From the NCBI GenBank assembly GCA_964354185.1, contig CAYGZE010000002.1, positions 1 to 36,462 of the forward strand: a stretch of 36,462 nt of DNA, written 5' to 3'. Source of the stretch: an uncultured Anaerolineales bacterium. Its GTDB lineage: Bacteria > Planctomycetota > Phycisphaerae > FEN-1346. The translations under genes were made by a program, and so were the position numbers. Position 1 is the first letter of the stretch, and each line of letters begins with the position of its first letter. This document shows, piece after piece, positions 1 through 36,462 of the stretch. The notes under the pieces were generated by a model, which saw nothing but the letters and a program-made list of their open reading frames with translations, was not told the DNA's origin and did not search any database.

Positions 1-83
1 AACAAATGAGCAAATCGGCTTGATCAAAGAGGGGCATCGATGGTGTCACGGACAACGACGCAAGAATAGTGGCGGGAGAAGCG

Positions 84-785
84 ATGGAGACAGTAGCTAT
101 AATCATTCCGACGTTAAACGAGGAACGCTCAATCGGCAAGGTCATCGACGACGTGCCCGTTGTCGATCTCTTGACGAATGGGCTCAAAACTGTCGTTTAC
201 GTGATCGACGGGCAATCCACTGATAACACGAGACAGATCGCCGTCGATAAGGGTGCCCAGATCATACTCGAAGAGCGCAAAGGAAAGGGTGTGGCAATTC
301 AAACGGCATTTAAGTCTGTCATTGCTGACTACGTGATTATGGTGGACGGGGATGATACGTACCCCATTGAGCTGGCGACGGAGATGACACGCCTGCTCAA
401 GACTAACGACGTCGTCATCGGATCACGACTCAAGGGTACTATCGAGCCGGGGGCCATGACCAAGCTGAACGTTGTGGGGAACACCCTTCTTTCGCTCGTC
501 GCGCGGATGCTGTTTGGTTCTCATATCAGCGACGTGTGCACGGGTTTTTGGGGCTTTCGAAGCGATACAGTTCGACAGCTTGGACTCGTAGCACAGGGTT
601 TCGACCTAGAAGCTGACATGTTTGCAGAGTGCGTCATCAAGGGGTACAGTATTACAGAGATCCCGATCGCATACCGTGCACGTCAGGATCGACCTAAATT
701 GTCCTCTATAAATGATGGCCTGAAAATAGGCGCGTTTATGATTCGAAAATGGTGGCAGCATCAATTCAATAGGGGGCGAAAATGA
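84..785 (+). CDS. Family-2 glycosyltransferase, polyprenyl/dolichyl-phosphate hexose synthase-like
   Basis: ORF 69..785. N-terminus 'VAIIIPTLNEERSIGKVIDD' is typical of GT-A enzymes and 'VDGDDTYP' is a DxD motif. ATG at 84 is preceded by GGGAG; GTG at 69 is an alternative start. Confidence 0.85.
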   Translation: METVAIIIPTLNEERSIGKVIDDVPVVDLLTNGLKTVVYVIDGQSTDNTRQIAVDKGAQIILEERKGKGVAIQTAFKSVIADYVIMVDGDDTYPIELATEMTRLLKTNDVVIGSRLKGTIEPGAMTKLNVVGNTLLSLVARMLFGSHISDVCTGFWGFRSDTVRQLGLVAQGFDLEADMFAECVIKGYSITEIPIAYRARQDRPKLSSINDGLKIGAFMIRKWWQHQFNRGRK

Positions 786-1154
786 GAAAGCCAATTGATA
801 CGGATCGTTGCTGTCGTATCGCCATTCCTTTCGTCAGCAAGTGTTGGACTCGTGACAGCTAAGATAAAATAGCTTAAGAAAGAGCCAAGCCATCAATCCT
901 GCGTTCCGCTCATTATGCTAAGCTGATCGCAAGCTTAGCGTCTCGGGATCGGGGGGGTTTTGTGGCTTTCCTTTACGTGCATTTTTTTATAACATTATCT
1001 TTGTTTGCCGATATTGAATTGCTATGAACGGATCAGTTCTGTTTAATTTACAAATAAACCGAGCTGCTTATATATTTAGACTCTATAAAGGCAAATGTAT
1101 ATAAGTAAGCTTTGTTTTGGAAACTCGTTGAGCGGCCGTGGGAGGCGTTACCTG

Positions 1155-2189
1155 TTGAATAAGCTACGCGTTGGCGTCATTGGCCTTGGCAAGATGGGCC
1201 TTCTACATTCCGGGATCTTCAATCAGTTAGAATCAAGCACCCTGGTCGCCGCTGCTGAGATAGATGCTCTTACGAGCAATCTAATTAAGACGTACCTTCC
1301 AGAAATAAGCGTTTATCGCGACTATGAGGCGATGTTCAAGCGCGAGGAGTTGGACATCGCGGCCATAACTACGCCTGTTTTCTTGCACAAGCCGATTGTC
1401 GAGATGGCATTTGAGCACGATTGTCACGTCTTCGTTGAGAAGCCCTTGGCGCTCAACGGCGATGAATGCCGGTCGGTTCTGCACATAGGGGAAAATGTCA
1501 AAACGCAGGTCGGTTACAACCGGCGATTCCTGGGGACGTTTAGGATGGCCAAGCGAATTCTCGACGATTCCTCGCTTGGGGAGCTCAAGTTTGTTCAGTC
1601 ACAAATGTTTGAAACGCAAGTCTTGAGAAAAGAACAGGGCTGGCGATTTGATCCCTCGAAAAGTGGCGGAGGGGTCATCATCGATTTAGGGGCGCACCTT
1701 ATTGACATGCTTCATTATCTTGTTGGTCCACTTTCAGGTGTGCAAGGTATGGCACAATCGATAGTCAGTGATAACGTCTGCGACTACGCATCGATAAACC
1801 TGCAATTCGTCGGCGGTTTTATTGGATCGCTCGAGCTCTCGTGGTCCGTCAGACATTACCGCTTGCCTGAAATGAAAATCACGATGCAGTTTGAACAAGG
1901 AACGCTGACGGTCACAGAGAAATACATCGAAATTTACTCTGACGCGGACAGCGGCTCGCTTAAGCGGGGCTGGAGCACGTTTTATCTGCAGGATCTCACC
2001 GCAGGAGTCCCGATCAACCTCGGCGGTTCCGAATATACTGCTGAGGATATGCAACTGCTCGATTGCATAAGAAATGGTGAAGAACCGCTCTGCAATTTCC
2101 GAGAGGCAGCAAAAACCAATTTCGCCATTGATGCGATTTACGATTCGATCAACACGGGCAAGAGGCAAAAGATTCACTACGAGGTGTAA
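1155..2189 (+). CDS. Gfo/Idh/MocA-family NAD(P)-dependent sugar oxidoreductase
   Basis: ORF 1095..2189. Rossmann start 'KLRVGVIGLGKMG', 'EKPLA' motif, C-terminal alpha/beta domain. TTG at 1155 sits 9 nt after GGAGG (1141-1145) and gives the canonical N-terminus 'MNKLRVGVIG'. ATG at 1095 lies inside TATA-like boxes at 1067-1091. Confidence 0.85.
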   Translation: MNKLRVGVIGLGKMGLLHSGIFNQLESSTLVAAAEIDALTSNLIKTYLPEISVYRDYEAMFKREELDIAAITTPVFLHKPIVEMAFEHDCHVFVEKPLALNGDECRSVLHIGENVKTQVGYNRRFLGTFRMAKRILDDSSLGELKFVQSQMFETQVLRKEQGWRFDPSKSGGGVIIDLGAHLIDMLHYLVGPLSGVQGMAQSIVSDNVCDYASINLQFVGGFIGSLELSWSVRHYRLPEMKITMQFEQGTLTVTEKYIEIYSDADSGSLKRGWSTFYLQDLTAGVPINLGGSEYTAEDMQLLDCIRNGEEPLCNFREAAKTNFAIDAIYDSINTGKRQKIHYEV

Positions 2190-2191
2190 AA

Positions 2192-3040
2192 GTGGATCTA
2201 GTCCTCGGCCACAATCAGTTCATCGGGATCAGCCATATCTCTGAGGAACGGGCACGGGAACGGGAGAAAAAGTTCGCAAAGGTTGAAAATATCTATCGTG
2301 TGGTCGAGGCCGCCAGCGCTGCAGGTTTTAAGAACATGATTATTGAAACCCATCCGCGCATGCTCGACTTTCTTAAGTATTACGAACGGAACAAGACCTT
2401 CGACATGGACTTCTACTTGCAGGTGCCGTATGTGCAGGCGTACGTTCAGGTGATAAATCAGCGCGGCATGAAGGGCTTCCTGTCTGAGATGATTGGCCGA
2501 GCAGGGTTGGCCGGGACGAGTAGCCTCGCCCTAAAAAGCGCTTTTAGGCTCCTTCAGAAAGACTACCTCGCGATCGCGCTGTCCTACCTCAAGTTAGAGG
2601 TCGCACCGTTTTCTTCTTTTAGAGTTAAGGCGCTCATTTTGCATAATACGCTCACTGACCTCTTGATGGCGTTAGAAGTACAGTCAGTATGTTCGGCATT
2701 TGACCAATACATAAACGATACGTTAAAACTTGACTTTGGACTGGCGACGTGGAACTTTGCACTCGTCAAGCGCAATCTTGAACGCTGGAACATACGTCCT
2801 GCATTCATCATGACGCCGGTGAATGTCAAAGGATTTGATATGAACCCGACAAAGGAAGACGTCGAAGCGGGGCTAAGAGGATATAATGGTGCCGTTTTCG
2901 CGATGAACGTGCTCGGCGGAGGGGCATTTTCAATAGCCGAAGCGGCGTCCTATGTGAAATCGTTCGATACGATCAAGAAATGCGTTGTCGGCGCATCATC
3001 AAAGGAGCACCTTGCTGAACTCGTGCAAGTCTTTCAGTGA
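2192..3040 (+). CDS. Uncharacterised protein, translationally coupled to the upstream oxidoreductase
   Basis: 282-aa ORF with a GTG start 2 nt after the upstream TAA and GAGGTG 5 nt upstream. Composition is non-repetitive and protein-like ('LGHNQFIGISH...'). I do not recognise the family. Confidence 0.6.
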   Translation: MDLVLGHNQFIGISHISEERAREREKKFAKVENIYRVVEAASAAGFKNMIIETHPRMLDFLKYYERNKTFDMDFYLQVPYVQAYVQVINQRGMKGFLSEMIGRAGLAGTSSLALKSAFRLLQKDYLAIALSYLKLEVAPFSSFRVKALILHNTLTDLLMALEVQSVCSAFDQYINDTLKLDFGLATWNFALVKRNLERWNIRPAFIMTPVNVKGFDMNPTKEDVEAGLRGYNGAVFAMNVLGGGAFSIAEAASYVKSFDTIKKCVVGASSKEHLAELVQVFQ

Positions 3041-3332
3041 CAACCGAATCTCGATACTTGGTCTGAAGCTCATTCACACTTCAGAATACGAGAATAGGCA
3101 GGCGGCGTTCTTTGCTACCCTATGATTCACCCGCGCTATGATAGAGCCGTGACCACGCTTGTCCTGAGAGCCTGTAGTGGATCGCGAACCGATCCCTTAC
3201 CGCAAGAACCGTTCTGACAACGTTAGCCCCCCTAAAAATAATCTTTTACCTTCCGTTTTGTGAAAATCGTGGCAAAGTGTCGTTTTTTAAATTGCTAAAT
3301 CACAACAATGCTGTGGGCTGACAAACCGTTAC

Positions 3333-3342
3333 ATTTTTAAAC
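3333..3342 (+). promoter_or_regulatory. TATA-like box upstream of the DUF1972-type GT4 gene
   Basis: 'atttttaaac' is centred about 37 nt upstream of ATG 3374, and no SD is present. This fits an archaeal promoter with a very short leader. Confidence 0.3.
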
Positions 3343-3373
3343 AAATTATGCGTTTTTTGAAGCTGAAAGACGC

Positions 3374-4570
3374 ATGCGCAAAAAAATCGCCATTATAGGT
3401 GCTCGAGGGCTCTCGAATTGGGGGGGATTTGAAACCGCAGCGCGTGAGATAGCTCCTCGGCTCGTGGAAAGGGGCTACGACGTTTATTGCAGCTGTGAGA
3501 AGAACAGCTGCGATCTAGACACCTATAAGGGCGTGCAGATGATCTACTTCCCGATACGGATGCCGAAGAATTACGAGCTGCGGAAGATTTTCGAAGTACT
3601 ATATGATCTGTACTTTATAATGAAATCGTCGACCGCGCTGAACTGCGATATCGTGTACAATCTCGGCTATAACGCAAATATTTTCATGGCCCTCCCTAGG
3701 CTGTTGGGGAAAAAAGTGATGTTTAACATGGCAGGGCTCGAATGGGAGAGATCTAAGTTCGGGAGGGTGCAGCAGTCCATTGTTAAAAGTCTATTCCTAC
3801 TAGCCACGGTAGGCGCTAACTACATAATTATCGATCACGAGAAGCTGAAACCGTACGTGCCATCTCGTTATCATGAAAAGGTCATCCTTCTCAGCTATGG
3901 TGCTAATGAGCCTGTCGTCGTGCCGTGGAACGCGCATGAGATAGCTGAGTATGCAGGGTCGGCGGAAATCGAGGATCTCCTCCCTTACGAATACTGGCTG
4001 GTTGTGGCTCGGTTGGAGCCAGATCAACATATCGCCACTATCGTCGATGCTTATCTGCACAGTACGAGCATAAAGCCGCTTGTTATCGTGGGCGACTTCT
4101 CTTCCAAGACTTATGAACAAACGATAGAGGAAGCGCTGAAAGACACACCCTCTGACAAAAAAGTCATCTGGACAGGCGGAATATATGACCAAGAGGTTCT
4201 TACCGTGTTGAGGCACAACTGCTTCGCGTATATCCATGGACATTCCAAAGGTGGTACAAACCCGTCTCTTTTAGAAGCGATGATTCATAGGAATATCGTG
4301 ATAGCCCACGATAACGTATTCAACAGAGGGGTTTGCCAGGATCTCGCTCTTTATTTTGAAGACAGCGATGAATTGCAGGACAAAATGAGGATGATTGAGA
4401 GCAACCCTTCAGAGTATGCCGAGCTTAAGGGCAAGGTTCTTGAAAGGGTGCGCGCTGAGTACTCGTGGGACAAAGTCGCCGATCAACATAATACATTTTT
4501 TCAGCAGCTACTTAGGGACGAAAGGGCAAGCCTATCTGCAGAGGGTGTGGGTTTACTAGCCAGGACATGA
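3374..4570 (+). CDS. GT4-family glycosyltransferase with DUF1972-type N-terminal domain
   Basis: N-terminus 'KIAIIGARGLSNWGGFETAAREIAPRLVERGYDV' is the pattern I associate with DUF1972. C-terminal GT-B half includes 'HGHSKGGTNPSLLEAM'. Confidence 0.85.
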   Translation: MRKKIAIIGARGLSNWGGFETAAREIAPRLVERGYDVYCSCEKNSCDLDTYKGVQMIYFPIRMPKNYELRKIFEVLYDLYFIMKSSTALNCDIVYNLGYNANIFMALPRLLGKKVMFNMAGLEWERSKFGRVQQSIVKSLFLLATVGANYIIIDHEKLKPYVPSRYHEKVILLSYGANEPVVVPWNAHEIAEYAGSAEIEDLLPYEYWLVVARLEPDQHIATIVDAYLHSTSIKPLVIVGDFSSKTYEQTIEEALKDTPSDKKVIWTGGIYDQEVLTVLRHNCFAYIHGHSKGGTNPSLLEAMIHRNIVIAHDNVFNRGVCQDLALYFEDSDELQDKMRMIESNPSEYAELKGKVLERVRAEYSWDKVADQHNTFFQQLLRDERASLSAEGVGLLART

Positions 4571-4928
4571 TAGGACTTTAAACGGCTCGATCTAGAAATC
4601 TGTCTTGCAGGCATACTTCACCGTAGCAAACGACATTGAGTAAAGATGTTGTCTCTCCTCAAGTGTTATTTTATTCTTGTCACGAAGACGTCAAGAAGGT
4701 CAAACTGAGTTAATGTTGGACCTAGCATGATACTAACGAACGATGGATAAGGAAACTATGCCGTTTATTTTCAAATGTCGATTATAGGAAAAACAGCCAA
4801 GCAACGTTTTTTTTACTAGCGTAGTCTCGCACACATCATTACTCCTGCACCTTTTTTCGTTTATTGTCGTTAAAAAGGCAGCTTTATACACGGATAAGCA
4901 TTGAATTAACAAACAGATTGGCCTGCAA

Positions 4929-5006
4929 GATAAAAAATTATGCTAACAGGCGGTATACGATCAAGAACCATTCACCATGCTCAAGCACAACTGTTTTGCG
5001 TATCTA
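4929..5006 (+). pseudogene. Decayed fragment of a DUF1972-type GT4 paralogue
   Basis: The DNA aligns with 4154-4232 of the intact gene. After correcting two 1-nt indels it reads 'DKK..TGGI(Y)DQEPFTMLKHNCFAYL' against intact 'DKKVIWTGGIYDQEVLTVLRHNCFAYI'. No open frame extends on either side. Confidence 0.55.
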
Positions 5007-5345
5007 CTATTTTGGCAAAATAAGTTAAGAAAGGCCGCGTTTATGCCCTAGGCAACCTTCACCGTTGATAGCGCTCTTGCTAATCGATTAGACATAGAAT
5101 CTAGACTTAGAAGTGCGCAAACCGGTAAGCTGCTAAGTAGGTCCGATTAGTTGTTAAGATTCTTGAAGAATATCTCAAAAGGGGCCTAGGCCTTAGACAC
5201 GGAAGCCATGGACCTAAAAAAAACAGTTTGCAGATAAAATGGCTGAGTTAGGCGTATTGCAAACTCAAGTTTATGTATACCGGCTAGGACACTGTTATAA
5301 AAGGATTATAAAGGAACTAGAACCGGCCAGAACTTAGATAAAGAC

Positions 5346-5513
5346 ATGGAAGGTAAACTTGTTATATATACCGGCCTAAAAAACGACTTGAAGGCCGATA
5401 AAGAAGAGCTGCAGAAGCAGCTTGAGCTCGTAACTTCAGGTTTACCACCCCCTAGAGTTTGCTTCTGGGCTCGTCTTTTTGGAAAAAAGGATAGTCCGAC
5501 TAGCAAAAGTTAA
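5346..5513 (+). CDS. Hypothetical 55-aa protein (below the ORF-track cutoff)
   Basis: ATG..TAA encodes 'MEGKLVIYTGLKNDLKADKEELQKQLELVTSGLPPPRVCFWARLFGKKDSPTSKS'. Two TATA-like boxes (gttataaaagg / attataaagg, 5294-5314) lie 30-50 nt upstream. The antisense 66-aa ORF 5306..5506 is low-complexity. Confidence 0.25.
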   Translation: MEGKLVIYTGLKNDLKADKEELQKQLELVTSGLPPPRVCFWARLFGKKDSPTSKS

Positions 5514-5611
5514 TAAAATAGATATTTAACGCACAAATCGCCATGGAGGGCACTCACCAAGTGCTGAATTCATAATCAATAAGTATCAATGCGACACGAT
5601 GATGGCTGTTC

Positions 5612-7169
5612 ATGCAAATTGCTGGGAAGAGAGTAACGAAATACAGTGTTGCGCTGTTGCTTATTGTCCTCATCGGCTTGTTTCTCAGGGTCTATCAGTT
5701 AGGCACAGAAAGTATCTGGATAGATGAGGCTTATTCCATTTCAATCTCTAAAACAAGCGTGCTTCAAATTGCAGCCGCTGTAGCAACTGAGGACGCTAAC
5801 CCTCCATTTTACCATTTTCTCCTACACTACTGGATGCTAGTTTTTGGCACTTCAGAGTTCGCTGTCAGGCTTCTGTCTACCCTCTTCGGCGTTCTCGCGA
5901 TACCGATGATCTACGTTGTGGCCCGGCAACTCTTCAACAAACAAGTAGGGCTTGTGGGAGCGATCATTCTCGCTGTTTCATATATCAACATTTGGTATTC
6001 GCAAGAGGCACGAATGTACACACTAATGGTCTTGCTCGCTCTTCTCTCCATGTATTTTTTCTTGCGCCTCTTGCAGCGAAGTACACTCTCGTCGTCAGCT
6101 GGATATGTGCTCGCAACCGCGCTTCTGATATGCACACACTACTATGGATTCTTTGTCATCGTTGCCCAGAACGTTTACCCTTGCGACCCTCTTGATGCTT
6201 TCAAGAAACCGAACGTACCGGCTAAGGTCTTGGGTAGCCCTGCAAGCGATCGTTCTGGCACTCTTTTTGCCTTGGCTGATCTTCTTCAGAATCTCGCAGA
6301 ATGGAGCGGCGGCCTGGGTCACGCCACCTACAATAGCCTCGGCGTTGGCCGTGCTCGAACACAACAATCTCGTTAGTGCGCTTATTCAGACATTTTCTTT
6401 CTATAGCGGCACCCAGGTGTTGCTAGCGCTTTTGCTGGGGTTGTCGGTGCTGTCCTTATTCGCATATCAAAGAGGACGCAGCGTAATGGATTGGAAAGCG
6501 CTACCAAAAGCTCTCGAAGGCTATTCGTGGGAAGTGCATATTCAAGACGTAACACAGGTGTACTTCCTAGCGGTGTGGTTGCTCTCAGTCACTCTGATAC
6601 CATTCATTATCTCTCGGTTGTCCGCCCCCATTTACATTGCGCGATACACGATCGCAGCTTCTGTTGCGTTTTACTTACTCGCGGCTAAGGGGATAACCAA
6701 TATCAACCACAAATACACTAAGCTAGCCGTTATTGGCATCATCGTCGTATTATCAATGGCGAACTTACAGGGATATTATACTTCTATAACAAAGCGACAA
6801 GCGCGAGAGGCGACTGCCGTGATCGACGCTAACTTTAGAAGCGGCGATGTTATTTTGGTTGCTCCACGCTGGGAAACACGTACGTTTGACTACTACAACA
6901 ACAGGACAGATGTCGCAGTCAAACCAATCGGTTTTGGATTCGCGTCGACAACGGTCACTAATCCTGAAGCTAAGACAAAGGAACTTCAGTCCGATGTGAA
7001 CGGCTATCAACGAGTCTGGTTTTACGACGGTAAAATTTCATTCGGATCGCGTACTGCAGAGAGAGCAGCAGAGAACTTCATATTAAGCTTCCTCAATGAG
7101 TCATATACGAAGATTGACGTCAAGAATTACGTTGAATATGATGTGTACTTGTATGAGAAGCGGGCGTAA
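5612..7169 (+). pseudogene. GT39/ArnT-like (PMT-type) membrane glycosyltransferase, interrupted by a +1 frameshift
   Basis: Two overlapping ORFs (5612..6376 and 6144..7169) in adjacent frames. N-terminal part has 'LFLRVYQLGTESIWIDEAYS'. The sense reading switches frame at the ccc run 6178-6180: '...HYYGFFVIVAQNVY' continues as 'LATLLMLSRNRTYRLRSWVALQAIVLALFLPWL...'. Confidence 0.75.
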
Positions 7170-7675
7170 GTATGCGGCTGCAACTGCTGCATTTCACGCT
7201 AAACTAGTATAAACGAATAAACGAACAGAAATATGGTGGAGCTCGAGTGAGAGAGAACCACGTTTGATTGGGGAGTAAGTACTCCTAGTTTAAGACTGTA
7301 ATTAATTTGACATCTTTGTCTAGGTAACTTTTTAAGAAGCTCAGTGCTAGCCGGTGGGACCAATAAACTGTTGAGTTGGTGCTCGAAGAAGAATGGGTCG
7401 AAACTTACTTGAAAACTAGAATGCGGAAGATGTGAAAAAAAAAACGCGAAATTATCCCGTAAAGCCGATTTCGCAAACTGCGTGCAGGCTAGAATTTAAC
7501 TATCGAATAATAGCATTTCAAACAGATAGAACGTAACTTGGTATTTGTGATCAATATATATCCCCTCACTCTACCGCTTGTTTAACTCAACACTTGGGCG
7601 TCGATACAATATCCATATATATATTTTTGCTTTTACGCACTAAAATCTAGTATTTCACACCGTCAGTTGACTTTG

Positions 7676-8458
7676 TCAAAGGAGGTCGTTAGGCCCAATA
7701 TTTTTAGTAGGAGCTTTTTTGATAAATACTATCGAACTAGTAATATAGATGCTCTCGAATTTTGACATTCTTGTTGGTTTCCCTTTCTGCAATCCTCTTG
7801 TAACATCTTGCGCAGCCTGCTCATCTATAAGCTGTTTGATAAATCCCACCATCCCGTAACTATGACTGCGCATTGGAAATCTCAGACCTAATTTCCCCGT
7901 TGCCTCTAACAAAAATAGCCAAAATGGACTCCGTTTGAACTTTTGTTGAGCGTACGACTCAAGATTGCGTTTGAACTTTTGTTGAGCGTACGACTCAAGA
8001 TTTAGTCTCTTGCCGTCAGGCCAGTCCCTCCAATAACCGGTACCCCAATCCTCAATTACATAAAGTCCATTTGGCTTAAGGTGGTTGTGAAATAGATGCC
8101 AAAACGCAGTTTTTGTTAACTCGCCAAGATGCGAAGCATCATCTATAATAATGTCAAATCCTTCGGGTGTAACGTTATTTGCAACCTGCGAGAGGAATTG
8201 AGGATCAGCTTGGCTCCCCTCAAAAATGTGAATGCGTTCGCCCGGATCAAAGCCGTCTGGAAGTTTAATATCAATCCCGACGATAGTTCCAAATGGAAAA
8301 TAATCTCGCCATAGTAAGAGTGACCCCCCTTTTAAAACCCCGAGTTCGAGAAGGGCGATCTTCTGATGGACATATGGTTCAAATATTTGATCATATAACT
8401 TAAGATGACCTATCTTATCTGAATCATATTTATCTAGAGATAGTTCTAAGCTTCGCAC
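7676..8458 (-). CDS. Class-I SAM-dependent methyltransferase (CmcI / sugar O-methyltransferase-like)
   Basis: 'DKYDSDKIGH..Y' N-terminal motif, 'LLELGVLKGGSLLLW' (motif I), 'IIIDDASH'. GTG start with an in-frame stop 7 codons upstream. Confidence 0.8.
   Translation of the reverse strand: MRSLELSLDKYDSDKIGHLKLYDQIFEPYVHQKIALLELGVLKGGSLLLWRDYFPFGTIVGIDIKLPDGFDPGERIHIFEGSQADPQFLSQVANNVTPEGFDIIIDDASHLGELTKTAFWHLFHNHLKPNGLYVIEDWGTGYWRDWPDGKRLNLESYAQQKFKRNLESYAQQKFKRSPFWLFLLEATGKLGLRFPMRSHSYGMVGFIKQLIDEQAAQDVTRGLQKGKPTRMSKFESIYITSSIVFIKKAPTKNIGPNDLL
7932..8003. repeat. Perfect-phase 36-bp tandem duplication inside the methyltransferase CDS
   Basis: 7932-7967 and 7968-8003 are 35/36 identical. The repeat encodes 'NLESYAQQKFKR' twice, in frame. 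Confidence 0.9.
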
Positions 8459-9103
8459 GTTATATCCTACTCTCGTTTAGCGGCATTCTTGATAATCTGC
8501 ATGGTTCTCGCCTCTTAGAACTGAAGGGTGTCACTTACGGTTGGATTTCTGAACGAAAAATAGTGAGGGATTCCGGTGCCGTGCGTAGTGTTCTTCGTGA
8601 GAAAATTAGAGAATAGTAGCGATCAGAGCAACGTGTAATTTATTGTTGTGGGTCCAGTGCTTTTAAATTGGGACCGGATTCGCGGGAAGGTAGTTGCGGT
8701 TAAAGCCACTCAGACCTCAGCCGTAGGTAAGCAGAGCTTGCATGTGGCAGCCCGATAAATAAGTCTTGAATTTAGCGAGTTTTATAACCCCTGACATTTC
8801 CAGTCACAAAAACTCATCAAAGAGCGGCGGCTTGTCATGCTTGACAGATCCAGGCATCCGTTTAATCACTTACAACCTTAACTCGTTTCGTGCTGAAAGT
8901 AATACCTATCCAATACGATGATACTGGGGATCAACTCAAGTAAAGGCAAAGCAGCAGTTTAAAAAAATTACGCACTTGAAATATAGTTAGAGCCTGCTGA
9001 GATTGACGTCATGAGAAACGATCGTTAAGAATCAAGGTCTACCCTAACCAGCGACAGATATCAGAAGACTTATTAGTCAAGAACATAGCTATTGCGAGAA
9101 ATA

Positions 9104-10366
9104 ATGAAACTGTTGTTCTTGTCGCACGATATTCCTTCTCCTGCATCGTCCGATACCCTATCGCTTTATCACCTGATCGGTCATTTGTCAGCTCTGTACG
9201 GCCACGACATTACTCTTATTTCTTTTATTTCAGAGCGTTTCAGGGCGGAGGACTTCAAGCATTTGAAGAACTTTTGTTCTATCGAGAATCCGATAAAGAT
9301 TCAATGGAGCTCACGTAAAAAGCTGATTCTTAAAGCAGTCAAGAACAGTATTCTGAACCTGCCAAAAAACGTAAGACACGGTTTGTACGTTAACGAGCTT
9401 GATTATTATTACGATTATAGAATGGATCAGAAGATAAAAGAGGCCCTTAAAAAGAACAAGTTCGAGCTGATCTTTTCGACACGACAAATGGCAAGTTATG
9501 TCGTCGACGTTGATATCCCAAAGATCGTGCAGCCTTTTGATGCCATGTGGGAATGGCACAGACAAATTTTTGCCAATTCAAGAGGGTTGAAAAGAAGTAT
9601 CTCCGGTATTCGCTATGCGTTAAATCGATTATATGAAGAGCGTATTTATGACAAGTTTGACAGGTGTTTGGTTGTAACTCAGCGAGACAAAGAGCTTCTT
9701 GAGTCATTGAATCCACGGATACGATGTACTCTAATACCTATCGCAGTGGACGTCGATTACTTCAGCCCTCTTGATATAAACGAGGAATCTGCTGCTTTGA
9801 CTTTCCTAGCGCACCTGCAATATCCTGTGGTGATTGCTAATGTTTTGCACTTCTACAAAGACGTTTTCCCTTTGATACGCAGGGAAAATCCCGATGTCAA
9901 GCTTTACCTCGTTGGCCGCAACCCAGCAAAAGAGATAATAGATTTATCGACTGACCCTGCAGTAAGTGTGACTGGATATGTGAATGATGTAAGACCATAT
10001 CTCGCGAAGTCCACTGTGGTCATCGCTCCTGAGATTTTAGGAACCGGAATGAAGTATAAAGTGCTCGAAGCAATGTCTATGGGTAAAGCCGTAGTAACAA
10101 CGACACTTGGGGCGCAAGGAATTGCCGCTAACAACCGAGAGCACCTCGTGGTTGCAGATACGCCTGCCGACTTTGCGAAAGCAACGCTTTCTCTTTTGAC
10201 AGATCGAGGTTTGAGGGCACCTCTTGGAACAAACGCTCGGAAGCTCGTGGAAGAACTTTATTCTTGGGAAGCTATAACCAAGGAAGTAAATCAGTTACTC
10301 GTCGACATAGTATCTGAGAGAGGATCTGATTTAGCTCTGGTGCAATCTTCGACGCATCTTACATAA
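9104..10366 (+). CDS. GT4-family glycosyltransferase
   Basis: GT-B C-terminal half 'GRNPAKEI...VIAPEILGTGMKYKVLEAMSMGKAVVTT'. ATG at 9104 gives 'MKLLFLSHD'; TTG at 9092 is an alternative start. Confidence 0.85.
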   Translation: MKLLFLSHDIPSPASSDTLSLYHLIGHLSALYGHDITLISFISERFRAEDFKHLKNFCSIENPIKIQWSSRKKLILKAVKNSILNLPKNVRHGLYVNELDYYYDYRMDQKIKEALKKNKFELIFSTRQMASYVVDVDIPKIVQPFDAMWEWHRQIFANSRGLKRSISGIRYALNRLYEERIYDKFDRCLVVTQRDKELLESLNPRIRCTLIPIAVDVDYFSPLDINEESAALTFLAHLQYPVVIANVLHFYKDVFPLIRRENPDVKLYLVGRNPAKEIIDLSTDPAVSVTGYVNDVRPYLAKSTVVIAPEILGTGMKYKVLEAMSMGKAVVTTTLGAQGIAANNREHLVVADTPADFAKATLSLLTDRGLRAPLGTNARKLVEELYSWEAITKEVNQLLVDIVSERGSDLALVQSSTHLT

Positions 10367-10953
10367 TATTGGTGATCAAGAAGATAGGTTATTTATCGTA
10401 CTGAAGTGGCGCAATAAACCAATGAGCCAAATGTACGATTTACGACAGGTGATGGCTCGTGTCACCGCTTTCTGTCTTTTGGCTGTTGACCCGCAGAAGT
10501 CGCTCCTGTCGATGCGAGGGATGACGGAACTGAATGTTACTAAAATAATCACAGAGCTTTCTTTCGACCAATAAACTTGCTATTATCTGATACATTGCTT
10601 CGGCGCGAGCTTCAAAGCACAATGATCAGACATATGCAAGCTCGCCGAAAAATCGTTTCGGGATCGAATCAGAGGGCTCAATTGTAGGGTAAGAGTATAG
10701 CGCTCTTCATAGTAAATTTCACACTTGTCACAAAGCAAGAATGGGCGCTCAAGAAGTGTCTATAACGTTAGATAAGATCGCTGCATTGAAGCGTGAGCGC
10801 TCCGAGAGAGACCAGGGAATAAGCGCAAATATATCGGTAGAAAAGCAGCATCGATGTTGATTATGCGTTTCTTAGCATCCAGAGGGTTTGGCAAGAACCG
10901 ACCCCAATGAGATAACACGGAGCGGAACGACGTGACCCTCCACGGAGCCTCGT

Positions 10954-11724
10954 TTATGGTGAACTCGGAGCCTCCTTATCTTTGTTTTTTGCTATCCCTT
11001 CAGCTATAATAGTGAAGCCATATTCTTGATGCCGAGATATTTTTTCAGCAAGCAATACAAAAGGACAGGCTATAAATGAAGCTAGGCAATAAGCTAAAAC
11101 AGATCCAGATAAATTGACAGTGCTAGCTATAAAAAAGCGACTGATAGGTGTAGTTAGCAGATATCTACTCCTCGCAGTTTCAAAACCAGTCTGTCCAAAT
11201 CGCTCCTTTAGAGAAGCTTTCGTATAGAAATTAACTACTTGAAATACAAGCTTGTGTTTTTCTTTTGTTCTTGCTCCAATCGGAGCTGTAAAGCTATCTG
11301 TTGTGAGTATGAGTCTCCCGTTAGGCTTTAAAACTCTATGCATTTCGCTTAAGGCTTTTATATCTTCTCTAAAATGTTCTAAAGAGGAACTGCATACTAT
11401 CTTGTCGAAAAAGTTGTTTGGGTAAGGTAAATCTACGGCATCCCCGATTCTAAAGTGAGAATGGATCTTAAGTTTGTGTGAGAGCGCTCTTGCATCAGCA
11501 ATCGCGATCGTCGATCTATCAATGCCATAGACAGTGCCAACGCGTTCAGCGATCTTTAGGCTGAGTTCTCCGTCACCGCAAGCTAGATCCAATATTTTCT
11601 CGTTTTTATTTGGCTGGACCCACTCAAGTATGACTGGATACTCTATGCGTCTTTGAAAGTAAATTGTCCAGAAGAATTTATAATTCAGATATTTAACGAA
11701 TGTCTTTAGGTCCCTAATCTTCAT
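10954..11724 (-). CDS. Class-I SAM-dependent methyltransferase (Methyltransf_11-like)
   Basis: 'ILDLACGDGELS' (motif I), 'FDKIVCSSSLEHFRED...RVLKPNGRLIL'. Confidence 0.85.
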   Translation of the reverse strand: MKIRDLKTFVKYLNYKFFWTIYFQRRIEYPVILEWVQPNKNEKILDLACGDGELSLKIAERVGTVYGIDRSTIAIADARALSHKLKIHSHFRIGDAVDLPYPNNFFDKIVCSSSLEHFREDIKALSEMHRVLKPNGRLILTTDSFTAPIGARTKEKHKLVFQVVNFYTKASLKERFGQTGFETARSRYLLTTPISRFFIASTVNLSGSVLAYCLASFIACPFVLLAEKISRHQEYGFTIIAEGIAKNKDKEAPSSP

Positions 11725-11859
11725 GCTAAGTTGCGTAAATAGTCGTATACTCTTTTTTTAGCCAACAGATAGTCATAGCAAGATATATAGTAACAGGGGA
11801 TTTCGTTAGCGTATTATCTATTTGCTGTCAGCCAGCGATAGAAATGTCAGCATGGAGGG

Positions 11860-13056
11860 ATGAAGCTGGGAAAGCACGATACCTCGCGGGGGATTAATGG
11901 GAAGCGTAAGAAACCGAATGTTGGCATTATGGTAGGAGAGCACTTCGAAAGATCTGGTGAAACTCCCTTGGCCAATCTGATCGCACTAGCCGCCCCGCTA
12001 ACAAATAAATTATTTCTTATTATTGGGGATTATCCAATTTCTATACCGCAGGTTGAGGTCCTTAAAATTAAAACTACACGGCGACGATTAGTTGTAACCC
12101 GAGTGTTTCAACAGGTTTTAACCCATTTGCGGGTCTTACTGTTGATGATAAAATTGCGCAAAGAGATTGACATCTTGATCTACATTTTCGGAACCCCTTT
12201 TCCAATCCCGCTTGTATTTGCGCAAGCTTTAGGCATGAGATGCTTCATTATCTTGGCATACGAGGGATCTGGAAAAGTCGTCGAGGCACTTAAAGAAAGC
12301 GGCGCTCCACGACAATTTGGAGAACTCACTAGGCTGCGCGCCCAAGCGGTGCTCGAACGGATTGGTTATTATTTTGCAGACAAGCTGATTATATACAGTC
12401 CAACCATTATTGACCGAATGAGGCTGCAGAGGTATACCGCGAAAATCGTGGTGGCACACAGGCACTTTGTGAACTTCGACGAATATAGGTTCAAGAATAA
12501 CATTGAAAAGAGGGATACTGTAGTTGGTTATATAGGACGCATCACTGCAGAAAAGGGCATATGGAATTTTGTTGAGGCAATTCCTAAAATCTTGAACATT
12601 CGCAATGATGTGACATTCCTAATAGCGGGCGAGGGTATATTAGAAGAGGAAATCCGTACATACTTGGATAATAACAGTCTGCACAATCAGGTTAAGCTCG
12701 CGGGGTGGATTCCGCACCAGGAATTGCCTGAGTATTTAACTAGCTTGAAATTGCTCGTGCTCCCATCGTACAATGAAGGGCTTCCGAATGTCATGCTCGA
12801 AGCGATGGCATGTGGAACGCCAGTGCTTGCTGTGAGCGTAGCTTCCATACCAGATGTGATAAAGGACAAAGAAACCGGTTTTTTGATCAAAGACAATTTG
12901 CCCAAACATCTCGCAGATACGGTTGTGGAGACACTAGCAAGCCCAGACCTGAAACGAATTGTTGCTAACGCTCATACTTTCGTTGAAAGCGAGTTTAGGT
13001 ACGATAATCTCACCTTAACGTGGAAGAACATCATTTGCGGCACAAACGAAGGGTGA
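11860..13056 (+). CDS. GT4-family glycosyltransferase
   Basis: 'GRITAEKGIWNFVEA', 'LPSYNEGLPNVMLEAMACGTPVLA'. Start is uncertain because GGAGGG abuts ATG 11860. Confidence 0.85.
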   Translation: MKLGKHDTSRGINGKRKKPNVGIMVGEHFERSGETPLANLIALAAPLTNKLFLIIGDYPISIPQVEVLKIKTTRRRLVVTRVFQQVLTHLRVLLLMIKLRKEIDILIYIFGTPFPIPLVFAQALGMRCFIILAYEGSGKVVEALKESGAPRQFGELTRLRAQAVLERIGYYFADKLIIYSPTIIDRMRLQRYTAKIVVAHRHFVNFDEYRFKNNIEKRDTVVGYIGRITAEKGIWNFVEAIPKILNIRNDVTFLIAGEGILEEEIRTYLDNNSLHNQVKLAGWIPHQELPEYLTSLKLLVLPSYNEGLPNVMLEAMACGTPVLAVSVASIPDVIKDKETGFLIKDNLPKHLADTVVETLASPDLKRIVANAHTFVESEFRYDNLTLTWKNIICGTNEG

Positions 13057-13093
13057 CATCTGACTGCATAGCTGATGCAGTGAGCCAAAGAGC

Positions 13094-14107
13094 ATGAAGA
13101 GAGCGAAAAGAGTGTTGTTTGTCGGTGCTTGTGGGGTGTATTTCAGAACCTTTATGCAATGGGACTTGGATATCTTGAAGGAAGAGTTTGATGTTAGACT
13201 GGTCGAAGTCTGTTATGGCAAAAGTCAGTTGAGACGTACTTTAACAACCCACTGGAACCTGCTCTTAGGCGTTGCTTGGGCAGACGTGGTATTTTGTTGG
13301 TTTGCAAATTACGAGGCTTTTGCTGCAATCGCGTTGTCACAGCTGTTCAACAAAAAAACGGCGATAGCCGTTGGAGGACAAGACGTGACCACAATCCCAG
13401 AGCTCGGATATGGACTGGAATTACATAGCAGGCAGCATTTCTATCAAAAATTCGCACTGAATAGAGCGACGAAAGTTTTGCCCGATTCAAGAGACGCAGA
13501 AAAAGGAGCCTTGCGCTTTGTTAAAGACGCGGCAAAGGTTACGATGGTTTATCTTGGCATCGATGTTGAGAAATTCCATCCATTCGGTACTCAAAAGGAC
13601 GTAGTGATAACCGTAGGCGCCGTCACTCACAGTAACCTAAAGAGGAAAGGGCTCGAAACGTTCGTCAAATCTGCAGCCTACCTACCTAAAATAGAGTTTG
13701 TCCTAATTGGTCAGTTTCTAGATACGGCCATCGACTACTTACAATCGATTGCAACAAAAAACGTAAAATTTGTCGGCCATCTTCCTGAAAACGAACTTAT
13801 AAGGCAGTACCAGCAGGCTAAAGTGTATGTGCAAGTGTCTGCTCACGAAGCGTTCGGCGCTTCTTTGGCAGAGGCGATGGCGTGTGGATGTGTGCCTGTC
13901 GTTACTGATAGAGGAGCCATTCCTGAAGTTGTTGGGGAAACAGGGATTTATGTTCCTTACGGAGATGCAGCAGCAACAGCTGAAGGGATTAGGAGTGTGC
14001 TGGATTTAAATAACGGACAAAAAGCAAGACAACGGATTAAGGCGATCTTTACCATCGACAAAAGACGAAAAGAGTTACTTAAATCGGTCGATGAGCTTAT
14101 TTGCTGA
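13094..14107 (+). CDS. GT4-family glycosyltransferase
   Basis: 'SAHEAFGASLAEAMACGCVPVVTDRGAIPEVVG' EX7E-type region. Confidence 0.85.
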   Translation: MKRAKRVLFVGACGVYFRTFMQWDLDILKEEFDVRLVEVCYGKSQLRRTLTTHWNLLLGVAWADVVFCWFANYEAFAAIALSQLFNKKTAIAVGGQDVTTIPELGYGLELHSRQHFYQKFALNRATKVLPDSRDAEKGALRFVKDAAKVTMVYLGIDVEKFHPFGTQKDVVITVGAVTHSNLKRKGLETFVKSAAYLPKIEFVLIGQFLDTAIDYLQSIATKNVKFVGHLPENELIRQYQQAKVYVQVSAHEAFGASLAEAMACGCVPVVTDRGAIPEVVGETGIYVPYGDAAATAEGIRSVLDLNNGQKARQRIKAIFTIDKRRKELLKSVDELIC

Positions 14108-14202
14108 CTGTTTTGAAAAAGCCTTGAACAATAGCTTGTATGCGTTCCACCGTGTACGCAAATGTATCGGGTCGACACACAGATGATATGTTATAACTGC
14201 AA

Positions 14203-14459
14203 TTACCCCTCCTCAAGGGACACTGAAAAAATGATTAGCCGACATACTCGATATACTTCACGGAGGGTCATGAACTCATCGGTGTGCTCGAGTACGTTTA
14301 TCTGCAAACGGTATCGAAAGGCTTGTCTTTGGAGGTCAAGTGACGTGCAACGCCCTTTCTGAAGTAGCGCGTAATGTTCGCGCGAAGGCGCTGAATTAAG
14401 TCAAACCTGCACATCAAGTATCCGTGCGACAGGATAGCCTTTTTCGCTGCTCTTGTTCC
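14203..14459 (-). pseudogene. Decayed class-I methyltransferase fragment
   Basis: The minus strand reads '...FRKGVARHLTSKDKPFDTVCR*' and, one frame over, 'INVLEHTDEFMTLREVYRVCRLIIFS'. Joined by a 1-nt correction, this mirrors 'FRIGDAVDLPYPNNFFDKIVCSSSLEHFREDIKALSEMHRVLKPNGRLILTT' of the intact gene at 10954..11724. Confidence 0.45.
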
Positions 14460-14862
14460 GCGGTGGGCTTGTTAGGGACAAGTAATGGTGCAGTTAATCG
14501 TAAAGTGTCATTCTGTTTTTTGCCCTTGCGAAATTCGGCAAGTGATTATTATCCAGTCGAGTATGTGAAGTTATATTAGACAAGCATGGCGAGCAGCAGC
14601 TAACGGGAGGGAGGTGAGAGAAACGGACTGGTCTAGGTCTTCTGCTTGTTCTGAATTTGCATGCGAATAATTTCGCTAAGTGGCCTTTTTGGCAATTGTC
14701 TCCCTTCTGGCGTTCTGCGTTGTTTTTTCGCGCCGTCGGTTGAAGCGTCGATTAGAAAAGATTCATATGTGACAACCCTGATAATGTCAGCAATCTGACA
14801 CAATAGTCATGGGCTTCTACCACGATTAACCACAAGAATTTAGTTTACCAGTGTTGAATGCG

Positions 14863-17049
14863 ATGGCCAACTTAGACTCAAAAACAATATGTGCGTTGAC
14901 GCTGTCATTCATCGGGTTTACAGACATTTCTATCATTTTGGATATTCCCATTCTGAGGCAAGTCCTCGGATTTGCGTTGCTCACCTTCTTACCGGGGTTT
15001 TTGCTGATTAAGATACTGAAATTGGGCAAGAATCGAGTAGAGGCGCTGTTGTTTTTAGTGGGACTTAGCATCTGCTTTTTGTTTTTTGTTCCATTAGGGA
15101 TAAACTTTACGTACCACGCATTAGGCATTTCGCGCCCGATATCCCTCCTCCCCCTCACTATAACATTGTCGTTGATTTTGGCAGCATTGAGTTTGGTTAG
15201 CTACTGGAAAGTCCCTGTGGGGTTTCAAATTACTAAAAAAGACATCAGGGTGTCGATTAGCAGGATTATGAGCACTACAGCACTAGGGGCAGCATTGATC
15301 CTGGTACTTGGTATTCTCGGAGCACTCTTTGTTTGGTTTTATAGCAACTCCTTTTTTTCTTTGCTCTCATGGTTGAGCATTGCCATGATCGTTGCTCTAA
15401 TAGTAACAAGTCGGAGGATTCCCGAGCGTTTTTACCCGCTCTTTGTCTTGATAATTGCTCTCACTCTTCAATACAGCCGGACGCTCACATCGCCAAATCT
15501 ATTCGGAGTAGACGCCCATTATGAGCTCTATTTTGCTGACTTGGTAAAATCAGCTGGGTATTGGGATCCAAGTTTTTCGATACGTAACGTGTACTTTAGC
15601 AACTATTTTGCAATGCTAAGCGTGACCATGCTGCCAAATGTCTATTCCATCTTACTCAACATTGACCTCGTCTGGGTGTTTAAGTTGATATCACCCTTCA
15701 TTTTCGCTTTTGTCCCCTTAGGGCTATACGAGATATACAAGACGCAGGTAAAATTCAGCAGTAAGGCGGCATTTCTCGCTACGTTCTTTTTCATGTCCTT
15801 TTTCGCATTTTATCTTGCTATGCCCTGGGTTACGAGGCAGGAAATCGCAGAACTCTTCCTGGTGCTTGTGATACTACTATTCACGAGTAAAGGGGTGCCT
15901 GAGCCGAAAAAAACAGCACTGCTAATACTGTTTATAGGCGGGATGGTGGTCGCTCACTACACAACAGCCTACATATTCCTGTTTTACCTCGCCGTTCTTT
16001 TGATCGGATCGTTCATAATAGCATCAAAAAACAGACAGAAACGGCGGGTATCACTAGCCACTGTATTGATTGTTCTTTTAACTGTATTGATGACTTTTGG
16101 ATGGTATTTGTTTGCTTCTCATGGTGCACCACTGCAGGCACTTGCCCAAGTAGGGAGCCGCGCTTACAGCTCAATGCTCTCTCTTAGTAGCGATCCTTAC
16201 GTTCAGGCTGGGTTAGGTGGCGGCGTAGGTGGTTTGCCGCTCGCTCACGTGTTAGGCCGTGTTTGGCAAATCGCCACAGAAGTCTTAATTATAGTTGGGT
16301 TTGGCTTTGTGATATGGCGGCGCGAAACTCATAAGATGAGTTCCGCATTATTTTTGCTTTCGCTTGCAAGTTTCGCCGTGCTGCTAGTCGTTGTAGGTTT
16401 TCCGTCGCTCGGTACAGCGGTAAACTCTTATAGGGCGTATTCTGTCGCTTTACTTTTTTTGGCTCCCTACTGCGTAATTGGCGTGCAGGTGATTTCTGCT
16501 TTCGCGTCTATTTGGCTCCGTGCCGACAAGGGTACAGTATTTAAGCTACAATCCGCAGCGCTGATCGGCGTGCTTATTCCGTATTTTCTTTTTCAATGTG
16601 GCTTTTTTTATGAGCTTACAGAGCATCAATCAAATTATGCTTTCTTACCCTCGCAGAGTCAAAACCAACTGGTTCTTAATTACTCTGATAATGCAAGCTG
16701 GTCATATGCAGCAGCTGCACCTATACCTGCTGAAAGCGTCTATGCGAGTAAGTGGCTTTGCAGCACGATGGGCCGATCTCCGGTCTACGTGGACGGTTAT
16801 AGAAGCGCCGAACTCATTGGTTATGGGCACATTTCGCCGAACTCGGTCATTGGTCCTACGATCTACAACGTAAATCTACCGCTCAAAAATACGTACATCT
16901 ATCTCGCTGGTGCGAATGTCCAGCAAGGTACCCTCCTCGTAACAACCGAGGAACGGCAAATTTCAACCATCCCTGCGCTGACTACTGCAAACCGAATATA
17001 CAGCAACGGTCTTGCGCAAGTTTACTACACCCCTGCGTCAATACTTTGA
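14863..17049 (+). CDS. Large polytopic membrane protein, DUF2206-like; possible GT-C-type transferase or polymerase
   Basis: About 560 aa with many hydrophobic helices, followed by a roughly 170-aa soluble C-terminal domain. ATG at 14863; GTG at 14851 is an alternative. The DUF2206 assignment is from memory of archaeal homologues. Confidence 0.75.
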   Translation: MANLDSKTICALTLSFIGFTDISIILDIPILRQVLGFALLTFLPGFLLIKILKLGKNRVEALLFLVGLSICFLFFVPLGINFTYHALGISRPISLLPLTITLSLILAALSLVSYWKVPVGFQITKKDIRVSISRIMSTTALGAALILVLGILGALFVWFYSNSFFSLLSWLSIAMIVALIVTSRRIPERFYPLFVLIIALTLQYSRTLTSPNLFGVDAHYELYFADLVKSAGYWDPSFSIRNVYFSNYFAMLSVTMLPNVYSILLNIDLVWVFKLISPFIFAFVPLGLYEIYKTQVKFSSKAAFLATFFFMSFFAFYLAMPWVTRQEIAELFLVLVILLFTSKGVPEPKKTALLILFIGGMVVAHYTTAYIFLFYLAVLLIGSFIIASKNRQKRRVSLATVLIVLLTVLMTFGWYLFASHGAPLQALAQVGSRAYSSMLSLSSDPYVQAGLGGGVGGLPLAHVLGRVWQIATEVLIIVGFGFVIWRRETHKMSSALFLLSLASFAVLLVVVGFPSLGTAVNSYRAYSVALLFLAPYCVIGVQVISAFASIWLRADKGTVFKLQSAALIGVLIPYFLFQCGFFYELTEHQSNYAFLPSQSQNQLVLNYSDNASWSYAAAAPIPAESVYASKWLCSTMGRSPVYVDGYRSAELIGYGHISPNSVIGPTIYNVNLPLKNTYIYLAGANVQQGTLLVTTEERQISTIPALTTANRIYSNGLAQVYYTPASIL

Positions 17050-17551
17050 TCGCTCATCTCAGACGTTCCTTGAATTCAAGCGGAATGATCTATAAATTTG
17101 TGGACCGATTCTTTTTTGCTACTACTAAATAAGCCCACGTGAAATCTGTGGCAGAGTCGACTTTGTTGCTGGTAGCATATCAATTGTATGATCACGGCTA
17201 TAATTGGAATTACCCATCAAAAGGGGTTTAGTTTACCCCTCGCCTTTCGAAAGTTTGAGTCCATTACGTAATTGGCAAGCTCCAGCCCAAATGTGACCCA
17301 AAACCCAGATAAGGGCCTGAGTTCCGTGATTTCAAATCCGTTTTATACTCGCAGCTTCGCAAATGGAGTCTACTGGAAACCAGCATTTTAGTTGTTGTCG
17401 AGATGCAACGAAGGTGGATACGTACTGCGCTCTCACGATGTTATTCGATCTTGCCGTCGATCCTACGTTTTACTCGCTTTCAATTACCGTGAGCAGAATG
17501 AGCCCAGACAATTGAAAGTTCGGTGTCACCATTACATTTTCGGCGTTTTTG

Positions 17552-18343
17552 TCAAGAGTATGCAAAAAAGATCATTGGATTTGCGATGCTAGAATGGATA
17601 TTGTCCTGGATCCCGAGTTCGCGTTTTAGCATTGTAATGCGATTATAAAACGAGTAGTTCTTTGCAGGGGCCGCAGTGACATAATTAATGTCATTTTGTT
17701 GCAGCCATTGCGTGGTCACCTGACCCTCCCCATATGGCGGCGCTGGTTCGGAGTCATGAAATACGTCGTGAATACTAACTAATGCTCCGCCTTTTAATTT
17801 GGGGAATATGTTTTGAATATACCAAGCCGCGAAGTCTGACGAATGATCGGCGTCCATTAGAAGATACTCAATTTTGTCAGGCATTCCACTGACGGTTTTT
17901 TTTACATCACCCTTTTGAAAAACCCATTTCAAAGTCAACAAATCCGATGGTAGTGTTTTCAACGAATCATCAACAAGATCGTACGAATAGAGCTTGCCAT
18001 AATCATTATCCCTAATACCATTAAGAATCCACGACGTTGACCAGCCCCCCGAAGGAGAGATCTCGACTAATGTCTTCGGACGTGATGCTCTGATCAGGAG
18101 GTAAGTGATTTCCGCTTCGACATCATCGAAATGTGGGTCCAGCAGCACCATTTGACAAGAACGGACAATTGTTCTTGCCAGGTATTTGGGCGGGACTAGT
18201 CGAGATACGTAGTGCTTCCTCAGGCGTTGGAGACTCTCGCTATATGAACTGTAGATTCTCTTCTGACTGTCTCTAACTTCTTTTAGCTCATCGAGAAAGC
18301 GAGTATATAGGTCGAGAATGTAGTCTTCTTCAATTGGCAGCAT
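17552..18343 (-). CDS. Class-I SAM-dependent methyltransferase (Methyltransf_24-like)
   Basis: 'LVEISPSGGWSTSWIL' (motif I), 'LLMDADHSSDFAAWY'. AGGAGA lies 7 nt upstream of the ATG. Confidence 0.8.
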   Translation of the reverse strand: MLPIEEDYILDLYTRFLDELKEVRDSQKRIYSSYSESLQRLRKHYVSRLVPPKYLARTIVRSCQMVLLDPHFDDVEAEITYLLIRASRPKTLVEISPSGGWSTSWILNGIRDNDYGKLYSYDLVDDSLKTLPSDLLTLKWVFQKGDVKKTVSGMPDKIEYLLMDADHSSDFAAWYIQNIFPKLKGGALVSIHDVFHDSEPAPPYGEGQVTTQWLQQNDINYVTAAPAKNYSFYNRITMLKRELGIQDNIHSSIANPMIFFAYS

Positions 18344-18746
18344 TTTTTGCTCTCCTGCTCATCTTTACAGGACTTGTTGAAACTATATATAGGTAGTTTA
18401 AGCTACTACAGGGATCTTTATGGATAATCATGCCTTTTTTGCTTCTATAATTAGATCTACGAGATAATTTGCCTGTGAAGCTTAATAGTGTTGCAGTGCG
18501 GGTTGAGATTCAAACGCGTTGATCTGGCATGGCTATCGATTAAGCTGCAAACTCCGGCAAGCTCCAGCGTCTAGATAAGCAATCACACAGCGGAAGCATG
18601 TAAAGCGGGAACCGCGAGCTGCGATTGAGCACGATGCCATAGCTTATGCTGCTTTTGTTAAGATCCGCTATTACTTGGCTTAGGCCAATGATTTTTTACT
18701 CATTAGTCAACTTTAATTGCCTATTGGCTCTGCTGCGTCGCAATGT

Positions 18747-19001
18747 CAAAGAGGCTACTCCTCTAAACTAAAACTCCTTGTCGTCACCTGATGCAACGAA
18801 AAGCTTCCAAACGTCATGCTTGAAGCAATAGAGTGTATAGCACCAGTGCTTGCGTTGAGCAACGCCCCTACGTCGGACTTACAAAGGATAAAGAACTGGT
18901 TATCTTATCCATACGATTCGCCCGCCCACCTCGCCGATGCAATAATGGAGACACTGGCATAACTGGACTCAAAACGAATTGTCCGTGATGCCCACTCGTT
19001 G
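18747..19001 (+). pseudogene. Decayed C-terminal fragment of a GT4 paralogue (two in-frame stops)
   Basis: Reads 'GYSSKLKLLVVT*CNEKLPNVMLEAIECIAPVLALSNAPTSDLQRIKNWLSYPYDSPAHLADAIMETLA*LDSKRIVRDAHSL'. The intact 11860 gene has 'EYLTSLKLLVLPSYNEGLPNVMLEAMACGTPVLAVSVASIPDVIKDKETGFLIKDNLPKHLADTVVETLASPDLKRIVANAHTF'. Confidence 0.7.
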
Positions 19002-19109
19002 CCAATAATGCCGCGTAAGCAGTGAAGCGATGTGAGGAAGTCCGAAATGATACTGTCCCCAGAGCAAACGGGAAACTTTTTAATAATTTGTTCTAAAGAA
19101 CGTACGGGG

Positions 19110-20183
19110 ATGGATGATGTGGAGTGGCCAAAGGTCTTCATCATAATTCTTAATTGGAACGGCTGGGAAGATACGATAGAATGCTTGGAATCACTCTATA
19201 CTATCTCGTACCCAAATTATGACGTCGTTATCGTTGATAATGATTCACAGGACGATTCACTAGCGAGGATCAGAGCATTCGCAAGTGGTGAAGTAGCAGT
19301 AAAATCGGCCTCCCTCACACACACTTACCGAAGCGAGCCCCTACCCGTCATTAGCTATTCGAGACGGGAAGCTGAAGAATCACAATCTGCGAGTTTGTCC
19401 AAAAAACTGGCTAGAGGGGGCCAAAATAAAGGATCAAACAGATCGCTCGTCATTATCCAGAATGAACGGAATTTTGGGTATTCCGAAGGCAATAATATCG
19501 GCATGCGCTATGCATTAAGAGCATCTGCCGATTACGTGCTGCTCCTGAATAACGATACCGTTGTCGATGAGCATTTTCTTACGGAGCTCGTTCGCGCTGC
19601 CGATAAGGACGCCAGCATTGGAGCGATAGGCCCGAAAATATATTCATACGACGCACCAAGTGTGATTCAGTCAACAGGCGCTCGTAAGGATTTTTTTACA
19701 GGAACACCAATATCCCTCAACAATGGAAAAACGGATGATGAGGCTAACCATTTCACCATAGGGGGGCTTTTACCGGCTGACTACATGTCCGGCGCATGCA
19801 TTCTGACTAAACGAAAGGTGATCGAAGAAGTTGGAAAGCTTGATCCAACCTATTTTTTGTATTATGAAGACCAAGATTGGTGCACGCGAATCAGTATGGC
19901 TGGGTACAGGATCGTATGCAACCTCAACAGCAAAATTTGGCACAAGAAAATGGCTTCAACCTCAAAAGCAAAGCGATTCTCGCAATACTACCCTGAGAGA
20001 AGCCGAGTGATTTACATGAGAAAGTATGCGCAAACCTCGCAATTTATCTCATTTTTGCTATTCCACATCCCCTATTACGTCGCGTTACTTACAAAAAAAC
20101 GTCAGTTCGATGATATCCCACGCTTTATTCAAGGACTTATCGATGGGTTGCGCACGCCTATACAATCTCAACCTATGTTCTGA
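19110..20183 (+). CDS. GT2-family glycosyltransferase (WbbL/rhamnosyltransferase-like architecture)
   Basis: 'VFIIILNWNGWEDTIECLESL...YDVVIVDNDSQDDS', 'LLNNDT', 'YYEDQDWC'. ATG at 19110 chosen; the ORF track starts at 19032. Confidence 0.85.
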   Translation: MDDVEWPKVFIIILNWNGWEDTIECLESLYTISYPNYDVVIVDNDSQDDSLARIRAFASGEVAVKSASLTHTYRSEPLPVISYSRREAEESQSASLSKKLARGGQNKGSNRSLVIIQNERNFGYSEGNNIGMRYALRASADYVLLLNNDTVVDEHFLTELVRAADKDASIGAIGPKIYSYDAPSVIQSTGARKDFFTGTPISLNNGKTDDEANHFTIGGLLPADYMSGACILTKRKVIEEVGKLDPTYFLYYEDQDWCTRISMAGYRIVCNLNSKIWHKKMASTSKAKRFSQYYPERSRVIYMRKYAQTSQFISFLLFHIPYYVALLTKKRQFDDIPRFIQGLIDGLRTPIQSQPMF

Positions 20184-20333
20184 AATATGCGGTATTCGAT
20201 ATAGGCAACGCACAAGTTCATCGTTATCCTCCGACCTCAGTGAAACCCATAGGCTGAACTACGTCGACAAGCGTGTATCGTAAAAGCGAGTGATAAACGA
20301 ACGCTCTACAACTGCAGCTTGGTGAAGCGTGCA

Positions 20334-21485
20334 TTAAACTAATAATTGCTTAACCTTAATCTCAAATCGGTCTGTTTGGAACTGTCTACTTGTTTCAATG
20401 GCTGCCTTAGCCATTTTTGCTCTTTTTTCCGGATCTTGTATCAGGTTAAGCGTGTTCTCTTTCAATTCCTCTATATTATTCCAGAGCAGTCCATTCAGCC
20501 CATGGTGGACAATTTCGGGTTGTCCCCCTTTACCTACGACGACAGGAACACACCCGTACGACATAGCTTCCGCCGTCACTATGCCAAAGTGCTCCATTCT
20601 TTCTGGATGTTTAATTTCATCTTCATTAAGGCCAGTAGCGTGCCAAAACAGCGTGGAGCTGCTATATAAGTCCCTTATAGTATCGTACGGGGCGTCAAAA
20701 TGGAAGAAAATAGGGTAACTTTCAGCTTCTTTCTCACACTTTCTTTTATATAGCTGGCTGCTTTCGTCGCTCCTCACACCGCCAATCAAATGATATTCCC
20801 AATGATCTTGATCCAGCTCAGCATCTTTGCAAAGTTGTTTGAAAGCTTGAATCATTTCCAGTTGTTTTTTACAGTGCCCTCCCACAAAAAATCGCCCCAC
20901 GCTCAATATATAGCGTTCTTTCAAAATACTGTGCTCGGGCTGAATATCAATCGGCGGGTAAAGCACTTCAGCGTTTCTCCCATATTTTTGCTCAACCGCT
21001 TTTTTTACAAAATTCGAATAAATTATTATCTTATCATAGGTCGAGAAATTAGAGTCAACGAACAATTTCAGGCCGGCGCCGCCAAACAAGAAGGGAGTAA
21101 TTGCGTCCGTTGGCGGAATTTGAATGATCAAGATGTTTTTCTTCGCACGGGTTGGTAGCCGAAAGAGTGGCTCTCGCAATTGATTTATAAATAGGTCGTA
21201 TTGCTTGCTGCATTTTGATAGCGCTACGCTCTTTGTTAGTCGATCAAGAAAAGAATTCTTTTTGGCTATGCCGGGAATTGCTGGAACCTTTAAGTTTACA
21301 TCCCCGAGATTGACGTTTAATCGATTCTCTAATGTCTTCAGAACTCCCGCAACGTCTCGCTCTGGTATATCAAAAGCAATGAGATCCACATCGTGCTCTC
21401 TGCTGAATATTTCCGCAATGTTACAAACATACTTCTCTCCACCGCCATATACTAACAAACCTGGAGCAAAGATTCCGACCCTCAT
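20334..21485 (-). CDS. GT4-family glycosyltransferase
   Basis: 'EHFGIVTAEAMSYGCVPVVVGKGGQPEIV'. ATG at 21485 gives 'MRVGIFAP' and has GGAGG 6 nt upstream. Confidence 0.85.
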   Translation of the reverse strand: MRVGIFAPGLLVYGGGEKYVCNIAEIFSREHDVDLIAFDIPERDVAGVLKTLENRLNVNLGDVNLKVPAIPGIAKKNSFLDRLTKSVALSKCSKQYDLFINQLREPLFRLPTRAKKNILIIQIPPTDAITPFLFGGAGLKLFVDSNFSTYDKIIIYSNFVKKAVEQKYGRNAEVLYPPIDIQPEHSILKERYILSVGRFFVGGHCKKQLEMIQAFKQLCKDAELDQDHWEYHLIGGVRSDESSQLYKRKCEKEAESYPIFFHFDAPYDTIRDLYSSSTLFWHATGLNEDEIKHPERMEHFGIVTAEAMSYGCVPVVVGKGGQPEIVHHGLNGLLWNNIEELKENTLNLIQDPEKRAKMAKAAIETSRQFQTDRFEIKVKQLLV

Positions 21486-21719
21486 TAGAAGCCTCCAAAG
21501 CAGATAAATCAAGTCCTGAACAGACGGTTTATTCCGTGACGGTCACGCAAACAGCGAAGTGTGAGGGCGCAATTTAACGCTGCCACGTGCGAAGTGATTT
21601 GGATAGCGCTGTAGTTTCGACGACGCTGGCTCCACAGCACGCCTCTTGTGGTTTTTAGTAATAGCTCGCGCATAGGATCAATGGCATATTACAGGACTGT
21701 GCGTCTAGAGTCCCTGCCT

Positions 21720-22499
21720 CTATTTTGTTGCCACACATACGACACAGGCACTTGAGACCCACGGTGACAGTCTGTTGAAGAACCTCTTGGTAATGCCCCC
21801 AACCCGGTTCAACTCAAACGTGGCGCCTCCCCGTTTATGCAGGAAGGGGATATCCGAACACAGTCCGATGGATTTCCAGGGCATTTCGTAGTCTTTGGGT
21901 TTAATCTCCAAAACCCTGAACCCGGCCTGCCTAATGTAATGCACCAACTCATTCGCCGTGAATCGATACTCTGAGAAAGCGTGCTTATCTCCACGTATCC
22001 TACTGAATAGCATTATACTTATTATAAACCAATTCGTGACTAACCGTCTCAGAACATTATCTAAAGGAGTCTCAATTATAGCGACGCCTCCCGGTCGCAA
22101 AACTCTATATGCTTCTCTAAGCGCTTCATCTGGGCCTTCCTCAAAATGCTCAATCACGCCGAGCGATATATACGTATCCACGCTGTCATCAGGAATAGGG
22201 AGTTGCACAACCGAACCAGATATTAGATTCAAGTTTTCATCGAAAGCCTTAGCGCGCTCGAGACTGTTCGTATAGTTATCGAGGCCATACACTTGATAAC
22301 CCTCTCGACCTAGGTAGATCACCCATTTAGCTAATCCGCAACCAGCCTCCAAGATCTGCTGATCCCTACGGAGGTAGTCCTTAAAGACAGAGAGTAACTG
22401 GTCCCCTTCACACAACCGTATATTCTCTTCCACACTCACGGAACGCCAGTATGCTTCCCACCTATCTATCGGCAGAACAATACTATACAGCTTCTTCAT
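21720..22499 (-). CDS. Class-I SAM-dependent methyltransferase
   Basis: 'ILEAGCGLAKWVIYLGREGYQVYGLD' (motif I), 'VIEHFEEGPDEALREAYRVLRPGGVAII'. Confidence 0.85.
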   Translation of the reverse strand: MKKLYSIVLPIDRWEAYWRSVSVEENIRLCEGDQLLSVFKDYLRRDQQILEAGCGLAKWVIYLGREGYQVYGLDNYTNSLERAKAFDENLNLISGSVVQLPIPDDSVDTYISLGVIEHFEEGPDEALREAYRVLRPGGVAIIETPLDNVLRRLVTNWFIISIMLFSRIRGDKHAFSEYRFTANELVHYIRQAGFRVLEIKPKDYEMPWKSIGLCSDIPFLHKRGGATFELNRVGGITKRFFNRLSPWVSSACVVCVATK

Positions 22500-23231
22500 T
22501 TCCGATCATAACCTAAAACTGCACGCTAGGCACTAAACAGATCAAGTTTTTTGCAGCATATATCCTCATTGGTCTTATCTCTTTGTAAAATGGATTTTTT
22601 CCTTTAGAGTAAACACAGTGATACGTGAACCAACATTTCCACTAGTACTGCAGTTACTGACATCTAGGCGGGGGAGCCAAACTCGTTCACCCGTATAGGC
22701 GGAGAACCATCAATGCGTTAGCTAGCGGGCGTAGGAACAACCAGCTGACAGCAGTCACCAAAAGCAGCCAATATAGAGATGAAAAGTGGTTTACAAGCAA
22801 CGGGCAAGCCTTCGAATCAGATACCAGAATCTTCATCGAGATTCAGCGTTTTATATGCAGTCTCATAACGCTGATGCTTTGGCTATCCCTTTTTTGTTCT
22901 TACTAAACGTCTGTCGCGAAGCAATTTGTATTTGTTAAATTGATTGCTATCAGAATCAAGAATCAAGTCCCAGACGCATTTCGTGAAGAGGGCGAAATAG
23001 ATACTATTCCAATTACATCTAGAAGGTCGTTGATATTGCCCGAGAGAGTCAAACATATTGCGAAGAAGAGACGACCGAAGGGACACTAACATCCGAAGGC
23101 GGATCGAACTTCGAAGGCCAAGATTTTTGTGACTTAAGACAGGCTTTGCATGATATATAGGTATGTTCAAGAAATATTTCAGACCACAACAATCAAACGC
23201 TAGATCGCGTTATGTTACAGGGGCCAAGTAA

Positions 23232-24683
23232 ATGAGAGAACATACACTCACTGCTCGGCGACTAGGATTGAGCGCGTTAATAGGTCCTCTAGTAACTCTT
23301 AGCAACATTATTTTGCTCCCTATTCTGACAAAAAACCTAGCTATCGCTGACTATGGAGCCTGGGCTTTGATTATGATTACAATTGGCCTAGTGCCCGGGC
23401 TTGTGACTTTAGGGCTGCCAAGTGCGATGATTCGGTTTGGCGCCGCACTGAAGGACAAACGTGACATCCAAGAGATGTTCTACGCCATGGGGTTCGTCGT
23501 TTTGGTTGCGAGCTTGATTGCTTCTGGGCTACTCTTTTTGTTGGTGCCACAGATGACGGCTAGCTTGTTTCAGAACAATCGCACCACGGCCCTACTCCTA
23601 ATACCCAACATCTTGGTCGCGTGCCTGATTTATTTTGTTATCCAATATTTTGTTACATCCCAGCAGATCAAAAAGTACACTCTTTTAAATTTTTTCAACG
23701 CATATCTAAACACGGCCCTGATAGCTTATTTTGTCCTTTCGGGTCACGGATTGGAGGGCGCCGTGGTCGCACTCTTAATCCAGCAGCTTGTAGGATTTTC
23801 CCTCATTATGTATCTCATCGCCGCGGAGATTGGTTTTGCTATCCCGAAGTTTAGGCACGTGAGACAATACCTAGCTTTTGGCGTGCCGTTGATGCCGGCC
23901 AATCTATCGGCATGGATCGTAAATTCAAGCGATCGTTATCTCATTGTGCTTTTTTTAGGTACCGCAGCGGTGGGCTATTATTCGCCGGGATACACCCTCG
24001 GTAGTGCTCTTAGCATGATCTCAGCGCCGTTAGCGTTACTGCTTCCTGCGGTTCTATCAAAACACTATGACGAGAACAATGTAGCGGAGGTACGCACAAT
24101 CATGACATATTCGCTAAAGTACTACGCTGGGATCGCGTTACCTAGCGTTTTCGCTTTATCGGTTTTGTCAAAGCCGCTTTTGCTTGTGTTAACCACCGAG
24201 CAGATTGCAGCAAACGGTTACTCAGTCACTCCGTTTGTTGCCGCAGCGACAGCGCTCTTTGGAGCGTATACGGTGCTTGTTATAATAATCGGCCTCAAAA
24301 AGAAGACTGCCGTCGTTGGCATGATTTGGATACTCAGTGCTGTGTTGAATTTTGGTTTAAACTTGGTGCTCATTCCTTATTTGGGTCTAGTAGGTGCGGC
24401 ACTAACGACTTTTCTCGCATTCCTATTCGCTTTCGCGTTGACTGCACTCTATTCGTTCAACTATTTCAAGTTCGATGTGCAAAGTGGATTCATCGTGAAG
24501 AGCGTATGCAGTTCGGGTATAATAGCCCTGTTTCTACTCTTATGGAATCCCTCTGGGCTCTTCAGCATAGTTTTATCGATCGCATGTGCCGCAATAATCT
24601 ATTTGAGCATTATGCTTGCGCTGCGCGGTTTCACCATAAAAGAGTTTAAGCGCATCTATAGCATTTACAAGGGCTCTGACTAA
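23232..24683 (+). CDS. wzx: Wzx-type oligosaccharide/polysaccharide flippase (MOP superfamily)
   Basis: 483 aa, about 12-14 hydrophobic helices, with the overall pattern of Polysacc_synt family proteins. Confidence 0.8.
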   Translation: MREHTLTARRLGLSALIGPLVTLSNIILLPILTKNLAIADYGAWALIMITIGLVPGLVTLGLPSAMIRFGAALKDKRDIQEMFYAMGFVVLVASLIASGLLFLLVPQMTASLFQNNRTTALLLIPNILVACLIYFVIQYFVTSQQIKKYTLLNFFNAYLNTALIAYFVLSGHGLEGAVVALLIQQLVGFSLIMYLIAAEIGFAIPKFRHVRQYLAFGVPLMPANLSAWIVNSSDRYLIVLFLGTAAVGYYSPGYTLGSALSMISAPLALLLPAVLSKHYDENNVAEVRTIMTYSLKYYAGIALPSVFALSVLSKPLLLVLTTEQIAANGYSVTPFVAAATALFGAYTVLVIIIGLKKKTAVVGMIWILSAVLNFGLNLVLIPYLGLVGAALTTFLAFLFAFALTALYSFNYFKFDVQSGFIVKSVCSSGIIALFLLLWNPSGLFSIVLSIACAAIIYLSIMLALRGFTIKEFKRIYSIYKGSD

Positions 24684-25257
24684 GGTGATTTTGACAGTGA
24701 GCATGGTTAAGCCTAGCAAAAAATAGCTAACGAGTCCGCCGACCTCTCGTCTAAATATGCCACCTCGCAGCAGATTGAAAAACCACATCAATAGTAAGAT
24801 TCAAAGTGAAAGAAAGATACCGGTCGCCCAAACAAGAAAAGATAAGGTAATACGTAACAACGACATATTGTGTACGGTCTGGATGCGTTGGCCCTCCAAG
24901 CGTTATGTGAACGATGAGGGCTATTTTCACCACTCGATCAGCCGTAACAAAAGACGTACACAACTACCTGGTTCCTAGAGTCATCGTGGCGGACAGATGT
25001 GACACAGATTTGCGTTCTGAAGATAAACGAGCTGATAAGGTAAGATGGTGGAACTGACCCATCGAAAGATCAGGACAAATTATCAACAGAACTCACGTAT
25101 CGACAAATGTTCTGAGCGATTATGGTGAGGTATGGTGTATTCGATGCTGGTTGTAGTCGGTGCTGCCTCCTCACTTTTAGAATCTGGCTTCCGTAAACGT
25201 TAAGATCATGACACAGACAGATCGCAATGGGCTCATCTGAGGAGTCACAGGTGTTTC

Positions 25258-25968
25258 ATGCCAGAAGCAAGAAACATTACTGAGTTATATAGGGATAAAA
25301 ATCAAACATATTTTTCCAGTATTCGATGGGAGATAATCAGGCTAATACCAACGGGCGACCACAAAGTTCTCGACGTGGGAAGCGGCGCAGGTTGCACGTT
25401 GAGGAAGTTGAAAGCACTCGGTAAAGCGAGTGAAATTGTTGGCATTGAAATCAATCAAAACGCAACGGCAGATTCGTCAGACCACTTAGATCGACTGTTT
25501 ATAGGCGATATCGAAACAATCGATCTTCCGTATCCTGAAAAGCACTTTGATTATATACTTTTAGCAGATGTGCTCGAGCACCTAATCAAGCCAAGCGACG
25601 TGCTACGTAAGTGTTGGGATTTGTTGAGCGATGATGGATCCATCATCGCTAGCATTCCTAACGTCAAACACTATAGTACCCTCTTGGGACTTATTTTATT
25701 TGACGAGTTCAAATATACTGACCGTGGAGGTTTGCTTGACAGCTCTCATCTTAGATTCTTCACGAAAAAAGGGATCATCAGAATATTCAGAGATGAGAAG
25801 TTCGAAGTCGCTGATCTTGTTGCCATTCAATGGCAAACCCGCGTAGAACGGGCCTTGCGTGTTTCGAAAATCACGAGTAGGCTATTAAATAACAATACAT
25901 TCTTTGCCTGTCAGTATCTTGTGACAGCTAAAAAAGAAAAGCACTCAAAATTGACGCTTACTGATTGA
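25258..25968 (+). CDS. Class-I SAM-dependent methyltransferase
   Basis: 'VLDVGSGAGCTLRKL' (motif I), 'ADVLEHLIKPSDVLRKCWDLLSDDGSII'. AGGTG lies 5 nt upstream of the ATG. Confidence 0.85.
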   Translation: MPEARNITELYRDKNQTYFSSIRWEIIRLIPTGDHKVLDVGSGAGCTLRKLKALGKASEIVGIEINQNATADSSDHLDRLFIGDIETIDLPYPEKHFDYILLADVLEHLIKPSDVLRKCWDLLSDDGSIIASIPNVKHYSTLLGLILFDEFKYTDRGGLLDSSHLRFFTKKGIIRIFRDEKFEVADLVAIQWQTRVERALRVSKITSRLLNNNTFFACQYLVTAKKEKHSKLTLTD

Positions 25969-26911
25969 GAGGCTCTGTCGAAACTCGATCCGCTAGGACA
26001 CAATCTATATACTTTTTAAGACCACTCTCGAGATCGGTCTGGGGGGTCCACGATAACAGCCGCTTTGCTTTTGTAGTATCTGCCCACGTATCGCGAGCGT
26101 CTCCTTTTTGCTGCTCGACGTGCCGTACATGGGCCTCCTTACCCACTAGACTCTCTATGGTTTGGATAAGGGCGTTGACGCTTATCGTGTGGCCTCCTCC
26201 GATGTTTAAAACTTCACCAGTGATATCGCTCTGGGCTGCTAGCGTAAGCGCGTCAATGACATCATTAACAAAGGTAAAATCCCGCAATTGTTCTCCATCG
26301 CCGAAAACTTGAATCTCGCGTTCATTTAACATAGCATGGAGAAATCTGTTGATGGCCATATCGGGGCGCTGACGCGGCCCGTAAACTGTAAAGAAGCGCA
26401 AAGAAATGACAGGGACGCCATAGTTCTTCCAATAGAGATAACAGAGATTCTCCCCCGCAAGCTTCGTTACCCCATAAGGCGAAACAGGCAACAGTCGCGC
26501 TTCCTCCTTTATCGGCAGCTCAGCGTCTCCATATACGGAAGAAGAAGAGGAATAAATGAAGTTTTTTAGTTCAGCGGAGCGGTAAAACTCCAACAATCGC
26601 TGCGTTGCTTCTATATTGTTCTTCGTGTATACCGTAAAGTTCGCGCCCCATGACGCCCGAACGCCTGGCTGAGCCGCCATATGAAACACGTGGTCAACAA
26701 GTGGAAAAGCATTCATCTCAGAGATGTCTTGTCTAATAAGCGTAAATCTCTCGTGATTCAAAGCGCCTGACAGATTCGCGAGCTTCTGTTCTTCAGGATA
26801 GTAATCGGTGAAGCAATCGATTCCTATCACATCGTAATCGTCTTGTAGGAGTCTCTCAACGAGGTGTGAACCAATGAATCCTGCGCACCCGGTGACCAAA
26901 ACTCGCGTCAT
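25958..26911 (-). CDS. NAD-dependent SDR epimerase/dehydratase (UDP-sugar 4-epimerase-like)
   Basis: 'VLVTGCAGFIGSHL', 'SSSSVYG', 'YGVTKLAGE' (YxxxK). Convergent 11-nt overlap with the methyltransferase gene. Confidence 0.9.
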   Translation of the reverse strand: MTRVLVTGCAGFIGSHLVERLLQDDYDVIGIDCFTDYYPEEQKLANLSGALNHERFTLIRQDISEMNAFPLVDHVFHMAAQPGVRASWGANFTVYTKNNIEATQRLLEFYRSAELKNFIYSSSSSVYGDAELPIKEEARLLPVSPYGVTKLAGENLCYLYWKNYGVPVISLRFFTVYGPRQRPDMAINRFLHAMLNEREIQVFGDGEQLRDFTFVNDVIDALTLAAQSDITGEVLNIGGGHTISVNALIQTIESLVGKEAHVRHVEQQKGDARDTWADTTKAKRLLSWTPQTDLESGLKKYIDCVLADRVSTEPLNQ

Positions 26912-27351
26912 TTTTCTCCCACTGCCTCCGTGCTCTTGTTATTCATACACTTGGAAACCTACGAGCGGCACGATCGTTCGTTATAGCGTTATGTCTCGCT
27001 TTATAAGTTTTCGCTCTGTCGTGTTGCCGGTCTATCATCTAGGCCAAAAAGGTAGCGCATAAACGTGACTAACGTCGTGACGGGCCACCGTTTTCCGAAG
27101 CAAGTCGTTTTTTGCGAGATATTCGATTACTTCCACGTTTTATCTAAATACAACTTTAGGCCCTCCCGATCGACTACTGGCCCAACTGCCTTCTGAGCCC
27201 CAAACATCGTTGATAGATAAAGGGCCTTTCTACTTACACCTCTAACACATTTGAAAAAGATTATCGTGAATAAGCAATAAGCAACAAGTAATACGAGCTA
27301 AAGGCTTAGTAAAACGATAACGCGTTTAGTAACCAAAAAGAGTTCAAAAAC

Positions 27352-28155
27352 ATGAGTCAGGCAAAAGTCGTGATATTAAGTGGGGGGTTCGGCACTCGCC
27401 TGCGTGAAGAAACTGAATTCAGGCCCAAACCGATGGTGAGTGTTGGAGATAAGCCCTTGCTATGGCATATAATGAAAACTTATGCGCATTATGGATATAC
27501 TGACTTTGTCATTTGTCTTGGTTATAAAGGCAATATGATCAAAGAGTATTTCTTGAATTATGCGATGATGAATAGCGATTTTACGGTTCACCTGGGCAAC
27601 GCGAACCGTACTTATTTTCACAGCAATCATGACGAAAAAGACTGGACGGTCACTTTGGCGCACACGGGACTACGTGCGCAGACCGGAGCTCGAATCGGAC
27701 GAGTCGAGAAGCACATAGCAGAAGATTGGTTCATGGTTACCTATGGAGATGGGATCTCTAACGTCAACATAGCCGAGCTTGTGGAGTTTCATAATTCACA
27801 CAAAAAAATAGGGACTGTAACGGGAGTACGACCGTCGTCTCGATTCGGAGAACTCATAGTCGACAAGAACAAAGTTGTGGAGTTTAACGAAAAACCACAA
27901 GTGAATGAAGGATTGATTAACGGCGGCTACTTCTTGTTTGACCGAGCTTTTTTTTCGTATTTGAATGAAGAAGACGACTGTATCTTGGAAAAGGAACCCC
28001 TCATGAACTTAGCTAACGATGGTCAGCTTATGGTTTACGAGCACGATGGCTTTTGGCAGTGCATAGACACTTATAGAGAATTGGAGTACGTCAACAATAT
28101 CTGGAGAACGTCTGCCCCGCCACAAATTGTACTGTCTGAGACAAGCTCATCTTAG
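27352..28155 (+). CDS. rfbF: Glucose-1-phosphate cytidylyltransferase with a replaced C-terminal tail
   Basis: 'KVVILSGGFGTRLREETEFRPKPMV..GDKPLLWHIMK', 'HDGFWQCIDTYRE'. The last roughly 10 aa ('QIVLSETSSS') are read from the antisense of a GT39 fragment. Confidence 0.9.
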   Translation: MSQAKVVILSGGFGTRLREETEFRPKPMVSVGDKPLLWHIMKTYAHYGYTDFVICLGYKGNMIKEYFLNYAMMNSDFTVHLGNANRTYFHSNHDEKDWTVTLAHTGLRAQTGARIGRVEKHIAEDWFMVTYGDGISNVNIAELVEFHNSHKKIGTVTGVRPSSRFGELIVDKNKVVEFNEKPQVNEGLINGGYFLFDRAFFSYLNEEDDCILEKEPLMNLANDGQLMVYEHDGFWQCIDTYRELEYVNNIWRTSAPPQIVLSETSSS

Positions 28156-28291
28156 AGACCATAACGGACCACAGTTCGTCAATCCAGAGGCTCTGCACGC
28201 CTAAACCGTAGACCCTGAGCAATAGCCCCGTCAGCACAATAACGAGCAAAGCGACGCTGTATTTGCTTATCGTTCGGCCTGCGACTTGCAC
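28118..28291 (-). pseudogene. 5' fragment (about 58 codons) of a GT39/ArnT-like paralogue
   Basis: From GTG 28291 it reads 'VQVAGRTISKYSVALLVIVLTGLLLRVYGLGVQSLWIDELWSVMVSKMSLSQTVQFVA'. The N-terminus of the 5612 gene is 'MQIAGKRVTKYSVALLLIVLIGLFLRVYQLGTESIWIDEAYSISISKTSVLQIAAAVA'. Similarity stops where rfbF-native sequence begins. Confidence 0.7.
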
Positions 28292-28591
28292 ACTCTGTGG
28301 GCGGTAGCTTGAGTACTTAAAGATTGCGACTTCATCGTCTCGTGCAAATCGCGTGCTTTCAACGACGTTATCGCGCGCTACCGCAATTCCGGACACTTTG
28401 ACCGACCGTCATAACCACGAGTTTCCAAAAGGTTGAATAGGCAAAATTGAAATACTGTTGAAAAACAACTTCCTGCCGGGCAGGCGAAGGAATTAGAATG
28501 CAGGGGTTACCAACCAACAACAAATTAGGGGCTCTTGATTGTCACTCGGAGAACCGGATGCAAGGCGACCACAGGTGATAAGCCTTCTGCT

Positions 28592-28644
28592 GGGCCTGCT
28601 CCGCCGAAAACAGGTTAAAAGCCTTTGGGCGGGCCTGCTCCGCC
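28592..28644. repeat. Two copies of the 14-mer gggcctgctccgcc, 39 nt apart
   Basis: Exact copies at 28592-28605 and 28631-28644. The second copy ends 2 nt before ATG 28647. Confidence 0.85.
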
Positions 28645-28646
28645 AT

Positions 28647-29405
28647 ATGGATGAGATTCTGTCAGCCTGTCACCAGGAACGCGACATAAGAGATCTGGAG
28701 CAGGACAAAGATTTCCAGTTAAGCAAGGATACAGCCAAGGATGTAGAGGGATGGTTAGCAAATGTCGAGGGGGCGCTACTCTACTCTCTGGCCAAGAAAT
28801 GCAACCCCAAAGGAGTGATCGCAGAAATCGGCTCGTGGAAAGGCAAGTCAACAGTTTTTTTAGCACAAGGATCCCAAGCGGGGCCGCGGGTGAAAGTCTA
28901 CGCCGTCGATCCGCACGAGGGGGATGCTCAGGTTCTTGTTGATATTCCTACTTTTCACGAGTTCAAGCAGAATATGGCGAACGCACAGGTCGAGGATATC
29001 GTCGTTCCGATCGTGAAAACCTCGAGAGAAGCTGCAAATGATTTTCTTGAGCCTTGTGCGCTCATCTTCGTTGACGGGAGTCACGAACCTGAGAGCGTCA
29101 AACAAGACTTTGCGTTGTGGTATCCTAAACTCATCGAAGGGGGTATCATAGCATTTCACGATACGCTCGGCTGGGCCGGGCCAAGGATGCTCGTAAAGGA
29201 CGCGCTCTACAAATCGCACAACTTCAAAAACGTTAGATTTGCCAGGTCAATTACCTATGGCGAGAAAGTCGTTCAAAACACGCTGGCAGATCGATTGAAA
29301 AACAGGTACTTTCTTCTCTTTAACGACATTGTTGCTCTTTATTTTTCATGTTTTGTCAAAATAGTGAGATTTGGTGATGCGCTAGGCGGACAGGCTTTGC
29401 GCTAG
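28647..29405 (+). CDS. Class-I SAM-dependent methyltransferase (Methyltransf_24-like)
   Basis: 'VIAEIGSWKGKSTVFLA' (motif I), 'IFVDGSHEPESVKQDF'. ATG at 28647 chosen; the ORF track starts at TTG 28539. Confidence 0.8.
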   Translation: MDEILSACHQERDIRDLEQDKDFQLSKDTAKDVEGWLANVEGALLYSLAKKCNPKGVIAEIGSWKGKSTVFLAQGSQAGPRVKVYAVDPHEGDAQVLVDIPTFHEFKQNMANAQVEDIVVPIVKTSREAANDFLEPCALIFVDGSHEPESVKQDFALWYPKLIEGGIIAFHDTLGWAGPRMLVKDALYKSHNFKNVRFARSITYGEKVVQNTLADRLKNRYFLLFNDIVALYFSCFVKIVRFGDALGGQALR

Positions 29406-29520
29406 CACGAAGAACCGTATAAACCTACACCGGTCGCAGCATAAGTGTAAGCTTGGAGAAAGGGGCATGCGGCGGCGCGGTAAGACCCAGGACTGCTTAA
29501 AGCGATGAGCCCGTTCTTGG

Positions 29521-29554
29521 GAAATAAAAAAGAAGGGAAGCGTGGAACGCTCCC
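29521..29554 (-). terminator. Hairpin plus T-tract downstream of the propeller gene (possibly bidirectional)
   Basis: On the minus strand, 'gggagcgt-tcc-acgcttccc' (8-bp stem with one bulge) is followed by 'ttcttttttattt', about 65 nt after the stop at 29619. The plus strand also has T-rich sequence after the stem. Confidence 0.55.
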
Positions 29555-29618
29555 TTTACATCGTTTTCGGCGTGGGGCAGCACGGGCATGCTCCCCTAAA
29601 CGATCACTTGCGCGGGCG

Positions 29619-30788
29619 TCACATGGGGGTAGGGCCGTCACTAGACCAGTACCAGTTGTGCCACGCACCGTTATAGTATTCTTTTTGGTAGAGGTAGCCG
29701 TTAGTCCCGCGAGTAAAGACGTCGATTTCTACCGTTCCCGAATACGTGAACGTCGTGGCGCACGGAGTCGTCTCTAATCCTCCGACTAGGTTTGTCCAGC
29801 CTGTCCACCCGCCAACTGACTTGTATGTTTTTTGATACATATAGCCGTTTGTACCCGCTACAAAGAAGTCCATACGGAATGTACCAGCAGAGACTGAGCC
29901 ATATGTGCAGATCGCTGGTGCGGTACCCGCTGCAACACCACCGCCCACGTAGCCCGTAGCCCACCAGTTGCCCGCGATACTGTACTCATACCCATAGACG
30001 GCGCCGTTGGTGCCGCGGACAGCTACTTCGACGTAACTGCTTTCCCGAGAAGCGGCTGTCGGTGACGACCCTAGTACGCCACCAATGCCAATGTATTTCC
30101 AGTCACTCCATCCAGCAGTATTAGTCCATGTTTTTTTATACATCAGGCCGCTCGAACCCTTTACAAAGAGGTCCACACGATTTGGGGTTTTGGCGACCGC
30201 TGGTCCGGTACCATATGAAACGTAACCAAGATTCCCGCCGGGCGTGTACTCAGCGCTCCACGTCCCGCCAGAATTGTGGAACCCGTGGACGGAGCCGTCA
30301 GTGTGGCGCCAAAAGACACTCATGGAAGCGAGACTATTTTCAGTCGACGAGGAGGCTGTGGGCGATGAGGTCAGCGATCCGCCAAGGCGGACCCATCCGC
30401 CTACCCAGTTAAGCGTCGTCGTAGACCAAATCCTGTACCAGCAGGCGCCGTCACTGCCTTTCACAAAGACGTACATGTCGTTTGTGCCGTACCTAATGCA
30501 AGAAGCAGGACCTGTGCCTGCAGCGATGGGCGAGCCCGTGAGATCGGGCGTTGGTACGGCGACCCTGCTGTTCTTAGCCTCGACAGCGACGACGGTAGTT
30601 GTGGGTGTTGCGGCGTTTTTAAATATGCCTTCACCGGCTACGGTGCTGGCGGGTTCGGCGACTGTACTAGCTTTGCTAGTGGTTTCGTCACTAGTGACTG
30701 CACTCACGCTCGTCGTCGCGTAGACCGCGCAGAGCGAGAGGAGCATGATGGCCGCCAAGGCGACACTCAAACTTCTTTTATGTTTCAT
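29619..30788 (-). CDS. Secreted multi-bladed beta-propeller repeat protein (PLL/DUF346-like or tectonin-like lectin fold)
   Basis: Signal peptide 'MKHKRSLSVALAAIMLLSLCAVYATTSVSA', then a Thr/Ser/Ala-rich linker, then about six repeats of 45-50 aa with 'F(V/T)(K/R)G(T/S)(N/D/S)G..Y' and 'W..W..(L/I)GG.L.S.P'. GAGGTGA lies 8 nt upstream of ATG 30788; ATG 30845 is an alternative. Confidence 0.85.
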   Translation of the reverse strand: MKHKRSLSVALAAIMLLSLCAVYATTSVSAVTSDETTSKASTVAEPASTVAGEGIFKNAATPTTTVVAVEAKNSRVAVPTPDLTGSPIAAGTGPASCIRYGTNDMYVFVKGSDGACWYRIWSTTTLNWVGGWVRLGGSLTSSPTASSSTENSLASMSVFWRHTDGSVHGFHNSGGTWSAEYTPGGNLGYVSYGTGPAVAKTPNRVDLFVKGSSGLMYKKTWTNTAGWSDWKYIGIGGVLGSSPTAASRESSYVEVAVRGTNGAVYGYEYSIAGNWWATGYVGGGVAAGTAPAICTYGSVSAGTFRMDFFVAGTNGYMYQKTYKSVGGWTGWTNLVGGLETTPCATTFTYSGTVEIDVFTRGTNGYLYQKEYYNGAWHNWYWSSDGPTPM

Positions 30789-31703
30789 ACATTGATTCAC
30801 CTCGTTCCCGGTAGAGGCAAGCGTAATTGCCGCGTTGCGCCGCATCTACGTGCCTGCTTCCGGGGTCCATGCTACACTAAAATATAAACAAACTACAGTG
30901 TGTTTATACGTAATAAAGGTTGTGTGACGCCGGATTGTTACAGCTTGCTGCAGACGCGCCGACGAGGAAGCGTGACGAAACGAACGCTGCCCACTCTTGT
31001 AACGGATCCCGCTCGCCGCGTTAGCGCGCCGTTATCAGCTCTCAACCGTTTTTACGCACTCGCTTCTATATATCGATACTTTTCGCTGTATCTAGCGGAG
31101 TGCCGATTTTTTTGCGCTTTTTGACACCGTATGCCGCGATGAATTGCGTTCGAAATCACCACCACCGTTACCGATCTTTCCGCATTTTCAACGTTGCGCA
31201 TGAAGAAATGAACGACTACCTCGAAAGGGGCAGGTCGATCGGGTAGTCGCGGCGGCCCGCTAATGCCGTGTGCGACTATCTAATAGGGGTCTTTTTGATG
31301 TCAGCGCGCACAGTTATTGTGACAGTTAATTCGCGTTTATTGACTTTTCACGCTCAGAGAGACTATCCAGGCCTCCAACGCGCTCGGCAGCGCAAACGCT
31401 CGCGCCCCGTCCCACTGCTAGTTCTAAGAGGAAAGCTCCCCGCTATGCTAGAAGTAAAGACTAGATGGGCGATGCAGGGGGCCAATTAGTTGCGGATCAA
31501 AGTGGTCTGATGCAATGAACGAGCAAGGCGAACGTGTCGTAGGCACTCGTTATCGTTGGCCTACAATTTGGTGAAATATGCTCGTTCATAAATTGCGGAA
31601 TCTCCTAATGCGCAAGTAGCAACATTTAAATCGCCCGTAGAGCTAACGATACGAAAAGGCACAATTGGCAAAAAAGCCAGGATAAGGGCCCTCGAGGCAA
31701 ACT

Positions 31704-32549
31704 ATGATCAAGAAAGCCGTAATACCGGCAGCGGGCTTAGGGACAAGATTTCTGCCAGCGACGAAAGCGCAGCCAAAAGAGATGCTTCCTGTTGTTGATA
31801 AGCCAGTCATCCAATATGTCGTCGAAGAAGCACGGTCGTCTGGAATAGAGGACATCTTGATCATCACAGGACGAAACAAACGAGCTATAGAGGATCATTT
31901 CGACAGAGGGACTAGTGACAACAAGTACGTGGTTGAACTCGATGAAATGATGGACGCGGTGAGCCTTTTTTATACTCGACAGCGGGAGCCAAAAGGGCTC
32001 GGTGATGCCGTCTCTTATGCGAAAAGCTTCGTGGGGGAAGAGCCGTTTGCCCTGTTGTTGGGAGATACGATTACCATGCCGGAGTGCACACGTGAATTAA
32101 TTTCAAAATATGACGCGTTCAAGGCGTCTATCGTTGCGGTAGAAGAGGTTCCCACGGAGAAAATAAGCAGCTACGGGGTAGTAAAAGGAAGAGAAATCGA
32201 AAAGGATATGCTCCTTGTCGAAGACCTGGTGGAGAAGCCCGCACAAGAGGCCGCTCCGTCAAACTTGGCGATCTTGGGCCGCTATATTCTAACCCCGGCA
32301 ATATTCGACGCAATTGAACAGACACAGCCAGGAACGGGAGATGAGATTCAGCTTACCGATGCGCTCCGTCGTGTGGAGGAGAACAAATACGCGTACGTTT
32401 ACCGGGGGAAAAGACACGACATCGGGAACAAGCTTGACTGGATCAAATCGAACATTGAGCTTTTTTTGCACGACGAACGGTTCAGGGGAGAACTGGGACG
32501 TTTTTTAGAGGCAGTTAGAGAGGACAATGGTGAACACAAGAGAGGTTAA
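31704..32549 (+). CDS. galU: UTP--glucose-1-phosphate uridylyltransferase
   Basis: 'KAVIPAAGLGTRFLPATKAQPKEMLPVVDKPVIQYVVEEA', 'LGDAV'. Confidence 0.9.
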   Translation: MIKKAVIPAAGLGTRFLPATKAQPKEMLPVVDKPVIQYVVEEARSSGIEDILIITGRNKRAIEDHFDRGTSDNKYVVELDEMMDAVSLFYTRQREPKGLGDAVSYAKSFVGEEPFALLLGDTITMPECTRELISKYDAFKASIVAVEEVPTEKISSYGVVKGREIEKDMLLVEDLVEKPAQEAAPSNLAILGRYILTPAIFDAIEQTQPGTGDEIQLTDALRRVEENKYAYVYRGKRHDIGNKLDWIKSNIELFLHDERFRGELGRFLEAVREDNGEHKRG

Positions 32550-33531
32550 GGAAATAATTGCCAATCTCGGTGGCGTCAGAGAAAAAGCTGCCAGCAAGAC
32601 CGTTTTAGTGACGGGAGGTGCAGGATTTCTGGGCTCGTGGTTATGCGACGTGCTCGTTGAACTTAATGCAAACGTGATCTGCTTGGACAATCTTGCGAGT
32701 GGCTTGGAGTCTAACATATCAGGACTACTAGCTAAGGATAATTTCACGTTCATCAAGCACGACATCACGCGGCCGCTGTTTTTTGATGAAGATTTAGACG
32801 TGGTGCTACATCTAGCGAGCAGGGCTTCCCCATTTGAGTTTCAGCGGTTCCCCATCCAGATTCTTAAGGCAAACACACTGGGAATTTGGGTTGCACTTGG
32901 CATAGCGAAGCATCACAAAGCACGACTTCTCTATACGTCAACGTCCGAGATATACGGAAATGCAACCGAGATACCGACGTCAGAAGAGTACACCGGTAAT
33001 GTGAACCCCATCGGGGCACGAAGTTGTTATGACGAGGCGAAGAGGTGTGGGGAATCCTTTGTCGCGGCGTACAGGGTAGAGCACGGGATGGACGCGAGGA
33101 TCGCACGACTTTTTAACACGTATGGGCCACGGATGCGGGCAGATGACGTGTATGGACGAGTAGTGCCTCGCTTTATTGAGCAAGGGCTAAACGACTCGCC
33201 CATTACCGTGTTCGGGGATGGATCGCAGACGAGAAGCTTTTGTTATGTCACCGATCAAATAGAGGGGCTGCTACGACTCACTTTCTCAGATGGTCTAGAC
33301 GGAAAAACTGTAAACATCGGAAATAACGAAGAGATACCAATCATTGCGCTTGCGGAACTTATAAAGAAGTTAACGAACTCCACGTCAGAAATCATTTTTG
33401 AAGATCTGCCCAAAGACGACCCGCTAAGGAGAAGGCCAGATATTCGCAAGGCCAAAGAGCTTCTAAATTGGAAACCGAAGGTCGGTTTAGAAAGAGGACT
33501 CGAACGAACAATTCACTGGTTTAGGATGTAA
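32527..33531 (+). CDS. UDP-glucuronate decarboxylase (UDP-xylose synthase)-like SDR
   Basis: 'VLVTGGAGFLGSWLCD', 'STSEIYG', 'RSCYDEAKRCGE', 'RIARLFNTYGPRM', 'GDGSQTRSFCYV'. 23-nt overlap with galU. Confidence 0.85.
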   Translation: MVNTREVKEIIANLGGVREKAASKTVLVTGGAGFLGSWLCDVLVELNANVICLDNLASGLESNISGLLAKDNFTFIKHDITRPLFFDEDLDVVLHLASRASPFEFQRFPIQILKANTLGIWVALGIAKHHKARLLYTSTSEIYGNATEIPTSEEYTGNVNPIGARSCYDEAKRCGESFVAAYRVEHGMDARIARLFNTYGPRMRADDVYGRVVPRFIEQGLNDSPITVFGDGSQTRSFCYVTDQIEGLLRLTFSDGLDGKTVNIGNNEEIPIIALAELIKKLTNSTSEIIFEDLPKDDPLRRRPDIRKAKELLNWKPKVGLERGLERTIHWFRM

Positions 33532-33536
33532 TAATC

Positions 33537-34421
33537 GTGCCACCGCAGTACGACGTCGCCGTCGCTTACAGAATCTATCCGAAGGTCTCAAAGGTCCCCC
33601 CCGTCTTCCCCAACGACAAGTACAAATTATCAGAGCTCTGTCTGAAGAGCTTTAAGGACTCCCTCGGCTCACTGAAAGTAAAAATGTTCGTCTTGCTCGA
33701 TGGTTGCCCCCCGAGCTATAATGACTTGTTTACACAATACTTTGACGAGCAGGACTTGGAGCTGATCAGGCTCAACGGGGTTGGAAACCGCGCAACCTTT
33801 GATATGCAGATTAAGCTCCTCTTGGATCAAAATTTCTCAGAAATTGTCTATTTTGCCGAAGATGACTACCTGTATCTTCCAAACCAGTTTGAACGTATGG
33901 TGCAATTTCTAAAAGAAGCAGCGCACGTCGACTTCGTCTCTCCGTATGATCACATGGACTACTATGTTCTTGATTTACACAACCAAAAAAACTTCATCAA
34001 ATTCTATAATGACGCATACTGGCGAACTGCGGCTTCAACGTGTTTAACCTTCCTTACCACGAAAACGAAACTCGGAAAAACTCAAAACGTCTTTCATAGT
34101 TACTCACAGGGAAATCGTGACGCAAGCCTCTGGCTGAGCCTAACAAAGCACACGTTGTTCAACCCTCTTGTCATATTGAGGTATTACCGAGCAAACGGAG
34201 ACTTTTTTGGAATCATCAAGCTCGCGTGGCAATTCTGCTGGAGACAAATCTTATTTGGCAAACGGCGGAACTTGTGGGTTCCCATTCCGAGTATTGCAAC
34301 CCACATGGAGCGTGACCATTTAGCCCCGACCTTCGCCTGGCTCACGAAAAGTGGGGAGACAACTATTGAGCAAAACATGCACGCAAACGATAGCGAATAT
34401 GTCGCTCCCGCTATTATCTGA
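33537..34421 (+). CDS. Putative GT-A-fold glycosyltransferase (uncharacterised family)
   Basis: GTG start 5 nt after the upstream stop. 'VAVAYRIYPKVSK', 'VLLDGC', and 'YFAEDDYLY' (DxD-like). Family assignment is tentative. Confidence 0.55.
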   Translation: MPPQYDVAVAYRIYPKVSKVPPVFPNDKYKLSELCLKSFKDSLGSLKVKMFVLLDGCPPSYNDLFTQYFDEQDLELIRLNGVGNRATFDMQIKLLLDQNFSEIVYFAEDDYLYLPNQFERMVQFLKEAAHVDFVSPYDHMDYYVLDLHNQKNFIKFYNDAYWRTAASTCLTFLTTKTKLGKTQNVFHSYSQGNRDASLWLSLTKHTLFNPLVILRYYRANGDFFGIIKLAWQFCWRQILFGKRRNLWVPIPSIATHMERDHLAPTFAWLTKSGETTIEQNMHANDSEYVAPAII

Positions 34422-34894
34422 CCAAAATCTTGTTAGTGGCCGTGGATTGATATTTACTTGAGGCTTGGCCTGAGGCTTGGCCCAGTCAACTGAGAGAATC
34501 AATGTATATTTTTTCTACAGCGGTCATTAGCATTTAACATGATCGGATACTATTTTCATCACATCCCATGTGTTTCACGGTTGTTTCCTGTAGCTGCGTA
34601 GTCGGCGTAGCTTGCTCTTCTGTTCGGCGAATATCCTGTGCCTCGGCAGTAGAGGCGGCGAAGACGAGCGTTTTTGGCTAGCCGTTGTCCTGCGCAGTAG
34701 GTGTAAGTGGGTGGAGCGCTACCGGGGACGAGGGTTCGAGGGGGGGTTCCCTTGTGCGTGTCTCCTCTAAACCCATACGTTATCGCCGAGACGTTTCAAA
34801 AGCCGCAACGAGATTCTTGACGAAAGTGTGGCGGTATCAGAAATAGTTTTCTCTTCTCGACCGGACGCATTGAGGACACCCGGGCCACGCGCTT

Positions 34895-34935
34895 CTTAAA
34901 AAAGACGGAGGCGAAAAGGGAACCGCCTTTTCGCC
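34895..34935 (-). terminator. Intrinsic-terminator-like hairpin plus T-tract downstream of the peptidase-propeller gene
   Basis: Perfect 10-bp stem ggcgaaaagg/ccttttcgcc with a 6-nt loop (34910-34935). On the minus strand it is followed by 'tccgtctttttt', about 30 nt after the stop. Confidence 0.6.
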
Positions 34936-34966
34936 CATACTCTAATGTTGCGCTATCTGCACTGCG

Positions 34967-36462
34967 TTACATATAGACCTTCTCGTAGAGGGCGCCATTG
35001 GTGCCGCGCGCAAAGAGCTCGATCACACCAGCAGTCGGTGACGTCGCAGCGGGTGACGAGGTCACCTGCCCGCCGAGGGATTTCCAGCCGGACCACGCGT
35101 TAGTCCACGTGTTCTGATACACGGCGCCGTTCGTCGGTTGTACGTTCGTGCCTTGTATAAAGACGTCTTCACGAGCTGTGCCCCATGAGCTGAGCGCCGG
35201 TCCGGTATTCGCTTGAATCCCCCCGCCGAGGCTGGCCCAGGGGTTCCACGTCGGAGAGACATATGCCCTGTAATAGTCGGCGCCGTTCGAACCGCGGGCA
35301 TGGACGTCGATAAGACCCGTCCCCCGCGATACGGCTCCGGGTGACGAGGTCAGGTAGCCACCGAGATTTTCCCAGCCAGCATGGCCCGTCCACGAGTGGT
35401 AGAGCTGGTGGTTCGTGCCGATGACAAACCAGCCGGTCCGGGCGGTTCCCCAGTCGTAAGCGGCAGGGCTCGTGCCGGCAAGGAGCTGCCCGCCGAGGCT
35501 GGTCCACCCGCCCCAGATGCCTCCCGCGTAGTGCTTCGTGTAGAGAGCGCCGTTACTGCCGCGGGCATAGACGTCAATCACGCCACTATCCGGTGACGTC
35601 GCGGCGGGTGAGGACGTTAGGTACCCACCGAGGGGTGTCCAGCCACTGCCCGTCGACCAATAGAGTTGGTGGTTTGTGCCGATGACAAAACAGCCGGTCG
35701 TCGATCCCGAGGTGTACGCGGCAGGGCTCGTACCGGCGAGAATCTGCCCGCCGAGGTTGGTCCAAGCGCCCCAGGCGCCCGATTGAGTGCCTGTGAACGC
35801 TTTAATACATATGTTCAAGGTACTATCAACGGTCGTTGCATCTTGCCACCCAGTTCCGTCTGAGCTGAAATAACTCTGTCCAGGCGATGCAGTGGCAGCG
35901 CTCGAGTATCCGGCCAGGGCGTACTCGGATGCTATCGGCCAAGCGTAGCTAGGATTGGTGTACTTGACGACGACTGAGAATGTCTGTCCAGAGCTGAGCG
36001 AAACGGGCGTCGTCAGTTTGACCGTGTGGTATCCTGGCGTCGAGAACGTGCCGGTCGGGCCGACATGTTGCGTTCCGCTTGTCGGGCCTGAGGTTGCATC
36101 GGTGTAGATGTACACTTGGTACTGCGTGTTCACGTCGTTCGTGTAGAAGCTCACTGCGGTGAGGGGTTTAGCGCTGCTATCGGCAGTAAAAACGTTCGCC
36201 CCCCACGCGGTTGTAGTAGTTCCGCCGTAGCCCAAATCTGTAACCCAGCCTAGTGGATCGTACTGGTACCCTGCGGCGTAGTTGGACGCGGGCTCGCCCG
36301 TAAACGATGTCGCTTGGGTAATCGAAGTGTCGTAGTACGAGAGGTAGAAGTACCCCCCATCGCCCCACGACGTTCCCCAGCTGTTCTTTACAATAAATGC
36401 ACCATTTCCGGGCGGGGCTCCCGCATAGCCGCGGAAGTTGCTTGCGGCATAATTGTCGTCCC
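34967..36462 (-). CDS. Papain-family (C1) cysteine peptidase C-terminal part + beta-rich lectin-like domain + six-bladed PLL/DUF346-like propeller (5' end off-window)
   Basis: The frame stays open from TTG 36235 to the window edge and reads '...GAFIVKNSWGTSWGDGGYFYLSYYD...', the C1 peptidase NSWG..WG..GY motif. About 150 aa of beta-rich sequence follow, then six repeats with 'W..LGG.L.S.PAA' and 'ARG(S/T)NGALY' / 'VIGTNHQLY'. Confidence 0.85.
   Translation of the reverse strand, partial: DDNYAASNFRGYAGAPPGNGAFIVKNSWGTSWGDGGYFYLSYYDTSITQATSFTGEPASNYAAGYQYDPLGWVTDLGYGGTTTTAWGANVFTADSSAKPLTAVSFYTNDVNTQYQVYIYTDATSGPTSGTQHVGPTGTFSTPGYHTVKLTTPVSLSSGQTFSVVVKYTNPSYAWPIASEYALAGYSSAATASPGQSYFSSDGTGWQDATTVDSTLNICIKAFTGTQSGAWGAWTNLGGQILAGTSPAAYTSGSTTGCFVIGTNHQLYWSTGSGWTPLGGYLTSSPAATSPDSGVIDVYARGSNGALYTKHYAGGIWGGWTSLGGQLLAGTSPAAYDWGTARTGWFVIGTNHQLYHSWTGHAGWENLGGYLTSSPGAVSRGTGLIDVHARGSNGADYYRAYVSPTWNPWASLGGGIQANTGPALSSWGTAREDVFIQGTNVQPTNGAVYQNTWTNAWSGWKSLGGQVTSSPAATSPTAGVIELFARGTNGALYEKVYM
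35228..35752. repeat. Tandem two-blade duplication (about 258-267 bp units) within the propeller coding region
   Basis: Unit A (35495-35752, aa 'GGQILAGTSPAAY...WGGWTSL') and unit B (35228-35494, 'GGQLLAGTSPAAY...NPWASL') are visibly similar at the DNA level, for example 'gtgccgatgacaaa(a/c)cagccggtc'. Confidence 0.8.

Follow-up and report, generated by a model that had tools for sequence, protein, structure and literature searches.

The window, by which we mean the whole stretch of 36,462 nucleotides that was analysed, carries a Wzx-type glycan island in which five or six glycosyltransferases and sugar-nucleotide enzymes are assembled with six intact SAM methyltransferases, and its host is probably an uncultured archaeon of the Halobacteriota type from peat or soil. 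An earlier, sequence-only reading of positions 7676-36462 had placed the elements correctly, but the glycan locus spans positions 1-7675 as well. Interleaved with the methyltransferases are four GT4/GT1 glycosyltransferases, one GT2 and one GT2-like protein, a Wzx flippase, a DUF2206 membrane protein, two nucleotidyltransferases and two SDR epimerase/dehydratases. One glycosyltransferase is of the GT4/GT1 type (9092..10366, +; Glyco_trans_1_4, E 1e-25) and is followed by GT1 enzymes at 11860..13056 (+; Glycos_transf_1, E 2.5e-38), 13094..14107 (+; Glycos_transf_1, E 7e-24) and 20334..21512 (-; Glycos_transf_1, E 1.5e-21), and by a GT2 enzyme at 19032..20183 (+; Glycos_transf_2, E 2e-16) whose orthologue in the related island L110 is 68% identical. 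The polytopic DUF2206 protein (14851..17049, +; PF09971, E 1.6e-37) may serve as a polymerase or transferase, and the Wzx-type flippase lies at 23232..24683 (+; Polysacc_synt_3, E 1e-20).

The sugar-nucleotide enzymes comprise a glucose-1-phosphate cytidylyltransferase, the maker of CDP-glucose (27352..28155, +; TIGR02623, 322.5 bits against a cut-off of 300.25), the UTP-glucose-1-phosphate uridylyltransferase GalU (31704..32549, +; TIGR01099, 331.7 bits, above the cut-off) and a UDP-glucuronate decarboxylase or UDP-xylose synthase (UXS; 32527..33531, +; Epimerase, E 1e-49), whose homologues at 86-90% identity bear the former name. An SDR-type NDP-sugar epimerase/4,6-dehydratase (25958..26911, -; Epimerase/GDP_Man_Dehyd, E 4e-57) has dTDP-glucose 4,6-dehydratase as its top NCBIfam match, under the cut-off of that family, and may lead to a 6-deoxyhexose. 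The GT2-like protein (33537..34421, +; weak Glycos_transf_2, E 0.02) is the final gene of the conserved GalU-UXS block and has a syntenic counterpart of 69% identity at the locus L148. A PMT_2 remnant at 28115-28291 is a mark of recombination.

All six methyltransferases are uninterrupted ORFs lying among the glycosyltransferases, just as had been described. MT1 (7676..8458, -) resembles the MycE/TylE-like sugar O-methyltransferases: phmmer searches of the PDB matched it to 3ssm (MycE) at E 1.6e-22 and to 8ia9 (demethylmacrocin O-methyltransferase) at E 2e-11, its Pfam match being weak (E 0.05), and the gene contains a perfect in-frame 36-bp tandem duplication (12 amino acids), with the repeat at 7932-8002. 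The class I enzymes MT2 (10954..11724, -; Methyltransf_31/11/25, E 5e-25), MT4 (21720..22499, -; Methyltransf_11, E 3e-20) and MT5 (25258..25968, +; Methyltransf_11/23, E 3e-14) have Pfam matches to Methyltransf_11/23/25/31 in the range E 1e-14 to 5e-25. MT3 (17552..18343, -; PF13578, E 5e-13) and MT6 (28539..29405, +; PF13578, E 1e-26, with a weak RMNT_CmcI match and PDB 6g7d at E 2e-11) belong to Methyltransf_24. Apart from MT1, none matched a specific family or substrate in NCBIfam; all five are generic, and the matches of MT2 were both generic and sub-threshold. The surface glycan made by the island is probably methylated. A low-GC3 core (0.34-0.46) holds four of the six methyltransferases, and the propeller genes described below have a GC3 of 0.60-0.69, like the flanks, a split which suggests that the two sets of genes have separate histories.

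In the right-hand part of the window lie two beta-propeller genes, one with a signal peptide and the other fused to a papain-type protease, as the first inspection had recognised. Propeller A (29619..30845, -), whose gene is tail-to-tail with that of MT6, is a stand-alone six-bladed PLL-type propeller, predicted to be secreted; it matches PLL2, PHL, PLL and PLL3 in the PDB at E ~1e-18 to 2e-18 (phmmer) and carries the precomputed Pfam assignment PF26607 (Beta-prop_PLL). Its N-terminus, MKHKRS..LLSLCAVYATTSVSA, contains a signal-peptide-like leader kept in 12 of 15 homologues, and therefore the true start is likely Met20, at 30788. The leader is followed by a linker rich in Thr, Ser, Ala and Pro and then by the propeller (residues ~110-405), with an AF2 pLDDT above 90 across the six blades. 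Propeller B (34967..36462, -), the frame of which runs past the end of the window, is the C-terminal part, 497 residues long, of a Cwp84-like C1A protease, also predicted to be secreted, and comprises the last ~45 residues of Peptidase_C1 (E 2.6e-5), a Cwp84-type Lectin_like domain (PF18560, E 9e-52) and a six-bladed PLL-type propeller; it matches PLL2 at E 4e-42 and Cwp84 (4d59) at E 1e-13 by phmmer against the PDB, and its full-length homologues are 647-808 amino acids long, with signal peptides. At the C-terminus the PLL propeller can be exchanged for other modules: the C1-plus-lectin-like core elsewhere bears PKD, dockerin, FG-GAP or DUF11 domains, and PLL propellers are also joined to subtilisin, to peroxiredoxin and to a deacetylase or, in bacteria, to hydrolases of the cell wall (SpoIID, CHAP and amidase).

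That the propellers belong to lectin families holds for PLL both in sequence (E 4e-42 and 2e-18) and in the fold that is predicted, whereas the likeness to tectonins is one of fold only. Both are modelled with six blades each (AF2, pLDDT ~90), against the seven of PLL, and in the proposed Foldseek comparison the top 22 matches were PLL-family lectins throughout, the best being PLL/PHL structures with bound fucosides, 3-O-methyl-glucose or an O-methylated disaccharide; next came tectonin-2 and the six-bladed fucose lectins AAL, AFL and RSL. The hydrophobic pocket of PLL lectins houses the methyl group of fucose and of O-methyl sugars. Its motif, G-[T/S]-x-x-x-[L/V]-[W/Y] together with the second Trp of the following blade's WxxW, is found in all six blades of propeller B and in ~4 of the 6 in propeller A, and of 135 blades from both propeller families, 97% have W or Y at the stacking position. 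The position is mostly Tyr in the window, and PLL2 too has Tyr there in two blades, its site 5H binding ligand. The inter-blade pockets are conserved on the hydrophobic side, but the polar (galactose-type) pocket of PLL lectins, formed by Arg, Glu, Trp and Gln, is mostly gone in both propellers. PLL lectins do bind fucose and O-methyl sugars, as the first inspection had stated (PMC6943638, PMC12203525).

In related genomes PLL genes are repeatedly linked to glycan loci, but the link is not stable. GT or Wzx genes occur within 10 kb in 9 of 23 dereplicated PLL contexts; for control protease loci the count is 3 of 78 (p = 5.5e-5, an optimistic value given that part of the control set is from other taxa and that certain linked loci are mutually related). 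Among 130 ORFs near PLL genes there are 12 transferase-family Pfam matches (GT2 6, GT1 4, Glyphos_transf 2), and no GT family is among the 25 Pfam families listed for 145 control ORFs. In L110 and L003, related islands whose Wzx proteins are 76% and 71% identical, the PLL genes are kept despite rearrangement, and in L110 an MT1 orthologue, 75% identical, sits between two of them. The expected co-occurrence is seen with glycan loci whether or not they are rich in methyltransferases, which are present in ~6 of 10 glycan-linked PLL loci. The closest relative found among 24 contigs, with a UXS 86% identical, retains GalU-UXS-GT2like at the edge of its glycan island with no propeller within 10 kb, and the synteny breaks fall exactly at both propeller genes. 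Three homologues of the protease-propeller (P0036, P0038 and P0040; 49-57% identical) share a non-glycan context of VWA, AAA5/HEAT and transglutaminase genes, and two of the closer homologues of propeller A (P0003 and P0008) are outside glycan loci.

Taken together, the idea that the propellers read the glycan made beside them is partly supported, and we tentatively advance, as a possibility somewhat short of an even chance, that they are multivalent modules gripping the methyl-bearing envelope glycan of the cell itself. The island would produce UDP-glucose, UDP-xylose, CDP-glucose and probably a 6-deoxyhexose, from which the five or six glycosyltransferases would build an oligo- or polysaccharide on a lipid carrier, to be methylated by up to six SAM methyltransferases and flipped outward by Wzx. 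The two six-bladed propeller proteins encoded in its right-hand part would be secreted, and each propeller would serve as a module for multivalent carbohydrate binding, with inter-blade pockets of Thr/Ser, Tyr/Trp and the invariant Trp of the next blade that would hold 6-deoxy or O-methyl sugars of the glycosylated envelope. In protein B, the propeller may keep the cysteine protease on the envelope, as the CWB2 repeats of Cwp84 do on PSII, and protein A, a bare propeller, might be a glycan cross-linker or coat component. The MycE/TylE-like enzyme and the CDP-glucose route to deoxy sugars in the island favour such anchoring, and 3-O-methyl sugars are known from a methanogen S-layer glycan (PMC5744192). 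While self-glycan anchoring is plausible, methyl-specific reading is unproven.

It is rather unlikely, though it deserves serious weight, that the propellers are instead lectins for foreign glycans, in which they would recognise the fucose, rhamnose or O-methyl sugars of peat or soil organisms such as plants, fungi, bacteria or nematodes, serving in adhesion, defence or substrate capture for the attached protease, and that the co-location arose because flexible 'surface' islands gather genes for glycans and for secreted proteins alike. Characterised PLL-family and tectonin lectins all bind non-self glycans (PMC5584973, PMC6943638, PMC12203525), and the fusions to protease, subtilisin, deacetylase and peroxiredoxin fit extracellular substrate targeting. 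Moreover, the propellers lie at synteny breakpoints and are absent from the island of the closest relative, and the island is a compositional mosaic bearing the PMT_2 remnant. The six-bladed lectin propellers tectonin-2 of Laccaria bicolor, AAL, AFL/FleA and RSL resemble those of the window in fold (Foldseek TM 0.70-0.78, target-normalised), and tectonin-2 binds O-methylated sugars; however, they serve in defence or adhesion by binding non-self glycans, and they have 12-17% identity, no sequence-family match detected and a different pocket chemistry. Against foreign ligands stand the recurrence of glycan linkage (9/23 vs 3/78), its survival of rearrangement in L110 and L003, the bacterial members fused to hydrolases acting on the producer's own wall, and the precedent of Cwp84, which favours self-anchoring.

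Coincidence, in which some of the many PLL proteins of the lineage lie beside glycan islands by chance or hitch-hiking and the propeller does not read the island's product but may serve as a general scaffold for proteins or ligands, appears improbable. The domain is abundant, with 1492 homologues at E<1e-10; a single locus often has two and a genome several. Glycan linkage is lacking in 14 of 23 contexts, and several linked loci lack methyltransferases; yet two independent screens gave enrichment over controls, and a mere scaffold would not need sugar-pocket residues as conserved as the aromatic ones are. That the propellers are themselves envelope components or glycoprotein substrates, such as S-layer-associated or sheath proteins which the island's pathway decorates, and not readers of the glycan, is more improbable still: surface glycoprotein genes often neighbour their own glycosylation genes, and in propeller A the signal peptide is accompanied by a linker rich in Thr, Ser and Pro, as is typical for O-glycosylated stalks, but a by-eye reading of it found no N-X-S/T sequon, neither a membrane anchor nor a recognisable S-layer domain is present, and the fold and pockets are of the soluble-lectin type.

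Anchoring on the cell's own glycan invites comparison with known systems. The PLL family (PLL, PLL2-5 and PHL of Photorhabdus; CV39L; PF26607/DUF346) shares with the propellers clear sequence homology, W-motif blades, the inter-blade hydrophobic pocket (Thr/Ser, aromatic, Trp) and multivalency; it differs in having seven blades rather than six in an alternating two-type (3x2) pattern, a stacking Trp, free lectins where one window copy is a protease domain in a probably archaeal host, and a ligand from the host rather than, as proposed here, from self. In the SLH domains that bind pyruvylated secondary cell-wall polymer (CsaB; Bacillus and related Gram-positives), a modified self-glycan likewise provides a non-covalent hold and modification genes are linked to surface-protein genes, but that system is bacterial, has an unrelated fold and relies on pyruvylation rather than methylation. 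A further parallel is Cwp84 of Clostridioides difficile, held by CWB2 repeats on PSII, the synthesis locus of which adjoins its gene (PMC4973711), and the coupling cannot be called undescribed as had been suggested. Both proteins have a homologous C1A protease and lectin-like domain with a C-terminal non-catalytic module and are encoded beside a surface-glycan locus. However, Cwp84 ends in three CWB2 repeats and the window protease in a PLL propeller; the latter, from a probable archaeon without peptidoglycan-linked polymers, has neither an S-layer gene nor secA2 nearby, lacks glycan adjacency in the three homologues sharing one context, and its anchoring is a proposal. The concept of a surface enzyme tethered to its own wall sugar is therefore already known from C. 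difficile; an archaeal version built on a PLL propeller would be new.

All 36.5 kb of the window constitute a surface-glycan biosynthesis locus, as strong Pfam and NCBIfam matches among its 26 ORFs of at least 200 residues attest, and the six methyltransferases, the glycan genes and the two propellers that the sequence-only reading described are all present at their given places in Pfam, NCBIfam and PDB searches. To the left of the interval 7676-36462 lie an AglJ-like dolichyl-phosphate hexose transferase (69-785), a Gfo/Idh/MocA oxidoreductase, a GT4 and a frameshift-split PMT_2 gene for an ArnT-like glycosyltransferase (5612-7169, plus strand). The interval itself encodes four GT1/GT4 proteins, one GT2 and a weak GT2-like protein, a DUF2206 membrane protein and a Wzx flippase, a glucose-1-phosphate cytidylyltransferase and GalU (each above its NCBIfam cut-off), a UDP-glucuronate decarboxylase (UXS), a second SDR nearest to NDP-glucose 4,6-dehydratases, and the six SAM methyltransferases. 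Close homologues are labelled 'Halobacteriota archaeon' or 'Euryarchaeota archaeon' and come mostly from JGI and ENA environmental metagenome assemblies; the source of the window is accordingly an uncultured archaeon of this group. The packing of genes is unusually loose for a prokaryotic biosynthetic cluster, with spacers of 500-1000 bp between most of them (for example 4571-5611, 8459-9091, 22500-23231, 30846-31703 and 34422-34966); these hold no Rfam family or tRNA, and Rfam, tRNA and tandem-repeat scans of the window found no RNA element.

The island is a compositional mosaic, like exchangeable O-antigen-type cassettes, with a GC3 of 0.34-0.52 in its core (7676-25968) and of 0.51-0.69 in the flanks (1-7169 and 28539-36462), both propeller genes included. 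A single frameshift near 6178-6180 breaks the PMT_2 gene, such that its intact orthologue at the compared locus L093 (509 aa) matches through residues 1-189 in one frame of the window and 190-509 in the next; the split reflects either decay into a pseudogene or an error of assembly. A stretch at 28115-28291 (minus strand), inside the ORF 28091-28396, shares 78% identity with the N-terminal 59 residues of this L093 protein. This remnant overlaps the 3' end of the cytidylyltransferase gene, just left of the methyltransferase MT6 (28539-29405, plus strand) and the stand-alone propeller A (29619-30845, minus strand), and looks like a recombination scar where the low-GC3 core meets the right-hand part carrying these two genes.

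Five of the six methyltransferases pass their Pfam thresholds, three as the Methyltransf_11/23/25 type and two as Methyltransf_24. The Pfam match of MT1 (7676-8458, minus strand) is weak, and the protein has clear homology to the macrolide-sugar O-methyltransferases MycE (E 1.6e-22) and TylE (E 2e-11), both of solved structure. MT6, beside propeller A, has a weak match to the rhamnosyl-O-methyltransferase/CmcI family (RMNT_CmcI), and its best PDB match is 6g7d, probably a methylmannose-polysaccharide O-methyltransferase from mycobacteria. The four remaining methyltransferases are generic class I enzymes. NCBIfam assigns a substrate to none of the six, its matches being generic and all below threshold. 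The heavily O-methylated glycan that had been read from the six genes thus narrows, on homology, to one whose O-methylation may reasonably be inferred for at least one enzyme and not for all six. O-methyl sugars do occur in the S-layer glycans of methanogens (PMC5744192). Within MT1, a perfect 36-bp tandem duplication at 7932-8002 (2.0 copies, 100% match) doubles NLESYAQQKFKR in frame, and is recent, since the orthologue at locus L110 (75% identical) has a single copy of the NLESYAQQKFKR unit.

The assignment of both propellers to the PLL family rests on PDB sequence searches and precomputed PF26607 (Beta-prop_PLL) labels, the local Pfam copy giving zero matches to either even at E = 10. Propeller B (34967-36462, minus strand) matches PLL2, PHL and PLL3-5 at E 4e-42 to 1e-28, with PLL2 the best (E 3.8e-42), and propeller A matches PLL4 and PLL2 at E ~2e-18. 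AlphaFold (AF2) models built from 14-15 homologues reach a pLDDT near 90 over the propellers and show six four-stranded blades in each, in agreement with the repeat count. In Foldseek searches against the PDB, the first 22 matches of each model are PLL-family lectins, including complexes with methyl-fucoside, 3-O-methyl-glucose and the O-methylated PGL-1 disaccharide; the subsequent matches are the six-bladed fucose lectins AAL, AofleA, AFL and RSL, and tectonin-2 with 2-O-methyl-fucoside. TM-scores of both models are higher for the six-bladed lectins than for PLL. The likeness to PLL/DUF346 lectins is hence borne out and both proteins model as lectin folds, whereas the likeness to tectonins has to be given up at the level of family, as there is no Pfam or NCBIfam tectonin (TECPR) match and the resemblance to Lb-Tec2 (5fsb, E 4e-8, TMt 0.75) is one of fold. 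Propellers A and B add new archaeal proteins with six blades to the PLL family, as members or as variants. A genome scan using propeller A alone found no relative, no part of the propeller-A alignment A1 was sufficiently conserved to scan a collection with, and exact look-ups of two proteins of the window in the contig index returned nothing. The stand-alone homologues P0007, P0011-P0013, P0015 and P0016 (alignment A1) share a conserved Cys-rich tail, GPPCQ-x-NCG/Y, which is not present in propeller A and may be a disulfide or sorting motif.

In PHL, four elements make up the hydrophobic, fucose-binding site: backbone atoms of the Gly-Val that follows 'SLNG', Thr from 'RGTD', Trp from 'ALW' and, from the next blade, the second Trp of 'WSSW'; the polar, galactose-binding site takes Arg and Glu from 'GRLEV' and Trp from 'HIW', and the linker that comes next adds Gln, Ser and Trp (PMC5584973). 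Fucose and O-methylated ligands compete for the hydrophobic sites, which are defined by two conserved Trp (PMC12203525, PMC6943638). One Trp of this pair stacks against the sugar. When these residues are mapped on the sequences, rather than by superposition, propeller B has the GG-x, T/S, Tyr and next-blade Trp set in all six blades, and propeller A has the complete set in about four of six. Across 135 blades of the two archaeal families, position 32 is T or S in all, and 97% have W or Y as the stacking residue. The stacking residue of propellers A and B is Tyr for Trp, as in blades W4 and W5 of PLL2, where the motif is 'NNALY' and site 5H, by our own mapping of blades to sites, is ligand-occupied; Tyr in the pocket would therefore still allow binding. 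The polar site reads as mostly lost, with Val or Leu for the Arg of GRLEV in 'LTSSP' blades, Arg and Asp retained in blade 5 of propeller B only, and the Trp of HIW mostly gone. Of the conserved inter-blade sugar pockets that had been foreseen, it is the hydrophobic set that stands. Compared with the PLL family, the two propellers share homology, fold and the hydrophobic site, and differ in the polar site and in having six rather than seven blades.

Propeller B ends a protein whose family (1492 homologues at E<1e-10) has the order signal peptide, C1A protease, Cwp84-type lectin-like domain and PLL propeller. Only the last ~45 residues of the catalytic domain, with the Asn-Ser-Trp-Gly motif, fall within the window; the catalytic Cys and His lie beyond its end and are present in full-length homologues. 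The lectin-like domain after the protease matches PF18560 over the whole model length (E 9.3e-52) and PDB 4d59/4ci7 at E 1e-13. No CWB2 repeats were matched in this protein, the C-terminus of which is the PLL propeller. The same protease and lectin-like core is also found with PKD, FG-GAP/VCBS, dockerin, DUF11, Big_3_5 or fascin domains in the place of the propeller, and the propeller is found on subtilisin, peroxiredoxin/thioredoxin and DUF2334 deacetylase proteins and, in bacteria, fused to SpoIID, CHAP, amidase_2, C39-like and astacin domains. Given such swapped partners, the PLL propeller behaves like an interchangeable module for targeting or anchoring outside the cell.

The best-supported reading, which we put forward tentatively, is that the propellers anchor proteins on the cell's own glycan. 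The island would build a methylated glycan on the envelope, probably with a 6-deoxy sugar; the propellers would be multivalent lectin modules whose hydrophobic pockets accept methyl-bearing sugars; and both the Cwp84-like protease (protein B) and the bare cross-linker (protein A) would be held on the envelope glycan. In Clostridioides difficile, CWB2 repeats tether Cwp84 and other wall proteins to the polysaccharide PSII, whose locus directly follows slpA/cwp84 on the downstream side (PMC4973711). The window protease is Cwp84-like with the same lectin-like domain and differs in carrying a propeller in place of the three CWB2 repeats; by analogy, its anchoring would mirror that of Cwp84 on PSII.

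The main rival explanation, doubtful in our view, is that the propellers bind foreign glycans, and are co-located with the glycan genes because a flexible island ordinarily gathers surface genes. In the closest relative found (UXS 86% identical; 24 contigs read), the GalU-UXS-GT2like block (31704-34421 in the window, plus strand) is kept on the margin of the relative's glycan island with no propeller within 10 kb, and synteny with the window stops at ~31660 and ~34200, exactly at the starts of the two propeller genes. The protease-propeller homologues P0036, P0038 and P0040 (49-57% identical) lie in a context of VWA, AAA5/HEAT and transglutaminase genes from which glycan genes are absent, and P0003 and P0008, two of the nearer homologues of propeller A, likewise lie outside glycan loci. 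Methyltransferases, moreover, are present in only about six of ten linked loci. The relative without a propeller, the non-glycan homologues, the patchy methyltransferases, the GC3 mosaic and the PMT_2 scar together suggest that PLL genes are part of the islands' flexible gene pool and not fixed partners of the methylation pathway; a specific reading of methylation by the propellers, as had been proposed, is unsupported.

Two side observations concern these neighbourhoods. The closest relative (L147-L149) encodes a chagasin-type inhibitor of papain-like proteases (Inhibitor_I42; 7327-7884, minus strand) ~1.3 kb upstream of its GalU-UXS block, where the window has propeller A; tblastn of the relatives' inhibitor against the window returned nothing, and an inhibitor of this type in the window was accordingly rejected. 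At L090, L091 and L092 (~1300-12400), a common order of VWA, a giant midasin-like AAA_5/HEAT ATPase, a 185-aa protein, a transglutaminase-core protein and the protease-propeller suggests another functional partnership for that subgroup.

That the propellers sit beside glycan genes by chance is quite improbable. PLL contexts were collected from propeller-A homologues, from protease-propeller homologues and from a metagenome scan with a propeller alignment; the control was 80 genome loci with the same protease core, nearly all propeller-free, 78 of which entered the count. Seeded iterative HMMs trained on this lineage detected GT or Wzx genes within 10 kb in 9 of 23 dereplicated PLL contexts (L003, L008, L009, L012, L093, L102, L110, L115 and L129) versus 3 of 78 control loci (Fisher p = 5.5e-5), the controls being taxonomically broader than the PLL loci and some linked loci mutually related. 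Pfam counts, used as a check, give GT2 6, GT1 4, Glyphos_transf 2 and Methyltransf_11 4 among 130 ORFs near PLL genes; for the 145 control ORFs, the 25 families that were listed include no GT family. The islands at L110 and L003 are related to that of the window (Wzx 76% and 71% identical, GT2 68%, MT1 75%) and retain PLL genes despite rearrangement, the MT1 orthologue of L110 being flanked by two of them. The expected co-occurrence with methyltransferase-rich islands hence holds for glycan genes and only patchily for methyltransferases. PLL-propeller genes very often form adjacent pairs (L004-L008, L093-L104, L109-L115), either of a small and a large protein or of a protease fusion and a stand-alone propeller. 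Very improbable is that the propeller proteins are themselves glycoprotein substrates of the island.

Anchoring on a self-glycan, even if correct, would not be the undescribed coupling that had been suggested, nor a new category, because CWB2-PSII and SLH-SCWP are precedents. In both, a self-glycan-binding module encoded beside the pathway of its ligand is established. Archaea lack peptidoglycan-linked polymers, and how secreted enzymes are retained at their surface is poorly understood; to our knowledge, the PLL lectin family is known only from insect-pathogen biology, and a limited full-text search on 'DUF346' returned no title or abstract on PLL-type propellers in archaeal glycan islands. 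A broader proposal, unlikely as it stands, is that six-bladed PLL-type propellers are a widespread archaeal envelope anchor, the functional counterpart of bacterial SLH and CWB2 domains, which would recognise methyl-bearing (6-deoxy or O-methyl) sugars on the S-layer or sheath glycan of the producing cell. Such an anchor would be shuffled among secreted enzymes (C1A protease, subtilisin, deacetylase, peroxiredoxin) and would move together with variable glycan islands, anchor and glycan changing in step. If the propellers do tether proteins to a methylated or deoxy-sugar glycan made by the cell itself, a mechanism of anchoring in archaea would be defined. In that case, a large unannotated protein family of peat and soil methanogen-related lineages would gain a function, the PLL lectin family would extend to self-recognition, and a genomic marker would become available for pairing lectins with candidate ligands.

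Follow-up and report, generated by a model that had tools for sequence, protein, structure and literature searches.

A contig-end gene for a papain-family (C1A) protease fused to a Cwp84-type Lectin_like domain and a six-bladed PLL-type β-propeller

The window (the whole stretch of 36,462 nucleotides analysed, which is also the whole contig) holds a surface-glycan synthesis cluster, a gene for a stand-alone propeller and, at its end, the 3' part of a protease gene (Table 1). The protease gene is cut by the contig end at 36462, so that the truncation described in the initial annotation is a property of the contig itself. Read from 36460 on the minus strand, the translated frame is free of stops over 497 codons, and the remaining two minus-strand frames have stops throughout; the earlier claim that the same frame could be read upstream to 36462 thus stands, with no stop found up to that position and the upstream residues aligning with homologues. 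The motif FIVKNSWGTSWGDGGYFYLSYYD corresponds to residues 22-44 of this open frame. The TTG at 36235, listed as the start of the open reading frame, is merely the first start codon met by the ORF lister: the 75 residues 5' of it match homologues in the alignment, and they are regarded as coding because these homologues span the whole fragment (coverage 100%, identity up to 68-70%).

Table 1 Features of the protease gene and its surroundings in window coordinates. (-), minus strand.
Feature	Position	Strand	Basis
3' part of protease gene	34967..36462	(-)	497 codons + TAA 34967-34969
C-terminal tail of papain-family (C1A) peptidase domain, residues 1-64	36269..36462	(-)	Pfam, PDB matches, conservation
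Lectin_like β-sandwich (PF18560), Cwp84 type, residues 65-223 (159 residues)	35792..36268	(-)	Pfam, PDB alignment, model
Six-bladed β-propeller, PLL/DUF346 lectin type, residues 226-497	34970..35785	(-)	PDB sequence matches, AlphaFold, Foldseek
Propeller blades 1-3	35648-35773, 35516-35647, 35381-35515	(-)	sequence repeats
Propeller blades 4-6	35249-35380, 35096-35248, 34970-35095	(-)	sequence repeats
Terminator-like hairpin, 11-pair stem, then T run	34899..34936	(-)	consensus scan + sequence; ~30 nt past stop codon
Second propeller gene, 408 aa	29619..30845	(-)	translation; sequence comparison

Because the window is the whole contig, the catalytic Cys/His half of the gene is not recoverable; exact 64-mer scans of genome and metagenome contigs gave no sequence extending the contig, and exact-protein look-ups with the fragment and two complete neighbours gave no match. 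By analogy with complete homologues, the 5' part beyond the contig end should encode a signal peptide, a pro-region and the catalytic Cys and His. The terminator-like hairpin behind the gene is a pattern match only, one such site being expected by chance in the scanned region.

The protease gene is 60% GC (GC3 0.69) versus 39-56% GC for its neighbours. High G+C as a decisive sign of recent horizontal transfer was rejected, since the orthologues elsewhere are equally GC-rich over their flanks (58-60% versus 53-55% GC; GC3 0.65-0.72); the protein, moreover, is 49% Gly, Thr, Ala and Ser.

Residues 1-64 are the tail of a papain-family peptidase domain. Pfam PF00112 (Peptidase_C1) matches residues 18-42 with 24.8 bits (cut-off 20.7). 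As most of the domain lies off the contig, just profile positions 180-204 of 220 are spanned; full-length homologues score 84-90 bits with the same profile. Cathepsin, Der p 1 and Cwp84 were matched by the fragment in the PDB. The fragment starts just past the position of the catalytic His motif (between NHAVTIVGW and DDNY in homologues), and the papain positions of the oxyanion Gln19 and of the Cys25/His159 dyad fall upstream of its residue 1. Asn26-Ser27-Trp28 (Asn codon 36383-36385) is present within FIVKNSWG and is, as judged by alignment, the counterpart of papain Asn175-Ser-Trp177, the motif orienting the catalytic His; Asn26 is invariant and Ser27 and Trp28 are nearly invariant (at least 90%) across 43 sequences. 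This motif and the PF00112 match above cut-off bear out the papain-family C-terminal motif noticed by the initial annotation. Among 40 aligned family members, the catalytic residues are kept wherever they are covered (Gln120, 37/37; Cys126, 37/37; His262, 39/39; Asn295, 40/40; numbering of the full-length homologue P0001, denominators being the sequences that cover each position). All complete homologues begin with a signal-like segment, rich in K/R at its start and then hydrophobic for ~20 residues, and have a pro-region of ~95-100 residues ahead of the mature domain.

The tail is followed by a domain that matches the PF18560 profile over residues 65-223 (175.8 bits, E = 9e-52) and is all-β in the AlphaFold model (pLDDT mostly 80-95); fragment residues 1-224 align with the Cwp84 chains 4d59/4ci7 (E = 6e-14). 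The beta-rich domain of roughly 150 residues postulated behind the protease is therefore present, as a β-sandwich of ~160 residues; it is no new adjunct, since this named domain also stands behind the protease in Cwp84 and in C1A proteases by the hundred, bacterial as well as archaeal. PF18560 was first seen in Cwp84 of Clostridioides (Clostridium) difficile, which is laid out as signal peptide, propeptide, C1A protease, lectin-like domain and three CWB2 repeats, and which acts in S-layer maturation by cleaving the precursor SlpA (PMC4089489). Sugar binding by its lectin-like domain has never been demonstrated, and its authors allow for another function (PMC4089489). When P0001 (68-70% identical to the fragment) was modelled at full length, its best match was Cwp84 including the propeptide (4ci7, 4d59; TM 0.77-0.81, E = 5e-25), followed by PLL lectins.

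The C-terminal part is a propeller. Residues 230-497 are filled by six W-motif repeats of ~45 residues, with two sequence types in alternation, one in the odd blades (LGGQ.LAGTSPAAY...F.IGTNHQLY) and the other in the even blades (LGG.LTSSPAA.S...IDV.ARGSNGALY). In phmmer searches against the PDB, multiple blades were matched by PLL2 (E = 3.8e-42), PHL (3.1e-38) and PLL (1e-28). The AlphaFold model of the fragment (mean pLDDT 82.8; residues 240-430 mostly at least 93, propeller mostly >90) has 23 DSSP strands in six blades, and a Foldseek search with this model retrieved the PLL family (E = 1e-16) and the six-bladed fucose lectins AAL/AFL (TM 0.63-0.70). The six-bladed propeller predicted behind the β-domain is thus found both as sequence repeats and as modelled blades, and the predicted order of protease, β-rich domain and propeller is upheld by Pfam, PDB sequence matches and the model, with scores well outside what chance would give. 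The seven blades of PLL are not found here; relatives have four, six or eight, six being commonest. The DUF346 label was right in kind, as the homologue P0004 scores 69 bits with PF03984 (P0001, 17.5 bits) and homologues carry PF26607 (precomputed matches in P0001 and P0004), but the window propeller itself gave no match to PF03984 (DUF346) even at E <= 10, and none to Pfam and NCBIfam, the Pfam library searched being one without PF26607 (Beta-prop_PLL). Tandem Repeats Finder, run for recent DNA-level blade duplication, gave only a trivial 9-bp repeat in the window gene, so the blades are old and diverged, unlike those of P0001, P0002 and P0006, which contain near-identical two-blade units.

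Candidate sugar sites were mapped by transferring PLL3 numbering (PMC12203525), the source of the H-site residue numbers, onto the PLL2 alignment, so that the mapping is a prediction. The H-site of PLL consists of the Ser/Thr of the G[ST][DN] turn, the aromatic residue of AL[WY] and, three residues ahead of the following blade's LGG, a Trp; by this mapping, each of these elements occurs at 6/6 blade junctions of the window propeller. One of the two ligand-stacking Trp is Tyr in 6/6 blades, the Trp before LGG being kept in 6/6; PLL2, a functional lectin, likewise has Tyr at this stacking position in two of its blades (NNALYH). The ligands of characterised PLL-family lectins are fucosides and O-methylated sugars that hosts and nematodes carry (PMC12203525, PMC5584973), and AAL/AFL-type lectins hold fucose by a network of hydrogen bonds and not by Trp stacking (PMC5584973).

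The architecture, called unusual in the initial annotation, proved common: at least 50 of the best 120 protein clusters share protease, Lectin_like domain and propeller. These three-domain clusters come from uncultured Halobacteriota and Bathyarchaeia (e.g. P0070 in Bathyarchaeia), and their existing annotation reads 'C1A family cysteine protease' or 'lectin like domain-containing protein'; the window gene accordingly adds one more truncated sequence to a family that has many members and automatic annotations, and the parts of which are each structurally known. No literature was found on the three-domain architecture or on DUF346 in archaea. Elsewhere the C1A and Lectin_like core is paired with PKD, FG-GAP/VCBS, fascin, DUF11 and dockerin C-terminal modules. 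No propeller was found within 3 kb of the best 80 C1A + Lectin_like loci in GTDB species representatives (0/80), which limits the fusion to a narrower set, mostly seen in metagenomes. In these lineages the propeller also forms the C-terminal module of further exported enzymes, namely a subtilisin (P0014), redoxins (P0021, P0107, P0113) and DUF2334/deacetylase-like proteins (P0073, P0082, P0118), and there are stand-alone propellers preceded by a signal-like segment; in recurring on such varied exported enzymes and by itself, it behaves as an anchoring or targeting module does.

The second propeller gene of the window encodes an N-terminal hydrophobic segment, a Ser/Thr-rich linker and a PLL-type propeller, with no enzyme domain; its propeller is 35% identical to that of the protease (E = 3e-27) and has PLL-family PDB matches (E = 2e-18). 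Propeller genes were clustered in 4/6 loci inspected, three of which (the window included) also contain surface-glycan synthesis genes: in loci L090 and L091 the orthologous protease lies among 3-4 more propeller genes, with flippase, glycosyltransferase, methyltransferase and DUF2206 genes. In the syntenic pair L001/L089 the protease adjoins a transglutaminase-core gene, and there are no glycan genes. No S-layer or SlpA-like gene was identified in the window, nor a cleavage site.

Conserved synteny of the protease with the adjacent glycosyltransferase and UDP-glucuronate decarboxylase genes was considered and rejected; close relatives keep the NTP-transferase/UDP-glucuronate decarboxylase pair without the protease beside it.

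Together, the domain identities, the use of the propeller as a module on exported enzymes and the glycan-gene context make a surface- or substrate-targeting protease, as the initial annotation had suggested, the best-supported reading. The gene probably encodes a secreted zymogen protease (C1A, Cwp84-like) directed by its propeller to a glycosylated surface; we infer its secretion, its glycan binding, the surface and the substrate from homologues and context. The window protein would then be the C-terminal two-thirds of a secreted protease of an uncultured Halobacteriota archaeon, and the missing N-terminus would, by analogy with full-length homologues, supply a signal or anchor segment, an inhibitory pro-region of ~100 residues and the catalytic Gln, Cys and His. 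The Lectin_like β-sandwich is expected to pack on the protease domain and help to shape the substrate groove, as in Cwp84. The propeller would be a multivalent carbohydrate-binding module at the place of the three CWB2 repeats of Cwp84, and would keep the enzyme at a glycosylated surface or bring it there. This surface is most probably the envelope of the cell itself, and the proteins cut by the protease would be surface proteins.

In the window, L090 and L091 the propeller genes cluster with genes by which the cell makes its own glycans; this argues against a possible though unlikely alternative, an outward-directed protease whose propeller would bind foreign glycans (glycoproteins of detritus, envelopes of neighbours) in nutrient scavenging or antagonism. 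So does the fusion of the same propeller to redoxins and deacetylase-like enzymes, for which a part in attack or feeding is not obvious. The nearest hosts by name are Halobacteriota MAGs, and related C1A cores occur in methanogen lineages; methanogens are not known to live on proteins, which also counts against this alternative. The case for foreign targets draws on the many adhesion-type modules to which the core is joined elsewhere, suggesting varied external targets, on the presence of the family in Bathyarchaeia too, on the gene position in L001/L089, which is not conserved relative to envelope genes, and on the non-self glycans bound by characterised PLL-family lectins (PMC12203525, PMC5584973).

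A propeller that is not a lectin, serving as a platform for protein-protein interaction or oligomerisation (docking, for example, S-layer or other propeller proteins), would fit the change of one ligand-stacking Trp to Tyr in all six blades; this is nevertheless improbable, as Tyr is natural at the same position in two blades of functional PLL2, the other site residues, as mapped, are kept at 6/6 junctions, and the closest relatives in sequence and fold (PLL family, AAL/AFL) are all carbohydrate-binding. On this view the likeness to PLL lectins would reflect no more than a common fold and a common origin of the repeats. β-Propellers commonly serve as protein-binding scaffolds. A platform of this kind would also agree with a blade number unlike that of PLL (six; four or eight in relatives), with the lack of a DUF346 Pfam match to the window propeller and with the oligomerisation of PLL lectins themselves (PMC12203525).

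A decayed or catalytically dead copy, a pseudo-protease or remnant kept for its binding domains, is very hard to credit: the catalytic Cys and His are off the contig, so the window gives no proof of activity, but the 497 codons contain no stop or frameshift and align over their full length with homologues that look active, Asn-Ser-Trp is unaltered, every homologue covering the positions of Gln, Cys and His retains these residues, and the truncation falls exactly at the contig end.

The reading of a secreted protease directed to a glycosylated surface can be extended, though such an extension is rather doubtful, to the PLL-type propeller as a general envelope-anchoring lectin for the cell's own surface glycan, displaying exo-enzymes, with the protease maturing or remodelling surface-layer proteins as Cwp84 does. 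The lineages concerned would be uncultured Halobacteriota and some Bathyarchaeia, the glycan, possibly O-methylated, would be made by the adjacent gene clusters, and the enzymes displayed would be the C1A protease, the subtilisin, the redoxins and the deacetylase-like proteins. If true, the propeller would be an archaeal functional counterpart of CWB2, SLH or LysM anchors and a new archaeal way of attaching enzymes to the envelope, and it would open an approach to the maturation of surface proteins in uncultured lineages related to methanogens. The value of the family exceeds that of the single gene: a Cwp84 core appears to be reused in archaea, with a lectin propeller replacing the bacterial cell-wall-binding repeats.

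Among known systems, Cwp84 (PDB 4CI7, 4D59) has the same core of protease and Lectin_like domain (PF18560) in identical order, with a C-terminal module behind the lectin-like domain in both proteins. Identity to the window protein is just ~25-28%, the host is a Firmicute whereas an archaeal host is proposed here, and the C-terminal module is three CWB2 (PF04122) repeats in Cwp84 and a six-bladed PLL-type propeller in the window protein, in which a Pfam search found no PF04122 match. The PLL-family 'bangle' lectins of Photorhabdus (PLL, PLL2-5, PHL; PDB 5C9L, 6RFZ, 5MXE) resemble the window propeller in their W-motif blades (E = 3.8e-42, ~30% identity), in the propeller fold with four-stranded blades and, by the predicted mapping, in the inter-blade Ser/Thr, aromatic residue and Trp; they differ in being free-standing proteins of seven blades and ~370 aa, whereas the window propeller follows an enzyme in the same chain and is built from six blades, the two types of which alternate, with Tyr for the first stacking Trp of most PLL blades. 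AAL, AFL/FleA and AofleA (PDB 1OFZ, 4AGI, 7C38) share the six blades and the overall fold and give the best geometric superposition on the window model (TM 0.63-0.70, rmsd 3.3-4.4 Å), but belong to another repeat family, with only 12-18% sequence identity. The closest likeness is to the archaeal proteins P0001, P0004, P0006 and P0018, which combine PF00112, PF18560 and PF26607 in the order of the window protein, mostly with 38-68% identity over 83-100% of the fragment; the closest proteins of this type are 68-70% identical to the window protein, none is near-identical to it, and in some of them the blades number four or eight or an Ig-like domain is inserted.

The gene at the contig end encodes the tail of a C1A protease, a lectin-like domain and a six-bladed propeller of the PLL (Photorhabdus propeller lectin) type; domain identities, order and fold are established, the order given in the initial annotation being confirmed by Pfam, PDB matches, AlphaFold and Foldseek. 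Entered at 36460, the minus-strand frame runs for 497 codons without a stop to the TAA at 34967-34969; the remaining two minus-strand frames contain many stops. The ORF lister gave only 34967..36235, from a TTG. The 75 residues 5' of this TTG (36235) hold the motif FIVKNSWGTSWGDGGYFYLSYYD and align with homologues covering 100% of the fragment, so that the initial reading of the frame through to the window edge was correct; the upstream stops that could have spoken against it are absent, the frame being open to 36460. The neighbouring UDP-glucuronate decarboxylase (P0121) is recorded from a contig of exactly 36462 bases; the window is therefore the whole contig and the assembly truncates the gene, whose 5' half was for this reason inferred from homologues. 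Exact-DNA scans of genome and metagenome collections gave no match, and exact-protein look-ups of the fragment and two neighbour proteins gave none either.

The expected Peptidase_C1 profile was found on residues 18–42 (profile positions 180–204 of 220; 24.8 bits, cut-off 20.7). The fragment begins with DDNY, directly after the position of the homologues' catalytic-His motif NHAVTIVGW; Asn26-Ser27-Trp28 are the counterpart of papain Asn175-Ser-Trp177, and all 43 aligned sequences share N26. Among homologues covering the respective columns of a 40-sequence alignment, the oxyanion Gln (37/37), catalytic Cys (37/37), catalytic His (39/39) and Asn (40/40) are all retained. All complete homologue N-termini carry a short K/R-containing segment followed by about 20 hydrophobic residues, with ~95–100 residues before the mature protease domain. 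The closest homologue (P0001, 766 aa, 68–70% identical) yields a model whose best matches are pro-Cwp84 4ci7 and 4d59 (TM 0.77–0.81, E = 5e-25), PLL lectins coming second. From family knowledge, the protein would be exported, folded as a zymogen, its pro-region spanning the active-site cleft and passing round the lectin-like domain as it does in Cwp84 (PMC4089489), and activated by propeptide removal.

Residues 226–497 form six repeats of ~45 residues and match PLL2, PHL, PLL3-5 and PLL of Photorhabdus in a PDB sequence search (E = 3.8e-42 to 1e-28); our own Pfam scans returned no propeller family because the local copy lacked PF26607 (Beta-prop_PLL). The AlphaFold model, built from a 43-sequence alignment (mean pLDDT 82.8; ten-residue block means mostly ≥93 over residues 240–430), shows 23 strands in six four-stranded blades; the C1A stub (residues 1–63) has low confidence, as expected of a domain fragment. 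Foldseek placed the PLL family first (E = 1e-16), followed by the fucose lectins AAL, AFL and AofleA, likewise six-bladed and a closer geometric fit than the PLL family (TM 0.63–0.70, rmsd 3.3–4.4 Å). The blades are of two alternating sequence types, with no recent DNA-level duplication among them.

In PLL lectins, fucosides and O-methylated sugars occupy inter-blade pockets formed by a turn Ser/Thr together with two Trp (PMC12203525; PMC5584973). By our own mapping onto a PLL2 alignment, 6/6 junctions of the target propeller keep the Ser/Thr as well as the Trp before LGG; the second pocket Trp is Tyr, as in two blades of PLL2. By its anatomy the propeller would be a multivalent carbohydrate-binding module. 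Targeting to, or anchoring on, a glycosylated surface is probably its role, since PLL-like site residues, a position equivalent to CWB2 and the same module on other exported enzymes coincide; the surface- or substrate-targeting protease first proposed is thus upheld as the best reading. That this surface is the cell's own envelope is doubtful. Aiming of the protease at foreign glycans, for scavenging or antagonism, seems unlikely; a non-lectin, protein-docking propeller is distinctly improbable. A dead copy is very improbable, the catalytic residues being intact across the family.

Between 1 and 34421, the window is mostly devoted to surface-glycan synthesis (see table). The UDP-glucuronate decarboxylase beside the target shares 86–90% identity with proteins from MAGs named 'Halobacteriota archaeon' and 'Euryarchaeota archaeon'. 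The many methyltransferases are noteworthy because PLL lectins prefer O-methylated sugars, a speculative link. The product of the second propeller gene is hydrophobic at its N-terminus and also has a Ser/Thr-rich linker and a PLL-type propeller (35% identical to that of the target; PLL lectins, E = 2e-18). Propeller paralogues lie near the protease at 4/6 loci and glycan genes at 3/6, so the association is recurrent, not obligatory; at L001/L089 the protease gene adjoins a transglutaminase-core gene and glycan genes are absent. L090 and L091 are related metagenome contigs, in which the orthologous protease sits in Beta-prop_PLL gene 'islands' mixed with glycan genes. The only lead of broader reach is that genes for propeller-tagged exported proteins cluster with those for glycan synthesis. 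Where relatives keep the nucleotidyltransferase/decarboxylase pair, the protease is missing from that position; Inhibitor_I42 proteins, of the chagasin family known to inhibit papain-type proteases, are encoded ~2 kb upstream in three such relatives (L085, L086, L087). Two overlapping ORFs in the window suggest either a frameshifted gene or an error in sequencing.

Coordinates of features in the window and at homologue loci (L-numbers)
Feature	Coordinates	Strand	Remarks
Target protease gene	34967-36462	-	C1A tail, Lectin_like, propeller
Terminator-like hairpin and T run	34936-34909		~30 nt 3' of target stop codon
Gap between two convergent genes	34422-34966		545 bases; no convincing ORFs; only the hairpin identified; downstream gene ends at 34421
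Second propeller gene	29619-30845	-	408 aa; no enzyme domain; inside glycan cluster
Gap	30846-31703		position corresponding to Inhibitor_I42 of L085-L087; no counterpart seen among ORFs ≥30 aa
Glycosyltransferases, about nine	within 1-34421		including GT1/GT4-type, GT2-type, one PMT_2-type
SAM methyltransferases, five	within 1-34421
Polysacc_synt flippase, one	within 1-34421
Nucleotidyltransferases, two	within 1-34421
NDP-sugar epimerase/dehydratases, two	within 1-34421		including UDP-glucuronate decarboxylase
GFO/IDH/MocA oxidoreductase, one	within 1-34421
DUF2206 membrane protein	within 1-34421		732 aa
Long ORF	5612-6376	+	PMT_2 N-terminal part only (profile positions 2-125 of 160)
Long ORF	6144-7169	+	no Pfam match; different frame, ~230-base overlap with preceding ORF
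L090 (protease P0041)	6831-20799		four more propeller genes; DUF2206, GT2, nucleotidyltransferase genes
L091 (protease P0010)	1645-22130		three more propeller genes, one redoxin-fused; flippase, GT87, GT4s, RfbT-like methyltransferase
L002 (protease P0001)	4203-5033		coordinates of a second propeller gene, downstream of the protease
Inhibitor_I42 proteins	L085 7327-7878, L086 7327-7884, L087 7327-7596	-

The target gene has 60% GC (GC3 0.69), its neighbours 39–56%; G+C is 62% at 35001-36000 vs 40–55% elsewhere in the window, and GC3 of the other genes is 0.34–0.60. This excess was not taken as proof of recent transfer: orthologues in other contigs share it over their own flanks, and Gly, Thr, Ala and Ser are very abundant in the protein. 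The excess is treated as a gene-family trait, seen against a glycan cluster, typically low-GC; like the target, the second propeller gene has an unusually high second-position GC (0.58).

The homologue search gave 1512 hits. Of the best 120 of its clusters (90% identity level), at least 50 combine PF00112, PF18560 and PF26607 by our own count of domain annotations; those with a name come from MAGs of Halobacteriota archaeon and Bathyarchaeia and are annotated 'C1A family cysteine protease' or 'lectin like domain-containing protein'. The architecture, initially called unusual, is thus common in public archaeal metagenome data; no paper on it was found, and relative to the databases the target adds a new, truncated sequence to a family already there. 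The C1A and Lectin_like core alone is widespread (Methanoregulaceae, Methanosarcina, Methanocella, Bacillota, Aminicenantes, Elusimicrobia, others); no propeller lies within 3 kb at any of the 80 best species-representative loci of this core, and the fusion is therefore limited to a narrower, mostly uncultured group. Among homologues the core is also joined to PKD, VCBS/FG-GAP, fascin, DUF11 and dockerin modules, and the propeller module also occurs on exported subtilisin, redoxins and deacetylase-like proteins. Most members of the 40-sequence alignment have six blades; tails of four-blade (n = 7), five-blade (n = 1) and eight-blade (n = 1) length were seen. Length steps by two blades (~190 aa for four, 275–289 aa for six, 363 aa for eight; P0002, P0020, P0039, P0046, P0048, P0056, P0070 and P0081 in homologue alignment A2), and two-blade units are near-identical copies in P0001, P0002 and P0006, which suggests recent gain and loss by two-blade unit; a four-blade version may close for instance by dimerising.

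The beta-sandwich reported after the protease is present, with Lectin_like (PF18560) on residues 65–223 (175.8 bits, Pfam); it is the known lectin-like domain, a fold first described in C. difficile Cwp84 (PMC4089489). Residues 1–224 align with Cwp84 chains 4d59 and 4ci7 (E = 6e-14), and beyond them the propeller occupies the position of the Cwp84 CWB2 cell-wall anchors. Seen against characterised proteins, the target is a variant of Cwp84 in which a lectin propeller replaces the CWB2 repeats.
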